Shown here: positions 1-64,000 of the stretch, piece by piece
Layout of the letters: every line of letters starts with the position of its first letter
Numbering within the stretch: the first letter of the stretch is position 1
Source: Psammoneis japonica
Lineage: Eukaryota
Reading direction: 5' to 3'
Length of the DNA: 64,000 bases
Assembly (NCBI GenBank): GCA_008632985.1
Contig: QPGO01000002.1
Location: forward strand, 682,001-746,000
Program-made: the position numbers and the translations under genes
The notes under the pieces: generated by a model
What the model saw: only the letters and a program-made list of their open reading frames with translations
What the model was told of the DNA's origin: nothing
The model's database searches: none

Positions 1-21
1 TCATGCCACCACATTGAGAAC

Positions 22-365
22 TGCTGAGTCTTCCATGCTGAATGCTAACGTCGTAACACCGCTAAGGATGCTTCAAATGGGATCAACACATTGTCGCAAT
101 TCCAACACCGACCATTGTGCGTCATGTTGATGGGTCCAACGGCGTCTTTTTATGGCGAAACAAAACCCCTGTAACTCGGTCACGACCGGCCATTGCTGAG
201 TCTTCCATGCTGCATACTAACGCATAATAGCGCTAAAGACACTTCAAATAGGGTCAACATATCGTCTCAATGTCAACACCGACCATTGTACGTCACGTTG
301 ATGGGTCCAACGGCGTCTTTTCATGGCGAAACAAAACCCCTGTAACCCGGTCACGACCGGCCATT
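22..365. repeat. Direct tandem duplication, 2 x ~172 bp (22-194 and 194-365)
   Basis: Both copies run from tgctgagtcttccatgctg to ggtcacgaccggccatt and differ by scattered substitutions. Confidence 0.9.
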
Positions 366-626
366 TTCTTGAAGCGATTGTCAGTTACATTCTTGAACTC
401 CACGGTAAGGGAGATATGATGTGGAGAGGTAGCGTCAGAGTACAAACAACGCCGTCGTATCATCACCATTGTGAGTGCGGCATGCACGGGTAGGTCGCCG
501 TACAAATTTGAATGAGCTGATGGGTCCAACTGCCATTGCACTACAAACGTACGTAGAAACTGGTATGTACAGATCTACACAACTTTGTACTGGCATACCA
601 AAAATGAACTCGGCAAGCTGTCCATA

Positions 627-933
627 CTACAAATTGCAAGACAATTGCGCGATTCACGTGCCCGAAGGTGGAATATCGTTGCCCGAAGCAACATTCTCCC
701 TTCGCGCAGATGTCATTTCTACGTATGATGTGGTATCAAAATTTTCATTTTGGTCGTCTAAATCGTCCCAGTCATTTCATCAAATGACCTTGTGGTACTC
801 TCCTACGTGATCTACGCAAATCGGAGCTTCGGGCTGGCTGGTACATTTTCTACAGGCTCTACGTGCGCGAAGCTCGAATTTCAACAATCACCCTTCGGGC
901 ACGTGAATCGCGCAATTGTCTTGCAATTCGTAG
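627..933. mobile_element. MITE, probably Tc1/mariner-derived, 307 bp with ~44-bp terminal inverted repeats and TA target-site duplication
   Basis: 627-670 (ctacaaattgcaagacaattgcgcgattcacgtgcccgaaggtg) is the near-perfect reverse complement of 889-933. TA flanks both ends (625-626 and 934-935). No transposase ORF inside. Confidence 0.8.
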
Positions 934-1109
934 TACAAGTAGTAGCCTACGGTACGCACGCACGCTACGCACGCACGAGGGGAGCAGGCAGGAGGCCTTT
1001 TATTTTGTCGAGCCTCCTCCGTCACAATAGTCACAACATGCCATCAATCTCATAGCCATCATTCACTCTTGAATTCTGTACCAGCGAAGTCCTTGGTTGC
1101 TGATTGGCA

Positions 1110-1505
1110 ATGAGCAATAACACACCACAAGTCGAGAACCAGGCTATACTTTCTTCCATGGCAAATCCGCAAGCGGCAGATCGATTGAAAAATCGCAGTA
1201 GACAGCGGCTCGTCCAGTTTGGGCCGTTTTACGTTTACTTTAATAACTGGTTCCTGTGTGTTCCAACTGCTCATCCTCAAGAAAATCACAATGAAAACAA
1301 TGACAGGAGAAGAGAACTACCAAGCGATGACAATGATGATGGTTCTGAAGACGAAGAGGCGAATGATCCAGACGACATGGAGCATGATCCGTATGCCGAC
1401 ATGCCCGATTTACAGGACAGCGACGGTCATATTGTTCACTATCACTCTAACCCCCAAGGGGATGAAAAATTTGATTCCTTGGAAGGGACGCCCTGTACGT
1501 GGTGA
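1110..1505 (+). CDS. Hypothetical small acidic protein
   Basis: ATG-initiated ORF with a D/E-rich tract and an MPDL motif; no recognisable domain. Confidence 0.3.
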   Translation: MSNNTPQVENQAILSSMANPQAADRLKNRSRQRLVQFGPFYVYFNNWFLCVPTAHPQENHNENNDRRRELPSDDNDDGSEDEEANDPDDMEHDPYADMPDLQDSDGHIVHYHSNPQGDEKFDSLEGTPCTW

Positions 1506-1716
1506 GGAAAACTTCGCTGGACAAACTACAGCATATAAAACTAGAGCTGGAAGCAGCCGAAGGATGCCTTAAACATAGCCCACATCATTCGGGGCGAATA
1601 CAACAAGTTCGAAGTTTTCACTTGTTGTTGTTATTGTTGTTGTATCTACGATGTTTTTATAGTAAAAAACCTTGCATCATGGACTTCTTGTTTGTGTCGT
1701 AGTCTTATCGTAGCTA

Positions 1717-2037
1717 TCATTTAGGGGAAGGCTCCATCCTTGGCAGGGTGTGAGGCATGCCCCATTTGTTGGTAACAATGGCAGTGGTCTCCTTGTCGGC
1801 ATCTTGTTCGGCCAAAAGGAGGCAACGACACTCGGGGGTGGCGCACCATGAGAACCCAGGAGTGGCTTTAGGATCTTGTTGTTTCAACAAGGTCATGCAT
1901 TGGCAAGGATCACGGCTGCATCGTTCGCAACCCGTGAAGGCCTGCACGCTGGCGGCCAACATGGAGGCGACTAGTAGAAACAAAAAGGTGCGGCTCATTG
2001 CCAACAAGGGAGAGAAACGGTGAACAGAGGAAGCCAT
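1717..2037 (-). CDS. Small putative secreted cysteine-rich protein
   Basis: Signal-peptide-like N-terminus (MSRTFLFLLVASMLAASVQA) followed by two similar Cys clusters (CSRDPCQC, CATPECRC). Confidence 0.5.
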   Translation of the reverse strand: MASSVHRFSPLLAMSRTFLFLLVASMLAASVQAFTGCERCSRDPCQCMTLLKQQDPKATPGFSWCATPECRCLLLAEQDADKETTAIVTNKWGMPHTLPRMEPSPK

Positions 2038-2202
2038 CTTGGTCGTGGTGGAGAGAGCAGTGAAAGTAGTTTCGAATCTTCGTGATGTGGAGAAAAAGTG
2101 AAGCGTTTGGCAATCGCCACTTGCTTGCGCTTGTGGGAAAGAGCCTGAATTGGCCGTGAGAAATGGCCTGTTGCATGTCACCACACGGTACGTACAGTAT
2201 TC

Positions 2203-3450
2203 AGTGGAGTGAACACAGAAGCGCTTGCTCAACACTTCTCGCTTCCAGTCTCTAGTCTCCCTAGATCAATATTGGCGACAGAGAAAGGAAAGGCTTCCGA
2301 AAACAACATTACTGCCATAACACAGTTGTCGTCCACGATGTACAAAATGTTCAGTACCAATCAGCTCGGTGAGAAAACGTTGCGCAGCTTGTTTGGTAAG
2401 GACATTGTGGTGGAGCATGTTCAAATATGGGGTGGTCCGCATGGAGGAGCAACACCAGACTATCAGGGCGAAGGGTTGTCGATGAATTATCTACTTTATG
2501 ATGCCGCGCAGGGTATGGATGGTCATCGGTCAGGTGCTCTATTCTATGCGAATGCCATCGAAAGCTCCTTTGCATGCGTGGAACTAAGTGCTATTGGAGC
2601 GAAATCGGTTGCCAAGCTCGCAGACAGGAAATTGAAGCTCGTTCGTCCGATGAAAACGGGGTTTCATTCAGATGAACTCTAGCTAGAGAGGTATACATAC
2701 ATTGCCACACTCAAACACTTTCGTTTTGAGGACCGATTCAATGCTGACCACTCTAGGTCAACTATCCATGGTATGACCAGTGCCTAGGATGAAGCTAATC
2801 GGCAACTACGAAGCCTGAGAGGGCCGGTCGATTGGGGCAGTTTGTGCAATGGCAAGGTTTCGTCTACAAGCATTCTTATAAATAATTCGGATCCACAGTG
2901 CTGGTCTAGTAGTTGCCCTTCGAGTTCTGGAATCATCGCTATGCAAAAACGCCGGTTCCGTCGGGCGACTTCCTAAATCATGCTTATCACAATGCCTTGC
3001 TATTCCGAAACTGGGGTGCGAGATTATTACAGCATGTGAACCACAAGAGTCAGTGGCACCGAAAGTGTGTCACTATTGAGGGTGTTTGTTAAAAATTGCT
3101 TCTGCGAAGTTTATCGTAGTTGCGTCGTCTGAACCAGGTCTGCGCTCTGAAATGCGGGGGGGGGGGTTACCGCAGCATCTAGACTCTGCGAAGGTCGCAC
3201 TAGTTTCAAGTCGTTGTCCCGTCGCCCGTGGAACCACAGCAACGTGTAATGTGCTTGGCTCGCTTATCTTGGATAAGCGGGATGCGGAGGAAAGATTTTT
3301 GGCTTGGGATGTATGGCACAGAGTGTTACTTATTTCCCTGACGTTGATCGCGTTCGTGCTCAAGACGCAACTGATACCATTCATCAGGCTCCAAGTCTTC
3401 GGGAAGCTTATCTTTCCCGGCAGTAAAGATGACGTCCTGTAGTCTGTCCC
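2203..3450. repeat. Dispersed repeat, copy A (normal TpA/CpG content), homologous to 20488-21773
   Basis: Colinear similarity over ~1.25 kb, from gtggagtgaacac to gtctgtccct. Confidence 0.9.
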
Positions 3451-3739
3451 TAGATTTGTTTGAATGCAGCCTATTACAATTCCTATGGAAATTGGAAAGC
3501 TCATCGCCCTAAATAATGCTTTCAACAGTTTTTCATCAAAACAACAGCTAGGCATACTTGTTGAATTGCTTGGTATACTATTACTCTCTGGTGTCTCCCA
3601 GTGGATCAAACGGTGCAGTGTACGGACAACAGTTCTTTGATTTCTTGCCGCTCTTCGATGTCTTGCTGCCTTTCGATTTCTTGCTGCTGAGGAACTCTTC
3701 GTTGATGTACTCTAACGCGTCAAGGGCATGTAAAAAGCC

Positions 3740-5521
3740 TTACCCGGTTCCTAGGTCATACCCAGCATCCGCTCCGGGCGTCCCTTTGTCGTCCATGTCG
3801 ATCGCCGTTTCCGCCAACGCCTCGTAGACATCGCAGGGTGACAAGTTGTCATTATACGACAGCAGAAGGCCAGCTACGGCGGCGACGTTGGCCGCAGAGG
3901 CGGAAGTTCCAAAAAAACGAAGTGCAGGATCAGAAGGCCCCGTATTACCAAAAAAAGCGTCGGCGTTCCCCAAGAAAGTGTTGGCATTCCCATCTGGACC
4001 GACAACAAGAGGGGTTCTCCGAATCTCTGCTTCCTTCATGCGTTTTCCCCTCTCGTCAAACAATATTGGAGTCCCTCCCGCACTTGTAAATGTTTCTTGA
4101 AGAGGCGGGATGACATCATAATTCGGTGTGTTCATGAAGTAGGCTGCTCCGACCGCCGCAACGTTTTCTGCGTTTGCGTGGCCGTAGATTGTTCCGGAAT
4201 TGGTTCCATGTTCGATCTCTAGAATCGGTGTGGTACTAGAGATGATCCACTTCATTAAGCCAGGGGGCGGGCCCTCAAAGCGTTCGAACATAAGGTAAAT
4301 CTCATTCACTGTGCCTCCTGCTGTAGCCACCTCAAATGGGTCTCTCCCCACATTGGCAGTCACAGCACTATCCTTAAGACAATAGGTTTTGTTGTCCTTG
4401 TCGGTGAAGTCCTCACCCAGTGGATCAGCTACAAAGATAAACATGTCGATGTCGCTCTTGCTCCCCGGTGGGCCACTCACTGAAAAGAACGGCTCGTCCC
4501 AGTTCAGGACGACGTGGAATGAATCAAGGGGGGAATTGGGATCGAAGGTGATCTTCTGAAGGTAACTGTCGCCAAAGTCATGCATCGTTCCACCATTGTT
4601 CCCAGGCACCCCGGAGTCAACAAACGGACCCTCCCAGGAATTTCGGGCGAAGTTGCCGGCTGAGGAGAAGTAGAGTATTCCTTCTTCAACGACCTCGTTT
4701 GCGGTTTGAGCGATGACGCCGTCTTGAAACATTGGCTCGTTTTCGTAGAGAACATCGTCCACAAGCACGTTTGCACCAGCATCGACAAGTTTACGAATTG
4801 CCTGGGCGAATGCCGGTTGGCCACCAAAGCCCGTGTGAAAGGCCAACTTTGCGTCAGGCGCCACATCGTGGATCAATTGCATCATGGCACGGCCCTCGTC
4901 GCCCCCAGAAGTGCAATCGTAAATCTCCTGCTCTATCAAGTACGATCGCGGGAGATCCTCGGTGAACACGTCGGTTCCATTTAAGCAGTTGAAGCTGTCA
5001 GAGAGGATCCCAATGGTGATCCCATCTCCTGTCACCTCAAGCAGGTCAAGCAGGGGTTCAGAGTTCATGGCGAAACCGGCTTCACTCAAAACGGAACCTG
5101 CGTTAGTAGTGGCGATCACCGGTTGAACGAACGAGATCTCGTCAATGCTGTTGACAAGCTCCTCAAGGCCTTCGACTGCAAGGGTTGCAGAGCAGAGATA
5201 CTGCTTGCAGGGACCCACCTCAACGCCTGACGCCATCAGCGAAGTCCGGAGTGCTCCGGTGTCCTCACCGGCGATGTCGACTACCACCCTGGTTCCTCCT
5301 TCGGGTGTCTGGAGCCCGTCAAATCGCTGGGAGAGGACAGCCCCACGATCGGCGGCGCGGTCACCGTCGGAGGCGTAGCCCACGTCCAACGAATCGAGGA
5401 AGTCCTTCAAGATGCCAGACAACTTCGAAGACACCTTCGCCCCAGAGGACGGCGGTGGGAAGGTTGTAGCTGCCGCGGCGATGAACGCCGCCGCTGCCAA
5501 CCACGATCGGTGCTGCTTCAT
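3740..5521 (-). CDS. Secreted subtilase (S8/S53-like serine peptidase), intronless; the frame continues past TAA 3740-3742 to 3581
   Basis: Signal peptide; motifs GITIGILSDSF, DEGRAMMQLIHDVAP, SSAGN and catalytic-Ser FFGTSASAANVAAVAGLL; C-terminal GYDxxTG(*)G. Confidence 0.88.
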   Translation of the reverse strand: MKQHRSWLAAAAFIAAAATTFPPPSSGAKVSSKLSGILKDFLDSLDVGYASDGDRAADRGAVLSQRFDGLQTPEGGTRVVVDIAGEDTGALRTSLMASGVEVGPCKQYLCSATLAVEGLEELVNSIDEISFVQPVIATTNAGSVLSEAGFAMNSEPLLDLLEVTGDGITIGILSDSFNCLNGTDVFTEDLPRSYLIEQEIYDCTSGGDEGRAMMQLIHDVAPDAKLAFHTGFGGQPAFAQAIRKLVDAGANVLVDDVLYENEPMFQDGVIAQTANEVVEEGILYFSSAGNFARNSWEGPFVDSGVPGNNGGTMHDFGDSYLQKITFDPNSPLDSFHVVLNWDEPFFSVSGPPGSKSDIDMFIFVADPLGEDFTDKDNKTYCLKDSAVTANVGRDPFEVATAGGTVNEIYLMFERFEGPPPGLMKWIISSTTPILEIEHGTNSGTIYGHANAENVAAVGAAYFMNTPNYDVIPPLQETFTSAGGTPILFDERGKRMKEAEIRRTPLVVGPDGNANTFLGNADAFFGNTGPSDPALRFFGTSASAANVAAVAGLLLSYNDNLSPCDVYEALAETAIDMDDKGTPGADAGYDLGTG

Positions 5522-5563
5522 GTTATACTCTCTTGGCTGCTGAGGTTCTCTCTAGTAGAGGGC

Positions 5564-5566
<3 letters not shown>

Positions 5567-5603
<37 letters not shown>
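5567..5603. repeat. (CT)n microsatellite
   Basis: Uninterrupted ct run directly upstream of the subtilase start codon. Confidence 0.95.
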
Positions 5604-5606
<3 letters not shown>

Positions 5607-5779
5607 GCACCGGCAGAGAATTGTCGCCAATCTCGCTCCAAATCTGAAATCTGGATCGCCATCTGGCATCGCATCGCGCAATCTCCGAGAGTCAAAAAAT
5701 ATCAAAGTCATTTATCAGAGTCATTTGCGACATTATTTGTAGATGAAACTTACGTCATGGAAGATTAGCCCTGGAAGAC

Positions 5780-6025
5780 CAACGATGTTGTAAGTTTCTT
5801 CTTCTTGACCAAATTTATAACCGTAGTTAGTTGATTCGTTTTCAGTTGTTTCACGGATTAAACTAGAAGTTACTAATGAACCGTGCATTGCACTGAATAA
5901 AGATCCACCAAATACACCAGCTACACCAGCCATGTGGAATGGGTGCATTAAGATATTGTGTTCTGCTTGGAATACAATCATGAAGTTGAAAGTACCAGAA
6001 ATACCTAAAGGCATACCATCAGAGA
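5780..6025 (-). pseudogene. psbA: Plastid-derived psbA (photosystem II D1) internal fragment, about residues 169-249; nuclear plastid DNA insert (NUPT)
   Basis: Translates as [81 protein letters not shown] with AT-rich plastid codon usage. Similarity ends abruptly on both sides. Confidence 0.95.
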
Positions 6026-8537
6026 TGTCAAAAACAACAACATCATCTCTTCTCATCTCCCAAAATCGATTGTTGAGATCTCTCTTCAGCTCTTCAGTTC
6101 ACAGCCACAATTTCTCCACAGGGAACATTGACAACCACTTCTGCCATTGCGTTGCAACCTTGAGCCATTGCTCTTGACAAGACAAGCTGCTTGGTTGCAT
6201 CTGCTTGGCCCTTGGCTGGCCCTGCAACTGCCAGTGGTCTCCCCTCACCTTGAGTGCACCTGGCTGGTCCATCCATTGCTCCTCAGCATTGTGCACAGCA
6301 TTTGACAATTTCTTTTCCATTGCCACAATCAAAAGGGAGAGCAAGCCACCTGACCACTGGGAAGAGCTCTGTTTGGAGAATGCAATTCAGATGATGTTGC
6401 TGGCAACAAAGAGAACACATCTGCTGTTTTTCTTCAGAATGACGATTGACTTGCTCCCACCAAACTCAGGCAGAAATGGCAACATGAAGAGTGCAAGCAA
6501 CTCATTGGGAGAACACATCATGTCAGCAACAGCCTGCTCCACCCAAATCTTTGAAGCCAAAAGCTCCAGTTGTCAAACCACCCCTGTCCACAAGTCCCCA
6601 CCACCACATGCTGCTGTCTGTGCAGCCACTGGGCTGCCAACCCCTGTTGGTGCTGCTTCATGTTGTGCCCTCTTGTTGATGCTCATGCAGCTGCTGAGGC
6701 TCCAGCTGCTGGAGCAGAGAAATTGCCAATTGCCAGTCTGAAATCTGGGCTGCCACAATCACGCCAAAATGATGAAAACTCTCCAAGGTCCATGAATGAT
6801 CTTGCCATCCTTGGATCAGGCGGGCATGCTCTTGGACAAATGTGGCACCAAATGCATGCACACATGCACGCACACAGTGTGCTCTGGAGCAGAGCAAACA
6901 CAGCTGGTGGCCGCTGCTGGGAGATGGAAGTCTCTGGGGTGGAGAGCCATGGGAGCATCGACTGCTTGCAAGGGCTTTCTTCACTTTCTTGAAGTGATGG
7001 CTGGGGACAACACTCTGGAGGAAGGAAAACCATTCTGTGCCAGAGAGGAAGTGGGGTCACTCAACACATGATTTGGGGTTTGCAATGGCAAAGGTCACTT
7101 TTCATTGCTCACATCAAATTCTGCACCACTGTGGTCAAAAATGAAAATGTTTCACAGCTGCAATGTTGATTTCATTCATCTTTCACTTGCTGCAAGCACA
7201 GTCAAACCCTCCTTTTTGCAACCTTGTGAGCAACTCAAGCAACAGGATGAAGAAACCTGTTTTAAATCACCGGATGCCATGTGGGATGTGGTGGGGGTCT
7301 CCTGCATTTGACCCGAGTGTCCTTTGATGACTGCCTGGCCTCAATTGGTGTGCTGTGCAAATTGTTGCAGTGTGGAGAAAACATCTGCCCTGTCAAGGTC
7401 ATTTGCAAGATCATGAGCTTGTCAATGCACTCAACTGTTGCAGCTGCAACCAGGACAACTCTCAGTTGAATGGCAAGAGCAAGACATGTTTTTCTCATTG
7501 CTCTCTTTGCATTTCCCGTGCTGATCTTGAATCGGGTGTGCAATGCTGGTTGGTCTTGGTTCTTTTGCAACAGGCAAGAGCAAAGGGGGGGGGGGGCATT
7601 CAGCATCATTGGAGGCAACCACAAGACACTTGGATTGGCTGTGGCCTGGGCCAATGTGAATCACAAAGTCAAATGTGGCAGCAAGCATGTTCATCATGGG
7701 ACCCCACAAATGTGGAGGGACCCTCATGTGCTCATGTGGAGCCCTGCGCGTGAATTTTTGCATGTGGTGCTGAAACACACAGCCTGCACATGCAAAAACT
7801 GGCACAGTTTCCATGACAAAAAATTGAAAAATGCCTGGTTAGTTCTCAAGATGGCTCTGGTGCAAAATCTGTGTGAACAGTCACCACACATTTACGCAGA
7901 ACTCTGCACATTTCTGGGTTGCGGGTCCCTGAGGGACCCACTGTGAATGTGGTGCAGCACGTGCAAGAATGTGTGTCATCTTCCATGGTGGGTGGCTTGG
8001 ACCAGCTGGGCCTGCAGGTGGGTTGGGGGACATCTCCAGCCAGCTGCTGGCTGAAAAAAATCTGTCCATCAGCACATCAGGGGTGCAAAAACTTTGACAT
8101 TTTGGATTTTCCAATTTTGATCCTGGATCAAGGGCATGTTTTGCCATGATGGAAGCTCCAGTGCACTGCCAACAATGTGCAGCAGACATTGCTGGGGCAA
8201 GTGCAAGATGCCAAGAGTTGAGCTTGATCCTTGTGGCTGTCTTTTGTGTCTTTGCTGTCTGTCAGAACTGGAAGTGGCTTGAGGAAAGAACCTGCTTCTG
8301 TGCGCTGTTTGCAACCATGCCATCACACCAGCCATCAAATTTGGAGAGTGCCAGCAACAAAAAGTCAAACAAGGAAAGGACAAAACAAAACCAAACTTCC
8401 ATGTTTAAAGTGCTGCTACGCTTCCACCCCGCAACTCCGGCAACAAGCTAACCCACACCCCCAGCACACGACCAGTGCGGCAGGAACACATGACAATTGG
8501 CCCGGATCGGCATCACCCAAAGGTGACGCCATGCCAA

Positions 8538-11500
8538 AGTAGCTTGTGACAGTTCTTGTTCCACATGCAGCCAAACGCTTGGCCTTTTTAACACTCGACT
8601 TGAACACAGGTTTGACCATGGCTAGCCAATTTCGAATGTGATGGGTAGAATGAGTGAGGTGTTCGTCAACTGAGTCAAACAGTTGTGCCCTGTCCTTTGC
8701 AAGATGTTCATCTGATCTCGAACAAACAGCCTGAACCTCTGCCTTGGCATCTCTCCACTGGGACGACTTCCTGGCATCTGAATCGTGGCCGTGAACATCG
8801 TCATCATGGGAATCCCACAGCTCCCACTGTTGCTCCCAAACACAATTGCCAACAGCAGCTGCCTGATCTGAACGCTTCTCTTTGTCCAAAAGATCCTGAT
8901 GCACTCCACTTGATGAAAAGACAAGCGAGCTGAGCCACATTCCACTCGCAAGAGAAGTGTCCGCTGAAGACATGTCTCCATCCAACAGCATCCTGGGAAC
9001 GGAACAAAGCCACTGCACTCCCATGAAGACCATCTGAGTGCATCATTTCCTCTCGAAACCAAGACTCAATGGATGAAATGATCAAGTCACAAATGGATGG
9101 CGAAGTGTGAATGTCGTTGCACTTTTTCCGCAGACCTTGTAAAAACTTTCTGCGCCATTCTTCGTCATGAGGACATCACAGAATGTGATCACGGTCTTCC
9201 ATGGGGTGGTGGCAATGAACACAACAGTCGGACCGTGCCGGATCATACCTGTGTACGATCTTGTCAGTGGGGGAGCAAGTCTTGGACCAACTTGACTGTG
9301 CTCACCTTGCGTCTGATGTTTCGTGACATCAATTTGGAGCGCACTTCCCAATTGACAGACTCGCAAACCACGTCTGACCAACCACACTTGTCTTTCATGC
9401 AGCCAATGAGCGCAGGACTGGATGCCTCGAAGCGGAGTGCAGGCTTGTAATTTGAGCTGACAGTGGCTTGTTGGACGACCAAATTTGCCAAGCAATGAGG
9501 TGTTCTTGGTGCCACCAGTGCATCCCCTGAGTGGTGACCATGATGTCGACCCGCCAACATGTCAGCGCGCATGTTTAGCTTGGCTGGTGACGAAAGAGAT
9601 TCAAATGGCACGTTGTTGTCTTGATGTCCTTTTACCCACTGAACTTCGACTTGCGTTCCGGAAGACTCACCAACAGAAAAGCTCGAAATGTCGTGAGCAG
9701 AACAACACATTTCGTGCAGCAAATCCCATTCTGCTGATGACGTGCCATCTTCCGCAGTGGTTGCCATTGCAGGGGCAGCTGAAGGAGACAAATCCTGCAA
9801 TGTTTCCAGCTCGGAAACTGAATCTGCTTGGTTGTCTCGCACTGAGAAGACTTGAAAACCCAAGTCGGCACGGACACACAAGTGTTGTTCGTCTGGTTCG
9901 TAGCATGCCAGGTGCGTCATTTGCATGTCCAAGGAGGAAACAACCCACTGCCCCAAAGGACCTTTGAGAGTTGTTGCATTTTCCACACACAACAGGGAAC
10001 AAAACCTCTTCCACTGCTTCCATGCACGAGCAGACGGGTGCTGTTGTTCCACTGGGTTCAACCTCAACACTCTGCCAACAAGAGACCGTTTGCCTTCCAA
10101 AGCACATCGATTGACAGACCGGCCGTCCGGGAGAGCAACATCCGATGCGGTGAGAATGTTCAGATACAATCTGCAATGGTTGACCCACCCAATCTTGCAA
10201 TTTGTAAAGATGCCCGAATCCAAGACCACATCCATGATGTGTTGATCGTTGTCCCTCTGCAACAGCAGGACGCCAGCATTGTCAAAGTCGATGCAAGCAT
10301 GCACTCTGGCAAGAAAAGATCGCAAGGACATGAACCATTTTGACTCAGCATGGGGCAGCATTGAAGTCACGTCACGAAGGAAGCTAACGCCAGCACCCAA
10401 ATGAAACTGCACCCAAGAGACGGCAATGAGAGATGAAGCCTGTGGTTGTCCCGATCCGTGCCAGTGTTGTAAGAACTGCAACACTTGGGCAACACCTTGC
10501 TCCACATCTAACGAACGAAAGCCTCCTCCTCCCAGGGAGCATGGCCTGAACAAAACATCGCGCTTTGTGTTTCAATTATATCTGCATTTTGCAACAATGG
10601 CACACACGGCCTTTTGTTGAATTTCCAGAAGTTCCTTGGGATCAAAATGTGCATTTGGGAGAACGCAGGTCATTGAAGACAAGTGGCAAGCAAAGCAGTG
10701 GGTCCATGCCTCATGCTGGTCAAGAGGACATGAGCAGAGGAACATTGCAATGTCGTTGCTTTTCTTCTTGAGAGCTGAAAATTGCGTCTTTTGGCTGCCA
10801 ATTGGAGCTTTGAAGTTTCCCAAGGTTTTGTGTGATGAACATGCAGATGGCTGTTTGCTCCGTCGACTGGTGGCCCTGTTGGCGGATGCAATCTTGATGA
10901 TGAGTTCATTGTCATGAGGCCGGAGGTGTGGTTCGCCGTCATCTGAAAACATCCATTCGATGGCATGAAAAGAGCACCCAGGCAGTTCCAGTTCGTGGCC
11001 TGCGGCGTTTAAGAGATCACACCACAATTGGTTGTCCTCCTGCATTTTGAGCGTGAGTTCAAGCATGCAAGGCTGAAGCGATGCTCGAAAATCATTGACT
11101 TGTTTGGATGTGTCATCTGCGCATCCTTGGCCAAACATTCTCATTGCCATCGTTCTGTCAGGAGTTTCAAAGAAGGCGCCATGAGTGTTGCAATCAAAAA
11201 CATCAAAAAGACTGTTGCACATCTGGCTCCAATCAAACGAAGATCTGCCACTGCCTTGCCCCATCCCGAGAATTGGCAACTCTTCAGAATGGGGGTGTGA
11301 TGTCGGAGACAATCTGAGGACAGTTTTCAACCAACAACATGCTTCATGAAGTGCAGTGTTGGCAACTTGGGTGACCTTCTTAGGCATGCCATTACTTTGG
11401 TTCTGGACGGCAACCAGAGCGGGGATGTTCCTGTCGTGACACGACGTACAATCATCATCGCTGTTGATGGCTGACTTGCGCGACACTTGACTGGTCTCAA

Positions 11501-13870
11501 GCATCAGTTCTTCAGGACAAACGGGAGTCTGGGCATTCTGGAAGGGACAAGTGCCGTAAACACCGGGGTCACACAACCTTTGATGTTCCATGTTTTGAGC
11601 TGGTGCTCTCCACTTTACACCTGTGACAAGCTGGAAATCGGCTTCGTAGATGTGAACAACACGCAACCGGTGAATTTTGGTGTTGCCGGGCTCCTTGAAT
11701 GTCATGACGTTGACCATGTCCTTCCAACGGTCAAAAGAACAACCCCATTGTAAGGCATGATTCAGAAGATTGAGGTGAATTTGGATCAAGGTTCATTGAA
11801 TGTTGTCCAATGGAACACAATCGGAATCGTCTTCTTGGTCCAACGCAGGGGCGTCCGAACATTGGTGAGGCACACACATGGCTTTCCAGTGTCCCAGATG
11901 CAACCCAGAACACAGGGATGTAGAAGTTGACTCCTTCCAGCTTTTGATCTTGCCCTCTAATTCTACCTCGGTTAAATGTTCCGACACCGAAACAGGGGAT
12001 CGGCATTTCAAACAGGCAATGAGTTGAGCTGTGGCATCGTTGAGAGAAGAAGTGTTGCAATTGCTGTCCAGCATGAGTTCCGCCACAACAGCATTGCCTT
12101 TGAATCCAAGGTCCACAGACAAGGGAGGAACAGCAGGAGGAGCACCATGTGCCTGCCCAAAATGCTTCTGGCTCCGCACACGAAGAGCAGTTGCAACGTC
12201 TTCTGGAGTGTCGAGTGTCATCCAATCGTCGCATTCCTTGGGATGCACATTCGGGTTCCAAGGGACTTGAATGCTGTCAATGCCGGTGTCCCATTCAGCC
12301 TTGCACGATTTGATCTTCTTGAAAAGTCCAACCATTTCTTCTGCTTTTTGTGCATTGCGAAGAATTGAAGCTTGTTTTCGGGACTGTTTGGTCCCGTCCA
12401 AATCGAGAGCTGCAATTTTGGCTGACATTTCCCGCTCACGATGCACGACACTGTCCGCTGCAATCTTCTTGCAATCTGTTTGAGCTTCTCGCAGGGCTGC
12501 TTGGCATTCTTGCAGTGTCTTGGGAATGACAAAGGATCCTTTGAGTTCATCACAAATCCATTGAATCTGGGATGCGCAATTGATCTTGGCGCGCATCATG
12601 GAAACTGTGCGAGAGAAAATACAAACACGATGACGAAGGTCTGCCAACTCTACAGACCAGTCGGGTTCACGATGATGCCTGCAACATTTGGCCGCCGCTA
12701 AAGAAAACTGTAAAAGGTCGCGATCCAATCTCTCTGCCAAGTCGTGATTGGGTTCGCTGAGTGCCAGGAGCTGTGCAGATCTTTCCAATGCAGAGCAACT
12801 CTCCAACACAGGACCGATGGCTTTCAAATGCGCCATGACCTGAGGTTTAGATGATGCTTGGACATCTCAAAAACATGCTTTGGGAAGATCAACCGCAGGG
12901 TTTCCAAACAATGCCATTGTGTCAAAGTCAACGTAATGCGCCCGGTGGTCGGAAGCAATGCGACACCCAAAGGCTTCGCACCCTCCCAGTCTGACAGCAG
13001 ATGAAGCTCCCGGCAAGGCTAGAATGAAGTCGAGGCGTTTTGATCCGCGGGTGTGCGTGGAGAAGTCAGTGTTTCCAATGATGTTGAAGAAGACGTCTGA
13101 CAAATTAAACCATTGCGCCAAGCTCGCCAAAGAATCCGCATCAAATTCGAAGTCCATGTTAAAATCGCCAAACAAGATCACTTCTCTGTTGGATTTGGCT
13201 GTGAACTCTTGGAGAATCCGAGATGAATCCGTGCAAAAGGCTTTGCGTGGGTCCACTGCTTTGGCTCCATTCTGTCAGAGGAGACATTGTTGCTGAGCAA
13301 ACGTGGCAGTTTTCCCTGGTTGGCGTTGGTTTTTGGCGCAAACTCTGCAGCACGAAACGAACACAACTTGTCGTCCATTGCGGCCATCGAATGCTTGAAT
13401 GGACCATCGCCCGAGGGGATCAGAAAGTTGGGACCTGTGCCGCGCAGACACAGCATTGCACGAGAAGAGAGCTGTTCCGCCAGGTTTATGTTGCGTTGAG
13501 AAGGGGTGGAACTGGTGGAGAAAGTGCCTCGGCCACGCAGCAGAGAATTGGAAACCGTGGACCTGCATGCTGAAAGAATGTCAAATTGTGTCATGTCCAA
13601 ACACACTTCCGATGTGCCAACAATGTCGGCTTGGATTTCATTGGCCACCTGGCAGCATTCGTTGATGTTGCCACCACGCTTGTCAAACTTGCATCCATTG
13701 GCATTGAAGGCGTGTGGTCGTGTGTGGTGTAATGACTTGGGGCGAAGGCTGTCGCCGACAGGTTCATTGGTTTTCAGGCGTGAAAAATCCATGCATCGAT
13801 CAGCCGGCGGATGGCAACTTTGTCCATTTAAAAGGGATTGCCACGCAGACACGTTTTTTGCAGGAGAGGG
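8538..13870 (-). pseudogene. LINE ORF2 (endonuclease, reverse transcriptase, RNase H), disrupted
   Basis: Consecutive minus-strand ORF fragments 13178-14203, 12867-13256, 11793-12836, 10572-11789 and 9264-10553 carry the domains in the expected order. Confidence 0.88.
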
Positions 13871-14081
13871 GTTTCCACTCATGATTGGGCCATGCTTCTC
13901 CAAAGAGAAGACTGGGGCTTGTAGCGAGGAAGTAAATTGGAACCACAATGGAGCAAGAAAGGTTGGTGCTTGCCAGTGCATTGGAAAACCCATGCAAGGG
14001 ACAGCAAAGATGTGCGTTGATGAATGTTGGGAGGGCGCCCAATGGTTTGTGGAGACGGAGGTGGCAAGATCCATCTCCATG

Positions 14082-15801
14082 CTAAAAATCCGAGTCTTTC
14101 CCATCATTGCTTTGGTTGGGAGTCTGATTTTGGTTTTGTCGCTTTCTCGTGGGACCAGGGGAAGGGGCTGACCGGGATGCTTGGAGCAACTGGATGATCT
14201 CATTCATCTGATCTTGCACACCTGACATTTTCTCCGAATGTTGTGATTGCGTGTTTTGCATTTCATTGGCATGTTCATCACGTAGTTCACGAAGGGCCTT
14301 TTCATGACGGGATTGCATTTGGGTCATTGTTCACTGGACCTCAGCCAATTGAACGGATGCAATTGAAGAGCTCGACAATGATTGAGCAATCTGAGAATGA
14401 GACGCCTGCGGAGACGCAATGCCAGGACAGCCGGTGCAACCACAACTTGGAGTTTGAAATGATGGTGGATTCGTGAACATTTGAGGAGGGATGGGATGGG
14501 CAGCTGACTCACCACGACCCTTGAAGAGCGGAGCGGCCAGTGCCTCTGCCAGACGAAGGGTTGGGCGGATGGATGGTGCAAGGAGCATCAACATTGGTCA
14601 AGGGAGACACATCTGAAAAGGTGAGAGACTCCAGGCTGCGGATGCCAGCCAACATGATTGATTTGCTGGCATCTGAAACTTTGTCAAGAACTCCGGAAAC
14701 CTGAGGAAGATCTTCAAATGGGGGAGTTGGGTGAGCTTCTTTAGGGAGATTTGGAGTTTCATTCAGAACACACGTTGAAATCTCAGCTTGGGCCTTTTTG
14801 AATTGAGCGCGGTGGACCAGGATGTTGTGTCTGCCAGTGGACAATGCGGAAGGGGAGGGAAAAATGTCAATTGTGCCCTGGATTGCTTCAATGTGATTCT
14901 CCAAGCAGAACATCATGTCCGCAGTCATGTGCAACAACGGCACGACGAAGGCATTGTTGTTGCGTTGGGCTTGCATTTTGACTGCATTGTAAAAGGCGAG
15001 TGGAGACACGCAACGGGTTTTTGCCACAAGGATGTGAGTCGGAAGCTTGTCAGATGCACACAAAAGGGTTTTTGCTGTGGTGCGACAGTCCTCTTGTTCA
15101 ACTTCAACCAAAAAGGTCGCCGCACAAATTGGCACTGAGGTTCTGTTGTCATCTGCTCAAACGGAAGTGGGAGCTGAGCGAAACTTTGGCATCTTGGTTT
15201 TTAAATCTCCAAGATCTTTGACAAACAACTTCGTAGCAGCATCAACGGGAGTGTGTTTTGATGCAGTTGCAATAAAATGTGCTGGACTGGCCGTGTCAAT
15301 GACAGATTCATTCCAACAATGACGCTTCAAACCCATGTTGTTTGCCTCCAAAACATTTTGAATGTTGGGGTGAGAACGAATGTCGCGTGGGGGCACTTTC
15401 GTGAGGATGCGGTGACACAAACGATGAGTGACGGGATGGTTCTCGCCACTGCGAGTTGTCGAAATCTGGAAGTGGCACTCATGTTGGAGAGCAGAAACCC
15501 ATTCGGCGACATTGACATTTGCAATTCTGGCATTGTTGTTGTCCAACACCTGAACTTCGTCATGGAACGTAAACAGGATCTGACTGAGAACTTGGAGATG
15601 AGAAGTCACGAGAGCCATTGGTTTGCAAGCAGCCTCTGGACCGCAAATGTCAAAGCAAACGGCAATCTCTTCATGTTGTTGTTCTTTTGGTTTTGACAAC
15701 GGTTTGAGAGAAGCTTGATCAACAGCAATGTCGTCAGCAATGGTTGCATCTTCATTTGCAGAAGTGGTGTTGCTGCCGTCAGCGGCGGAAGACGATGCCA
15801 T
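14082..15801 (-). pseudogene. LINE ORF1, disrupted
   Basis: Fragments 15157-15801, 14509-15135 and coiled-coil 14082-14327 lie immediately upstream of ORF2 on the same strand. Confidence 0.65.
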
Positions 15802-18800
15802 GGTGATCGGTGTTTCTACGGCAAGCCTGGCATTGAAAACATGCAGGTAAATTCAATGCCAACAAATGCAGAAAAGCAAACAAACAAGGACAGGACAGAA
15901 GAGAGCAAGGGCTGTTGATGAAGATTGGCTTGAGGCACATGAGATTCCATGAAGTGTTGTTGAGCCTCATGAGGTTGTTCACACATTCCGGCTGTGGCCA
16001 GTGAATTTGAGAAAGATGGGTGCATCAGATCAAAGAGACTGTGTGGGAAATGGATTGTTGGCAAATGTGATGCACAAGATGTCATTTTCTGAGAATCACC
16101 AACTTGAACCGCAGAAGCTCCAGCACATGCTGTCTGCCAATGCTGAGTTCCTTCCCTTGGCAGCTGATGAACAAAGCCATGTCAACTCCAATGTTTGGCT
16201 CTGTGCAGCTGTGATGCCGCTGTCATGTGCTTTGTCAGAAGGCAATGAGGAAGAGGGGCACTCAGATGTGCAGACTCCAAATAACCTGCTTCAACATGTG
16301 GAAATGTTGGTTCATGGATGCTTGGGAAGGGTTTTTTTTTTTGCAATGAGCACTGGTTGTGTGCCACGCCAAAACATCAACCTGAAAGATGCTGGACCAG
16401 CCCCAGGTTTTTGTTGCAGCCATCTGCCAAAATCTGACAGTCTGTGCAGTGGATCCAAAAAAGGGTGTTGGGCATGCTGCAAACATTCTGTCATTTCAAG
16501 TTCAAACAAGCCAACAAACACAGCTTTGTGAGCTCTCATCAAGGATGAGACCAGTCAAGTCTTGCAGCACACTTTCACGTGATCTTTGTAGAAGGGCAGC
16601 AGAGGCAATGGCTCAGCATGTTGATCTTGGAACTCACAAGCCTCCCATTTGTTCTGGGGACAATGTCAACACAAAGGATGGTCAGGGCAGTGCTGCTGAA
16701 CAGACAGCAATGCCATTGCAGGCACCTTTGATTGGTGAACTGCCCCACAATCAGGGTCCTCCACTCAATTGAAAGTGCACAGATTGGAGCAAATGGGTGA
16801 AGCCAAGCACTGATGATGAAGCACCAGCAGCATTCTTGCCAAGCAAAAAAGACAAACATGGAATTGGGGAAGTGGCACTGTCTGACTTTGCTGCCATTCT
16901 GCACAATCTTGACATGATGCCGTGGGGGGTTGAGGAGTGCAACAAATTGTGCTCTCCTGCATGTTTGTTTGTCACCACCAAGAAGATCCCATGTGTCTTT
17001 GGTGGCAGGTTGGCAACAAGCAAGACATTCAATGGTTTTGTTCCAGTTGGCAGGATCATGAAGAGCAGATTGTTGATGGGACAGTCCAAATCAATGCAGT
17101 GTGGAACAAGAGCCACACACATCCTTGTCCAATTCAAACATGACATTTGGGTCACAGGGAACTGCATGGCATCGTGGATGCATTGAAAATTGTCAAGCCA
17201 ACAATCAGATGGCAGCACATGAGAGTGCACTCTTGCAAGGCCTTGACATGCCTGCAGTTGAAAGGCCAATGTCCGCCAATTCTGCACTCTTTTTGGTGGA
17301 CGGTGCAATGGCAGAAATGGTGGGCTGGATGTTGGACAAAGATGCATCAAATGCTGTCTGAAAGCACAGCAAGTTGGTTGTTGTTCCTGGTCCTTTCCAT
17401 TGGAAGAATGACACTTTTAAAAAAGCCAGTCATTCAAATGAAGATTGGGCTGCACACATTGGAGATCAGCTTGCTCAAAAGGATGGGGAGAGTGCCTTGG
17501 AAGAAAATTTGTCATTTCTCATTGACTTCTCTGACCCAACCATCCCTGAAAAAAAATGTGCGCTGAAGCTTCAATGGTGGCAATTCTGGCTGCAGTCTGC
17601 TGGAGCATGAAGGTGTCAGGAAGGCAGCAAGCATCACCAGCAGATGCTCATAACTGGATGATGGAGCAAGCCACAGAAGTGAAGCCCTCAAACAATGAAC
17701 CTCATTTGAGTGCATTTTGATTGTCTCATCATGAGGCACTTCAAGCATTCATTCAGAAATGATCTGTGGGATTGTGGGGTTGATGCTTGAGTGCAGCTTG
17801 ATTGAGCATGCCAGTGCAGGCCATGATGCGTGGAACTCTTTGCTCCAGGATGGCTGGAGATCTCTTGCAAGATGCTGCAGTGTGCTGGTCCCAGACGGAG
17901 AAGGCAGTTGTAAAGATCAGTTGTTTGTGTTAAAGAGTGAACCAGAGGAGTGTGTTGAATGTGACACCATGCAAGAGAAACATGTCTGGGTCATTTGTGA
18001 GAGAATCAGTGATGAATTGAAAAGGGGGCATCAACCCAAAATGATTGAGGAAGCAACCCAAGCCACAGCCTTGCAAGCAAACAAGAGGCATGCAAAGCAT
18101 GCAATCAAGTGCCTTGGTTGAGAAGAAGAGGAGCTGTTGGAAACAAAAAAACCTTTGTTGGGCTGGACACAGAACAAATGGGCAACAAAGTCTTGTGTGC
18201 AAACATTTTGATTGTTGACAAGGAAAAGTTTTTCTTGCCGGGTCCATCAGAAAATGAAAAAAAATGACAAGTCTCTCATTTTGGCAAGAGACAGAGAGCT
18301 GTTGGATGCAAGACAACTTGATGCACAAAAGATTGGAGCAGAGAGGTGGAAAAGGTGCATTTCTAAATTTCTTGTCAAGAGTCAGCATGAGGTCCTTCAA
18401 AAAAGAAAAGGACATTGGCCTGGAAAGGATTCCAGCTGCAAGCTAGAAAATGGCCAACAAAATTGAGCAACGCCGGATCAGACGAGTGTCTGCTGACATT
18501 GAAGAGTTGAAGAAGAGCAGGACCAAAGAAGAGATTCATGACAAGTTTTCCATTTTAGAGCCATGTCTGAGTTGTGGTAAAAAGCGGAGGGCTCAAGCAG
18601 TCATTGATTTGACACCTGCAAAACTGAACGGAACAACCAAGATGTTCTTGGTTGGTCATCTTGTTCAATTGAGACAGACACTTTTTTGCCATTGGCCAGA
18701 ACTTGTTCCAACTTTGGGCAACGGCATCAGGGACAAACAGGCAGGAGATTCAACCACATCATGAGAGAGGGGACAGGAAATGCTGTGTGACAAGTTTTGT

Positions 18801-20487
18801 GCACAGAGGGAGTGCCCAGTGCCCAGTGCATGTGGATCCATTCCATCTTGAAAGAAAAGATTTGTTGTGGTCGCAGCTGAGACAATCTGCAGCAATTGTT
18901 TGCATTGCACACATCAGGTGCAATCTGCTCCACTTGTTTTGAAGCCTTGCTCAACCTCAACAGAGTCACAGAGAGAGAGAGCAGCAAATGACAGGCTCAA
19001 GTTGCAGTTCTTTGGCTGAATCTTGACACAGTGTCAGCAGCATCTGGTGTGCTTGTGCAAGCTGAGCGTTGGATCACTCAGAGTTCAGAATCCAATTTGA
19101 TGATGCACGATGTGTGACAGGTGTTTTGGCTTGTCTCCTTTGAGTTCTTGACAGTTTCACACTTTCAAAGCTTCACTTTCCTCTCTGAGCAAGTCTCACT
19201 CTCATTGTCATCAAGCAACCATGGAGCAGTGCTGTTGTCCCCAGTCATGCATTTGATGCAGTCATTGTCAAAAGGAAGGTTCTCACAGTTGAGGCCAATG
19301 ACAATTCTCTTTGAATGAGGTGGGATGGCTTCATCTGGTGGAGCAACTCCATTTTTGCATGGTGCGCCAACACTTTGCTCCAAAACAAGGGACAACTTGC
19401 AGTTGACTGGAACATCTTGCCCCAGTTCCACAGCATCAACCACAGATCTCTTGGCAGCCACCACTGCTCTGTGGACAGGTTGTGACATTGCATGGTGTGG
19501 CTTCACCTGCAAATCTTCACAAGCATGTTGGTGCTTTCCTGAATGCTTTTTCCACTTGCTCTGTTCCTGGCATGCTCATCCAGTGCTTCCTGAGTGTCAG
19601 AACAAAGCACGCAAGGTCCAGGAGAGCACTCACTGGAAAAGGTGGGACGTTGATGTGTGCATTTCAATCTGATCAATTTCCTTTCTTTTGTCATCTGGAG
19701 ACAAGCCACAACACCAATTTGCTGCAATGAGCTTCTCTTGAAGTGTCCCTGCATCAATGATGAGGGACACTGGCAAGCAATGTCCATTTGCAGCAGTTTT
19801 TGTTCCTCATGGGAGTGCTTCTCTGAGATTTTTGTGCAGCTCAGTCTGGAGAGCTTTGGATCTGTCCATGTGTCATTGTTGTTGTCCTTCATGTTGTTTG
19901 GCAGCATGGCATTGTTGACAAGAGCCTCGACTCCATGAATCTTTGCTGCTGGAATTGGAGCTGTGGATCTGGCTGGTGATTGTGGAAGCATTTTCCCCAC
20001 CTTGCACACATTGCCATTGTTGGCACCAGCTGCCCCGATTGGCGGCAAGCTTCCTTCATCATCACTTGGGTCAGGTGTGGCAGTGTCAACAGAAGGCATT
20101 GGGCACATTGCAGCACACAAAATGGAAGCCCCTGGGAGCCATCTTTTGCCATCATCGTTGGCATTAAATTTTGCAAATTGTGGTTTGTGTTGCGGAATTT
20201 CGCCCCTGCTGCTCTGACGGACAGAATTTTTCAAGCCAGCAGCTGGCTGCAGAAGGATCTTCAATCTGTTGGTTGATTGTGATGTGTCATCATTCTGGCA
20301 GCACCCATCCAACAAGCTTGGACGTGGGTGGGGCTGTGCTTCAGCCAATGCCTTTGAACAGAATGATTGATGCAGATTTGGAAGATCATGGTCCAACAAA
20401 AAAGAGGGACACAATGTTTCCTCCCAGATCCCCTTCCATCATTTTTGACTTGCCCACACACCAGCAGCATTGTCACCATGGTGGTCC

Positions 20488-21773
20488 GTGGAGTCAACAT
20501 GGAGGCACTTGCCCAACACTTCTCACTTTCAGTTGCCAGTCTCCCCAGATCAATGTTGGCAACAGAAAAAGGAAAGGCTGCCGAAAACAACACTGCTGCC
20601 ACAACACAGTTGTTGTCCATGGTGTGCAAAATGTTCAGCGCCAATCAGCCCAACAAGAAAACATTGCACAACTTTTTTGGCAAGGACATTGTGGCAGAGC
20701 AAGTGCAAATGTGGGGCGGTCTGCATGAGGAGCAACACCACACCATCAGGGCACAAAGGGTTGCTGATGAATCACCCACTTTATGATGCCGCGCAGGGTC
20801 TGGATGGTCATCTGTCAGGCACTCTGTTCCACATGCAAATGCTGTTGAAAGCTCTTTTGCATGCATGCATGGAGCCAAGCGCTGTTGGAGCCAAATTGGT
20901 TGCCAAACTCACAGCCAGGAAATTGGAGCTCATTTGTCCAATGAAAACGGGGTTCCACTCAGATGAACTCTGGCTGGAGAGGCACACATGCATTGCCACA
21001 CTCAAAGACTTTTGTTTTTAAGGCCAACTCAATGATGACCACTGGGCCAAGTCTCCATGGCATGACCATTGCCTGGGATGAAGCCAGTTGGCAACTGCAA
21101 AGCCTGAGAGGGCTGGTTGATTGGGGCAGTTTGTGCAATGGCAAGGTTTTGCACACAAGCATTCTTGTAAATTGTTTGGATCCACAGTGCTGGTCCAGCA
21201 GTTGCCCTTCAAGTTTGGGAGTCTTCACCATGCAAAAACACCGGTTCCATTGGGTGACTTCCTGAATCATGCTCATCACAGTGCCTTGCCATTCCAAAAC
21301 TGGGGTGCAAGATCTTTGAAGCATGTGAACCACAAGAGTCAGCAGCACCAAAAGCATGCAAGAGTCAGCAGCACCAAAAGCATGTCATTGTTGAGGGTCT
21401 TTGTCAAAAATTGCTTCGGCAAAGTTCGCTGCAGTTGCGTTGTGTGAACCAGGTCTGTGCTCTGAAGTGTGGGGGGAATTTACCACAAGACACGCCATCT
21501 AGAATCTGCAAAGGTCACACCAGTTTCAAGTCATTGTCTTGTGGCCTGTGGAACCACAGCAACAGGCAATGTGTTTGGCTTGCTTGTTTTGGACAAGCGG
21601 GATGTGGAGGAAAGAGTTTTTGGCCTGGGATGTGTGGGGCACAGAGTTTCACTTGTTTCCCTGACATTGATTGCGTCTGCACTCAAGACGCAACTGACAC
21701 CATTCATCAGGCTCAAAGTCTTTAGGAAGCTTGTCTTTCCTGGCAACAAAGATGACATCCTGCAGTCTGTCCC
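20488..21773. repeat. Dispersed repeat, copy B (hypermutated homologue of 2203-3450)
   Basis: Colinear with copy A, with almost all TA and most CG changed to TG/CA. Has an extra ~27-bp internal duplication near 21334-21385. Confidence 0.9.
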
Positions 21774-23351
21774 TGGCCAGGAAAATGGAGCTTGTTTGTC
21801 TGATGAGTGCACAGTTTGATTTGAACAAACTCTAGAGAGGCACCCACACATTGCCACAGATGCTGTGCTGTTAAATGTCACTCAAAGACTTCCATTTGGC
21901 AACCACTTTCACTTCTTTTTTGTTGAGAAATGGACATTTGGGTCTTGTGCTTTTTGTGCGAACGATCATTTTCAAACCGGGTGTTGCATGCAAACAATTC
22001 ACCTCCCTTGTTTCCACACCTGAAAAGGACAATCACCTGATGCAAGCCCAGATTGTTGCCACATTGTTTTGAAAATCAATGTTTGACAATTTCAATCTTT
22101 GGCTGCAATGCCTGGAATGGTCATTTGCAGCAGGAGCCTGAGAGCCTTGTTGGAGCCCCCTTCTTGTGTGCCTGAAGCAACCAAGGAACTCATTCAATGC
22201 CAATGACATGCCCTTCATTTTCCTGCCATCAAGCTTCTTTCTGCTGAAGACAAGAAAGTTTCTTTCTTGTTGTCAACCAGGAAAGAACCACACAAACCTG
22301 ACAGTTGTCTCTCTGCAGTCAAAGTTTTGTTGACAACCGGGCTCTCAACTGGAGTTCTCTTGTCAATGAAATCCATCTCACAGGGGTGCAAAAGTTTGCA
22401 ACACATCATGTCTCTCTCCCTCTGGGGTCATGCCAAACAGACCCACCCCTGCTTTTTTTCTTGCCTCCAGACAGCAGGCTCAACTTGTGAAAACAGAAAG
22501 CTGGCCTCATCCAGCAAAACTGACAATCCTCATCAGCTCCAAATCGTCCAAAAAAGCACCTTCTTTCCACTCAATTTCATCAAAAAAGCTCACAATGGTG
22601 CCCCACTGGCTGGCCTCCTTTTTGTCAAAGTCCTCATTGAGGCTCGTTGGTGCCACAGAGAGTGTGGCCATGTGGCAAAGCAAGCTTGAGAAGTGGGTCT
22701 GCATGCCTTGATTCTTCATCCCCAGCTTGCTTGACATCATGAGCATCTGAGCACGCTCAAGCTGCAAATAAAATGTTCTTGGACAGCTCATCTTGAAAAC
22801 GCATGTGTGCTCATGCCTGGTCATGCTCCACTTTTTCTGCTTGAGGTTGCTGGCATGGACAACAAGAATGGTGTGGGTTGCAGGAGGTGGATGTGCAAGA
22901 GGCTTTCGCTGTGTTCCCTCCCTCGCCTTCTTAAAAATGCTGCCATTGCAACCTGGCTGCAGGGTGTGAAGTGGACAAGAGGGATCCTGGCAGGTTGGGA
23001 CAACATTTGAAGAGTCAGTTCAAGTGTCACAAAGGCCTTGTAGAGATGATGGTTCATTGTGCTGGAAGGTGGCCTCCAGAGCCTCCAGCTGCACCCTCAC
23101 CACGGGACCTGCAACAGTGGGACAACAAGTTGACGCAGTTGGCACAGCAAGCGCTGGCTTCTGCAAGGTCTTTGCTGAAAGTGCCAAGTGACAAAGATGT
23201 CACCAAGACAATGCTCATGGATTCCAAAAACATGAGGTTGACTCGCACCACCTTTGATCTTCCAGCTCCAATTCCTGAGAACCAACCATTTGACCTGCAG
23301 GATGTGCAGAATGAAAGTGGCAACAAGATGCGCAGAACTCAATGCGGCACA

Positions 23352-23511
23352 TTGGTTGAGTGAAAACGTCTCATCTGAGCTGCTTGGTTGAGTGGCATTT
23401 TCTCAGCTCAGCCACTTGGTTGAGCAGCATCTTCTCAGCTGAGCAGCTTGGTTGAGCAATGTCTTCTCAGCTGAGCAGCTCGGTTGAGAGGCATTTTCTC
23501 AGCTGAGCCCC
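23352..23511. repeat. Minisatellite, 5 x 32 bp (ttggttgagNNgcattttctcagctgagcagc)
   Basis: Five adjacent units, each containing the palindrome CTCAGCTGAG or a 1-nt variant. Confidence 0.9.
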
Positions 23512-24454
23512 GTGAGTGCAGGGCCGTGGAGTTTCAGGCAGCTCTAATTTCAGTGCATTGACACATTTGTCATTCACAGCCAACCCCACAACACACAACC
23601 TAGAGTTTTACAAGATGCAGCCACTGCCAACTGGTGCTCCTTGGCAATTTGGCACTTGAGAAGAATGACGACACAAATCCCCGACAAAGCAAACCCTCTC
23701 CAGGTGCATTGTGGCCACGAATGCCGGGGGCCCACAACTTGTCATGCTTGATTGTGCTTTGAAGGTGGCCCCACCATGCCCCAAAACCCATGTTTTGTCC
23801 TTCAGGAAAGTGCTTGTCTAAAACATTGAAACACTTGGCACAGAGACGTTCACGATTGGCCTCCGTTTCCTCAGAAAGAAAACTTCGGACGTGGTCGGGC
23901 AGACAGTTTTTTCCATGCATGTCAGCTCTGACCTTGCCAGGGACCTTTGGGCACCACGGACCTTTGGGCCAGTGCCAAACACCAACTTGAAGGCCAAAAC
24001 AGCAGCCAGATTCTTGACAAAACTTTGGTGAGCAGACTTGGGGCTGCAGCGCGACTTGCCTTCCCCAACAGCAGATGGAACCGTCAGATCCTTAATTTCC
24101 TGGTGGCAAGCAATGAGGTGCTGCAACCGCTTCCGTTCACCCAGAGGCATGGGAATGACACCAGGTTCCACAGCAGCAGCATGAGCAGATGCAGCCGGGG
24201 ATGGTGCAGTCTTGCGCCTCTTGGAACTGCCCTTGGCAGCGGAAGCAGCAGTGGCCTGGCGCTTGTGGCTGGGTCTGGTGGCACGCGCACCAGCTTCGCT
24301 GCCAACAGCTGCTGAAGGACCAGCACCAGCACCACGTCTCCCAGCATTCGCAATCTGGGAAAACCTCTGCCTTGATGCCAAATGAGCAGACGTGGTGGTG
24401 GGAGCGAAGATGGGTCTGAAAATGCAGGAAGAAAAGATCAGGTGAGTGACGTCC

Positions 24455-24640
24455 TTTAGCTGAGAAAAAATTCATCAAAAAGCTCAGCTGAGCACTCAGC
24501 TGAGCCAATGAGGGATCATTGAGCTCAGCTGAGTGGGCAGGAAAAAACGCTCAGCTGGAGAACAGGACTCAGCTGAGTGACAACCAACCCCAAAAAAAAC
24601 AGCAGTGTGTCGCGCACGTGCAGCAGCGCACAGCTGAGAA
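24455..24640. repeat. Cluster of CTCAGCTGAG palindromes
   Basis: About 7 full or partial (CT)CAGCTGAG motifs in under 200 bp; same motif as in 23352-23511. Confidence 0.8.
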
Positions 24641-25161
24641 GCAAAAAGACAAAACAGCCAACCTCCTGTTCAGAGAGGAAGGAAGCCACGGTTCATGGTA
24701 AAAACTCACCCACATTGCCTTTGTTGGTTCTTTGTCGAGTTGCCGGCGGCATGACGTCGTCGGCAGTCGTTGTCGGTAGTCCGATGCGGTGTTGCGTTCG
24801 GTCGGATGCGTCTTGGAGAAGGAGGAGCGAGCGAGCGAGCGGTCGTTGAACTTTGGGGTTCGCTCCGGTGTTCGCGCGCGTCAGAATTCGAGTGACGCAC
24901 TCGGGCGACGTCACGCGCGCCGGAGCTCGCGGTCGGCGTGGAACGCACGGGTGTTTTTTCAGTACTGCTGACGTGTAGTACCGCGCACGTGGGATCGCAC
25001 GGGGGGTCAGCCCGGGGTCCGGTCAGTCCTGGGTCAGCGCGGTCAGCGCGGGGGAGTACTTTCGGGGATGTGGATGTCAAACGACACACAGTAACGCACC
25101 CGCGGCAGCGTCATTCGGCAGTCGTGCGCTCCTCTTCTGCAATAGAGCCTTCAGATTGGAA

Positions 25162-26697
25162 ATGTATATGGCAAAGACTGATCATAACATGGTAATGGGT
25201 GCCATGGCGGTGGTAACGGCGTTGCTCATCACGTGGGCAGTTTCTCCTATGGAGTCGGCAAAACCATCAGCGGATGATGGCATAATCATTCTTGAAGAAC
25301 GAGATGGCGTAGCTTCAGCGGCATCAGAGGAGGACAGCGATGACGAAGAAGAAGAGTTCACATGTCGACCAGACAACACAACTGATGAGCCTACTCCTGG
25401 TGAATCTTCTTGGACCCGACGAGTCCTCCCGGATGGAAGCGAGGAAGACGTTGGAGACCTTCGACTCGACGACATCAGTCGCCCGGAGGAAGAATGGCCA
25501 ATGATGAACCTTGATACTCCATATTTCTTTTTATCGCACACTGGACGAGATGGTGTGAAAGACGAGATTGCACGCCCGACAAAGTGGTTCCTCGAAAATG
25601 TATTGAATGTGAGAGCCTTTCTGGATGAAAAAGATATCAGTCCGGGACAAACGAAAACTGAAGCTCTCATCGCTCCAGCATACATGTGTACCCATGCACT
25701 GGCGATTCTTTGTCCTTCCTATCGTTCACGCCGTTTCTGCGTCCAGGAACTTAATACGTTTCTCAAACGTTGGCGAAACAAGGATGGAATACGCCTCATT
25801 CCTGCTCTGTGGCGCTTGGGCGATTTGGATGGATATCACCCAGATGTCGACGACCTCACTTGGGTGGCAGGACAGAAAACGAACTATCCAGTGGATTATA
25901 TGGTCCAGGTACTTTGGCCCGCCTTGATCAGTGAGCTCAATCGACCGGAAATGAGCCGGGTGGTCCTCGAAGATTGCTTGTGTCGATATGTTACAGCAAC
26001 TCGCGGAGAGAAAGAGATGCCACACTTTCTCGACCTTTTTGTGGAACGCAAAGGAAAAGATGGCGGTGGTGAGCCATCATCAAAGAAGGACAGCACTGTG
26101 AGCAAACAGTACCTTGGCAATCTCAACACTGCAGCGAATCGGATCAAAGATGCCATGAGCGTATTCAAAACTACAGGTTTTAGCGCTCAGGGAAGACTCA
26201 AGGACAACTTGGACGAGGCCAATTTGAAGATTGTGAACTACATGAAGCAGCTTGACCAGCAGAACCACACTATAGCTGATCTTCTGGTGCAACGCATGAT
26301 GCCCGAATTCGAGCGCTTATTGGACGAACTACTCAACAGAAAGAACATTTCAAACCATGGAGAAGGCTTTGGCAGGAACCACAACCGACCTGCTGAGCGC
26401 CGTAGCAAGTCGCCAAAAGATGTTATCCCTCCGGAGCTTGAGTGCCCATTGTCACTTGAGATCATGGAAGATCCAGTTATCCTTGTCCAATCTGGGATAA
26501 CATATGATCGGCGATTCATCTGCGAGTCCCTACTACACCACCCGAATCTTGATCCGTTTTTGAATGTTCGCTATACCGAAAAGTTGCAGTATGTGGAAAA
26601 TATCGCGGTACGGCAGTTGCTCACCCGCAAGCTGGGAGCGGCGGCGTATTGTCGCTTCGACGACAGCATGTTTCTCTCGGTCTACGAAGTGGTCTGA
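25162..26697 (+). CDS. Membrane-anchored TIR-domain / U-box protein
   Basis: N-terminal hydrophobic helix; TIR-like FFLSHTG..., AFLDEKDISPG, ALAILCPSY.SRRFCVQEL, LIPALW; coiled coil; U-box IPPELECPLSLEIMEDPVILVQSGITYDR. Intact and intronless, with normal TA/CG content. Confidence 0.85.
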   Translation: MYMAKTDHNMVMGAMAVVTALLITWAVSPMESAKPSADDGIIILEERDGVASAASEEDSDDEEEEFTCRPDNTTDEPTPGESSWTRRVLPDGSEEDVGDLRLDDISRPEEEWPMMNLDTPYFFLSHTGRDGVKDEIARPTKWFLENVLNVRAFLDEKDISPGQTKTEALIAPAYMCTHALAILCPSYRSRRFCVQELNTFLKRWRNKDGIRLIPALWRLGDLDGYHPDVDDLTWVAGQKTNYPVDYMVQVLWPALISELNRPEMSRVVLEDCLCRYVTATRGEKEMPHFLDLFVERKGKDGGGEPSSKKDSTVSKQYLGNLNTAANRIKDAMSVFKTTGFSAQGRLKDNLDEANLKIVNYMKQLDQQNHTIADLLVQRMMPEFERLLDELLNRKNISNHGEGFGRNHNRPAERRSKSPKDVIPPELECPLSLEIMEDPVILVQSGITYDRRFICESLLHHPNLDPFLNVRYTEKLQYVENIAVRQLLTRKLGAAAYCRFDDSMFLSVYEVV

Positions 26698-27019
26698 AAT
26701 CTTCATGACAATACTGAAAGAGGTGACAATGCGCCTGGGGATGGAAGCTGTGAATAAGTCAAGGTATACTTATTGGACTTTGCTTTGTATGCTCTGCAAA
26801 AAAGAGAATAAGGAACCCCCGCCTAGTTGTGTCAACCATCATGCGGGTCTAGCTAGTAGACTATCTTCGTTACCAGGTTGAGAACGGCTACTGTAGGTTC
26901 CGTCGCTACTACGTAGTATGTCAAGCTGAGGGAATGCGTACACGTACGTAAAGCGCAAAATTACGACATCAACGAAAAGTTTCTCTGCCCTCTCTCCTGT
27001 CCCCGCTAACTAGCCTCCC

Positions 27020-30000
27020 TCTTCACTCCTTCTCCCGGCGCTTCCAGAGCTCTCGCCTTGCTTCTGATGCCTGCGTCATTGCCGCCCAGCGCAAACTCCA
27101 TCTCCCCATCTTTCCTCCTTCCCTTGTTGGCACGCCCTGTTGCCTGTGGTCACGCCATCCTCGACGCTTGTGGTGATCATGCCTTCTCTTGCCGGCAAGG
27201 CCACAAATCTAAACTCTCTGATGGCCTCTGGGACACTCTCTTTGTGGCCCAGACCTTGGGGCCCCTTGCCCAGCTCTGTCATTCCTCCAATGATGTTCAC
27301 CTTGAGCCAGTGAATCTGCTTCCCAACCATCTGCTTCTCTGCCAATGTTGGCATTTCTGTGCCGCCCCCCAGCTTCTCTTTCTGCTCCCTCCTGCTGCCA
27401 CTGCCTTTCCATCAATGTCACCACTTCCCCAGCTCCTTTTTGCCCTCCTCCTGCTGGTCTGCCCACTCCTTCTCCTGTTTCAACTGAGGCACACCATTTG
27501 AGCATGAGACCAAAGTTCCTTGGACCTTCTGCTTCCTCCACTGATGGATCCCATGTTGTTGGTCTCAGCTTCTTCTCTTTGGCTCTTCACTCTCCTCCAC
27601 CTGCTCCCAGTGCAAGCCTCCCTGCCCCTCAAGTTCTGACATTTGCCACTCCAATGCTTCCTGTTCTGCCTTTCTCTGTGCCCCAACATCTCCATCTGTC
27701 TTTCTTCCTTCTGCTGATTTTGCAAAGAACAGCCTTTCCAGCAACCCTTTTGGCAGCCAGCACATGCCACTCCACCTCTCCTTGTCCCAGTGGGCCATCC
27801 AAAAACTTGGCAGATTTCATGTGCTGGTTTGTCCAGTCAAAAAGTCTCTGCAATTGCTCAACGTTCCTTCACAAGAGCAGTTTCATCACCAAAGCCAACT
27901 TTGTGGTGCAGATTCAGAGCATTGCTGCATCCATTGTGGAAACTCTTTTCCTCACTCACATTGTGCTTGAAAGAGGCAACAACCACTGCTGGTGCAGCTG
28001 GTCTTTTCTGAATGCTTGCGACCAAAGACATTTGAACAAGTGGCAAACAATCTTTTGCAAGTGGTCAACACCGACGCAAAAGTTAAGTCTGGAAATGCAG
28101 CAAAGAACATGCTGCAGGAAGGCCGGGGTGCTGTCAGGGACCTTGTGAAAGACAAGGCCAGTGGTTGGAAAAAACCGCCCTTTGTTCTGAGCAGGTGGAA
28201 GATCTGATGTGCAGCACATTTTTGAAGACTTGCAAAAATCTCAATTGCCTGAAGATGAAAAATTTGGCAATCATCTGCTTGAGGGTTTGCAACTTGATGT
28301 GCAGGCACCCAATGCCAAAGGAAAGAGAAAAGTTTGCCTCTTCCACGTGCATTGGTGTGTCTGGGAAGTGTCAAAATCAGAGCATTTCTGGATCTGCCAA
28401 AGGTTGGCATTTTGTCCTTCCCCAGCACCTGGCTGCATTTCTGTTTTCACACCCTTTCGTTGCTGTCATTGTTGCTTGAAATCAAGATCTCTTGCTCCCT
28501 TCAAAAGAAAGAAGGACATGGAAGAGCCCTCTCATCTTTGCTCTTGGGATCCTGACATCCGTCCCAATGCCAAATTTCCCCCACTTGGTCAACTTCTGTG
28601 GGACCTGGATGATGATGACATTGATGTTTTGCCTGTTGCTGGTCATGAGTCCAGCCCCAGCACCGCAGTTTGTCATCACACAACAAGTCCACCCTCCATT
28701 TCTTTGAACGACTGGGAAAATCATTTCCCGCCAGAGCACCAATGTCCCATCCCAAGCTTGTGAGAAATTGCCAGTGTCACTTCTTGTGTTCATGTGTTTT
28801 GCAATGGAGTGGACAAAGACGGCAAAATTGATGAGGACACAAATGACCGTGAGCTCATTCACTCCCTGTTTGATTTCCACTTGCTGTTGGATCTCTGTTC
28901 ATTGTTGAAACATTCCTTTGAGTCAGCCCAGCCTCTCCCCAATCCAATTTGGCATTCTCGCGAATTGAGCGTGGTTCCTCCATGAGCAACAAAGACTTCA
29001 TCTCATCAAACCACACTCCATTCCAATGACAAGCTGTTTGAAAAGCGTTTTTTCAGGGCTGAAAGTTCAATCTCAGCACATTGGCTCATTGTTGGATCCA
29101 ACAGTGCACCAGAGCTGTCTCCTTTGAATGGCTTTGGCATGTTTGATGTGGCGGATGATGTGGAATTTGTTCTTCAAGCAAAGGCCATGTTGGCTGGCAC
29201 CTTTGATTGCATGCAGTGCTTTCAGGATGAAACGCACATTGAATGCTTTGATCTGCCATTTTCCTGCAGCAACAAGGAGCAGACTAAAAAGTTTGGCCAA
29301 CCAGCATGGGAGAAACTCGGTGCTGAATGCTGCAAAAACAAGCTCTGCATGGTCCAGCTAAAAAAAAAATGAGCCAAGGTGGCAGGACATGTGAGCACAA
29401 AGATGACTCAGACTGCTGCTGGTTCATGTGCAATGACACTGGATGTCTTTGCTTGTTTGGCAAGGATTGAAATGTTGGCCAACAGCCGTGGCAAGGTGGG
29501 AAATTGCCAACAAATTGGAACATCAGTTCTTGTGGCATGGGTTGGCATTTTTGCATGTGCCATCAACTGCAATTGCAGCCGGTTCATCAGGGATTGCTCA
29601 GGTCCAGCTCGTCTCCACAAGGGTGATTTTTCCTGTTGCTGCCCTGACAATTTCTTCCTTGATGATGGTTGCCCATGAGAGTCAGTCTCCTTGCAATCAA
29701 AGGGTGGCACAATGCAGAATGCCATGGTGTTCCCTGCTTTGGTTGCACAGAATCTTTGGCTGTCTGCAGCCAAGACCCCCACTTGCAACATTCAGGATGA
29801 ATTGGGCATTTGCGGTTGTGTGCAGCTGGCAACAATGGCTGGCCACCACACAGGCTTAAAACGCTTTTTCTGCACCTGCACCAAACACTCAATCCATCCC
29901 CAGAAATGGCTGCTCTTGTTTGTTTCTGCAATGCCACGACTGTTTTTGGAATGGCTGCTGGGGACATTGGCATGACCCTTGTTGCATGAACCCAAGCAAG

Positions 30001-33000
30001 TGTGATTTCATCACCATTCACTGTGATGATGTCCATGACAAGGACATTGTTGATGATGAAGTTGTTGGTTGTTCTCTGGTGGATGACAGGAAACACTGGC
30101 ACACTTCCATTGATAAATCAAGCAAAATTCCTCCTGGCCAGAGGCAATGAATCAAAGCCCCAAACAATGATGATTGCCAGTGGGTGACATCCAGTGAAGA
30201 GCTGGAAAACTTGGTTGCAAACCAAGTGATGGAGATGATGACAACAGATGTGATTGCCCTGCTGAAGTGGATCAATGCTGGCACAGGCACTCCAAACTGC
30301 CATCATTTCTAAATTGAAAAAAAAACTTTGCAAAATGTGTGCTGGTTGGCCTCATGAAACCAACATCAACAAATTCTGTGCAACAATCATTCTGCAGATG
30401 CTCATTGGATGTGGTGCAATTGTTTTGAGACACAAAGATCTGAAAAACTAAGTTTGTCCCATGGTGAAGCTTGGCACCTCAAAGCAACTCACTCACCTTC
30501 CAAACAATGAAAGGGCCCAAGTGTCAGAGAGATTCTTGTTCAAAATTTTGGCATCCCAGAGACAACTGCAAGGAGTGCATCACCTGTGAAAGCCACAAGA
30601 AGAGAGCCAAAGAACTGGTCAAGGAACATTTTGTAAAAAGTCAACATCTCTTTCCCTCACAGACATGGATGGTGTTCCTGACATCAATCGCTGTGGTGGG
30701 TGCCACTGTGAGACAACACCAGTGCTTTTAGAATCACCTGTGCCAATGGCCCCAGTGTGGTGCAGGATTTTGATGTTGCCAATGATTCCATCCAGCATGG
30801 AGACCCTGCCAAGGGAACAATTTTGAGGCCAGCAGGATGGGGGTGAGCAGACACAGGACCACAGTGCCGATGACCAGGCTGCTTGCTTTGGGGGCACTGA
30901 CGCTGATGCTGATGCTGCCAACAGCAACGTGTGTGGAATTGGCAACACTCACGAGGATGATTTCAGCAATGATGTTGGGGCCAGTGGGATTGGGGACAAT
31001 CCTGGGGATGCTTTTACTTTGGAGGAAGCATCAACCAATGAAGAACGATGTCACAAAGCAGACACACCAGCCATGACAACACACGGTTCCCTGGTGCAGG
31101 TTGCAAGGTGCTGATCTTGACAATGCTGCACAGGAGGTGCAGCGCCAAGGACAATTGGTTTTGGCAAAAGAAGCAATTGTTCAACCACCACCCAAGACCA
31201 ATGTCAAGGTCTTTTTCTTGTGCATGATGCAGGCAGAAGACATCGACATGGTGTCACACCACCAAAACATTCTTCATGACACCAATGGTCATTTGTTTGG
31301 CTGCAATGCAAAGCTGCAATCAGACGCAGCCAGGCCACTGGCATGTCAGCAATTGTTGCATGACTGCAGTCAATCTGAAGCCAAAGAGTGCCAATTTTGC
31401 ACAGTCTCCCTTGGCAACAGTCATGACAAACAACATGCAAACTGCAATCTTTGTGGCCCACACTTTGTGGATGAGGGTTGGTTGAGTGACAAATTTGGCA
31501 AAAAGGTTCTTCAGCCAGACAATGCCAGATTCGGCATTGGCGATGAAAGAAGGTGGAGCCTTGTTTGTTCTTTTTAACATTGAGACTTTTCTTGGTTGTG
31601 CAGAGCACAAAGACAGAATCAACAAAGTGCTCCAGATGATTGTGCAGTTTCATGTGTTCCCAGTCTCCCAGTTTGAGTTGCTTTCCACTTTTGAAGGAAA
31701 CAGATGCTTTGGCTCCATTTCTTCCTTGTTGAATTGTCCAGCAACCCTGACGCTGGGGTGGTCAAGGATGCAATCATCATTTGCACCCCACAACAGAAAT
31801 GCAAGGTTGTCCGTGTGATGCTCCATTCTTTTGCAGCCCACCAATGTTCCATCAGAGTGTGCAACATTCTCAACAAGGGCATGCTGGCTGCATGCACAAT
31901 GCAGTCATGCCAACATCCACACATGCAGAAGATTTGATGGTGAATGGGAACTCCCTTTGCTTGTTCCACCCACTTGCACAGGTCTCTGAGTGTCTTCATT
32001 CTGTCCCAGACAAACAAAGGCCATTCATCAGCTGCCAGATTCCTTGGGATGAATTTCAATGGATGATGCATTGACATGACAAAGTTGCTTTCTGCCTTGT
32101 TGTTCATCATTGTGTTGATGCTGTTTGTGTCTGACATGTGTGTTGAAGTGCAGTGAAGCAGAGATGTGACCTGATGCATGCAGTGGGTTGTCTGGGTGGA
32201 TGGTTGGATGGCTGTGATGTGATGACTGTCATTGCAGATGGCAACATGAGCAGCAACGCAGATGTTTCATGTCACATGCCCAAATGACTGGCATGGATGT
32301 TGACCCAGTGGACAACTCAGTTGTGCTTGGGGCAGCAGTGGGGGGGGGGAGTGAACCATGGGCAAAGAATCAAATTGAAGGGGGGGATGACATCCATTGA
32401 CACAAACAAAAAAAATCATTGGAGGTGAGTCAACTGATTGGATTGCACACCAGATCATTGAGCGGGTTGAGCAGAAAACTGATGCTTGGGTCATGATGTT
32501 TGCACAAGCAGGGAAATCCAGGCTGCAATGGCAAACAGCCAGGAAGCAATGTGTGCACAACCTGTCTGCACCAGGAGGAAACAAACCACACAAAAAACAT
32601 TGCAAAGAAATGGAAACCATGGTGCAGAGGCAGATCAGTCCAGCAGAGCAGATGGACAACAATGAGAAGGTGGGCAGAGACACAGTCAAGGTGAGAGAGC
32701 ATGTCAAAGAAAAGGTGTTTCCACATGTCATGTTCATGTTTGATGCAAAGCAATTGGAGGGGGAACAGGCATGCTGCAAATGCCAACAAATGTGGGCTGA
32801 TGCTGATGGATGGAGTGCCAGCGGACCTGCTGGGAGTGGAGCAAAAAACACACCTGTGTTTCCTGTAGATGAAAGTGAAACAAAAGAGATTGTGCCAGGA
32901 TTGGCTGGCTGTGAAGAGATCCAATGTGTGTCAGTCACAGCAGGACAAATTTCACAGCAAGTGCTGTTGCTGAGGATTGTCATGGATGAGGGGACAACAA

Positions 33001-34920
33001 ACAAATGTCAGGAACATGTTGTTGCTGATGATGCAGTGCTTTGTGCACTGCTGCAACAAGAACAACTGCATCTTGCCTTTGCTGGAATGACCCCAAGTTC
33101 AATTGTTGAATCCAACATTGCAGACACAGTGTTCTGCAACCATTTGTTGTGACTGGCCATGGGAGATGTTTGTTGGAAGAAGAGCCTCTCAGACAATGCA
33201 AGGTTGGGCAAGTCATGTGCCAAGGCATTTGCCCACATGCTCCTGAAGAACAATGTTTTGGTGCACAAGTGTTTGATGTCAGACTGCAATGTGGAGCTCA
33301 ACAACCAAGGAAAACCAGCCAGAAGGGAAGAATTGTGTGAGATCATGATGCCCACCAATGTCACTGTTGCCAAACAAGAAGATGCAAATGGATCAAGCTC
33401 ATTTGCCATTTTGGAAAAAGATCCTCAAGAGCCCACAGAGCAATGTGCAGTCAAGGAAATGGCAAACACATTCAAGGAGGTGTGTGGGAGAAGTCCCTTG
33501 ACAGCTGCAATGAATGCATCAAGAAGGTGAGAATGGAGCAAACAACACAGGAGCAATTGTCTGTTTTGATGCAGGTCACAAGACCAAGCCAGAAAGCAAG
33601 AACAAGAACCTGCCCAGCAGGGAACGTGGCACTGAGAAGAGACAGTGCATGAGACACCTGAAGCACTTCACACAGTGGGGGAATTCCAAGAACAGGGTGG
33701 AAGAAGGTGAGCCCAGGAGACAGTGCAAGATGCCAAGGAAGTGCAAAGGATGGTCACCAAGAGCAAACAAGTTTTTTTGAGAAACTGGTGAAGGAAATCA
33801 AACAAGACATTGCAAGCAAATGACTGGGCTGATGGGAGGATTTGCACAGGAAGATTGTGGCGGGGTGCAACAAGAAAGTGGAGGAAGACAATGATGGTTC
33901 GGGGGGACAAGGGTGACCGCATGGTGAGCTGTGCCAAGACATGCAAACTGGAGTTGACACCAGTTTGGCAGACAATGTGTGAAGTGCAGTTGACGGCATG
34001 GCATTGCAAACAACATTGCAGAGTGAATCTAAATTGCAAAACTGAGTTCAAGTGTGCCAACTGGCAAGCAAATTGGAAGGACACAGCACAAAATGGCCAG
34101 TTGGGAAATGAGTCACCCTCCATCCATTGTCAGTCAGTTGTCAAAAGTCATCAAATTGAACATCATGCTTGAGTTGACTGCCTGCAATGCAACAAACTTG
34201 TTGAGGGACTTTTGTTCATTCTCAAGCCACAGTTGTTTGTCACAAGTCACAAACAACTGTGGTTCATGATTGATCTGACTTGTTTGGTCACAAATGAATT
34301 GACATGCTCGTGCTCATGCTCACACATGTTGGGACAGACTGAGGCCTGGTCATCTGCGGATGCAAGGATTCATTGGTTGGGGCCCCTGGTGTGCACTCTT
34401 CTGCTGCTGCAGGTGCTTCTGTGCCCCCCTCTGCTGTTCCCCTCCACTCTCAACAGGCTCCTCAACTGTGTGCTCATTTTGAAAGAAGAGTGGCATCATG
34501 ATGAAATTTTTGTTTTCTGTGCTTCACATGTGACAGGATTTTGTTTCTTTTGAGTGCTGCAATGCTCTGTTCCACACACCATCGGCGATGTGCTGCTCTG
34601 ACTTTTTGTCAGAAAAAAAGCCAAACTTCAAAATTGCCTTTCACTTGACAGAGTTTTGAACACCGGTGTGTTCTGACACATCAAAGAGTCTCTTTCAACT
34701 TGCACTCTGACGTGACCATTTGCGCTGTTTTTGATTCGAACACACTTTGAAGATCCAAGAACAATGCGGCGCAGGCGGAAATTGCTGGTGCAGGGAGGAG
34801 TGCACACATGCAGTGCTGCTGGTGTGACACAGAATGATGATGATTGATGGTTTCAACCGCAGTGATGCTGTCAAGAGTTGTCATCTCCTGCCATGAATGC
34901 ATGCATCATTTTTTAGCAAG
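27020..34920. other. TpA/CpG-depleted, hypermutated repeat domain II
   Basis: Same composition as domain I; rare surviving TA, mostly in TTA/TAA. Confidence 0.9.
27058..27450 (+). mobile_element. Remnant C-terminus of a restriction-like-endonuclease (CRE-type) non-LTR retrotransposon
   Basis: Zn-finger-like ACG..LDACGDHAFSC...K..LSDGLWD followed by a degenerate PA(D)VG-like segment; heavily decayed. Confidence 0.5.
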
Positions 34921-35001
34921 TCTCTAACCGTCCAAAGTCGTCGGTTTTGCGGCCGAAACTTTCGGTTTTGGGCATGCTTGCTTTTCTGCCAGAGCGATCC
35001 G

Positions 35002-35042
35002 TCCATCCATCCATCCATCCATCCATCCATCCAGCCATCCAT
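35002..35042. repeat. (TCCA)n microsatellite
   Basis: About 10 tcca units at the right edge of the depleted domain. Confidence 0.95.
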
Positions 35043-35219
35043 GGACGACACTGACGTCATCGCGGCCTGATTGCCGCCGACATCAAACTCACCGAAACGA
35101 AAGCCGCCGCGTCTTTGATGGATTCCCAGGATTTCGGTGTGAGGTGTGATTGAATACGAGGAACAGCGGAATCCCTGAAAAATTCATTGCTTCATCTTTC
35201 AACACATCATCAGACAGCC

Positions 35220-35765
35220 ATGATGAAGACAATGGCTCTAACGCTGATGACTCTGGCTGCAGGAGTGGCAGCTTTTTCCCCCGCGACTGGATTCCATGCT
35301 GCATTCCATGGCAACCATGCCGGTTTTTCATCAACAAGGATCCAAATGTCAAAGTTTGACGTGATGGTAGACATGCCGCCTTCCACTTCTGATCTGAAGG
35401 CTCAGCTCAATTTTGATTCCGCTATTGATGGACCAAGCGAGATTGTACAGGTCCGATACAAGCTTCCGTTTGGCCTGGACGTTGCGCCGAAAAACAATCT
35501 GGCTGTCTGTACCAAGGATGGTCCAGGCGGAGAAAAGGTTGGCGATATTCTTCGGTTTACTTCCATGTGGTCCATGGGATTGCCCAGAGGCGATGGTATT
35601 TTGACTACTGCGGCATCCTTTTCGGGAGGAGTATCCTGGCAGTGTTCACTTTTTGATGTTTTAAAAGCTAAATCGTGGGATGAGGTTGTCGAGGCGCTAA
35701 CGAGCAATGTGGATAGCAGGACCGACGAGGTACTCCTCATCTTTGAACGACCTCTTGATGAATAG
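35220..35765 (+). CDS. Plastid-targeted protein of unknown function
   Basis: Bipartite presequence MMKTMALTLMTLAAGVAA-FSP (ASAFAP-type cleavage motif); intact ORF. Confidence 0.8.
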   Translation: MMKTMALTLMTLAAGVAAFSPATGFHAAFHGNHAGFSSTRIQMSKFDVMVDMPPSTSDLKAQLNFDSAIDGPSEIVQVRYKLPFGLDVAPKNNLAVCTKDGPGGEKVGDILRFTSMWSMGLPRGDGILTTAASFSGGVSWQCSLFDVLKAKSWDEVVEALTSNVDSRTDEVLLIFERPLDE

Positions 35766-35924
35766 TCTTGCTACTTGTTAAATTCATCACACATCGTAAC
35801 AAAAAATGCTACCGCGCTGCTACTTCCTTTTAACACACTGACTTCCAAAACTAACACTTCTACAAACATCACAACATACAACTCCGCGCGGGCGATCCAA
35901 AACAATGGCGTTGTATTGCGCAGT

Positions 35925-37395
35925 TTACTCGACATTTTCTTCTTCTTCCTTGCGCATCTTGTTCAAGGTTTCTTCCATTGCATCCTGGGCAGCGCTTTGG
36001 TAAAGCCCTCTGACACTTCGCCTATCGCGCTCCGCCACTTCACTCTTTTGCGTTGCAAAGATTTCACCCAAATCCATAATCGCCTCGGCACGCTTCTTCC
36101 TGACGGCATCTTCAACGCTCTTGTCCGACACCACCTTCATGACGACTTCGTGAATCGTCGTACTGATATCAATGACGGTAACCTGCCACATCATCTCGAT
36201 ATAAGCAGGAAGCTGGTCTTCGCCCGCTTCGTCTCCAGCCTTTTGCATATTCTGAGCTCCCTGATAAGCCTTCATGGCGGCTCCTTGCTTCTTCTTGTGC
36301 TCAGATACCTTGGCTTCCATTCCTTCGCCCCAACTTCCAATACACTGTGTCGCCACATTCTTATACGTCGACCCGACTGTGCTGAGAATCTCTTCACCAT
36401 AACGAACCTCCACTAGACGCTTGGCTTCTGCCTTCCATTCTGCCTTGGCGGCTTGGGAATTGCCGCTGACGTGTTTTTGGACACGGTCTCGTAGTTTCAA
36501 AGCAAGCCGAATAATGCGGCGACTCTCGAGTTCACGCATTTCCTTTTGTCCGAGCTTGCCTTCGCTCATAATTTGCGTCACGAGTTGCAAACGACCGATA
36601 ATATCGTCAAAGGCATCCGAACCAAACAAAAAGGTAAAGATAAGAGACGGATCAATGCTTTCGGGCGATGCTTCGGTACGATCTCCGCTCAAGCCAGCTT
36701 CTCCCTCCTTGTCATAGACGGCACGCAATTTGGGATCCGAAAGTACTTGATAGGCTTCACCAATTTTCTGAAACTTCTCTTTAGCCTCTTCCGAGTCGTT
36801 GCGATCCGGATGCCACCTGCGTGTAATATAACATGGTAAATCAAAGCAAGTATGAGAGGCCAACCTGATCAAAACAATCCACATATCGGTATCCATCAAA
36901 GTGATATTGAGCATCAATTCCAAATTGTAAAGAGAACAAACGCGCTATGAATACCCACTTTCTTGCATTGACGTAATACGCTCGCTTAATTTTCTTCTCA
37001 TCGGCATCAGGAGGAACTCCAAGAGCTTCATAATAGGCCGTCTCCTTGACAGTTCCAGGCTTGGCAGACGCGGCAGCAGACGCGGCTTCCTCAGAAACTT
37101 CGTCTTCTTGTGGAGGTTTCAGAATATCCCCATCATCACTGGGCACACTCTTGAGTGTAGCTTCATCCTCCTCGAGATTGTCCAGGACCCACTTGCCCTG
37201 AATTGCATCCCAACGTTTGCCCTGCGCCTTTTGCACGCCCGACTCGGCACCCTGACAGCAACAGCATAAAATCAAGAGCGGAGAGCAAATGATGCAACAC
37301 AAACAACCGACGCATAATCCGATAATGCCTGGAGCTGGAGGTTGTTCCTCAGCATTAGCGGCAGCGCCACCGGATGGCTTGTTTTCCTCTGGCAT
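35925..37395 (-). CDS. DnaJ protein with DnaJ-X domain and N-terminal cysteine string; intron 36817-36958
   Basis: J domain YYEALGV...KWHPDRN...[14 protein letters not shown], restored by splicing a GT-AG intron. X-domain region follows ([12 protein letters not shown]...VIDI.TT). Confidence 0.9.
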
Positions 37396-37775
37396 GTGGT
37401 AAAGATCTTTTTTTCAGAGAAAATGAATGGATCGCTGAAGCTTCAATAATATACCCGATTCTTGACTCGTGTGCTGTCGGCTGTCGGCGCTGTCGGGGGT
37501 TGGAGCGAATGGGAAGTTGTGAAGATCGAAAAAATCGGCGACATGGCACCTTTTTTCTACGTAGAATTCAACGTGAATTTTGTACGAAATTTTGCTGAGC
37601 ACATTCACCGAAAGCCCATCGCTATGCGTAGAATTGTACGTCCATTATTTTGATTTTGTACCATACCGACCATCCATCCATCCAACGGTGGATTATCAGA
37701 AAGCACAACCACCAAAACGCTATCGGTGGAGAAGATCGTACCGGTAATAGAATGTGTAGAAATAATGAGAAAGCC

Positions 37776-39506
37776 ATGTCATTGACGATGAAGATGGCAT
37801 CGTCAAAAAGAAAAGGGGTAGCTACAATGGTCAGAGCGTCCCTCGCGCTCGTTTTGCTGTCTTCTTTGCGTTCTTATGGATTCACGGTATCGCCATGCAA
37901 TCGGCGCTTTTCTTCTACACGGCTCAACGAGGCCATTATTCCGGAAGAATGTTCTCTGGAAGCGGAAAATGCCGACGAATGCCTGGCTTTAACGGGATAC
38001 AAGGCAACGCAGAAATCCTTTGTCACGGTACAACAAGTCTTTGTGGCCGAGATTGAATCCTTGCGTGATCGTTTTCCGTCTTTTGAAGAAACAGGTACAA
38101 CGCGGGGCTCCAACATGATCAAGTTTAACAAGCGTCTTGGAGGAAAGCATGTCTTGCACAACAAGCCGAAGGAAAACACGCATGTCGCAAATTTGGAATA
38201 CAACGAATTGATCAGTGACGATGAAGTCGTCTTGGTGGACACGGTCCGAAAGCCCGGCATGAGAAGCATATCGCGAGCCTTTCATCGATCGGGGCCACGC
38301 AAGTTGTTGCATTTTGACCCATCCAAGGTCAATGCCGCCATTGTCACGTGCGGAGGACTTTGTCCCGGATTGAACAATGTCATTCGGGAGCTTACGCATT
38401 CGTTGTACTATCTGTATGGTGCGAATCAAGTCTATGGTATTACCGGAGGATTTCACGGTTTTCACAAGGCAGAGTACCAGCCGGTTTTGTTAACCAATGA
38501 GAATGTCGAGAACATTCATCACGACGGTGGCACGGTGCTTCGATCATCTCGAGGTGGCTTTGATATTGACAAGATTCTCAGCTTTCTTCAAGACCGAAAC
38601 ATTTCGCAGCTATACATTATTGGTGGTGACGGTACGCATCGTGGTGCCTATGCCATTCACGAAGCTTGTGTGGAGCGCAATCTCAATATTGCAGTCGCCG
38701 GAATCCCCAAAACAATTGACAATGATGTGGACTATATTGATCGCTCGTTTGGCTTTCAGTCTGCCGTGGAGGCCGCACAGGCTGGTATTCGCACCGCCAA
38801 GACGGAAGCCATGTGTAATGCTCCAAACGGAATTGGCATGATCAAGCTCATGGGACGATCGGCGGGATTCTTGGCTGCCTTTGCCGCATTGGGCTCGGGT
38901 GATGTTGATTTGGTCTTGCTACCAGAAGTGCCAATTGTACTGGAAGGCGACGATGGTATCTTGCCGTTTCTTCGTCAACGAATCAAGGAACAAAAGTATG
39001 CGGTTGTGGTGATTGCCGAAGGTGCGGGTGAAGAATTGCTGGGCGTATCCGATCAAGTGGATAAAGGCGGCAACCGTGCACTTCCCGAGATTGGACCATT
39101 CTTGCAAAAAGCGGTCAAGGACTACTTTACTACTTTTGATGAGGAGTGCACCATCAAATACATTGATCCAAGCTACACGGTTCGCTCCGTTCCCGCGAAT
39201 GCAGCAGATTCACTCTATTGTCAACAGCTCGCCATGGATGCCGTCCATGGTTGTATGAGTGGTTTGACTGGCTTTAGTGTGGGTGTCGTCAACAAGGCGC
39301 CGGTCTATGTACCAATTCCACAACTTGTCGCGACGTCACCACGGAATATGAACCCGCATGGGACAACCTATGAGAGGATTCTGGCCATGACGGGACAGCC
39401 AAATACGGTCGGACCCAAAAAGTCAGTCGAGATGACCATTGACGCCGATGAGATGATGGAGGACTTGACTATTGAAAGCGGCATGCCAGAGCCTACAGCC
39501 CATTAA
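37776..39506 (+). CDS. PFK: ATP-dependent 6-phosphofructokinase (plant/protist type), probably plastid-targeted; start codon uncertain (37752, 37776 or 37827)
   Basis: AAIVTCGGLCPGLNNVIRE, GGTVLRSSRGG, IIGGDGT, GIPKTIDND, KLMGRSAG, KYIDPSY motifs; signal peptide ending SYG-FTV. Confidence 0.95.
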   Translation: MSLTMKMASSKRKGVATMVRASLALVLLSSLRSYGFTVSPCNRRFSSTRLNEAIIPEECSLEAENADECLALTGYKATQKSFVTVQQVFVAEIESLRDRFPSFEETGTTRGSNMIKFNKRLGGKHVLHNKPKENTHVANLEYNELISDDEVVLVDTVRKPGMRSISRAFHRSGPRKLLHFDPSKVNAAIVTCGGLCPGLNNVIRELTHSLYYLYGANQVYGITGGFHGFHKAEYQPVLLTNENVENIHHDGGTVLRSSRGGFDIDKILSFLQDRNISQLYIIGGDGTHRGAYAIHEACVERNLNIAVAGIPKTIDNDVDYIDRSFGFQSAVEAAQAGIRTAKTEAMCNAPNGIGMIKLMGRSAGFLAAFAALGSGDVDLVLLPEVPIVLEGDDGILPFLRQRIKEQKYAVVVIAEGAGEELLGVSDQVDKGGNRALPEIGPFLQKAVKDYFTTFDEECTIKYIDPSYTVRSVPANAADSLYCQQLAMDAVHGCMSGLTGFSVGVVNKAPVYVPIPQLVATSPRNMNPHGTTYERILAMTGQPNTVGPKKSVEMTIDADEMMEDLTIESGMPEPTAH

Positions 39507-39789
39507 TGTACTATCAATTTACGAAGCAGAAAGACAAAAGTAAAACAGATACGAAACTAGAGTCAAGGCTTATAATAATATGCTATCCCAAAATGTGGAT
39601 GCTGCAAAATTCTTCTAAAGTGCTGTCTTTCGTGAAAGATTTGCTCCCATGCTGAGAGCTATCTCCACTCTAATCGTTGCGGTAAAACATGCAGCAGCAT
39701 CACAGGCTACAGTTTAGCTTCATAGAAACAGACGGCGCGGTGTTATGATTGGATGGACTAGCACGATCGTCTGCTGTAAGCTCAATGCG

Positions 39790-40380
39790 CACACCAAAAG
39801 CGGACGCGTCGTTGCGGTTTCTGAGCGGTGTGGTCCTCCAGCTCATGTTTTGTGACACTCGTCTGCAAAACCGTCCAAGATCCGTTGAGATTCGCAACGA
39901 CATTGCTTCTTTCTCAAGTCCGTAAAGGAACGCGGGTTTGGGAGTATAATAGGTCAGGATCATTGCGGTCCTTGCGCCCCTCTCCGGGAGAATCGCTTGA
40001 TGCTCGTCCAAAGTCAACCTCCACATCGACGCCTGCGTCTGTGTCAGGCATTTATTCTTCGTTTGGCTCGGCATCCCAGGTTGAGGCGTCTCGGGAGGGG
40101 CGGGCGAACTCTTTTTCGATTTTCTTCTCAGCTGGCGTTTCTTAAGGGGAGTATACAGATTTGGTTGCCTTGTTGTCAGATTTCTTGGCGAACAACTTTG
40201 ATGTCTGCATGGATTTTGAAGAATCCCGCTTCCAAAACTTGGGTTTGGCAGAGTTCATTTCCCTATTGGCGTCCATATCTTCGGAATCGGCAAATCTCCA
40301 AGAAATTGACGGACCGTCACCTCTTCCCCTCGAGATAGAGGCAGCCTCCTCTTGTGCTGAAATATCCTCACCGCAGGGTC
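39790..40380 (-). pseudogene. Possible decayed coding sequence
   Basis: One minus-strand frame reads as protein-like (K/E/S-rich) for ~190 codons with three in-frame stops; no domain recognised. Confidence 0.25.
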
Positions 40381-41525
40381 ATGGCAGAGTCTTTATGGCC
40401 AGGACAGTTTTTCCATAATGAGGACACATGACAGGTTGTACTATGACAATCCAGCGATTGAATATATCGTCGGATTCAAAAATTGTTGCCACATTTGGCC
40501 CCGGCAGCAGATAGACAGCCGCGTTCTTTCCGAAGCTTACAACAAGTACCATAATATGAAGTTTTCAACAATAGCGACAACTCTCCTCCCATTGCATTGC
40601 ATAGAACCAGCTGGGAAGATACTTGAGCACATTTAGTGAGCATATACAACTTCTCTGCTGCACAGTACTGTATACGTGAAAACAATCGTTTGCGTGCAAG
40701 GCTCACAACTCACAATCGCTCACAAAACCCTGCGCTAGATATCCTGAATGACGACCCTGGTTGCTCGGGCGCATATGGGATTCTTGCTTGACAGCAGAGA
40801 AATGCATCTAAAACGATATCACGACGCATATTTGTCGTCTTGTTAGCAACAATACATTGGGCAAGTCGCTATATCTCATGATGGGGAGTAAGCGTCTGTC
40901 CCAACAACAAGCAAAACAAAAGCAAAATGTGAGGTGTTTGATCGGCTTTCAGGCTTCAGGCTGTGCAGGTCATCACCTTACGTACATTACAGCCCTTTAA
41001 AAATGAAGGACAAGCCAGACCCTCGAAACAATGTTCATTTTGCGGCAACATTGCGCATCAACGTCAACGCCCCCCGCCCCGCCAATACAAAGCGCAATCG
41101 TCATTTTGTGTGTGCCATCTGACGGAGGTTGGAGAGTTTCTTCCCGCGATCCATCGCGAACTTGAGCGACGCGCCAGAAAGGTCAAACGGCAGAATGTGA
41201 CATCATTCTAGCTTAAGTAAATTGTGACGTCATGTCGCACTTTCTGTCGTATCCCAGCTTATGTGTCCATTGTACAAGTGTTCTACATATTTCTTGTACC
41301 AATCTATTTCACCCAATCGTACGCACTTACGACATTGACGAACCCGAATCTTCCTATTGGTCAAGCGGAATTTTGAACCGAATTTTGATCGCAGCAGTCA
41401 AAAAGCCGACCATTGATGGCCTTCGCGTTGCAACTGCGGGCAGGTTGCTTTTCGCAGCAGGTGACTTGCTAGCGAGTAGTGTGAATAAGAACATCCATGC
41501 GAAGAATCTAATAGCATCAATCACC

Positions 41526-43993
41526 ATGATGTCCTTGTTGGCACGTAATAGACAAGTCGCAGTAGCGGCGGGTGCGACAGTCATGGGTCTCGTGGTAAAT
41601 CATTATCTACTGAGTCAAGAAGACGACGAAGAACTAGCACAACAACATCAACATCAGGACGAATTGTCTGTCATGGCACTTTCCAATCACGCGCAATGTG
41701 AAGCAGGAGGAGGCTTTTTAACTGCATCATCATCATCATCATCACTTGGTGTACCCAATGGTTTTAGTGCTCGCCGTTTGCAACGACACTCGACTCTCGA
41801 AGCATTGAAAGAATCCGCAATTCTCGATTCGAGTTTGGAATCACGTTATGCTGTGCAATGGCGAAAACCCCTCGGCGAAGGAACCTTTGGTGCCGTCTTT
41901 GAAGCCATGGACCGAAAAACGGGAGAACGCGTGGCGGTGAAACAAATCAACAAACGATACACAGACAATGCCACCTTTCAACGAGAAATGGATGCGCTGC
42001 TGTTTCTTCGAGAAAACGGGGGACATCCCAACATTTGTAGCATGAGAGAAAACTACGATGAGGGGGATTACTTTTATCTCGTACTGGATTTGGTGTCTGG
42101 ACGAGAAATGTTTGAACAACTTTGTCACGCGGGACCGTATTCCGAAGCGGATGCGGCTCGACTTGTACAAGAGGCGGCGTCGGCCTTGGCCTTTCTGCAT
42201 GGTATTGGAATGATTCATACGGATTTGAAGCCAGAGGTAAGTTGAGTAGAATCAGGGGGAACGTTGGTTTCCGTTGCGCTTATACTTACTTACATGTGAC
42301 TTATACAACGTTATTCTCCACAAAGAACCTCATGTTGTCGGCCACAGACAACAAGAACGCCGTCATCAAGCTGGTAGACTTGGGCTGTGCTCACTTTGTC
42401 GGCGTTCATCCGGACCACGAGCAACGTGCCAAAGGAACAGCCAACACACCCGCCTATTGTCCACCTGAAGTGCTGTTGGAGACTCGTCGTGAACGCGAGG
42501 ACCCTCAACATCATCACGTTCACATCGATCCGTCCTTTGACATGTGGTCCTTGGGCATTGTCATTTACGTCATGCTGGTGGGCGTTCATCCCTTTGACTT
42601 GTACGGACGTGCGACGGACCAAGAGATTGAAGACCGCATCATATCCGGTGAAAAGCCACCACTCCGCGGTTTCAAACACGCCAAGCATCTTTCCGAAGAC
42701 GCCATGTGCTTGATTGAAGGCCTCATGGAATCGGACCCTCAAAAGCGCATGACGGCTCAACAAGTTTTGAACAATCGATGGGTCCGTGGAGAGACGGCCA
42801 CCTCCAAGAAGATTGCAAACAGCGACAAGCGACTCAATGCCTACCGCAAGTACAAGACGCAGATTGGATCGACATTCTTCAAGACGCTGCTGTCGCAAAC
42901 GGATGCAATTCATCAGTCCAACACGAAGGAACGTATACCCGTCTTGGAAATGGCCTTTCGGAGATTGGATACAGGAAGTCGTGGATACCTTACAACAAGT
43001 GAAATGCACGATGGTGAAGCTGGAGGCGATGATACCAAAATGAGCTTTTCCGATGTATCATCACTACTTGCCGAAAACATGCAGAACCGGTACTTTGGCA
43101 AGAACCACGTTGTCTTTAAGCAAGGCGAAAAGGGCGACTCCATGTATCTCATCAACTCGGGTACCGTCGAGGTGACAACGACGGATGGCTTCAAAAAGAC
43201 GCGAGGGTCGGGTGAGATTTTTGGACAAGATGTCTTGATGAATGCCAAGGGCGAGCACTCTAGCACGGTAACCTGCAAGACACCGGTACACGTGTTGGAA
43301 GTCTCTCGCGACTTGTATGAAAAGTACGTTGCCTCGGACAAGGAGACCTTTCTGAGCATGGCCGAGACGGATCGACACCGAAGACGAGAACGTGCCAGCA
43401 CAATTTTGAGTCTCAACAAGAAATGCCGCGTTCAGAACTTTCACAAGGGCGACAAGATCTTTTCCGAAGGACAAAAGGGAAACAAGCTCTACATGAAGAT
43501 GGAGGGTGACATTGACATTTCCGTTCATGGACACAAGGTGCGGTCGTTGCGACCGAGTGAAATGACGGGCGAGCACGCTGTCTACTTTGGCAAGCCCTAC
43601 AATGTCACGGCCCAGTGTGTCAGTGACTCGTGCAAGGTTTCCGTGTTGCCCGCCAAGGTGATGCACCAGCTCTTTCGTGCCGACCCGACGCTTCGTGATG
43701 ACTTTCGAGAACTCATGCTTCGACGTGACTTTAAGAAAGCGGTGTGTACCGAAATCAAACGTACCTTTCCAAGGACCAAGGAGGAGATTCGGGAAGCGTT
43801 TGATATGATTGATACAAACGAGTCGGGAGAGATTGCGTATGACAAGGTCTGTGACATGGTCTGGAAGTTTGATCCCACATACAACGAAGAAGATATCCGT
43901 GATATGTTTGAAACGCTCAACTTGATCAAGAATGATCGAGGGTTGACATGGGAAGAGTTTAGCCGAATCTTTGCCATGGACAAGGAAGCTTAG
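41526..43993 (+). CDS. CAMK-type Ser/Thr kinase with EF-hands and two cyclic-nucleotide-binding domains; intron 42237-42325
   Basis: LGEGTFG, VAVK, HTDLKPE|NL, DLG, DMWSLG; EF-hand-like LDTGSRGYL and IDTNESGEI; cNMP domains (VFKQGEKGDSMYLINSGTVEV, IFSEGQKGNKLY). Confidence 0.92.
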
Positions 43994-44056
43994 CGTCTTA
44001 CATTTTTGTACAGTAATATATAACGATTTTGTTGCATCTTATCTTTCTATTTACTG

Positions 44057-44080
44057 GAGAGAGAGAGAGAGAGAGAGAGA
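44057..44080. repeat. (GA)n microsatellite
   Basis: Pure ga run 3' of the kinase gene. Confidence 0.95.
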
Positions 44081-45281
44081 TGAGTCAAGTCCCATCAAAC
44101 AATTAAAACTCATCTTGTGATACCTGGTATGCTATCGATCCAGCGGGACAATTGAACGTAACAATGAACGAAGAATGTGATCAGGAAGTAACGGAATACA
44201 CCACACTCTCTACCAGTGGCCGGTGAATCGTGAGCGAATGAGCCAGCTAACACGAGCATCATCAAGCAAACCCAAAACAGAATCGTCGAAAGCGTACCAT
44301 ACAAAGTAGACGCCATCGTCGGCGGCATCTAGTTCGGCCAAAGAGCGATGTGTCACAGAAAATTGGTACCCCTAACGCAACACGGGCAGTACATGGTTTG
44401 GCAGTCACGCCTACCTCCAACGACGCCCCGCCAGCTCTGTTTTCATCATCTGAGAGAGAATGTAATGCCCGTTGTCTTGGACCCTCGACAATAGATACCG
44501 TACAAATTTTGCAGTAACGTAGGCGATACCATTTAAAGAGTGATGACACGAGTAGCAAAGAAGCAAGAGATCCCTGCGGTCCAGACACACTACTGTTGGG
44601 TGTTGGGAAGCGTTGGCTTTTTTTCACATGCGGTCGCACTCATTCTCTCTCTGTTCAAGACGTTGTTCGCTAATGAACTGTAGTTACCGTCTCACTGGCT
44701 GTTTTAATAAATGATGGTATGACTGTCTTCTTGGACTCGGCATTCAGAATTGTATCTAAATCAGGATGCGAATCCAATAATGTCTCGAGGCACTCAAAGG
44801 TTGCTGCTCAAAGCAGTTTAGTAAACCCACGGTTATACCTTTCTACACTCTAGAGACGATACGGATACTATGGGTGACAAATCGTTCCAATTGTTCGTCG
44901 GAGTGTGTCACGAGAATGATAAGAATACCGGAATCAATGAGGGCCGGTTCTACCAACAACGAAGCTTTCTTGTCGAGTGCGACCATGGATTCATGTAAGA
45001 GCAGAACTATTGGTTTCAACGATAGTGCAAGTGAGGAACGTTGTGCTTCCCCTATGACGGTCCGATGATGCAGTTGTTTTCTTCTGGAAATTTTCTGTTT
45101 GACGTGGCCAATGTCGAGAGGAAAATATTCTCTGTAATAACAAAGACATTATTTTGACGAGATCTCCAAATGACGGGACAATATCGCCAAGAGGAGCAGT
45201 TTGCATGACGTCGGAGGGAAAAGAAAAGAGCCACTTTCCTGAGCTCGCATACCACCGGGAACATTGCCGCCACCAAGGAAC

Positions 45282-45600
45282 AAACCTGCCGTTTCAGTAG
45301 GAATCCGTGGCATTCACATGGCTTCCAGTACAAAAGATTTTGAATTGTTGGTGTGAACGGTCTGCCGTTTCAGTAGGAATTCGTGGCATTCACGTGGCTT
45401 CCAGTACAAAAGATTTTGAATTGTTGGTGTGAAACGGTCGGCCGTTTCAGTACAGTAGGAATCCGTGGCATTACGTGGCTTCCAGTACAAACATTCGAGC
45501 TGCCGTTACCCATGAGCAAACCTGCCGTTTCAGTAGGAATACGTGGAATTCACGTAGCTTCCAGTACAAAAGATTTTGGATTGCTGGAGTGAAACGGTCG
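45282..45600. repeat. Degenerate tandem array, 4 x ~80 bp
   Basis: Core gccgtttcagtaggaatccgtggcattcacgtggcttccagtacaaa recurs at about 45287, 45364, 45441 and 45524. Confidence 0.9.
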
Positions 45601-45769
45601 CTGCAAATGTCAGTGTTGAGAGAGGAATTCGTAGAAGCTGGTACAAGATCTACGGAAGGAGACTGCCCATGTCCACGAATTTCCCGTGACTGCTCATTCA
45701 GTCTCCTCATTCCTTGCTCTCACAATTTGCTCGAGACGCACTTTGACCCCTTGCTTCACAGCGTTCACG

Positions 45770-46584
45770 ATGCTCACTTTTTTCTCCAAGTTCGCAAGCC
45801 GCAAAGCTGTGATTGACGATGGTGCGTCTGAAGCGAAGCGCACGATGTGTCGTCGCCTCCGCAGCACGGCGAAAACCCTCAAGATGTCTCTGAAGAAGTT
45901 CCTCCGCATGCCGCGAGAAGAGCAAGTCGAGATGATCGAAGAGTTCGAAGCCCACGCCAAGTCGATCGAGAACGAGGTCGACAGATCGAAGGAGGCAGCT
46001 GCGATTCGACGCGCGCGGATTAGGGAGCTGGAGAGCATGGTCGACGAGCTCTCATTGGAGCTGTGCGACGAACGCAGGCTCGAGCAAGTGGACCGAGCCA
46101 ACGTGGCTGATGGCGAGAAGAGTGGCTTGCGACCATCCAGCCCAAGATTGCGACGTTTCGTGATGCGCTCGAGAAGCAGAAGGAGATTTTTAAGTGTCCT
46201 CAGATGACTTTGCAGGAAATTTGGTTTGCTTTCCGCCTCAAGGACAGGGCAGATGTGAAGGCCATTGCGTCGCCGTACGCGGGCTACTTGATCCTTCAAA
46301 CTCTGAACACGCATGGCTATGACTTCCATGAGGCTTACCCCCTTTCGGAACCCATTGATCTCTCCAAGACCATGACGACGGCAGAGGAATACCAAGAGTA
46401 CATTGCTCGTATCTTGCTCATCAACATGGAGACACCCTCTAGGAAGCGCGAGGCCTTGGATATGTTGGAGTCGGCTCCGTCGGCTGATGACGAGGATGAT
46501 GCGGAGGACGGCGCGGACGGTACCCATGAAGGATCTGAAGCCTTCTCCCCCCCCACCAAGAAGGCCAAGACGGAAGGCAATTAG
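45770..46584 (+). CDS. Hypothetical coiled-coil protein with acidic tail and NLS-like end, split by one frameshift near 46110-46120
   Basis: The first ORF is a charged coiled coil. The second frame is open from 46111 (EEWLATIQPK...) through to PPTKKAKTEGN*. Confidence 0.5.
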
Positions 46585-46858
46585 ATTGGGGCGGAGTCCA
46601 TTTACATTAGGTAGTATAGGCAGTAATAGTGTAGCTCATTATTCTGTAAGAAAACTCTAGAAGGTACAGTAGCAATCTTCCATAGTATCAAATAGGTTCA
46701 TAGGCTCAGCGTCGGTCCAACTACATCAGCTCGGTTTACCTTCGGTACGGTGGGAAACGAGAGAGACTAACTCGCTGCGAAAGGAATACACTCTCATTAA
46801 AAAGCACGTGTAGTCGGAAAGAAAATATCAATTCTCATAATATTATCATATCATCTTG

Positions 46859-49800
46859 TTACGCAAACGGATCTTTTCTCAAAGGATCAAATTTGGATTG
46901 TTTCGGCGCCGCTGGGGCAGGCGCTGTTGCCGGAGGAGCCGCCGCCGCAAACAAGTTTGTCGTTGCCGGAGGTTGCTGTCCCGGAAGTAATTGTGGTGGA
47001 GGTGCTGTAAACCCAGGCTGTTGGTGCGGTGTTTGTACATAGGCCTGTTGCTGCTGCGGCGGCGGATACTGCGGCTGTCCGGCAAAGGCTGATGCTTGTC
47101 CTCCTTGCGGATTGTACTGCGGTGGACCCGCCTGCTGAGGATTGTAGGCCGCGGGGGGCTGCTGACGCGGAGCCGAAGATGCATACGCTGATGGCGGAGG
47201 AGCCTGCTGCACCGCCACCATGGGTTGTAGAGTCTTTGGTGGAATCTGCGCAAACGTTGGTTGAGGAGGAGCAGGCGATCTACTAGGTTGTGCTGGCTGC
47301 TGATGCTGCTGAGAATATCCTACTGGCCTCACTGGTCCCGCGCCCGGTGGCTGTTGTTGTGTATACCTTGGTTGATTCGGAGGCGCGGCTGCACTAGTAG
47401 TCGGAGCTCTCGATTCTGCCGGTGGCTGAGCAAAGGCAGGCGGAGCCGATGCCGTAGGTCTGCTACTAGTTGGGCGGCAGTTGAGCAATTGTTGGCTGCT
47501 GAGCAAACGCCGGTGGCGGTGTAGACGTGGCAGACGATCCAGATACCGACATGGAATCAAACATGCCCAAGACATTGTTGGACTGTTGTTGCACTTGAGC
47601 GACCGTCTTGCCAGGTTCGGCAGGAGCCGCAATACCCAAACAAGTCCACGACAGGATTGGCAACAGCCGGTGGACGTTGCTGCTGCGGATGTCCACGACC
47701 CTGAGCATGACCTGGGTGTCTCGCAGGCTGAGGTGGTGGATACGGTGCAGCCGAGGGTCGATGTCCTGTCGGCGCCATGGCTGCGTGGATACTCTGGAAT
47801 GGAATGTTCACACGCAACCTCGAATCTCTCTTGAGCTGTATACACGAACAGTAGTAATGCAAAAAAAACGTGAGCCAAAAACATTAACCGGAATTCTAAT
47901 ACGAGTACACACAAAATCCATAATACTCAATATTCAACACACTCACACTCCCTTGTGGCGGATTCTTCATGACACGCCGCGCATTGGCACAAACCCGTCT
48001 TGCCCAAAACAGCATGGCTCGATCGACCAAGAGCGAATACACTTGCGTCGCAGCCTCTCGGACTTGTTGCGCTTGTTTGGGTCTCAAACTGTCACTGTGT
48101 GACTTTAACGCACGAATCTTATCAAGACCGTCCGTCGCTTCCGCCACGGCCGCAAGCGGTCCGTGCAGAATCAAATTCCGCAAAATATGCAAGGCGTACA
48201 ATCCATGTTTCCATTGCATACCCTTGGAATCACGGATTCGCATCCACACGACCGACATGACATCAAACAAAACGGCACTCGCCTCGCGGCAACTTTCCGT
48301 CAATCGTGTCAATGCTTCTTGATAATCTCCTTGGTATCCCGAATTGCTTGTGAGAGACATGGCCAATCGTCGTGCTGTTGCATTGGATTGGATCAAGAAC
48401 CGACTCGGATTGGTTTGGGCCAATTCCCGACAAACACGGCGCACGTCAAAGTTGGTAAATTCAATTCGACTGACGCGGTGTTGATACGAACAACGAACAA
48501 AGAGCGGAGCATCCCGTGTGGCGGGTACTTGTTTGGATACCTCGTCGACGCGTTCCTTGACGAATTGTTCAAACATTTGTGTTTGAACAAAATTAATAAC
48601 GAGTGGATACATGGGCGTCCCCTCAAACATCACCAAGGTGACGTCGGGATTGAACAAACTTTTTCCGATCCAACACGGGAGGACCCTGTCCCGGTTGTTG
48701 TGGCGGTGACAGATACCAACGCATGTCTCCAATCATGCATAAAAAGAACGATGTAAAGGCAATCCGTGCCTCTTCTTCGGCAGCTTCATTCTGACAGGAT
48801 TCTGTATAGACATAATCGGAATCTTGTGGATTGACTTGTGATGTTTGCTCTTCTTGTTGAGATGAGGATGGTGTCGGTGGCGGCGTTTTGCTACCGGATG
48901 ATTCATTCAAGTCACCCGATTGTTTGGACAAGTAGGCCCGTCCCTTTTCCTTGAATTTGTTAAAGGCTCGTCCCACCTTTTTAACAGCCTCCTTGGTTCC
49001 TTCTTGGAGTGCCGATTCTCCTGAAAAGGCCCGCTTATCCGCCTTGGTAATGTCGGTCAAGTCCTTGGCCAATTCTTCCGATGTCGACAATTGCGGTTGT
49101 TGATCTGATTCATAAAGAAGAGCAGTAGTAGTATATTGTGAATGGGTGAGTTTACAAACAACAAATCAAAATAAACTCCAACAATCACAATTACTCACAA
49201 TTCCCCGTCGCATCCAAACTCGTCTCCATGAGCATACTTCTCGAACACAAGTCTGGAATCTTGTTAAATACTTGCGAGGCTGGTATACCTCGTGTTTCCA
49301 TTTCATTCGTATCCAAATGCATAATGAGCACTTCTCCAATTTCCGGTACACCCTGTAATAAATTGGCACTCAAAATCCCAATCAAATACGGCATGGGTGC
49401 CGCCAGGTATTGTTGCAAATGTGGTGGCAAAACGGGTATAAACAAGTGTTGCCAATAGAGTGATCCCTGGGCCAACATGGAAAGTGCCGATCGTGCACAA
49501 TTGGTCAAACGCGTGGGACTTGCCGAGATCATTAAGACACGTCGTTCCGAGAGCAAGGCCGAAAGCAATCGCAACGCATTGGGAACGCCACAACATCTCA
49601 AGAGGGTAAAATGGGACTCACGGTACAAGCCGAAACGACCGATTCACCGGGTTTCATGAGGATGTGGGCAATAAGAAACGGGATGTGTCAATTTGGAAAA
49701 TTTGGGACAATTTCCAAATTCGGCACCCTGCAAGGTCAACACCATGGGAGCACGCTTATCTCCGGTTTGGTTAAATAATTGGCACACACCGCCACATGAT

Positions 49801-50466
49801 TCTTGTGAAGTGCCGTCAAGAATGCCACTTGTGGTTGTGATGAAGCATGGTAGGTCGTGGCATGCTGGCTTGTTGTGATGAAATGGCTTCAACGGTTTTG
49901 AGTAGGGACGCAAACAATTGTTCACCACCATTGGCACGGGTAATCAACACCAGTGCCCGTACACCACGTCGACCGACATCCCAACGACTCGGCGCTTGTA
50001 AATGGGATGGCAAGTAATGACGAACATGACCATGGACACGTGTTCCATCACTAGTTTGGAGTGAAAAGGAATGACAGGAAAAACCTTGGTGTTGGATCCA
50101 ATACACATCGTGGCGGTTGAGACCGGGGCTCATGGGAGACGATGGGGTGCATTGGGAGGTGGGGCTGTGTATGTATAAATAGGAATAGTCATGGTTAGTA
50201 CGAGTAGCAGCGCAACCCATACACCAATCATACAAAAATAGTATTACTTTTGTACGCACCTCGATCATCATGACTTGGAAAGGCAAACCGTGCAATTCTC
50301 GCAATACCCTCCTTTCCACCCAATTCCTTTTTAACAATTTCCGAACGATTGTCGGGTGGATCAATCGAAAAGGGTGGTGGACACGAGGATGAGGCAGCCG
50401 GATGGGCAAATCGAGAAACAAATCAAACAGCGGCCATGCCGTCATCGGTGTTGGAGCAGCCGTCAT
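46859..50466 (-). CDS. Multi-exon DENN-domain Rab GEF with ENTH-like domain and Pro/Gln-rich tail (exon limits approximate; frameshifts present)
   Basis: uDENN (HSFSLQTSDGTRVHG), cDENN (LLSERRVLMIS, WQHLFIPVLP..L..YLAAPMPYLIG), dDENN (FVQTQMFEQFVKER), ENTH-like (VWMRIRDSKGMQWKHGLYALHIL..LILHG) and terminal DPF motif. Confidence 0.85.
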
Positions 50467-50973
50467 GGTGTTGATGATGAGTGGTGTGTGTGTGGGTGTG
50501 GTGTGTGTGTGTGCCTCGAAATCGGATCCAACGCAAAATGATTTTATAAGAGATTATATACAATGTAATGATGATCTAATAAATCATACAATTGTTAAGA
50601 ATGTTCATTCATTTTATTTAACGCTTCTTAACGTTTTGCCCCGTTGAAATTTTTCGACTTGTGCTGTGAGTTGACACGATTACCGGTACGTAGAATCCAC
50701 GCCAACTCTGGTACTTGATCAAAACCGGAGAAGCAAAACACTCTTGCACTCAAAAAAACGCGACGACAATAGTCATATTACCAAAAAAGATGACCATGGC
50801 GGAGGACGCAACAGAACAAGTAGAAATGACGGAACCACAAGGCATAAGGATAGCAGTCAAGTGCCAGAGAGTAGTAAAAGCAAAACGAGCTCTAAAGACA
50901 CTACTCTTCTGAGACAGCAGAACAACCTTCAACTTTACAAGCGGCATGTTCTTCTTCACCCACAACGACGCCG

Positions 50974-53160
50974 ATGAACGACATGTCAACTCCACCTCCG
51001 TCTCAATTGCGAAAACGCCATACTCTAACCAATCCAACCAACGATGTTTCCAGACAAGCAGTACCAGAAGAGGAAGATGCTTGGAGAAACGATGCCGTTC
51101 CTGCTCTAAGCGAACGCATTACGCAACCTTCGAGAAATGCCTTTTATAAATTCTTCTACACGACGGAGAATACCAATCGTAATGCTGCTGTACCACCACC
51201 GGCACCCAGTAACGATGAAATGGATAATACTGCTGGACGCAGATCATCAAACTTCATCTCCTCTCGATGCCACCGAAGCAACGATTCAACAACAGTCTTC
51301 GTTGGATTATCACGCTACACAAGAACAAGAAGACAAACTCTTTACACGGTCCTTTTGGAAGGGCTATGATGATTGGATTTTATTGAGTCTCTTTGGTTTC
51401 TTGGGGATACTCTTTCGATTGGCGGCAGCCAATTGGTTTGCCTACTTTGATGATGTCTTTAATGCCGATTCGGCACTCTTTCGGAATTTACCTCTCAATT
51501 GTTTGAGTTGTTTCTTTTTGGGATTGTTGGGAAGTGGTAATGAATTGTTTGAACGGATTGAACAACACAAGTACAATCCGCAACCATTGTATACTAGAAC
51601 TACAGCACAACAATCACAACAACAACAAGAAGAAAATTCCATGAATGATCATGATTTGTTTGCAACTACTTCTTCATTAAATCCATCTCCTGAAGACGAT
51701 TTACGTCAAGTACAAATGGAAGCCTTGGAACGACGAATACGAGCATCACCCTGTTTGGTTTTGTTTCCCATTCGTAAGGAAGAAATGGATGTCATGGATC
51801 ATTATGTCAATGATGGACGTTATCTCGGAACGGAAAAACGATCCAATAACAACAATGATTCCTTGTATGATTTGAATTTTACAGAAGAACAAGACGAAGA
51901 TGAACGAATTCATGTAGTGGTTCATCATCAAGACGACGAGACAGTGATGAACTTAGCAAGAAAAAGCAAGATGCGGAGTTGAATACCATTCGAGAAGCAG
52001 ACGACCCAGCAGCGCAAGACTATGACAAGGAAGACAAGGACGCTGTCGCGGGTGTCTTTCGAGTCGACGCTACTACTACATCATCTCGCGTCATTACACG
52101 CAATGGCCATGCTCCCTTATCGGGACAAAGCCCTACTGCTACTACTTCAGAAACGCCCGTCGAAGGCCAAGGATTGGATCAATTTATTCACGGCGTGTCG
52201 GCCAACATTCAAGGCGTATCGACCAATATCACGACCAATATGGCTCGTTTGAATCGTGTCAATTTAGCCGACGGTTGGGACGATGGCACGAGTGCACGTA
52301 CCATGAGTTCCGATTTGTTGTTGGGATTACGGACGGGTTTTTGTGGAGCATTGTCGAGTTTTTCCTCTTGGAATTCCAGCATGGTACGATTGTTGCGAAA
52401 TGGGTACATTGGACAAGCCGTGGTGGGGTATGCGATTGGATTGCAACTGCCCATTGTATCGTACCGGTTTGGACAGCATGCGGCGCTTTATTTGTTTGTG
52501 TGGAGATGTCGGCGTGAAACGAGACGAGATGAGCGACGAGGATATGGATTGCGATTGCGACAAGATGATGACGATGATGATTGTAGTAGTACACAAGAAG
52601 ATGAGGCGGGAGACGAGTCTGCCAATGCTAGTGACGAGGAAGAAAACAATGGCCACCATGTTGTAGTGGACGAGGCAGAGCGGCGAACACTGTCGGTACG
52701 AGCCGTGGCGACGGCCATTTTCATTCTTGCCATTGTTTTGCAGATTGTATCCATCAACATTTTTACCAAACCGCAGCAACAACAAAATGCCATTAGTTTG
52801 CTCTTTTCACCTCTTGGCGTGCTGACTCGGTGGCGGCTGTCCAAGTGGAACACGTGGAGAGCGGGATTTCCGCTGGGGACCTTTACCGCCAACATGTTGG
52901 CGTGTATGCTGAGTGGTGGATTGGGATCCCTCTTGGCGGGGAATCCTGGTCCAGAAGAATCGATTGTTTTGGTGGGTATTATTGGCGGCTTTAGTGGAGC
53001 ACTGAGTTCCTTGGCGCAGCTTATTGTAGAGATCCTGGCTGGTATTGATCCAATCATTTTCAAATACAGCGGAATTACCTATGCCGTGGCGACCATTTGG
53101 TGGGGCTTTGTGATTGGTATAGTGACGCAAGCCTCCATGGATTGGGCCGATGAGATATGA
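50974..53160 (+). CDS. FEX-type fluoride exporter (two Fluc/CrcB domains); apparent frameshifts near 51240 and 51950
   Basis: GFLGILFR, NLPLNCLSCFFLG, LRTGFCGALSSFSSW, PLGVLTRW, FPLGTFTAN and GGFSGALSS motifs. Confidence 0.85.
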
Positions 53161-53244
53161 ATGAAACAAAAATTAGAAAACATTAAAAGTGTTGTGATGA
53201 TTATATTGTCTAAAAAATGTGATTTTGCCGTATTCTCGGTGCTG

Positions 53245-54855
53245 CTAGGTCTTGTCGTATGGTCTCGCGGCCCCCGTTCGTCGCTCTTTGGCGCCAAGAT
53301 TATCCCCGGCAACGCGATCTTGACCGTCAAGAGAGCTTGACGCCGGCATTCTATTTATAGAGAACAGGAGAGTATAGGCACACGGCAATGGTTTGTGAGC
53401 TGGAACCAGAAACGAAGCGACGCAACAGTTTTAGTTGACGCGCAACAACCGCCGTGCAATAACTTACCCGACATACAATCGCATTTCTCCCGTGAAAAAG
53501 TGTGTTCGACCAATGACAACGACTGTGCCCTCATCGTACTCTTCTTCATCGAGCCATTCCTCCAGTTCACTCGTGTCGCCCTCGTCATCCGATGATTGGG
53601 AATCCAACATTGCAGCTTCTTGTTGGTAACGGTGGAAGCCATTCAATTCTTGTTGTTCCGGAGACCCTCCACCGGGTATACCCTTTTCCATGAGCTCTTG
53701 CGCCATTTTTTGATTCTCCTCTTGATCCATTTCCATTTCTTCACCCATGAGCATAACCATGGCGTCACATCCAAACTGAATCAAGTGCTCCTCATCATTG
53801 TCGTGGGATGATGGTTCGAGCGAAAGAAAATTGTTGTGGCCGCCGCCGCCATTGTTGTTTGCCTTGTCCACAACGGATATCAATTGCAAATCCGTCGCTT
53901 GAAATGTGAGTGGTTCCCAGAGGCCCTTTAACTTTCGTGCCATTTCAATAGCACTCGTCACGGTGGGGAACCGTCCAATGGGCAAAATGGGACGATACTC
54001 CGAGGTGGCACTGGGGAGGGCGGAGGAAACGGACGATGTTGGAGAGTACGCGTGAAACTGTCCAAACTTGGTTTGCAGCAATTCACGTAGCTCTTTTAGT
54101 TTGGCACGACTTTCGGGATCCGGCTCCAAACATATTACACAAGGCCCATTGAATTCTTGGTACATTTGTTTTTGTTTCTCCAGCAGAGCTCGTGGTGAAT
54201 CTTCTTCGGATTGTTTGCGATAGGTCGTTTTCGTCTTGCGCGGCGTCGAGCCATTAACGTCATTGATCTTTTTTGATTCCTTTTTCGGTCTTTTCAATTG
54301 CCGTATTCTCTGCTGTTGTCGTCCACGTCGTTCTTCTCGAGCAATCAGACGATCGACCTCTTCTTGTTCCTTTTGTTCTCTCAAGTCCTTTTCATTAGTA
54401 TTTTCTACCGGCTCTCCTATTTTAGCCAGAGCTTCCCATTCTGCCTCGAGTGCTTCCATATGTGGAATAATGACCCACTCATTCAAGGAGATTTCAAAGG
54501 GTTCTATCTCGTGCTTTTCAATCACCTGCGCTATTTCTAGAGCGACGTCTGACAGGGCTTTGCGAGGGAAAAAGGGATGAAACAATCGAATCGCAGGTGG
54601 CCATTTATGATAGGTATCATCGCGAGCAGCGTGACGAGAGCGCTGAATGGTATCCCAAAAGGGTCCCGGCGGAATGATGCACAGCGCCGTGTCCATGCTT
54701 TGTTCGCATGATGGAGCTGCAGCGATTCGTGAGGTTGTTGTTCGAAACGTAGTACTTTTCGGTAGGGTTGGAAAGCTGAAGCTCGCAACAACTGAAAAGT
54801 TACAAAACTGCATAATTGCACCATATACCCCATATCTTAACAAGAGACGCATCAT
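53245..54855 (-). CDS. 2'-5' RNA ligase-like (2H phosphoesterase superfamily) protein, probably plastid-targeted; intron 53351-53467
   Basis: TALCIIPP..WDTIQR.R...D..YHKWPPAIRLFHPF motif; signal ending VAS-FSF. A GT-AG intron gives an in-frame last exon (GMPASSSLDG...DKT*). Confidence 0.7.
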
Positions 54856-55009
54856 TCTTGCAGCAATAGACTCTAGAAGGCTTGTTCTAATCGTGCCCCA
54901 TGGCGGTGTTCCGAGTTCTGATGCAGTTGCTGGTTTTTATTTCTCACATCATTTTTTGATGTTCTGTGTGTATGCGCAGTTGGGTTGTGTGCTTTTGAAA
55001 TCGTTGCAG

Positions 55010-55560
55010 CTATCTATCTAATCTATCTAGCCCTATCTGGATCATGTATCTCTCTAGCTCTAGAGCGAGAGATAGCTATCTACCGGTGTAGCCTCTTAGC
55101 TACTTTAGCTAGCTAGAGTCGTCCCTAGAGTACAGTAGGCTATCTATCTACAGTACGGCACGTACCTCTACTCTAGAGTAGAGTCTATCTCTACTCTCCA
55201 CAGTTAGTAGAGCGAGAGTAGTAGCTACTCTCTAGAGTAGAGAGCATCCATTCTTTCTATCTGGCTCGCTCGCTCGCTCGACTGTATGTATTCTATCTCT
55301 TTTTCTTTACTGCAGGGGAGTAGAGGTAACAGGTAGGTAGAACTAAAGCTACTCGAGTTGCCGGTAACTTCTATCTAGTAGTGGTTAGCTCTACAGCTTC
55401 CGGCATCAACTCTAGAGAGCTGCCGTGCTCAGCTCTCCTTACACTACCAGTAGAGAGGGCACGCTGTCGGCAGTCGGCACCTCTAGCTAGAATAGAGAGA
55501 AGTAGAACGGTGATGCAGCGATTTCGAGTCAGAGATTGATTATGTGCTGTGGTAGCTATA
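55010..55560. repeat. Low-complexity CTA/TAG-rich tract with short palindromes
   Basis: Dense ctag/ctac/gtag/tatc motifs, including the perfect palindrome ctctactctagagtagag at 55166-55183. Confidence 0.8.
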
Positions 55561-55568
55561 GATGACAT

Positions 55569-57557
55569 TTAAAACTCAATCCGTTTGAAGAGTTGTGATG
55601 AAACAGTCGACCCGTCTCCCAGGGTGCCGTACGTGTTATCTCCAGTGCCCCATAGGGATCCATCTGTCTTGATAACCATGGAATATCCACCGCCGGCAGC
55701 ACAGAAAGCAACGTCAGACATGATCATCTCGAATTGGAGAGCCTGAAGTTTGGATCCGAGTCCAAGGGCGGAGCCACCTGTCCCAGCCCCCCACAACGTC
55801 CCATCCGTCTTTATTGCCAAAGTATGATAGCTCCCTGCTGCGACTGAAGCAACATCCGTCAGTACCTCCACCGGACTGAACCTATTCGATGTCGTACCAT
55901 CGCCTATCTGACCACGAGGATTGTTGCCCCAACCTACCAGAGTACCATCTGATTTCAATACCATGACCCTCACATTACTAGTCGCCACTGCTACAACATC
56001 CTCCATCAGCTTTACAGGAGTTCGCACCTCGGCTTGCTCTGGATCCACCAGAAAAAGGCCGTACACTTCATTTCTTCCGCAGCCCAACAAAGTTCCATCC
56101 TTTTTCAGTATAAATGAAGCATCTTCGGCCGCAGCTACAGCAGCTACGTTTGACATTAGCTTTTTGGGCACATTTTGAATTCCTAATGTGGGTTTTCCAA
56201 GCGCTCCATAACTGTTGCTACCCGTAACCCATAGCGTCCCATCCGTTTTCAGTATTAATGTATGGGTAGAGCCAGCAGCAACAGCGGCAACATCAGTCAT
56301 AATTTGAGTTGGTTTCATCCTCGTTATGTAGGTTCCATCGCCGAGTTCGCCGTGAATGTTTTTGCCCCAACCCCACAGCGTGCCGTCCTTTTTTATTGCC
56401 ATGGTATGGGATTCATAAGCCGATACCGATGCTACATCAGACATGATTTCTACTGGGGAAAATCTCTGCACATCTGTCCCATCGCCCAGCTTCCCATAAT
56501 CGTTTGTACCGGTGCCATATAACTTGCCATCGGCCTGGAGAATCATGGTGTAACGAAAACCAAACGCGACCTGGATTGTTGCCACCCGCTCCACCTTTTT
56601 CCTTGGCTTTGACAAACTAGCATCGTCAAAACGTATGGATGTTCTTGCTTTTGCATCGATGAATACTTTCAAGGTGACCTCGTCTCCCGGGTTGACCGTG
56701 ATTCTTCGAATCTTGAACTTCATCCACTTATTCGGCAATGGAAGAATATCCACAGAATAGCCAACATCTTTCTGATTGATGTACACTTTCATCGTGGCGT
56801 TGTTAAGCTCACCGGAGCCTTTACAAAAGATAGATGCAATATATTTTCCTGGCTCAGAAACAAATCTGGTGGTCTCAAACATTGTTTGAGCGTCTTTAGG
56901 AAACCAGACACCAAGAGCGTCACTTCCTTTCCGTCCTTTCCCGGCTTGAGATGTCGGAAATGTCTTGAAACTGGTCGGATAGGTCCAGCCATACTCGCCC
57001 CGTTCGAACTGACCATTGACTAGCGCAGATCCCTGGTCAGGAAGCTTCCGGAACTCCCAACCATCCACGTTGAACCATGCTTTCTCGTTAGGGCCTGCAA
57101 CAATTTTTGCTCCCAGTTTGAAGTCCTGCTGTATAGAAAGGTACAAATTCTTAATAGTCACCTTTCTCCACTTTTTCTCGGAAGCAACAAATTCCACCTC
57201 ACGATACTTTTTCTCTTCTCTGGACAGGATAACTGACATGCGAGCCTTTGTCCAGTTTCCGCCTCCCAAAATCCATAGCGAAGCCTCATAGTATCCTGCT
57301 TTTTCACCACGATTTCCAGTGCTTACCCACGATTCCTCTCCATTTTCTGCGCTTAAAAGTACCGTACCCTCGAAGCCTCGGATTGGGTCCCGAATCGTGT
57401 CCCTGTCAACGACAGGCGCAGAGTTACCTCCAGCTAATGCCCAGCGCCTGAAAAACTTCGTCTGATGCTGATGTTCCAACGATCGTTCCAGTGCCTGGCA
57501 AGTCAACGACATGTAAAGAAATGCCGCGAGGCTGAGCACTGACTTCGAGAAAACCAT
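55569..57557 (-). CDS. Secreted RCC1/BLIP-II beta-propeller protein with two N-terminal carbohydrate-binding-like modules; intronless
   Basis: Signal peptide MVFSKSVLSLAAFLYMSLTCQA; about 7 repeats of the form IKxDGTLWGxGxNxxGxLGDGT; CBM-like LVNGQFE ... IRFDDASL segment. Confidence 0.88.
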   Translation of the reverse strand: MVFSKSVLSLAAFLYMSLTCQALERSLEHQHQTKFFRRWALAGGNSAPVVDRDTIRDPIRGFEGTVLLSAENGEESWVSTGNRGEKAGYYEASLWILGGGNWTKARMSVILSREEKKYREVEFVASEKKWRKVTIKNLYLSIQQDFKLGAKIVAGPNEKAWFNVDGWEFRKLPDQGSALVNGQFERGEYGWTYPTSFKTFPTSQAGKGRKGSDALGVWFPKDAQTMFETTRFVSEPGKYIASIFCKGSGELNNATMKVYINQKDVGYSVDILPLPNKWMKFKIRRITVNPGDEVTLKVFIDAKARTSIRFDDASLSKPRKKVERVATIQVAFGFRYTMILQADGKLYGTGTNDYGKLGDGTDVQRFSPVEIMSDVASVSAYESHTMAIKKDGTLWGWGKNIHGELGDGTYITRMKPTQIMTDVAAVAAGSTHTLILKTDGTLWVTGSNSYGALGKPTLGIQNVPKKLMSNVAAVAAAEDASFILKKDGTLLGCGRNEVYGLFLVDPEQAEVRTPVKLMEDVVAVATSNVRVMVLKSDGTLVGWGNNPRGQIGDGTTSNRFSPVEVLTDVASVAAGSYHTLAIKTDGTLWGAGTGGSALGLGSKLQALQFEMIMSDVAFCAAGGGYSMVIKTDGSLWGTGDNTYGTLGDGSTVSSQLFKRIEF

Positions 57558-58464
57558 AATTATAATTGAACCGAGAGAGCAAGATGAGAATTGGTTCCCA
57601 GATATTGGATCGTCCCTTACTACCTTACGTATTCTTGCTTTGTGAGATATCGATCGCAAAGATCGCAAGATCGCAAATAGCAAAAACAACAATGCCAATG
57701 CCAGGTTCGGGAGATGAGAATTCGCTTCACCCTCTTTTTTGTTGAGCGAGACAATTTTTGGAAATGACTTATGGTAGAATCGTTAAATACATAATTAAAG
57801 AGCTCAAACATTTATTAGGTTTATTTATGGGAAGCAGCAATGTCTTTGTTAAATGTTTGGTGGCCAATGACTTCAGTCGTGAATCACGACTTTTCGCACG
57901 ACAAGCATTCTTCGAATATTCTTTGAATGGAACGTCTCTCCTCTCTCAAGAGTCACTCTAGTAGTAGAGCTAGAAGCTAGGAGTAGAGAGAGCTCTACTA
58001 AGCTAACAGTGTGCTGTATGACAGGATAACCCAGCATTAAGTGGCGAACGGCACACAGTATCCAGTATGCAGGCCCATCATCTCTCGACAGCAATGGGCT
58101 TTGTAAGAATAGAGAGGTTTGATGCATGTCGATATGGCTTTCTCCACTCGGCTCGTAGGGCAACCAGCGCTTAAAAAGGAGTTCTCTTTCCGAAGACGAC
58201 GATCCATATCGAACGACGATGACTAACCGCCTTCGCGTTTTTATTCTCCGTTTGTGAGTCATTCACTTTTATAGTTGGGCATGGAGAGTTCGCTCCGAAC
58301 GAAAGATCTGATCACCCGTGATTAAGATTCGCTAGTAATACCGGTTTGGTGAGAAAAAGTGAGTGTTTTCAACAGCATTGATATAAAGATTTCTCTAATA
58401 TATAGAACTAAATCCTACACACCGTTCAGTCAAGCATAAGAAGATATCAGCGTCTTGACTACCT

Positions 58465-59461
58465 CTAAGATGGACGTAACTTATTCCAGTATCCGGTGTC
58501 GGCTCTGTGAGCTCTAGGACAATCGGTCGCATGTACTTCTTCGTCATTTTTTGGATGGTGGTGCTGCGTGAGACAATCGTGCATGTTACTCATCACGGGA
58601 CGAATATCAAACCTATAGTCATCGAAATCGCCTTCGCCAGCTTCAAACCGTTGATTCTCTTGTCCAGCATCACATTGCTTGAGACGGAGTTTGCCATTAT
58701 GGTTCACAATAGCAAAGCATAGGTTGGTTCCTTCCACCTGAATTTGCCTTCCGCGTCCAGATGGTTCCAAGAATCTGAAGTTGGTATTGTCATCGTCGCA
58801 GCGCTTGATTACTATCCTATTGTCTTCTTGACAACCTCCTTTACATTCCATGCACCACTTCTTTTCTTTGTGCGTTTCTTGCCAATAGTAACCTGAAGAG
58901 CGTCAAAAACAGAACAGAGTTGTCAGAACAGGAAACGTATCACGCGAAACAAATATTATGGACAAAAACATCTTACCTTCCTCCCAGTACAGCTTCATTC
59001 GAAAGGCACCTTCCGGTGGCTCATCATCAGCGGGGTTGAAACAATAGTCCCTTTCACCTGTTGGTGTCCCCGAGCATCCAGGGATAGTTGTTTCGCTGCT
59101 GCCGCGCTGATAGCACATGTAGTTGCTATCACAATCATCGTCAGAGTCGCAGTCACCTACACCATTAAGTGTTGAGAGAGCAAGACATCTTATTTAGTTG
59201 GTGTGGTACACTCATAACAGTGAAAGGGCAGACACACTCACCTTCGCATTTTCCGAGAGGGAACGCAGACGCCGGGTTCCGGTTGTCACCTGCAATGTTC
59301 AGAGTAGCGAGCTTTCTATGACCTTGTGCGTTGTACGTCTCTGGTTGTTGCTTTTCCAGATAGTAGCTTTCAGATACGAAGTTCTTTCGCAAGTTTCCAA
59401 GCTTGTAGCCACTAGCGAAAGTATTTGCGACATTTAGGAAGGCGATAACGGAGACTCTCAT
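58465..59461 (-). CDS. Secreted frustulin-like (acidic Cys-rich) protein with C-terminal ricin-B-like lectin; introns 59157-59241 and 58893-58976
   Basis: Spliced product contains FPLGKCEGDCDSDDDC...CYQR...IPGCSG...DYC, then RMKLYWEEGYYWQE and ricin-type LC...C...NQRF repeats. Confidence 0.85.
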
Positions 59462-60445
59462 GTATTTACCTGCGAGGGCGGAGTAAGAAGAAAAATGATT
59501 CCAGTGAGAAGCTTCGTCGTAGCGGACCAAGAAAAATGGTGCTCCCTCCCAAGTGAAGGTGATCAGTTGCATTTACTCACTTCGTTGTTCTTGGTTTCGA
59601 TATTTTGTGAGAAGAAGCATTGGCCTCTATGCTTTTGGGTCGTGATTCAGCGATGCGATCGCGTTTTTCGAAATTTGAAATTGAGTCACGAGACTGTGTC
59701 ACTCCCCATCGAACAGGTTTCGTCTGTACTTCGGTCACAGATAATCATGTCACAACAACAGTTTATCGAATACGGTCAAAGGACAGAAGAGTCGACAATA
59801 CGATAGGGAGTGAAATACGCGACCAAACCCATGACCAAACTCACGCGGCAAACGCAAAACAAGAATCAACGAGAATCATCAATCACGAAAGGGCGAACAA
59901 CCAAGACCCCACAACTTCGTATCAGCAGCGTTCAAGTCTCCACAATAGAACGAGCACAGAGAGTTCTGTTTGGTTGGTTAGTTCACGACCGCAACTAATT
60001 CAAAAAGAATGAAACTCGGGCGAAGCTCAGAGAGCATGCGCACATACAAGGCACGCCACGCGCGGTAGACCCCTCAACATGCAGCTCCAAATTGCATGAA
60101 AGGCAGTGCTAGTAGATGGAGGCTATTCATCTGACACACCCTCATAATTTCCATGCCGATAACCTTGTGAGCAACTTGTCTGTAAACACGGTACTCAGGC
60201 AACGACACTCTACAACCAACGTATAAGACGCATTCTTGTCCCCTTGTGTGTCAATCACGTCTCTTTCGGATGGCTATTCGAGGGTAGTGCAGTATCTTTT
60301 TCAAACCACGTCCACGATAGAGGAAGACTTTGACTCGAAATCCTACCCCGTGATCTCGTGACATTTGCCAAGTACCATAGCATTGCCAAGTCCAAACTGT
60401 GTTTGTTCTGGTCGTATGGTACCTGAAAAATGGCCTGGAATGGAG

Positions 60446-61206
60446 CTAGTACGGATCAATGTGGCCACTCCTGGTTGCAATCAAAATCAACATTGCAATA
60501 TAAAACCCAAATGCATCAACAATCCAACGGAAATAATCTTGATCCAGCTCGTTGGATTGTGGAGGTGTGTCTTTTGCACTACTCTCCACGACTACCACCA
60601 ACCTTGAGGCAGATACTAATCGCAACAACTCCACCAACGTCATGCTAATCAAAACCAGACAGAGGTACTTGATACAACGCTGCGCTTCCAACTCTTCTTC
60701 ATTTGATACAACGCGCTTGTAGTACTCGAGGTCTGCACTGGACGACGAGGATCCAACACTATACATGGAACGTGTGCGCCATTGTTTTCTTGTTGTTGGT
60801 TATCAATCCTCACGTCATGACTACTACCCGCCACAAGAATGGTTGGTCTTGGAAACAAGAGAACAATAGTGTCGTTGGCTACAATACCATTATCTTGCAA
60901 CGTTTCCTTGTTGTTGGTCCACATTTTGCCCCGAAAGACCAGTCGTTGTGCTGCGGGCGGTACCTTGTGTATCAGTGCTCCCCGTTCTTTGAATTGTTCA
61001 ATGGTCCAAGTGGGGTGGGCAAGGATGGGAAATTTGGAATGGGCCGAATCCATCACGATGACTGTGATGGTATTATTAGGGTCGCTTATTTGCGATGCAA
61101 TGGCGTGAGCAGTGGTCGACACTGCTGCCTCGTCGTCGACGGAGCGCAGTGATGCATCGTGGTGCGAGTTGGTTGTTTCGGATGAGGACAGTGCGTTAGA
61201 TGTCAT
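60446..61206 (-). CDS. Ubiquitin-like-domain protein with C-terminal hydrophobic segments; frameshifted, 3' end uncertain
   Basis: WTIEQFKE...VPPAAQRLVFRGK...TLQDNGI...IVLLFPRP; the adjacent frame encodes TM-like helices. Confidence 0.65.
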
Positions 61207-61848
61207 GTCTGTAACAATAAGTATTGTGAAACCCTCTTTAGCAAGGAGAAATGAAACAGCTTGAAGAGATGTGTTCGCATCCGCAATTACCAGTCGTGCG
61301 CGTCTCCACACTATGGCAGAGTGCACACCATACGGGCGATGACTGACATTGTCGTGTTGGTGTTTTTTTTCTGTTGCTCACATCGCGCCTCTGCGCACTC
61401 ACAAATTCAACAAGATGCTAGTAGAGAGAATTTAAGGGTCTGTCAAAATAGCCTTCGCATCTGGTTTAGTCGTAAACGTTTTTCGTCAAGGGTTTCAGCC
61501 ATTTTGTGGCATGAAAAAGCTGAAGTTGAGCAGTTCTTTGCGAGCTTCCGTTGAGAATATTTATATAAATCCATACATTAAGTATATATATTTAGATATG
61601 ATACTTAAAGTCTCCTGCACTATTGTTATTAGAGTATTTATCGACATATACACTTTTTAGAAGTTGTATCATGCCAAGTGAAACTCAGCCGTTATCCGCA
61701 TTGACGACGTGACAGCGAAAAAAAAATGGCGTCAACGCAACATTGCAATGCCATCATCATTGTTCTCCTTGTCAATCACCAAGCTTAACGACCAACACAA
61801 CATTGTTCACTTCTCTCTTCTCGGTAGAAATACCCTGATCAGAGCATA

Positions 61849-63944
61849 ATGATGCCAGATGCTTCTTCCAACGAGGTAAAACAGTCTGAGGCGGTTGAAT
61901 CATCATCCAAACATGAACAACAACGTGACAGCACAAGTAGTAGTGCCGACGAGGATGCTGCTATTCAAAAAGCGATTCGTTTCTGGAACCATCCTTCTCT
62001 AAGTAATATATCGACAAATGATAAGATTGCCTATCTGCGTGCTCAAAATGTGACGGAGGATCAACTACACAAGGCTTGGGAACGTATCGCCGAACAAAAA
62101 GACATCTCATCTGCTCCTACCGCTACGTCTACTAATCCTCCACAACCTGCACCACCACAACAACAACAATGCCACCCATCCAGAATGAAATCCATGCAAT
62201 CATACAATTCAGATTTTCGGCAAGCACTACCACCATCTTATCCACCAAATAATTATCAATCACAACACGGTTATTATCATTATCAAGAGACGGACGAAGA
62301 ACCGCAATATACAAACGCTGCGTTGTTCTTGACAATTGGAGGCATGTTGGGTCTTGGAGCTGCTGCAGCGGTGCGTTGGTTAAATGGTGGTGACTTTACT
62401 CTCATGCCTCCTCCGTCCATGGAAGAAAAGAGTGTTGTTGTTGAACATGACCAACAACAACGATATGTATCTCACGAGGAAGAAGAAGAGTCACAAGAAC
62501 AAATCTACCTGCAAGACGATGAAGAGATTATTCATTCCACCGATGACATGATTGCTCCCGAGGACGATTCTGCTCGTTATAATCCTCTCTTGGAACAAGT
62601 GCAAGAACTCACTACAGTCCTCAAGTCTCACGTGGCAACGCAGGAACGAGTGTTGCAAAAAATGTCGGCCACCCATCAACGTCAAGTTACGGAAAAGCCA
62701 TGGATTTGCTTCGTCCACCACCCGAGCCGCCAGCTACCGCAATGTTACAGAATCATGAGTCATACTCCGCACCACTCTGGGCCCTCTATGCACAATTGGT
62801 GGACTTCGTGCACACTAAGCAGCACAACTAGCAGCGGAACAACACCACGAATAGCGACCAAGAATCCGAGCTACGAGTCGAGTTGTTGCAGCAACTGTGT
62901 TCTTGTATCAAGACGATTGAATTGCAGGTAGAGGTGAAGGTAATGTAGAACCCGATAGCTCCTCGCCGACCTTTACAAGAAAGTCACTCTCTACCGACTC
63001 TTCTTCAACATCGTCTGGTACGCCCGTTTCTCGAGGAACAGCCAATAAACAACAATATTCTGACTCAAGACAAGACTGTTTCCAGTCGGCCACCCACAAG
63101 CTTGCATGGTGCCATTGAACAGTTGGCACTCGAAAACGAACCCAACACTCTAAGATCGGGTGCACAGATTCTCTATCTCTACACACTCAATCTGTCGAGT
63201 CATTCTACGGTTCCACGCTATCGCAAGATTTACAAATCCAACGAGACCTTTAAGCGGGTTCAAGAGTTAAAAGGAGGCACAGAGTTGTTGCTTGCCGTGG
63301 GATTCCAAGACAGTGGCAATGTGTTGGAATGGCAGGGTGATGATCTGACGTGTCTCAAAGAGGCTGCCGCGGCACTCTCCATTCTCAAGTCTCCTCAACA
63401 AGAGTTTGATGCCAACGCCTTGGCCCAAGCTGCCACGGCGGTCTTGTCGTCTTGTAAAGACACTACTACGCTTGAGAATACCACGCCCATGCGAAAATCG
63501 TCGTCCTTGGACGACGACTTTGCCAGCATTCCAGAAAATGACGACCTGTTGCAAACACCCCAAACCAACATTTTGGTATCACCACCCTCGACGAAAAAGC
63601 ACACGTTTTTATCATCGTCGGGCTTTCCCGAAGCGCCGTTGGATATTTTGAATGAATCATCATCCGCCCATGCTCACGAAGAAACGAGTTTGCTGGATAT
63701 ATCGTCGGCGTCTCTCGAAATTCGACCCTATCCCAATGAAGATGAAGAACAAGAAGAAGAACTCTTTTCGTCCGATTCCGTTGTGCAGGAAGAGGAAGAA
63801 GAAGATACGAGTAGTGATGGTGCCGAGCCCGCTACACCCATGATGACCAACGCATCAACAACGATAAGTAGTAATGGGGGAGAGAGCAGTGTAGAGCCTT
63901 CCGATAATCTTCAAACGCCACGGCTTAATAAAGAATTAATATAA
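61849..63944 (+). CDS. PEX14: PEX14-like peroxin with PUB domain; apparent frameshifts around 62700-63100
   Basis: Pex14_N (IQKAIRFWNHPSL......KIAYLRAQNVTEDQL), TM segment, coiled coil; PUB domain (ILYLYTLNL......RYRKI...NETF......GGTELLLAVGF). Confidence 0.75.
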
Positions 63945-64000
63945 AAGGGGGAAATTAAATGTGATGAATAAAACGCAACAAAAGCATGAAACATCCTTAA

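Follow-up and report, generated by a model that had tools for sequence, protein, structure and literature searches.

Two long blocks in a diatom genome segment have lost nearly all of their TA dinucleotides. The segment (hereinafter the window) consists of 64,000 nucleotides from Psammoneis japonica (GCA_008632985.1 QPGO01000002.1:682001-746000). The substitutions are real, were made after the respective sequences had arrived, and are specific to TpA; a gene island and an unlinked paralog are spared (Table 1). Judging by the sequence pattern, we consider it probable that these delimited, repeat-rich, and presumably silenced blocks were subject to targeted A:T>G:C mutation at TpA, along with a slower process acting on CpG. 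By its flanking genes and a fragment of plastid DNA, the organism is a diatom, as assumed in an earlier interpretation of this DNA (the sequence-only reading).

Over positions 6026-34920, TA occurs 186 times compared to 1892 expected from the base composition (observed/expected (o/e) 0.10), and CG occurs 662 times compared to 1718 (o/e 0.39), with an excess of both CA (2941/1767, o/e 1.66) and TG (3087/1840, o/e 1.68). The sequence-only reading described the same picture, with CpG depleted along with TA and both steps converging on TG/CA, and its counts for three subregions are exact: there is no TA in 6026-7262 (80 expected) or in 18580-20164 (107 expected), and there are 22 in 15900-23350 (514 expected). 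In the flanks (1-6025 and 34921-64000), the o/e values are 0.62 and 0.60 for TA, and 0.95 and 1.01 for CG; TA is mildly under-represented outside the blocks, too (o/e ~0.6). Taken together, the two blocks contain 105 TA per 26476 positions vs 1404 per 34280 in the flanks, a tenfold deficit (binomial p numerically 0), and 104 of the 253 1-kb windows placed along the 64-kb stretch show TA o/e below 0.25. The composition is balanced, and the GC content is not raised (0.488 in 6026-34920 vs 0.476-0.493 in the flanks). Added together, the o/e values of the four pyrimidine-purine steps come to ~3.8-4.0, similar inside and outside the blocks, which fits conversion of TA and CG to TG/CA.

Table 1. Features of the window (positions counted from its first nucleotide)
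Feature	Coordinates	Strand	Remarks
psbA (photosystem II D1) fragment, plastid DNA	5780..6025	-	246 bp; adjoins block 1
TA-less block 1	6026..24500	.	TA o/e 0.00-0.24 per 500 bp; TG+CA o/e 1.3-1.9
ORF2 of LINE-like element, full length	8515..13801	-	AP-type endonuclease, then RT-like region
Upstream open frames, CG-retaining unit with ORF2 (possible ORF1)	14512..15852	-	CG step at ~16000
Hypermutated DNA-level copy of host locus	20477..21776	+	In block 1
Normal paralog	2193..3453	+	Outside the blocks; ordinary TA and CG
32-bp tandem repeat	23369..23508	.	4.4 copies; inside block 1
Border zone, right side of block 1	23650..24960	.	CG density normal, TA nearly absent
Normal island between the blocks	24500..27011	+	TA o/e 0.4-0.96, CG o/e ~1
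TA-less block 2	27200..35400	.	TA-poor state; ordinary TA resumes from ~35420
Border zone, right side of block 2	34583..35400	.	CG normal, 5 TA only

The region 6026..34920 had been taken for a single domain but is resolved into two blocks around a normal gene island, with the TA-poor state continuing beyond its right end. The left edge of block 1 is sharp and coincides with the end of the plastid DNA insert, and that of block 2 is sharp for TA and CG alike (27011-27363). On the right sides, the TA-less zones reach 0.8-1.3 kb past the CG-poor zones; in the border zone of block 1, TA is found only at 23819, 24093, 24457, 24699, and 24777. Within the island, an intact ORF of 572 codons (24979-26697) encodes TIR and U-box domains; TA and CG are at normal levels, and the 5' region at 24600-25130 is dense in CpG. 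The psbA fragment shows no differences from the plastid contig of sequencing run X2 and keeps normal TA (~17), without hypermutation; immediately next to block 1, this implies that the process is either inactive there at present or does not spread in a simple manner.

One segment of block 1 is a copy of a host locus the normal paralog of which lies outside the blocks. This copy runs from the 3' part of a prenylcysteine-lyase gene across the intergenic DNA into the end of the neighboring convergent gene and thus arose by duplication at the DNA level. The paralog retains an intact Pfam Prenylcys_lyase match (ORF 2149-2682, E 1.3e-11), which is gone from the copy. The two sequences are 80.7% identical at the nucleotide level and 93.8% identical when recoded in purine/pyrimidine letters. 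With the direction of change judged from outgroups and function, 28 of the 60 aligned TA of the paralog became CA in the copy, 22 became TG, and 4 were kept, and 54 of its 67 CG became CA or TG. Altogether, there are 207 substitutions, of which 55 fall at TA (31 TA>CA and 24 TA>TG) and 57 at CG, the rest being 61 other transitions and 34 transversions. Context independence of the A>G changes had been named in advance as an observation that would point to a generic process; the changes instead depend on context, with TA>TG in 22/60 cases vs AA>AG in 6/91, GA>GG in 3/78, and CA>CG in 0/86. The T>C controls are low as well (TT>CT 4/85, TC>CC 5/90, TG>CG 2/94). Five tyrosine codons of the gene read TGC, CAT, CAC, TAT, and CAT in the copy.

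The two outcomes of TA change are interspersed along the pair (37 runs vs 28 expected, no strand runs), and neither TG nor CA prevails in counts per kb. Strand-coordinated patches of the kind left by a processive single-strand deaminase are ruled out by the runs test. TA loss depends on the 3' neighbor: survival of TA relative to the flanks is 0.167 before A, 0.089 before G, 0.055 before C, and 0.018 before T (chi-square p 1.5e-16), so that loss is nearest to completion at TAT and least advanced at TAA. The outcome also varies with this neighbor, TG:CA being 1:8 at TAA vs 11:7 at TAT in the pair (p 0.019).

The best-identified resident of block 1 is a LINE-like element, the ORF2 of which aligns with residues 8-1933 of a homolog of 1934 aa (P0001) with a few frameshifts and three in-frame stops. 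The region 12870-13274(-) has matches to Exo_endo_phos (E 2.9e-4) and to Endonuclease-reverse transcriptase (E 1.1e-3) that do not reach the curated cut-offs, and the homologs P0001 and P0012 exceed the endonuclease cut-off (27.7 and 29.5 bits vs 24.5). The Pfam RT families produced no match in the ORFs of the window or in the intact homologs, and a profile of the RT-like region yielded a single chance-level hit among PDB sequences. The family consensus of this region contains GQGSGNSP and FVDD stretches, which we take to be RT motifs. The frames upstream of ORF2 (14512..15852) have no family match. There are 2252 ORF2 homologs at E<=0.001; three homologs with low tyrosine content were noticed among the relatives of the element. 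The summed depth of contigs from run X1 is 80-250 over the element body and 1440-1960 over 7669-9002, compared to ~35 in single-copy parts. Thus, the element has many copies with the 3' ends most abundant, as in a non-LTR (LINE-type) retrotransposon. A contig joint (8320>16046) is a potential mark of nested insertion, with a shorter side of only 20 letters, and no poly(A)-type end was detected at 8260-8560 or 15800-16120.

Tyrosine codons begin with TA, and the element has lost most of them. In 21 columns with conserved tyrosine (Tyr in at least 60% of the aligned full-length homologs, with 34 homologs queried and at least 10 per column), the window sequence has Cys in 9, His in 7, Tyr in 4, and Phe in 1; the balance of Cys and His indicates that both strands were hit. 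Control columns are largely kept (W 21/22, C 6/6, D 25/28; pooled 117/134, Fisher p 4e-10 vs Tyr). Arg is conserved in 27 columns, of which 22 have CGN-type codons, and 8 of the 27 read Q, H, C, or stop. In this younger element, TpA changes outrun CpG decay: Tyr is lost in 17/21 columns vs Arg changed in 8/27, with TA o/e of ~0.1 and CG o/e of ~0.6. Given that TA loss and CG loss differ in both borders and rates, these are two processes. The sequence-only reading had argued for a second, TpA-specific A:T>G:C process apart from CpG decay, and the paralog pair, the tyrosine columns, and the differences among copies in run X1 (see below) all bear this out.

With the best-identified element being a retroelement, the changes might have been introduced before integration, by an ADAR-like enzyme converting A to I in double-stranded retroelement RNA, and fixed by reverse transcription. 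To our knowledge, ADARs are present only in animals. Although ADAR favors U on the 5' side of the edited A (bioRxiv 10.64898/2026.01.13.699255), we regard this scenario as very unlikely: the hypermutated gene copy is a DNA-level duplicate that includes intergenic DNA, the strands are balanced both in the element (9 Cys and 7 His) and in the pair (24 vs 31), and the TA-less state runs continuously over unrelated elements with common borders.

Relatives of the element do carry TA, contrary to what would be expected if active copies had been TA-poor to begin with, a check likewise set beforehand. No locus among the best 80 of the 242 related ones from metagenomes has TA o/e below 0.39 (range 0.39-0.85), and none of the 1764 1-kb windows of these best 80 loci falls below 0.25; this choice of loci favors intact copies and gives no measure of the frequency of hypermutated ones. 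Native composition, selection against TA, TA-poor donor DNA, or GC-biased gene conversion are therefore barely credible as causes of the deficit: the mildly low TA overall (o/e 0.6) is nothing specific to this group of explanations, whereas the host gene fragment and the element lost TA after arrival and the affected sequences are pseudogenized. GC-biased conversion, in particular, is ruled out by the unraised GC content and the rarity of A>G outside TpA.

Five of the related loci (L068, L075, L076, L071, and L072) show CpG decay with normal TA. This bears on the notion of a single dual-specificity deaminase, an ADAT2-like enzyme acting on A and C in DNA, as the cause of TA and CG changes alike. 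Both palindromic pyrimidine-purine steps do end up as TG/CA, in the same blocks, and the ADAT2 of amphioxus and Trypanosoma act on A and C, as cited in bioRxiv 10.64898/2026.01.13.699255. Nevertheless, a shared enzyme appears improbable because, apart from these five loci, the element has lost far more TA than CG, the border zones are CG-normal yet almost TA-free, and the spectrum in Bigelowiella natans consists almost only of A:T>G:C (same preprint).

A sequencing or assembly artefact, in which a modified base at TpA would be miscalled as G or C, was also considered, with the corresponding check set beforehand. Run X1, the sole run to do so, covers a 0.91 share of the stretch, and its contigs of ~1 kb (depth 30-37, platform unrecorded) carry the TA-less sequence, matching the block with 0 differences and spanning dozens of former TA sites at flank-like depth. 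X1 may be the assembly's own sample, so that this short-read confirmation is not independent, and random choice of TG or CA per site without strand runs is a possible result of conflicting strand calls. However, such calls would break k-mer contigs, the blocks bear indels, transversions, and frameshifts, as is usual in old DNA, and the same type of mutation arises de novo in B. natans in Illumina data (bioRxiv 10.64898/2026.01.13.699255), all of which makes an artefact highly improbable. Other copies in X1 differ from the window by 215 transitions and 45 transversions, including adjacent TG<->CA double differences, as expected if one ancestral TA or CG decayed independently. Within 5001-25000, runs X2 and X3, from the same sample as X1, match only 5001-6334 and 7669-8335.

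Transposon origin of the ~27 kb claimed in the sequence-only reading holds by sequence for 8515-15852 only; elsewhere, the blocks are multi-copy in run X1, and one piece is the host gene fragment. Pfam searches of the block ORFs (sets of 31 and 137, and a further 10 at E<=10; within 24572-35645, ORFs longer than 149 aa) returned only the weak endonuclease match, and ~19 kb of the blocks contain no surviving Pfam match. Viral families are absent among the Pfam matches of 134 of the 225 listed ORFs of at least 70 aa and of 13 longer ORFs beyond 24550, and no deaminase gene was detected among the scanned ORFs of the window. Two ORFs, 19506-20438(-) and 27306-28145(+), have no homologs at E<=0.001 among proteins of near length. 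An exact-seed repeat finder detected no LTR pairs, the 32-bp tandem repeat being its sole find, and the paralog pair is the sole internal repeat in a self-comparison in purine/pyrimidine letters.

Under the explanation that we consider probable, the A:T pair of TpA would be converted to G:C on either strand (TA>TG or TA>CA), nearly to completion, and a second, slower process with a slightly smaller footprint would convert CG to TG/CA, most simply through deamination of 5-methylcytosine. The chemistry may be that of a TadA/ADAT-like enzyme deaminating adenine in DNA, which gives hypoxanthine, with targeting conceivably by chromatin state or small RNA. The natural target of TadA and ADAT2-ADAT3, A34, follows U33, matching the T-A context of the changes observed here. 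Deaminases of this type have been put forward as candidates in B. natans (bioRxiv 10.64898/2026.01.13.699255), and the diatom process might be a system of the same kind.

Alternatively, thymine could be the target, with a TET/JBP-type enzyme modifying T at TpA to 5-hydroxymethyluracil (5hmU) or a further oxidized base that mispairs with G, resulting in T>C. The footprint is symmetric and does not tell which base of the pair is attacked; hence, the term 'adenine-directed' used in the sequence-only reading is too specific, the thymine route leaving the same footprint, and 'silencing' of repeats likewise goes beyond what the sequence supports. 5hmU and the bases formed from it by oxidation may miscode often enough to matter; we know of no 5hmU-type modification in diatoms. 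In dinoflagellates, another SAR lineage, 5hmU prefers T in TA and TC, is enriched in repeats, and is tied to transposon silencing (PMC11572971). The preference for TA and the enrichment in repeats resemble the present case; the preference for TC does not, and 5hmU is a modification rather than a heritable base change. The thymine route is, in our view, unlikely, considering that TC>CC is not raised in the pair, although TC is a preferred context of dinoflagellate 5hmU.

Returning to targeted A:T>G:C change at TpA, the closest known counterpart appears to be the TpA-targeted hypermutation of integrated viral DNA in B. natans described by Mettrop et al. (bioRxiv 10.64898/2026.01.13.699255). As here, that system affects TpA only, yields TpG and CpA on both strands, and is confined to delimited foreign or selfish regions; the TpA-poor genes of B. 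natans are enriched in 'Endonuclease-reverse transcriptase', and here a LINE-like element is hit. The differences lie in the host lineage, a diatom (Stramenopiles) vs a chlorarachniophyte (Rhizaria); in the extent, with TA o/e of 0.03-0.1 here, near saturation, vs 0.45 in the NCLDV region of B. natans; and in the targets, which in B. natans are integrated viruses (NCLDV, virophage), with the footprint extended to transposon-like genes, whereas no viral gene was found among the scanned ORFs of the window. Additionally, CpG decay accompanies TA loss here, whereas the accessible text of the preprint makes no mention of CpG, and in the present case a host gene fragment is hit and an effect of the 3' neighbor is measured. 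The B. natans system is further characterized by an elevated de novo mutation rate over generations. The claim that no such system had been described does not stand, given the B. natans preprint, except with respect to diatoms: our literature search on TpA loss or hypermutation in diatoms or repeats retrieved this preprint alone, and the accessible parts of PMC4504042, PMC5124317, and PMC2806351 contain nothing on TA loss.

Repeat-induced point mutation (RIP) of ascomycete fungi is similar in producing saturating, dinucleotide-specific transitions on both strands of repeat or selfish DNA, with sharp borders, destroyed reading frames, and skewed dinucleotide indices. The chemistry, however, is opposite: RIP changes C to T at CpA, makes TpA, and raises the AT content, whereas here the TpA o/e is 0.10 with GC unchanged; furthermore, RIP mutates both duplicate copies, whereas the unlinked paralog 2193-3453 is untouched. 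ADAR hyper-editing and APOBEC3 also cripple selfish elements through clustered, deaminase-driven transitions but work on RNA or a single cDNA strand, in a strand-asymmetric manner, whereas here both strands are equally affected, including in DNA without any history of retro-copying. Deamination of 5-methylcytosine in diatom transposons explains the CG>TG/CA changes, which have a smaller footprint and progress more slowly than TA loss, but cannot remove TA; diatom methylation is mainly at CpG (PMC5124317).

The pattern in this diatom appears to be the same footprint as that of the B. natans TpA hypermutation, carried near saturation in an unrelated lineage. With the sole prior report being a 2026 preprint on a single alga, the enzyme unnamed, the diatom case would make this more than a one-species curiosity and widen the comparative set in which to seek the enzyme, namely, genes common to species with TA-less blocks and absent from others. 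Defense of genomes by targeted hypermutation is well established where the target is cytosine (RIP, APOBEC), but not where it is adenine in cellular DNA. A possible, and so far tentative, reading of broader scope is that diatoms defend themselves by base editing of DNA, guided by chromatin or RNA, that erases TpA on both strands of silenced selfish DNA, is homologous to the Bigelowiella system, and represents an old, SAR-wide or even wider, counterpart of fungal RIP in which adenine is deaminated instead of cytosine. If so, this defense would be fast enough to erase ~80-90% of TA where ~60% of CpG and most of the reading frame remain, and the preference TAT > TAC > TAG > TAA should identify the enzyme. 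Regardless of the mechanism, the sequence preference and the border structure constrain any candidate. Annotation of diatom repeats by protein similarity will miss such elements because nearly all tyrosines and many A-initial codons are rewritten; ~19 kb of the blocks retain no Pfam match. Finally, the 2.5-kb gene island spared between two erased blocks bears on the question of how heterochromatin borders are set.

Across 6026–34920, TA occurs 186 times against 1892 expected from base composition (observed/expected ratio (o/e) 0.10); CG has an o/e of 0.39, CA of 1.66 and TG of 1.68, at a GC content of 0.488. In the flanks, the o/e is 0.60–0.62 for TA and about 1.0 for CG. Recounting returned exactly the TA numbers of the sequence-only reading: none in 6026–7262 (80 expected from base composition), none in 18580–20164 (107 expected) and 22 in 15900–23350 (514 expected). 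A 500-bp profile, combined with the mapped sites of TA and CG, resolves the depleted DNA into two blocks separated by an island of normal composition (see the table). The blocks retain 105 TA, compared with about 1085 expected from the flank TA frequency. Summed over the four pyrimidine-purine steps, o/e is about the same in the blocks as outside them, as it would be if TA and CG had turned into TG or CA. The sole gene spared between the erased blocks is the TIR/U-box ORF, a combination of domains that represents an immune-type architecture; a CpG-dense stretch (24600–25130) lies near this ORF.

Features of the window and their coordinates
Feature	Position	Strand	Remarks
Tandem repeat, 171 bp x 2 copies	22–365		Normal flank
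psbA (D1) plastid-DNA fragment, 246 bp	5780–6025	-	Exactly at the left edge of block 1
TA-less block 1	~6026–24500		From 500-bp profile and TA/CG position list
LINE-like element ORF	13801–8515	-	Aligns to residues 8–1933 of the 1934-aa homolog P0001, with a few frameshifts
Intact ORF, 572 codons, TIR and U-box domains	24979–26697	+	Island between the blocks
TA-less block 2	~27200–35400		From 500-bp profile and TA/CG position list
Protein kinase, cyclic-nucleotide-binding and EF-hand domains	41217–43990	+	Split over two overlapping frames
Tandem repeat, 76 bp x 4 copies	45286–45599		Normal flank

A sequencing artefact, namely, a modified base miscalled with strand conflict, could give a false loss of TA. 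The public run X1 contains 0.91 of the sampled words of 16000–24000, and six X1 contigs, each about 1 kb long and with a depth of 30–37 (17619–18633, 19192–20133, 20127–21148, 21120–22067, 22213–23281 and 23817–24929) show 0 differences from the window, although this agreement is non-independent because X1 may be the assembly's own sample (platform not on record). Strand-conflicting miscalls are hard to reconcile with such clean k-mer contigs, which span dozens of former TA sites. Among the 770 X1 contigs that match the window, 435 match at only 90–95% and come from other copies of these repeats, and the summed X1 depth is 80–250 over the LINE-like body and 1440–1960 over 7669–9002. Between these copies and the window, there are 215 transitions and 45 transversions. 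The 40 listed of these 260 differences include five adjacent TG<->CA double differences, along with sites at which one copy retains CG or TA and the other has TG or CA, which is what independent decay of each repeat copy gives.

The direction of change was traced in a paralog pair identified by self-comparison of the window. The sequences 20485–21774 (block 1) and 2201–3451 (normal left flank) are 80.7% identical but, when reduced to purine and pyrimidine letters, 93.8% identical over 1303 columns, so that the differences are nearly all transitions. The normal copy spans the 3' part of a gene (including ORF 2149–2682, with a Pfam Prenylcys_lyase match, E 1.3e-11), the intergenic stretch beyond it and the terminal part of a convergent ORF; thus, the block copy is a DNA-level duplicate of host sequence, and the inclusion of the intergenic DNA and the convergent ORF end rules out a retro-copy origin of 20477–21776. 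At the 60 TA of the normal copy that are aligned without gaps, the block copy has CA 28 times and TG 22 times, with TA kept at 4; at the 67 CG, it has CA at 29 and TG at 25, with CG kept at 9. Altogether, the 207 substitutions include 31 TA>CA, 24 TA>TG, 30 CG>CA and 27 CG>TG, the rest being 61 other transitions and 34 transversions. In place of the gene's five tyrosine codons, the block copy has TGC, CAT, CAC, TAT and CAT, and its frame no longer has a Pfam match. Given the converted TA and CG and the loss of tyrosine codons and of the Pfam match, the block copy is the derived one; its unlinked partner (2193–3453) is untouched. Outside TpA, both A (AA>AG 6/91, GA>GG 3/78, CA>CG 0/86) and T (TT>CT 4/85, TC>CC 5/90) barely changed in the pair, and the context-independent A>G substitution that the sequence-only reading had opposed to a TpA-directed process was accordingly not seen.

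The LINE-like element belongs to a protein family with 2252 members in the representative library (E ≤ 0.001). The sole Pfam domain of this family is an AP-type endonuclease, matched weakly in the window and passing the cut-off in two intact homologs; no match to a reverse transcriptase model was found in the window ORFs, the intact homologs or a profile search of PDB sequences. Certain stretches in the family consensus are presumably reverse transcriptase motifs. A column counted as conserved if 60% or more of the full-length homologs aligned there carried one residue; 34 homologs were queried, and every column used had 10 or more of them. Where Tyr is conserved (21 columns), the residue in the window is Cys (9), His (7), Tyr (4) or Phe (1), with Cys and His encoded by TGC/TGT and CAC/CAT; the balance of Cys and His indicates that both strands were hit. 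The control columns are retained (Trp 21/22, Cys 6/6, Asp 25/28, Leu 45/53; Fisher p 4e-10 for Tyr loss against the pooled controls), and a separate 60-homolog alignment of the central ORF agrees (10 Tyr columns: His 4, Cys 4, Tyr 2). Changes of Ile to Val (7/17) and Asn to Asp (4/12) at conserved columns of the window ORF fit A>G at the first codon base after T; of 27 columns with conserved Arg, 22 of which have CGN-type codons, 8 read Gln, His, Cys or stop.

The LINE-like family is not natively TA-poor. TA-free source elements, which would have made the depletion ancestral, were not seen among the best 80 of 242 related metagenome-contig sequences, a selection that favours intact copies: their TA o/e is 0.39–0.85, and 0 of 1764 1-kb windows fall below 0.25, compared with 104 of 253 in our window. 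Five LINE-like metagenome loci (L068, L075, L076, L071 and L072) represent CpG decay without TA loss, with CG o/e of 0.40–0.56, TG+CA of 1.28–1.45 and ordinary TA (0.51–0.62). Among the 150 best representative proteins, three from JGI/ENA contigs (P0107, P0122 and P0147) contain less than 0.8% Tyr, against a median of 3.58%, and have His or Cys at conserved Tyr columns, suggesting that similarly rewritten copies may occur in other public assemblies.

The losses of TA and CG differ in extent. The LINE-like unit (~8500–15900) has TA o/e of ~0.1 and CG o/e of ~0.6, whereas the DNA around it has ~0.03 and ~0.1, respectively; at the right-hand border of either block, CG becomes normal 0.8–1.3 kb before TA (23650–24960 and 34583–35400). 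The CG retention in the LINE-like unit and the CG-normal, TA-poor borders show that TA loss is faster and further-reaching than CG loss. Thus, these are two processes, not one, and the central proposal of the sequence-only reading, a TpA-specific process separate from CpG decay, holds on the evidence of the paralog pair, the Tyr columns and the differences among the repeat copies in X1. The CG loss is most simply explained by 5mC deamination; diatom methylation is described as mainly at CpG (PMC5124317). One X1 contig, with only 20 letters on its shorter side, joins 8320 to 16046, skipping 7725 bases, and this joint matches the changes in CG o/e on either side of the LINE-like unit; it may come from a host-repeat copy without the insertion, making the LINE-like element nested and younger.

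Along the paralog pair, TA>TG and TA>CA alternate, with 37 runs against 28 expected and, by this count, no strand-coordinated runs of TA changes; each kilobase contains TG and CA in balanced numbers. The survival of TA relative to the flanks, strand-symmetrised, depends on the 3' base (A 0.167, G 0.089, C 0.055, T 0.018), and the top-strand counts of the 105 surviving TA are non-random in this respect (chi-square p 1.5e-16). The supply of CA and TG one transition away does not explain the skew. In the paralog pair, TAA sites yielded TG once and CA 8 times, and TAT sites TG 11 and CA 7 times (p 0.019); the TAA sites are converted through the other strand. Together, the survival skew and these outcomes indicate that the process favours the A of T-A-T most and that of T-A-A least.

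The psbA fragment shows 0 differences from a plastid contig of a second public run, X2, and keeps its own TA; plastid contigs diverge from the window beyond both ends of the fragment, and one X1 contig (5925–7596) bridges its right junction. Either plastid DNA was inserted very recently into the nuclear genome at the block border, or the sequence is misjoined locally. The top five PDB matches of the fragment are D1 chains, which we take to be diatom photosystem II entries. The phosphofructokinase (PFK) ORF at 37632–39506 has diatom proteins as best named matches, with Asterionellopsis on top (70%), followed by Nitzschia, Epithemia, Fistulifera, Attheya, Cyclotella, Seminavis, Discostella and Chaetoceros; matches to two plant proteins also occur (48–50%). 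The psbA and PFK matches thus assign the window to a diatom rather than to Bigelowiella. Either an intron or a frameshift would account for the split kinase. The remaining genes of the flanks are unremarkable (DnaJ, PFK, ENTH, DENN, CrcB, 2'-5' RNA ligase, RCC1, ricin-B lectin, ubiquitin and PUB), and no deaminase gene was found within the 64-kb window. The intergenic stretch 55000–55500 has the opposite skew (TA o/e 1.80, TG+CA 0.53) and is rich in CTAG, TAGAG and CTATCT words; TRF detected no tandem array there.

In mutation-accumulation lines of Bigelowiella natans, two integrated viral regions are reported to contain 231 of 302 nuclear single-nucleotide mutations, and these 231, with a single exception, are A>G or T>C on TpA, at ~6e-7 per site per generation, and an ADAT2-like DNA adenine deaminase has been proposed; the available text of this preprint mentions neither CpG nor diatoms (bioRxiv 10.64898/2026.01.13.699255). 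A full-text literature search found no other reports of TA>TG/CA hypermutation. The suggestion that such a process had not been described therefore stands for diatoms, within the full-text literature, but not in general. By analogy with dinoflagellates, a thymine route, that is, 5-hydroxymethyluracil-type chemistry at TA, could be suggested instead: in these organisms, the modified base is described as replacing T preferentially in TA and TC, sitting on repeats and being tied to transposon silencing (PMC11572971). However, TC is unaffected here (TC>CC 5/90 in the paralog pair), unlike the dinoflagellate preference. B. natans is a rhizarian, whereas the present case comes from a diatom; the two systems may share ancestry, and the chemistry in the diatom may be either adenine deamination or the thymine route. 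The TA loss in this window is real and is probably a new, near-saturated case, from another major lineage, of a type of system first described in 2026, to which it adds the decoupling from CpG decay, the sharp unequal borders, the spared gene island and unlinked paralog, and the 3'-neighbour preference.

Follow-up and report, generated by a model that had tools for sequence, protein, structure and literature searches.

Tyrosine loss in a dead diatom LINE whose TpA steps were rewritten several times faster than its CpG sites

A dead but full-length non-LTR retrotransposon (LINE), with ORF1 followed by an APE-RT ORF2, occupies the minus strand at 8386..15880 of the 64,000-nucleotide stretch of Psammoneis japonica DNA that we analyzed (herein referred to as the window), and within it TA sites have been lost about five times (at least twice) faster than CG sites. 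We consider it roughly 75% probable that this LINE lies in older, silenced repeats and that the DNA is subject to two transition processes, one at TpA and one at CpG, the former about fivefold faster. Under this explanation, a 7.5-kb minus-strand element would have inserted into older silenced repeat DNA of the diatom nuclear genome, where one process would convert TpA to TpG or CpA (that is, A:T to G:C at the self-complementary TA step) and the other would convert CpG to TpG or CpA, so that both would converge on TG and CA. At a per-site speed about five times that of the CpG process, the TpA process would have left the LINE without approximately 80% of its TA at a time when about a third of its CG was gone; the older flanks would have lost about 95% of TA and 85% of CG.

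The element was identified by homology to intact relatives, which match 8515-13801 by tblastn and cover residues 8-1933 of the closest of them, P0002 (45% identity over the reverse transcriptase [RT], E = 1e-100); these relatives run to 1900-2000 amino acids, and the 30 used for alignment span 1124-2018. The endonuclease precedes an xxDD RT in one ORF and ORF1 lies upstream, the latter assigned through homology: read through with X at its stop, the ORF1-like frame has a tblastn match ahead of ORF2 in 24 of the 80 related loci (best in L002, E = 1.7e-36). The family thus shares with APE-type LINEs an ORF1 and ORF2, an Exo_endo_phos endonuclease, an RT with xVDD and an excess of 3'-end copies; unlike typical members, however, its clade is very divergent. 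The first-pass annotation had suggested the Repbase clade Ambal as a candidate placement, a name that a literature search returned only within classification lists of 3 papers. ORF2 matches Exo_endo_phos weakly (E = 2.9e-4, under the curated cut-off), and the relatives reach E 1e-6 to 1e-11 for Exo_endo_phos and 6e-5 to 9e-8 for RVT_1 and also carry zf-RVT. A Pfam search of the ORF1-like frame gave no family, the RT piece matched no Pfam family at E <= 0.01, and a profile of 12 relatives matched no solved structure at E <= 0.01. ORF2 shifts frame near 13502-13505, and its main frame holds three internal TGA stops (12867-12869, 11793-11795 and 10572-10574), two of which we read as CGA>TGA because the relatives have Arg there (25/26 and 29/30). 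The 3' boundary of the family lies near 8404, where sequencing run X1 has 11 loose contig ends, and summed contig depth in that run is 5992 over 8386-8635 versus 183-800 elsewhere, a pile-up expected of 5'-truncated LINE copies. No poly(A) tail was found at the LINE; in a comparison of its two ends for a target-site duplication, positions 8300-8385 align with 15803-15900 at score 53 (highest score among 200 shuffles, 42), each stretch being A-rich and of low complexity. The protein-atlas clusters nearest to the RT belong to Bacillariophyta. Separately, a PFK ORF in the window has its best named matches exclusively in diatoms (58-70% identity).

The LINE contains 57 TA (observed/expected [o/e] 0.12) and 302 CG (o/e 0.66), with TG at 1.56 and CA at 1.53, whereas 6026-8380 contains 3 TA (o/e 0.02) and 18 CG (o/e 0.125) and 15900-23300 contains 22 TA (o/e 0.043) and 63 CG (o/e 0.152). 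These counts agree with the first-pass annotation, which had described a LINE stripped of TA yet rich in CG between flanks depleted in both; positions 9300-9500, for instance, contain 9 CG and 1 TA. Among 80 related elements (the best 80 metagenome matches, 30-65% identical to P0002), TA o/e is 0.38-0.89 (median 0.70) and CG o/e 0.71-1.13 (median 0.97), and none of 922 one-kb windows from these loci, chosen as best, intact matches, shows the signature. The affected DNA forms two hypermutated blocks (about 6026-24500 and 27001-35000; table 1) with sharp edges and normal adjoining genes, and composition changes abruptly where the blocks begin and end and at the two LINE boundaries (500-base bins). 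CG o/e in the blocks is 0.00-0.66 outside the LINE and 0.51-0.95 within it; the window's genic parts have TA o/e of about 0.4-0.75 and CG o/e of about 0.8-1.2. GC stays at 45-51%. The blocks contain the LINE, DNA without a Pfam match and one host-gene fragment, and a Pfam search of 67 long ORFs from them found no family in any.

Table 1. Features of the window discussed in the text (window positions).
Feature	Position	Strand	Basis or detail
Unmutated paralog, 3' half of prenylcysteine-lyase-like gene + downstream DNA	2201..3451	+	Pfam PF07156, E = 1.3e-11, on 2149-2682
Older hypermutated flank, repeat or non-coding DNA	6026..8385		TA o/e 0.02, CG o/e 0.125
Non-LTR retrotransposon (LINE), full-length, dead	8386..15880	-	tblastn coverage, ORF1 homology, composition
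ORF2 C-terminal pieces, shifted frames	8515..9271	-	tblastn pieces 8825-9271 and 8515-8862
Main ORF2 frame, 1337 codons: C-terminal part of APE, then RT and a downstream domain	9264..13274	-	Translation P0001
TGC (Cys) in G-C-A-D-D, aromatic position ahead of catalytic DD of RT	11121..11123	-	F in 29/30 relatives, Y in 1/30
CAC (His) in place of invariant Tyr, C-H-D-R for C-Y-D-R	11436..11438	-	Y in 30/30 relatives (CYDR/CYDQ)
CAC (His), T-H-T-R-G of endonuclease	13053..13055	-	Y in 19/26 relatives
APE endonuclease N-terminal part, frame differs from remaining ORF2	13502..13801	-	tblastn pieces of P0002, P0004, P0008, P0025
ORF1-like frame, 448 codons, one in-frame TGA	14509..15852	-	tblastn of related loci
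Older hypermutated flank	15881..24500		500-base bins: TA o/e 0.00-0.14, CG o/e 0.04-0.44
Hypermutated copy of host-gene segment	20485..21774	+	80.8% identity to 2201-3451, 1295 columns
Block margin, TA-depleted (o/e 0.22) with CG intact (o/e 1.25)	24501..25000		500-base bins
Second hypermutated block	27001..35000		TA o/e 0.00-0.15, CG o/e 0.00-0.66
Block margin, likewise TA-poor	34501..35500		TA o/e 0.05-0.19, CG o/e 0.66-0.87

The direction of change can be read from the host-gene-derived segment, which is mutated within the block while its genic copy is spared. Taking the genic copy as the ancestral-state reference, its 58 TA have become CA at 28 sites and TG at 20, with 4 kept, and its 68 CG have become CA at 29 and TG at 25, with 9 kept; at no site does a TA of the mutated copy stand opposite TG or CA of the normal one. 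Transition fractions per base are 0.38-0.53 in TA and 0.40-0.45 in CG, compared with 0.05-0.08 outside these steps. That TA is ancestral, as first proposed from the LINE motifs, is borne out by this pair (TA>CA/TG at 48 of 58 sites, none backwards) and by the tyrosines of the relatives.

The first-pass annotation had read the CADD, CHDR and THTRG motifs as products of single TAC>TGC or TAC>CAC changes. The codons are indeed TGC, CAC and CAC, and the latter two motifs are securely Tyr to His; the first is not securely Tyr to Cys, because F stands there in nearly all relatives (P0002 alone has Y), so that Cys could derive from Y by a transition at TA or from F by a transversion. The codon that follows it, 11118-11120, is GCA where 28/30 relatives have Val. 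As to whether relatives naturally bear Cys or His, the CYDR position never does, and among the 26 relatives covering the TY.RG position the residues are Y 19, F 3, H 2, C 1 and W 1. Across the alignment, the LINE retains 5 of 23 conserved tyrosines (9 are now C and 6 H) versus 304 of 415 residues when Y and I are set aside (Fisher p = 9e-7), and C or H is the outcome of 15/18 Tyr replacements versus 10/127 others (p = 2e-11); with 15/23 conserved tyrosines now C or H, the claim that Tyr codons have been stripped stands. The 106 single-step replacements include 34 TA>TG/CA, 16 CG>TG/CA and 4 A>G/T>C outside TA, read against a consensus of relatives that is an imperfect ancestor, since 45 of all 145 conserved-column replacements are transversions and 39 require two or more steps. 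In three unrelated public protein predictions from the same LINE clade (32-38% identical), Tyr has likewise become Cys or His at 7/9, 6/11 and 6/7 conserved-Tyr columns; control proteins retain Tyr at 11/13 and 9/11.

The ratio of TA to CG decay exponents in the LINE is 4.6 (o/e relative to the 80-relative baseline; 2.1 to 27 with extreme baselines), a value tied to the composition of relatives whose RT identity does not exceed 45%. Codons give a ratio of about 5, with Tyr TA retained at 5/20 and Arg CGN at 16/21. The proposal that TpA change outpaces 5-methylcytosine (5mC) deamination therefore holds as faster TA loss within the LINE, with 5mC as the presumed cause of CG loss. In the old paralog the ratio is only about 1.3, versus about 4.6 in the LINE, a fall compatible with a TA floor and also with episodic activity. 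A further proposal, that the TA/CG ratio could date insertions, fails for older DNA: TA saturates early and sits at its floor whatever the CG, which makes the ratio a poor clock. The LINE could, moreover, owe its higher CG to lower methylation than in the flanks and not to a shorter exposure.

An unlikely but serious alternative is that TA was lost in an episodic, RIP-like burst soon after insertion or element activation while CG decayed gradually, in which case "faster" would describe timing rather than rate. All 500-base bins lying wholly within a block have TA o/e of 0.00-0.24 regardless of CG (0.00-0.95), the block margins are depleted of TA and not of CG, and the exponent ratio varies, all as a burst would predict; hypermutation in the chlorarachniophyte Bigelowiella natans likewise occurred in just 11/15 lines, with up to 45 mutations in a single line (bioRxiv 10.64898/2026.01.13.699255). 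However, the LINE retains its 57 TA, including 5/23 conserved Tyr, where the older flanks have almost none, indicating that TA loss continued over time, and the events do not cluster by strand (32 runs in the pair vs. 25.0 expected).

In mutation-accumulation lines of B. natans, A>G and T>C account for 230/231 mutations in the two integrated-virus regions, every one of these 230 at a TpA; the rate is about 6e-7 per site and generation, or about 1000 times background (in some lines only), and coding sequences depleted of TpA carry an excess of RT, endonuclease-RT and DDE domains (Mettrop et al., bioRxiv 10.64898/2026.01.13.699255, 2026). The diatom case shares with B. natans a nearly pure TpA>TpG/CpA change (48/58 TA in the pair; 34 TA-context vs. 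4 non-TA changes in the LINE), a gain of CA and TG, and a sharply bounded distribution over foreign or mobile DNA, here two blocks. The hosts differ (a stramenopile vs. a rhizarian), as do the targets, which are a LINE, repeats without a Pfam match and a host-gene fragment here versus integrated viral and other foreign DNA there. The diatom blocks are saturated (TA o/e 0.00-0.15, about 26 kb) compared with a Rho of 0.45 reported for the NCLDV region of B. natans, and heavy CpG decay accompanies the signature, whereas the accessible preprint text has 0 mentions of "CpG." The TpA rate was measured de novo in B. natans; the diatom case is read from sequence comparison. The words "tyrosine," "diatom" and "retrotransposon" are likewise absent from that accessible text, and a literature search found no diatom report of a TpA signature.

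How the two processes run (their direction, sequence context, even distribution over the strands, confinement to regions and relative extent) is observed directly; their causes can be assigned only provisionally. By analogy with the proposal for B. natans, the TpA process would be enzymatic deamination of T-preceded adenine in DNA. It is improbable that the change instead begins at thymine, for example at a 5-hydroxymethyluracil (5hmU)-like T in silenced DNA that is miscopied or misrepaired to C. Because TA reads alike on both strands, A>G after T leaves the same sequence as T>C before A, and thymine hydroxylation with a TpA preference has been described in dinoflagellates; on the other hand, tRNA- and RNA-adenosine deaminases, TadA-type enzymes among them, are known to favor a 5' U/T, and 5hmU paired with A is not known to be strongly mutagenic.

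Deamination might also have struck the LINE transcript before reverse transcription, so that the element arrived already mutated by ADAR-like A-to-I editing; the element is a retrotransposon, and ADARs prefer 5' U and target repeat-derived dsRNA, as the preprint notes (bioRxiv 10.64898/2026.01.13.699255). This is very unlikely and largely refuted, because the changes are not limited to a transcribed strand or sequence. The LINE sense strand carries both A>G (21 TA>TG) and T>C (13 TA>CA), the paralog pair splits 21 versus 28 between strands, and the signature saturates flanks where 0/67 long ORFs have a Pfam family as well as the 1.3-kb segment copied from the 3' half of a host gene and the DNA downstream of it; the block margins and sharp regional boundaries implicate the locus rather than a transcript. 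Equal effects on both strands, together with the lack of clustering, imply a DNA-level, region-targeted process. At some sites where this copy reads CA or TG, moreover, nearly all other copies of the LINE retain TA: 10359 (other-letter depth 452.7 of 487.5, 9 contigs), 15389 (7 contigs) and 15753 (4 contigs), the entire depth in other copies showing TA at the latter two.

These copies come from run X1, which is the only run with the locus and probably the sample behind the window assembly, and hence not independent support. A sequencing or assembly artefact, in which modified repeat bases are systematically miscalled, is nevertheless highly improbable: run X1 contigs, built from 31-letter words and reaching 315 kb, agree with the locus letter for letter over 1375 and 693 bases (depth 30-35), implying accurate reads; copies differ in whether the same ancestral site now reads CA or TG, as expected of mutation; and the Tyr>Cys/His loss recurs in the three unrelated protein predictions. 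Across 1045 run X1 contigs from other copies there are 1741 transition places versus 621 transversion places, and 31 of the 40 best-supported copy differences fall in the TA/CG versus TG/CA classes. That selection on codons or RNA stability made the family TA-poor by nature, with Cys and His as functional variants, is hardly credible: H or C does occur at the TY.RG position in three relatives, but 0/80 relatives fall under TA o/e 0.38, the invariant CYDR Tyr is gone, ORF2 has three internal stops and several frameshifts, and non-coding flanks bear the same signature.

Fungal RIP (repeat-induced point mutation) changes C:G to T:A, mainly at CpA, so that new TpA steps and stop codons arise and GC falls, and it mutates both copies of a duplication. 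The diatom blocks share with ascomycete RIP a context-specific transition hypermutation, inactivated repeats and a dinucleotide signature in blocks; unlike in RIP, TA is destroyed, A:T becomes G:C, TAA and TAG vanish and GC is kept. The absence of any reversal in the pair argues against RIP itself, which raises TpA. The genic copy retains 58 TA, 68 CG and its Pfam domain, although selection on it could mask mutation of both copies. Diatom transposable elements are CG-methylated, and the CpG process probably reflects 5mC deamination, with which it shares CG>TG/CA change restricted to repeat blocks (54/68 CG in the pair) beside genes at a CG o/e of about 1. Unlike plain 5mC decay, it is the slower of two processes, and the two come apart at the block margins, where TA is lost and CG is not. 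Both may be aimed at silenced chromatin as a genome defense.

The TpA process would be unable to create stop codons and would disable genes through missense change, foremost Tyr>Cys/His but also Ile>Val/Thr/Met and Leu>Ser; by removing TAA and TAG, it would leave long spurious ORFs, and premature stops would arise from the CpG process through CGA>TGA. The LINE described here is a dead retrotransposon whose TA steps, nearly all rewritten to TG or CA, were lost several times faster than its CG steps and whose conserved tyrosines became mostly cysteine and histidine.

The transposable element at the centre of the hypermutated DNA is a single, dead non-LTR retrotransposon (hereafter the LINE; see table), and intact metagenome relatives of 1900–2000 amino acids match window positions 13801–8515 in five pieces that lie in differing frames. 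Exo_endo_phos, RVT_1 and zf-RVT domains are present in these relatives, and for the window copy Pfam gives a weak endonuclease match only. The clade is divergent. When a profile built from 12 relatives was searched against PDB sequences, no solved structure matched. The protein-atlas clusters nearest to the LINE consist of diatom proteins. In the sole public sequencing run that matches the locus (run X1), 1045 contigs fall on the LINE at a likeness of at least 80%, and summed depth reaches 5992 over 8386–8635 versus 183–800 elsewhere on the element (30–35 for exact-match contigs), as expected of a LINE family that has many copies, among them 5′-truncated ones. The sequence beside the 3′ end (8300–8385) weakly resembles that over the 5′ end (15803–15900) with a score of 53, versus a maximum of 42 among shuffles (n = 200); both stretches are A-rich, and the likeness could represent a decayed long target-site duplication or merely low-complexity sequence.

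Features of the window, in window positions (o/e, observed/expected)
Feature	Position	Strand	Remarks
LINE	8386–15880	−	ORF1 then APE-RT ORF2
ORF1-like frame	15852–14509	−	24 of 80 related loci have homologous DNA upstream of ORF2
Main ORF2 frame	13274–9264	−	1337 codons, open except for three TGA stops
Genic parts	1–6000, 24600–27000, 35500–64000		TA o/e ~0.4–0.75, CG o/e ~0.8–1.2
Hypermutated blocks	~6026–24500, 27001–35000		TA o/e 0.00–0.24, CG o/e 0.00–0.95, TG and CA raised to 1.3–2.1
Paralog, normal copy	2201–3451		3′ half of a prenylcysteine-lyase-like gene and downstream sequence
Paralog, block copy	20485–21774		80.8% identical to the normal copy
psbA plastid fragment	5733–6030	−	Photo_RC, E = 3.9e-28
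TIR and U-box ORF	24979–26697	+	E = 6e-10 and 3.5e-11
Bin with TA excess	55001–56000		TA o/e 1.31 (86 TA); TG and CA lowered to 0.84 and 0.92
RCC1-repeat ORF, stop codon	55569–55571	−	3′ end of ORF and downstream DNA overlap the TA-excess bin
Start of second block	27001–28000		GC skew −0.34, AT skew −0.29
(CT)n microsatellite and two short tandem duplications	5568–5605; 22–365; 45265–45600		otherwise normal DNA; the duplications at 81–88% identity

Alignment of the LINE to its relatives, with Tyr-to-Cys and Tyr-to-His changes counted, establishes that the stripping of Tyr codons proposed in the first-pass annotation is general. Across 458 conserved columns (agreement among relatives of at least 60%), Tyr is kept in 5 of 23 (9 changed to Cys, 6 to His and 3 to other residues; Fisher p = 9e-7 versus the remaining residues) and Ile in 4 of 20 (6 to Val, 2 to Thr and 2 to Met; p = 2e-6), versus 304 of 415 for all other residues. 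The ORF2 frame as a whole contains 0.5% Tyr and 4.3% Cys, compared with 2.4–4.4% and 1.0–2.3% in 33 homologs. At the codon level, 145 replacements include 21 TA>TG and 13 TA>CA changes, as well as 12 CG>CA and 4 CG>TG; transitions out of context are few (4 A>G/T>C outside TA and 7 G>A/C>T outside CG), and the rest are 45 transversions and 39 changes of two or more steps. These last two classes show that relatives of no more than 45% identity yield a consensus that only approximates the ancestor, and they leave the TA result unaffected.

The three motif codons that the same annotation had singled out do read as it stated. Tyr is ancestral in C-Y-D-R (30/30 relatives; His in the window) and in T-Y-x-R-G (19/26, with Phe in 3, His in 2, Cys in 1 and Trp in 1; again His in the window). 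In the third motif, CADD, the Cys is real but its proposed origin from Tyr is not secure: 29 of 30 relatives carry Phe before the catalytic DD and only the closest one carries Tyr, such that the change may have been Y>C or F>C. The following codon is GCA, where 28/30 relatives have Val, and would fit GTA>GCA, a further TA>CA change. The C-Y-D-R Tyr and the residue before the catalytic DD belong to what we take to be RT motifs A and C, at the dNTP pocket; loss of an aromatic residue there should cripple the enzyme.

That TA is the ancestral state is also fixed at the level of DNA, independently of any protein argument, by comparing the window with itself. A 1.3-kb sequence, with no likeness extending past that length, occurs once in normal genic DNA and once in a hypermutated block. 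The 58 TA of the normal copy appear in the block copy as CA (28) or TG (20), with 4 kept, and its 68 CG appear as CA (29) or TG (25), with 9 kept; conversely, the block copy has 6 TA, and at none of them does the normal copy read TG or CA. The per-base transition fraction is 0.38–0.53 in TA, 0.40–0.45 in CG and 0.05–0.08 elsewhere. The pair shows that host-derived sequence was mutated once inside the block, its genic twin being spared.

The long, intron-poor ORFs of the genic parts encode common eukaryotic proteins (subtilase, PFK, kinases, RCC1, CrcB and others), and the top named matches of the PFK ORF are all from diatoms, at 58–70% identity; accordingly, the host belongs to the diatoms or is very closely related to them. 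Relaxed blastn of the flanks against the LINE, and of one block against the other, returned a sole match of 56 bases between the two flanks. The second block opens with strong strand asymmetry. Between the two blocks, the TIR and U-box ORF stands alone, an immune-type domain pair in a diatom. The psbA fragment, plastid sequence in nuclear DNA, abuts the start of the first block and is unmutated (Tyr intact, 26 TA in its bin); either it was inserted recently from plastid DNA or the process does not reach this region. A TA excess occurs in a sole 1-kb bin of the window, at the RCC1-repeat ORF.

The proposal that TA loss runs ahead of CG loss is borne out by several measures. Relative to a baseline of 80 related elements (TA o/e 0.70, range 0.38–0.89; CG o/e 0.97, range 0.71–1.13), the LINE has values of 0.12 and 0.66, giving decay exponents of 1.76 for TA and 0.39 for CG and a ratio of 4.6, or 2.1 under the least favourable baselines. 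An independent codon count yields a ratio of ~5 (Tyr TA kept at 5/20 sites; Arg CGN kept at 16/21, with 5 changed to CAN or TGN). Among 500-base bins wholly within the blocks, TA o/e is always at most 0.24 whereas CG spans 0.00–0.95, and none combines low CG with high TA; two block margins (24501–25000, 0.22 vs 1.25; and 34501–35500) are depleted in TA but not in CG. The flanks, which are older than the LINE insertion because they are its target DNA, have fallen to 0.02–0.04 for TA and 0.13–0.15 for CG. The related suggestion that the TA/CG ratio could date insertions fails for all but very young ones: TA has reached its floor when only a third of the CG is gone, and in the old paralog the exponent ratio is down to ~1.3. 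For older insertions, CG alone is the better clock.

The TA change never makes a stop codon (TAG becomes TGG or CAG, TAA becomes TGA or CAA), and the six frames of the LINE contain 331 TGA, 45 TAA and 26 TAG. Two of the three internal ORF2 stops fall at Arg positions of the relatives (25/26 and 29/30) and are CGA>TGA changes via the CpG route. Inactivation therefore proceeds through missense changes in the TA process and through nonsense changes in the CpG process. Erasure of TAA and TAG leaves 68 stop-free frames of at least 110 codons in the blocks, on both strands, in which gene predictors would call phantom genes. Such DNA, filled with false ORFs and unseen by domain searches (Pfam families in 0 of 67 long ORFs scanned from the flanks and second block), biases both gene and repeat annotation.

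TpA-directed hypermutation has so far been documented only in one rhizarian alga, Bigelowiella natans, in one 2026 preprint, which reports that A>G and T>C changes, each falling on TpA, made up 230/231 mutations in the two integrated-virus regions of mutation-accumulation lines, at ~6e-7 per site per generation versus 3.5e-10 elsewhere, with 11/15 lines affected; an ADAT2-like DNA adenine deaminase was proposed (Mettrop et al. 2026, bioRxiv 10.64898/2026.01.13.699255). Borrowing from this precedent, we infer that in the window the adenine of 5′-TA would be deaminated in DNA to hypoxanthine and read as G. CpG loss would reflect 5mC deamination. The TpA change may alternatively proceed via thymine modification, as TA is self-complementary and sequence alone cannot separate a thymine from an adenine origin.

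A sequencing or assembly artefact is an unlikely source of the pattern. The locus is backed by exact contigs at depth 30–35, although run X1 is probably the source sample of the assembly and hence not independent support. One ancestral site can read CA in some copies and TG in others (among the best 40 of 2362 differing places, and in the paralog pair). Additionally, three public metagenome predictions show the same kind of Tyr loss: P0137, P0152 and P0177, LINE-clade fragments 32–38% identical to the window RT, contain <1% Tyr with raised Cys and His and have conserved Tyr changed to Cys or His at 7/9, 6/11 and 6/7 columns, versus two control proteins that keep it at 11/13 and 9/11. By these sequences, other elements or hosts seem to be subject to the TpA process too; the hypermutation signature was found in 0 of 922 one-kb windows of 80 related metagenome loci, a count of little weight since the loci had been picked for the quality of their match and are mostly intact. 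Transcript or single-cDNA-strand editing of the LINE, and long processive single-strand bursts, are argued against by strand balance (21 TA>TG vs 13 TA>CA in the LINE; 21 vs 28 in the pair) and by the lack of same-strand clustering in the pair, where a strand-run test counts 32 runs versus 25.0 expected at TA sites and 29 versus 27.8 at CG sites.

Context specificity, direction, regional targeting and strand symmetry are shown by the sequence, and DNA adenine deamination at 5′-TA is the cause that we propose for the TpA change. This is the B. natans signature on another supergroup branch; in the window it has reached saturation, is linked to a LINE and has been compared with CpG decay. The words diatom, CpG, retrotransposon and tyrosine are absent from the preprint's main text, and a full-text literature search covering non-subscription journals turned up no diatom case of TpA hypermutation. 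To the preprint's main text, the window adds a within-element comparison of speed with CpG decay (~5 to 1), a protein-level outcome (loss of Tyr and Ile, no nonsense codons) and evidence of targeting by region rather than by kind of sequence. We tentatively hypothesize, with a probability of roughly 0.3, that a dedicated DNA editing defence, directed at chromatin and functionally analogous to RIP, exists in diatoms; that it deaminates TpA adenine on both strands of DNA that has just been silenced, preceding cytosine methylation decay and independent of it; and that it is common to or convergent with the chlorarachniophyte system and hence may be widespread in the SAR supergroup. If true, its signature of missense changes alone and erased stops would systematically conceal old transposons and produce phantom ORFs in annotations of algal genomes. 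That a diatom LINE and the DNA around it carry the signature in saturated form points to a genome defence that is either old or recurrent in SAR lineages, among which are major marine primary producers.

Follow-up and report, generated by a model that had tools for sequence, protein, structure and literature searches.

Organisation of the locus

The window, a stretch of 64,000 nucleotides from the diatom Psammoneis japonica (assembly GCA_008632985.1, contig QPGO01000002.1), holds a domain of 29 kb, at about 6015-34913, in which the dinucleotide TA is very rare. Within the domain (26,171 bp) the observed/expected ratio is 0.06 for TA and 0.31 for CG, compared with 0.60 and 1.00 outside it (34,101 bp), and the longest run free of TA measures 1587 bp, against at most 370 bp outside. 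The edges are sharp, being resolved to tens to hundreds of base pairs. The k-mer depth over the domain is roughly half of that over the flank. Two TA-poor blocks flank a spared island (Table 1). In the left block TA is nearly gone all along, and CG is nearly gone except at 8.5-16 kb and near 23.5-24.9 kb. The right block stops just ahead of the promoter of the next gene; many diverged contigs from a DNA sequencing run, X1, map there, with high summed depth. The evidence comes from one locus in one assembly.

Table 1. Features of the duplicate pair, the TA-poor domain and its borders
Feature	Position	Strand	Basis or remark
Open frame of 177 aa in copy A	2149..2682	+	Pfam PF07156, E = 1.3e-11
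Copy A, unmutated partial duplicate	2201..3451	+	local alignment
Open frame with plastid psbA (D1) fragment, about 270-290 bp (frame residues 25-115)	5733..6098	-	Pfam Photo_RC, E = 3.9e-28
Left block of TA-poor domain	6015..24962	.	dinucleotide counts
N-terminal remnant of dead prenylcysteine-lyase gene, residues about 78-316	6874..7709	+	tblastn
LINE-type retrotransposon	8416..15852 (approximate limits)	-	RT/RNase H frame 9264-12866
C-terminal remnant of the same resident dead gene, residues about 341-575	20286..20970	+	tblastn, 36 homologues
Copy B, duplicate segment inside domain	20485..21774	+	54/58 TA and 59/68 CG changed
Spared island, TIR + U-box gene (ORF 24979-26697) plus 3' end	24963..27011	+	Pfam
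Right block of TA-poor domain	27012..34913	.	repeated DNA, dinucleotide counts

The plastid-derived psbA fragment adjoins the left edge of the domain, where the last normal TA lies at 6014. Its TA content is normal; the lack of mutation means that the piece either is young or lies beyond the tract.

TA and CG are both normal in the island (observed/expected TA 0.55), and its promoter at 24457-24962 is CpG-rich, with about 50 CG but 2 TA in 500 bp. The gene of the island is expressed: a contig of a second run, X2, equals 25205-26875 with 0 differences, and X2 is transcriptome-like, showing in a neighbouring gene a 142-nt GT..AG-type joint at 36812-36955 through which the DNA run X1 reads. X2 covers the TA-poor blocks with only three short pieces (42-69 nt, 6-9 mismatches), and this sparse cover is not counted as evidence of silence. 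The intact coding part of the island could reflect selection and not exclusion; the ~300 bp of its 3' UTR is the only neutral-looking spared DNA there.

The left block contains a LINE on the minus strand. Its reverse-transcriptase frame has 5506 homologues by phmmer (best E = 4.5e-262), and the matches bear Exo_endo_phos, RVT_1 and zf-RVT; Pfam returned no match to the frame, taken either as three pieces or as a joined read-through of 1201 residues, at E up to 10. TA is mostly gone from the LINE and about two thirds of its CG are retained (observed/expected about 0.1 for TA and 0.5-0.74 for CG). When its changes are polarised with 20 LINE homologues, 219/293 conserved columns are kept, including Trp 15/15, Leu 35/40 and Arg 11/17, and conserved Tyr is kept at 3/13 positions, with four changed to His and four to Cys. 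Tyrosine makes up 0.5% of the protein, compared with at least 2.2% in the best 150 homologues listed, none of which is Tyr-poor in a search that favours intact copies. Loss of TA on this scale is also absent from 80 related metagenome LINE loci, where observed/expected TA is 0.39-0.85 (minimum 0.39 both per locus and per 2-kb window); these were the best 80 of 221 confirmed loci, picked by conserved motifs, so that mutated copies tend to escape.

About half of the domain is repeated DNA to which no family could be assigned. Pfam gave no match in 27 TA-poor frames (15 of 25 and 12 of 13 proteins in two scans), no homologue was found for a 462-residue frame at 31619-33007 (minus), an Atlas search with 19503-20438 (minus) gave no usable match, and no viral gene was recognised in the domain frames searched. 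Relative to other genomic copies of the repeats, adjacent TG-to-CA double differences occur at 19056/7, 33006/7 and 33499/500, and probably reflect independent resolution in separate repeat copies.

A duplicated segment inside and outside the domain

One segment of the left block, copy B, has a duplicate outside the domain, copy A. Their local alignment has 1295 columns, 1047 of them identical and 49 with gaps (84.0% identity over ungapped columns), and no further long repeat emerges when the window is compared with itself by BLAST. An earlier note had described the pair as a 1.25-kb repeat. The two copies are real, but they arose by segmental duplication at the 3' end of a host gene and do not represent a mobile element. 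Besides the 3' end of a prenylcysteine-lyase gene, copy A takes in the spacer that follows and the last part of an ORF on the minus strand, and upstream of the copy a weak similarity extends to about 2165.

Copy A has normal TA and CG, its non-coding part included, with 58 TA and 68 CG in 1.25 kb. At the TA sites, copy B shows 28 CA, 20 TG, 2 CG, 2 TC, 1 TT and 1 CT, with 4 kept; at the CG sites it shows 29 CA, 26 TG and 4 other outcomes, with 9 kept. A single transition, leading to TG or CA, accounts for 48/58 TA and 55/68 CG. Counted per base, the copies differ at 57/116 positions in TA, 60/136 in CG and 82/994 elsewhere, a background of 8.2%, and the Fisher odds ratios relative to other bases are 10.7 for TA (p = 1e-25) and 8.8 for CG (p = 9e-24). 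From A to B there are 51 T>C, 33 A>G, 43 G>A and 37 C>T substitutions. Recounting reproduces the tallies that the earlier note had made by eye, namely the loss of 19/20 TA in 2281-2700 (8 TG, 9 CA, 1 CG, 1 TC and 1 kept, in TTTATG) and of 6/7 CG in 2281-2460. The divergence at TA sites, for which the note had considered a value no greater than background, lies well above it.

The loss of both dinucleotides is alike across coding and non-coding parts of copy B: TA 18/19 and CG 21/25 in the coding part, 21/22 and 17/18 in the non-coding part at 2683-3072, and 15/17 and 21/25 in 3073-3451 (coordinates of copy A). It is not a base-calling artefact. Over 20127-22067, k-mer contigs of X1, a run that does not depend on a long-read consensus and its errors, match with 0 differences at a word depth of 30-37. 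X1 is possibly derived from the sample of the assembly itself, so it offers no independence at the level of the organism.

A dead host gene and the polarity of the changes

The open frame of copy A aligns with diatom prenylcysteine lyases at residues about 388-575 and has 50-56% identity to 36 homologues; upstream of it, no N-terminal part is present within the window. Inside the domain, the two remnants of a dead prenylcysteine-lyase gene lie on a common strand, about 12.6 kb apart, with the LINE within the gap. The C-terminal remnant extends farther upstream than the DNA homology between the copies. The domain contains the whole dead gene, with copy B sitting in the parental locus and copy A being a partial duplicate of it.

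The dead gene has lost particular residues. In its C-terminal remnant conserved Tyr is now Cys or His, and conserved Arg is now Trp, Cys or His; in its N-terminal remnant four conserved Tyr are all TGC (Cys). Over the gene, none of ten conserved Tyr is kept (6 Cys, 2 His, 2 other), and the two conserved Arg that survive, of eight, are both encoded by AGA. These remnants, which are unique DNA, are mutated throughout.

Polarisation with an outgroup had been proposed in the earlier note as a check, since copy A might have gained TA. The 36 diatom homologues were compared with the two copies over 158 aligned codons that include 44 amino-acid differences. They match copy A and not copy B: they agree better with A at 34 differences and with B at 6, with 4 ties, and among the differences that fall on a TA of copy A they favour A at 12 and B at 1, with 1 tie. 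Judged against these relatives, copy A keeps the ancestral state and copy B has lost TA and CG. A younger age of copy A, also raised in that note, is rejected as the reason for its intactness because both copies stem from one duplication.

Strands, sequence context and the separation of TA from CG loss

Both strands are affected. The TA sites of the pair have turned into CA and TG at similar frequencies (28 vs 20, binomial p = 0.31), as have the CG sites (29 vs 26). The outcomes along copy B form 55 runs, compared with 51.9 +/- 5.0 in shuffles, so the runs test on the pair finds no strand-coordinated clusters. The argument that near-equal TG and CA outcomes point to chromosomal DNA rather than RNA is borne out by these counts and by the changes in host DNA that is not transposon. 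Editing of RNA on one strand or an error of reverse transcription is rejected, given this near-equality and the equal numbers of His and Cys at the Tyr codons of the LINE; RNA editing followed by retrocopying is rejected as well, the host gene being affected in its own locus. The loss of TA acts at the level of DNA, on both strands, and is regional. Targeting by position and not by homology, as the earlier note proposed, is supported: copy A, the flanks and the island are spared and unique remnants are hit. Chromatin, which it named as the signal of position, may play that part.

The surroundings of a TA influence its fate. Survival relative to the DNA outside is 0.375 for TTAA and 0.33 for CTAA, and falls to 0.013 for ATAT, 0.021 for GTAC and 0 for ATAG; TA before a pyrimidine is lost most.

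TA loss and CG loss are separable, being uncoupled in the LINE and in the promoter of the island. Where TA and CG sites are neighbours, their products agree in 25 cases and disagree in 22. The loss of CG fits a separate, slower and ordinary process, the decay of methyl-CpG, to judge from its pattern. CG has turned into TG or CA in both orientations, most strongly in old repeats, with a CpG-rich promoter kept (24.5-25.0 kb), as expected of such decay. This process accounts for the CG half only; TA is unaffected by it. In diatoms, CpG methylation of transposons via DNMT5a has been described (PMC9998398).

Relation to known hypermutation systems

The closest counterpart is found in the chlorarachniophyte alga Bigelowiella natans, where silent viral DNA integrated in the genome has been reported to undergo hypermutation restricted to TpA (Mettrop et al., bioRxiv 10.64898/2026.01.13.699255). 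In mutation-accumulation lines of that alga, 230/231 mutations in two silent viral regions are A>G or T>C, all of these at TpA, and the de novo rate is raised about 1000-fold; in the larger region 210/211 mutations are AT>GC, without an excess of C>T (10.64898/2026.01.13.699255). One of the two viral regions is present as a single copy; for the enzyme, the authors suggest an ADAT2-like deaminase (10.64898/2026.01.13.699255).

The diatom locus shares with this system A:T>G:C change at TpA, giving TpG or CpA on either strand, its regional extent within an otherwise normal genome, and a footprint poor in TA and rich in CA and TG; in B. natans such clusters show an excess of reverse-transcriptase and endonuclease-RT genes. 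Single-copy DNA is hit in both, so there is no dependence on homology. The differences are of host, state and target. The footprint here is in a diatom, which belongs to a different supergroup lineage, and is only a footprint, whereas live mutations are seen in B. natans; observed/expected TA is 0.06 here, compared with 0.45 in the giant-virus region of B. natans; and where B. natans has integrated viruses as targets, those identified here are a LINE and a dead gene of the host, with no viral gene recognised. CpG is lost here and receives no mention in the preprint, and the pyrimidine context and the spared transcribed gene inside the tract are absent from its main text. The diatom locus is regarded here as the same kind of process, far closer to saturation. 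In the literature searched, the B. natans preprint is the only report of TpA hypermutation in algae, no report concerns a diatom, and no paper joins adenine deamination with transposon defence.

Deamination aimed at selfish nucleic acids is known in animals, where the APOBEC/AID and ADAR enzymes edit retroelements and viruses. The substrates of these enzymes are RNA or single-stranded DNA, and the resulting changes form clusters coordinated by strand. At the diatom locus the outcomes are random between strands and DNA other than retroelements is hit. ADAR prefers a U before the edited A, according to the Discussion of the B. natans preprint (10.64898/2026.01.13.699255).

A proposed two-process model and its alternatives

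The reading preferred here, with a probability of roughly 0.6, is that a silent tract of 29 kb has undergone TpA-specific mutation by adenine deamination together with methyl-CpG decay. The prenylcysteine-lyase gene would have been broken by inserted DNA, including the LINE, after which the tract fell silent and two mutation processes reworked it in place. The first would be fast and restricted to A:T to G:C change at TpA on either strand, so that TA turns into TG or CA, and would end when TA is exhausted. Chemically it may be an enzymatic deamination, in nuclear DNA, of an adenine that follows T on its 3' side, converting A into inosine, which is read as G, with TA followed by a pyrimidine as the best substrate. 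The second would be a slower C-to-T decay at methylated CpG; since B. natans has no excess of C-to-T, the loss of CG here probably needs such a second process. Targeting would follow position or state (silent, non-transcribed) and not homology or foreign origin as such, and the process may have a role in defence.

An alternative places the change on the thymine. A TET/JBP-type oxygenase would mark the T of TpA for silencing as 5-hydroxymethyluracil (5hmU) or 5-formyluracil, and mispairing with G would turn T into C. 5hmU occurs preferentially at TpA, and 5-formyluracil mispairs with G. Because the strands are symmetric, all counts made here look the same for T>C before A as for A>G after T, and 5hmU has been tied to transposon silencing in dinoflagellates (PMC11572971). 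This alternative is nevertheless unlikely: adenine deamination is preferred by the authors of the B. natans study, and the presence of such a mark in diatoms is an assumption.

A single deaminase of dual specificity, acting on A in TpA and on C in CpG, would fit two losses that, as hydrolytic deaminations, share the product TG or CA and that each come to about 90% in copy B, and ADAT2 enzymes with activity on both bases, A and C, in DNA are cited in the B. natans preprint (10.64898/2026.01.13.699255). The uncoupling of the two losses in the LINE and in the island promoter, the mixed products of adjacent sites and the almost pure AT>GC spectrum of the larger B. natans region speak against it, and one enzyme for both sites is accordingly rather improbable.

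Repeat-induced point mutation (RIP), known from Neurospora and other fungi, resembles the present case in its dinucleotide-specific transitions, its ruined repeats, its effect on neighbouring unique DNA and its likely logic of genome defence. A RIP-like, homology-triggered process, possibly via a DNMT4 related to RID and spilling into unique neighbours, would suit a repeat-rich domain in which C>T at CpG makes up half of the changes, and diatom DNMT4 groups with fungal RID, a link that is phylogenetic only (PMC9998398). RIP, however, changes C:G to T:A, mainly at CpA, and creates TpA, whereas TpA is destroyed here and half of the changes are A:T>G:C. RIP is also triggered by duplication and hits both copies, and the intact 1.25-kb duplicate outside the domain contradicts such a trigger. 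There is very little room left for this explanation.

Still less probable is that the tract comes from, or was selected to resemble, DNA that avoids TA and CG, as in escape from a nuclease or a TA-targeting transposon: the dead host gene and the pseudogenised duplicate have lost TA from conserved Tyr codons as well as from neutral sites, and copy B has its closest relative, copy A, within the window itself. Equally remote is an artefact of sequencing or assembling modified bases, or RNA editing followed by retrocopying; some base callers for long reads can be misled by DNA with many modifications, but X1 is identical over copy B, the copies also differ by indels and at 8% of other positions, and both strands and non-transposon DNA are affected.

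Implications

Natural A:T to G:C editing of chromosomal DNA at a two-letter motif has one prior report in the literature searched, a 2026 preprint on an unrelated alga. The same signature is now present, and at saturation, in diatoms, a major group of phytoplankton with genetic tools. The locus has a built-in control: the inside and outside duplicates, polarised with an outgroup, reveal the spectrum of change, its extended context and its rate compared with CpG decay. The dead host gene fares like a transposon, a transcribed gene in mid-tract escapes, and TA loss can be separated from CpG loss; each of these contrasts is a handle on the targeting signal and on the enzyme.

It is possible, although the odds are against it, that diatoms and chlorarachniophytes share an old enzymatic DNA-editing defence, in which adenine deamination guided by the silent state erases TpA and transcribed units are shielded. 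Such a defence would read the state of chromatin or transcription, and not homology or CpG methylation. If this is true, TA-free tracts would be a permanent and datable record of silencing, in which the decay of TA serves as a fast clock, that of CpG as a slow clock and other sites as a neutral clock. Builders of base editors, too, would have an interest in an adenine editor that works naturally on nuclear DNA.

Composition and edges of the tract

The window is diatom nuclear DNA. Its phosphofructokinase has a best identity of 68–74%, to diatom proteins, with no identical protein on record; diatom proteins are also the best matches of the prenylcysteine-lyase fragments, and the genes flanking the tract are ordinary host genes. 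Within the tract TA is almost absent, CG is strongly depleted and TG + CA is nearly doubled: per 2 kb, observed/expected ratios are 0.01–0.15 for TA, 0.07–0.74 for CG and 1.5–2.05 for each of TG and CA. Pooled ratios are 0.06 (TA) and 0.31 (CG) for 26,171 bp inside the tract, against 0.60 and 1.00 for 34,101 bp outside, and the longest TA-free runs measure 1587, 1291 and 1249 bp inside but at most 370 bp outside. The G+C content (0.485 inside, 0.479 outside) is unchanged, as a rough balance between A:T>G:C changes at TA and G:C>A:T changes at CG would predict. An island within the tract is spared, with normal ratios (TA 0.55, CG 1.04).

The left edge is the end of a plastid-derived psbA fragment, and on the right the tract stops ahead of the promoter of the next gene. 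The psbA fragment, set in nuclear DNA, has a normal TA content: either it is a young insertion of organelle DNA, or it lies outside the tract as a true boundary marker. Simple repeats occur just outside the left edge and just inside the right edge. In a DNA sequencing run of the same organism, possibly from the assembly's own sample (X1), word depth is 30–37 for unique tract contigs, the TIR/U-box gene included, versus 56.8 for the flank contig at 35913–37900; perhaps only one haplotype carries the tract, or its two alleles may have diverged so far that they have no k-mers in common.

Features of the tract and its surroundings, in window positions
Feature	Position	Strand	Basis or remark
Frame in copy A	2149–2682	+	Pfam
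Copy A	2201–3451		outside tract
(CT)n repeat	5560–5605
psbA (D1) fragment, plastid origin	5733–6098	minus	Photo_RC E = 3.9e-28
TA-poor tract	~6015–34913
Dead gene, residues ~78–316	6874–7709	same as C-terminal part	tblastn, 36 proteins
LINE (non-LTR retrotransposon) frames	~8.4–15.9 kb	minus	homologues and their domains
LINE 1200-residue frame	9267–12866
Dead gene, residues ~341–575	20286–20970	same as N-terminal part, right order	tblastn, 36 proteins
Copy B	20485–21774		inside tract
Tandem duplications in copy B	21330–21400
Island promoter	24457–24962
Spared island	24963–27011
TIR + U-box gene frame	24979–26697	+	Pfam
TA-rich 3' end of island	26698–27011
(CATC)n repeat	34995–35035
DnaJ/DnaJ-X intron	36812–36955	minus	142 nt, GT..AG
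Phosphofructokinase	37632–39506

A dead host gene and its partial duplicate

Copies A and B are the sole long repeat in the window. A mobile element was considered and rejected: the segment is the 3' end of a prenylcysteine-lyase gene. The frame in copy A encodes the C-terminal third of the protein (Pfam E = 1.3e-11; 50–56% identity to 36 diatom homologues), and in tblastn with these proteins copy A spans residues ~388–575 alone, with nothing of the gene upstream. With both parts present, the tract thus holds the resident gene, complete but dead, with ~12.6 kb of inserted DNA between its two parts; copy A duplicates only the 3' end of this gene and the DNA downstream. The two copies are therefore of the same age, which disposes of the alternative in the earlier note, a copy A that was merely inserted later. 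Copy A has an open frame of 177 codons, yet only the last third of the gene, and it deviates at outgroup-conserved positions, such as Val for Met (30/36) and Asp for Ala (34/36); it may be a decaying fragment, with the working gene, if one exists, elsewhere.

The alignment of the copies has 1295 columns, 1047 identical and 49 gapped. Where copy A has TA (58 sites), copy B has CA at 28, TG at 20, TA at 4 and another state at 6; for CG (68 sites) the figures are 29 CA, 26 TG, 9 kept and 4 other. Divergence at TA is above background: the copies differ at 57/116 bases in TA and 60/136 in CG, against 82/994 elsewhere (Fisher p = 1e-25 for TA, 9e-24 for CG). A recount of TA over 2281–2700 and of CG over 2281–2460 gave exactly the numbers first reported by eye, and the proportions of CA and TG bear out the claim that both strands of chromosomal DNA are struck. 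In 53 of 57 lost TA exactly one of the two bases was altered, via a transition, as expected of a process that is specific for TA and thereby removes the sites on which it acts. Losses of TA and CG are equal in coding and non-coding parts. Along the sequence the CA and TG outcomes form 55 runs (51.9 ± 5.0 expected), and this random alternation of strands favours numerous separate events over processive bursts on a single strand. Copy B also has short tandem duplications within it, which add 14 and 12 bases around ...CAGCAGCACCAAAAGCATG... and are missing from copy A.

TA and CG were lost by the tract, not gained by copy A. The 158 aligned codons yield 44 amino-acid differences; the 36 outgroups are closer to copy A at 34 of these and to copy B at 6, the remaining 4 being ties (TA-linked 12, 1 and 1; CG-linked 10, 2 and 2; others 12, 3 and 1); a copy A that gained TA from an ancestral copy B is at odds with this result. 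A second polarity test, independent of copy A, compares both halves of the dead gene with outgroup-conserved columns. Tyr is kept at 0 of 10 conserved Tyr columns (6 Cys as TGY, 2 His as CAY, 2 other), and conserved Arg survives at 2 of 8, both times as AGA, which lacks CG; four others are Trp, Cys, His and Gln. In copy A, Tyr is retained at 4 of 6 conserved columns and replaced by Phe at the other two.

A retrotransposon inside the tract

The 1200-residue frame of the LINE has 5506 homologues (best E = 4.5e-262), which carry apurinic-type endonuclease, reverse-transcriptase and zf-RVT domains. Against 20 full-length homologues it keeps 219 of 293 conserved columns (Trp 15/15, Leu 35/40, Asp 19/21), with Arg at 11/17 and Tyr at only 3/13, where 4 His and 4 Cys are found. 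Its Tyr content is 0.5%, compared with a mean of 3.6% in the 20 aligned homologues and a median of 3.5%, none below 2.2%, among 150 listed of the 5506; in 80 related metagenome loci (the best 80 of 221) TA observed/expected is 0.39–0.85. TA loss is therefore not a trait of the family: the tract copy underwent it once inserted, within a short time and while otherwise changing little.

Other genomic copies of the tract repeats differ from the tract copy mostly by transitions, among the 40 of 474 rows of differences listed. These include several adjacent TG-to-CA double differences (19056/7, 33006/7, 33499/500), as would follow if each copy had resolved an ancestral TA or CG on its own.

Survival of TA in the tract, relative to outside, is biased by neighbours: 0.375 for TTAA, 0.33 for CTAA/TTAG and 0.20 for GTAA/TTAC, but 0.013 for ATAT, 0.017 for ATAC/GTAT, 0.021 for GTAC and 0 for ATAG/CTAT. 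This agrees with the earlier note, in which the surviving TA sat in TTA. In a rough fit of an additive per-strand model, TA before T or C is lost fastest, then before G, then before A.

The spared island

The island matches a transcription unit. A contig of the second run (X2) matches 25205–26875 exactly; X2 also has the spliced form of the neighbouring DnaJ gene, which X1 lacks. X2 is recorded as 'DNA?', and the removal of the DnaJ/DnaJ-X intron in its contigs shows that it behaves like a transcriptome. Because the 3' end of the island is likewise spared, selection on the protein is not the whole reason for the sparing. The target is best read as silent, non-transcribed DNA. TIR followed by U-box is an immune-type architecture, and the gene stands alone amid the hypermutated tract behind a very CpG-rich, TA-poor promoter.

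Mechanism and alternatives

TA loss acts on DNA and on both strands, changes A:T to G:C specifically at TA, and is confined to a delimited tract. A 2026 preprint on Bigelowiella natans (Mettrop et al., bioRxiv 10.64898/2026.01.13.699255) describes mutation-accumulation lines in which two integrated viral regions, one of them single-copy and transcriptionally silent, mutate ~1000x faster than the remaining genome; A>G and T>C account for 230 of their 231 mutations, and these 230 all lie on TpA. Across the B. natans genome, clusters poor in TA and rich in CA+TG show an enrichment of reverse-transcriptase and endonuclease-RT domains, and the authors propose an ADAT2-like adenine deaminase. A process of this type, directed at silent DNA and based on enzymatic deamination of adenine, is our preferred reading of the diatom tract (probability about 0.6). 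Overall, the interpretation of the earlier note is supported. An enzyme would deaminate the adenine of TpA in silent DNA, turning TA into TG or CA.

The main rival, in which the TpA thymine is oxidised to a base that mispairs with G, would produce counts inseparable from those of adenine deamination, and we consider it unlikely. One dual deaminase for both TA and CG is more doubtful still, since the two losses are uncoupled: the LINE has TA ~0.1 but CG 0.5–0.74 (older tract parts have both below 0.25), and the island promoter has ~50 CG but 2 TA. At the right edge CG recovers ~300 bp before TA; neighbouring TA and CG sites have the same product in 25 cases and different products in 22, so the strand of the outcome is not shared; and the B. 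natans process, as the preprint describes it, has no C>T excess. TA loss and CG loss are thus two processes, the former unusual and faster than both CpG decay and background, the latter read as the usual decay that methylated CpG undergoes. Diatom transposons are reported to carry CpG methylation (PMC9998398); the same paper places diatom DNMT4, an enzyme of no known function, with the RIP enzyme RID, and DNMT4 is a possible player for the CG half only.

Homology is not the trigger, because the 1.25-kb duplicate outside the tract is intact, as had been argued earlier; RIP-like triggering by duplication is accordingly very improbable, and the tract fails both defining tests of RIP, spectrum and mutation of both copies. 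Nor is foreign sequence required as a target, since host-gene remnants are as depleted as the repeats, which leaves selection or a foreign origin of the tract little chance. Artefact or retrocopy is equally hard to credit: X1 contigs (word depth 30–37) are identical to the window across copy B, ruling out base-calling errors at modified bases, and TA loss on both strands of the LINE excludes editing of its RNA, ADAR-like and APOBEC-like editing both failing on the strand pattern.

Relation to known systems

A literature search found no diatom report of such TA loss, and the text of the B. natans preprint mentions neither CpG nor diatoms. As far as that text goes, the two systems share the TpA signature and the independence from homology. 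They differ in lineage, in the depth of TA loss (0.06 in the diatom tract, 0.45 in the B. natans giant-virus region), in the identified targets, here a LINE and a dead host gene, and in the additional decay of CpG; neither a neighbour preference nor the sparing of a transcription unit appears in the preprint's main text. Because of this one recent preprint TpA loss is not without precedent, and the diatom tract is a striking second case, from a different major lineage and with unusually clean internal controls.
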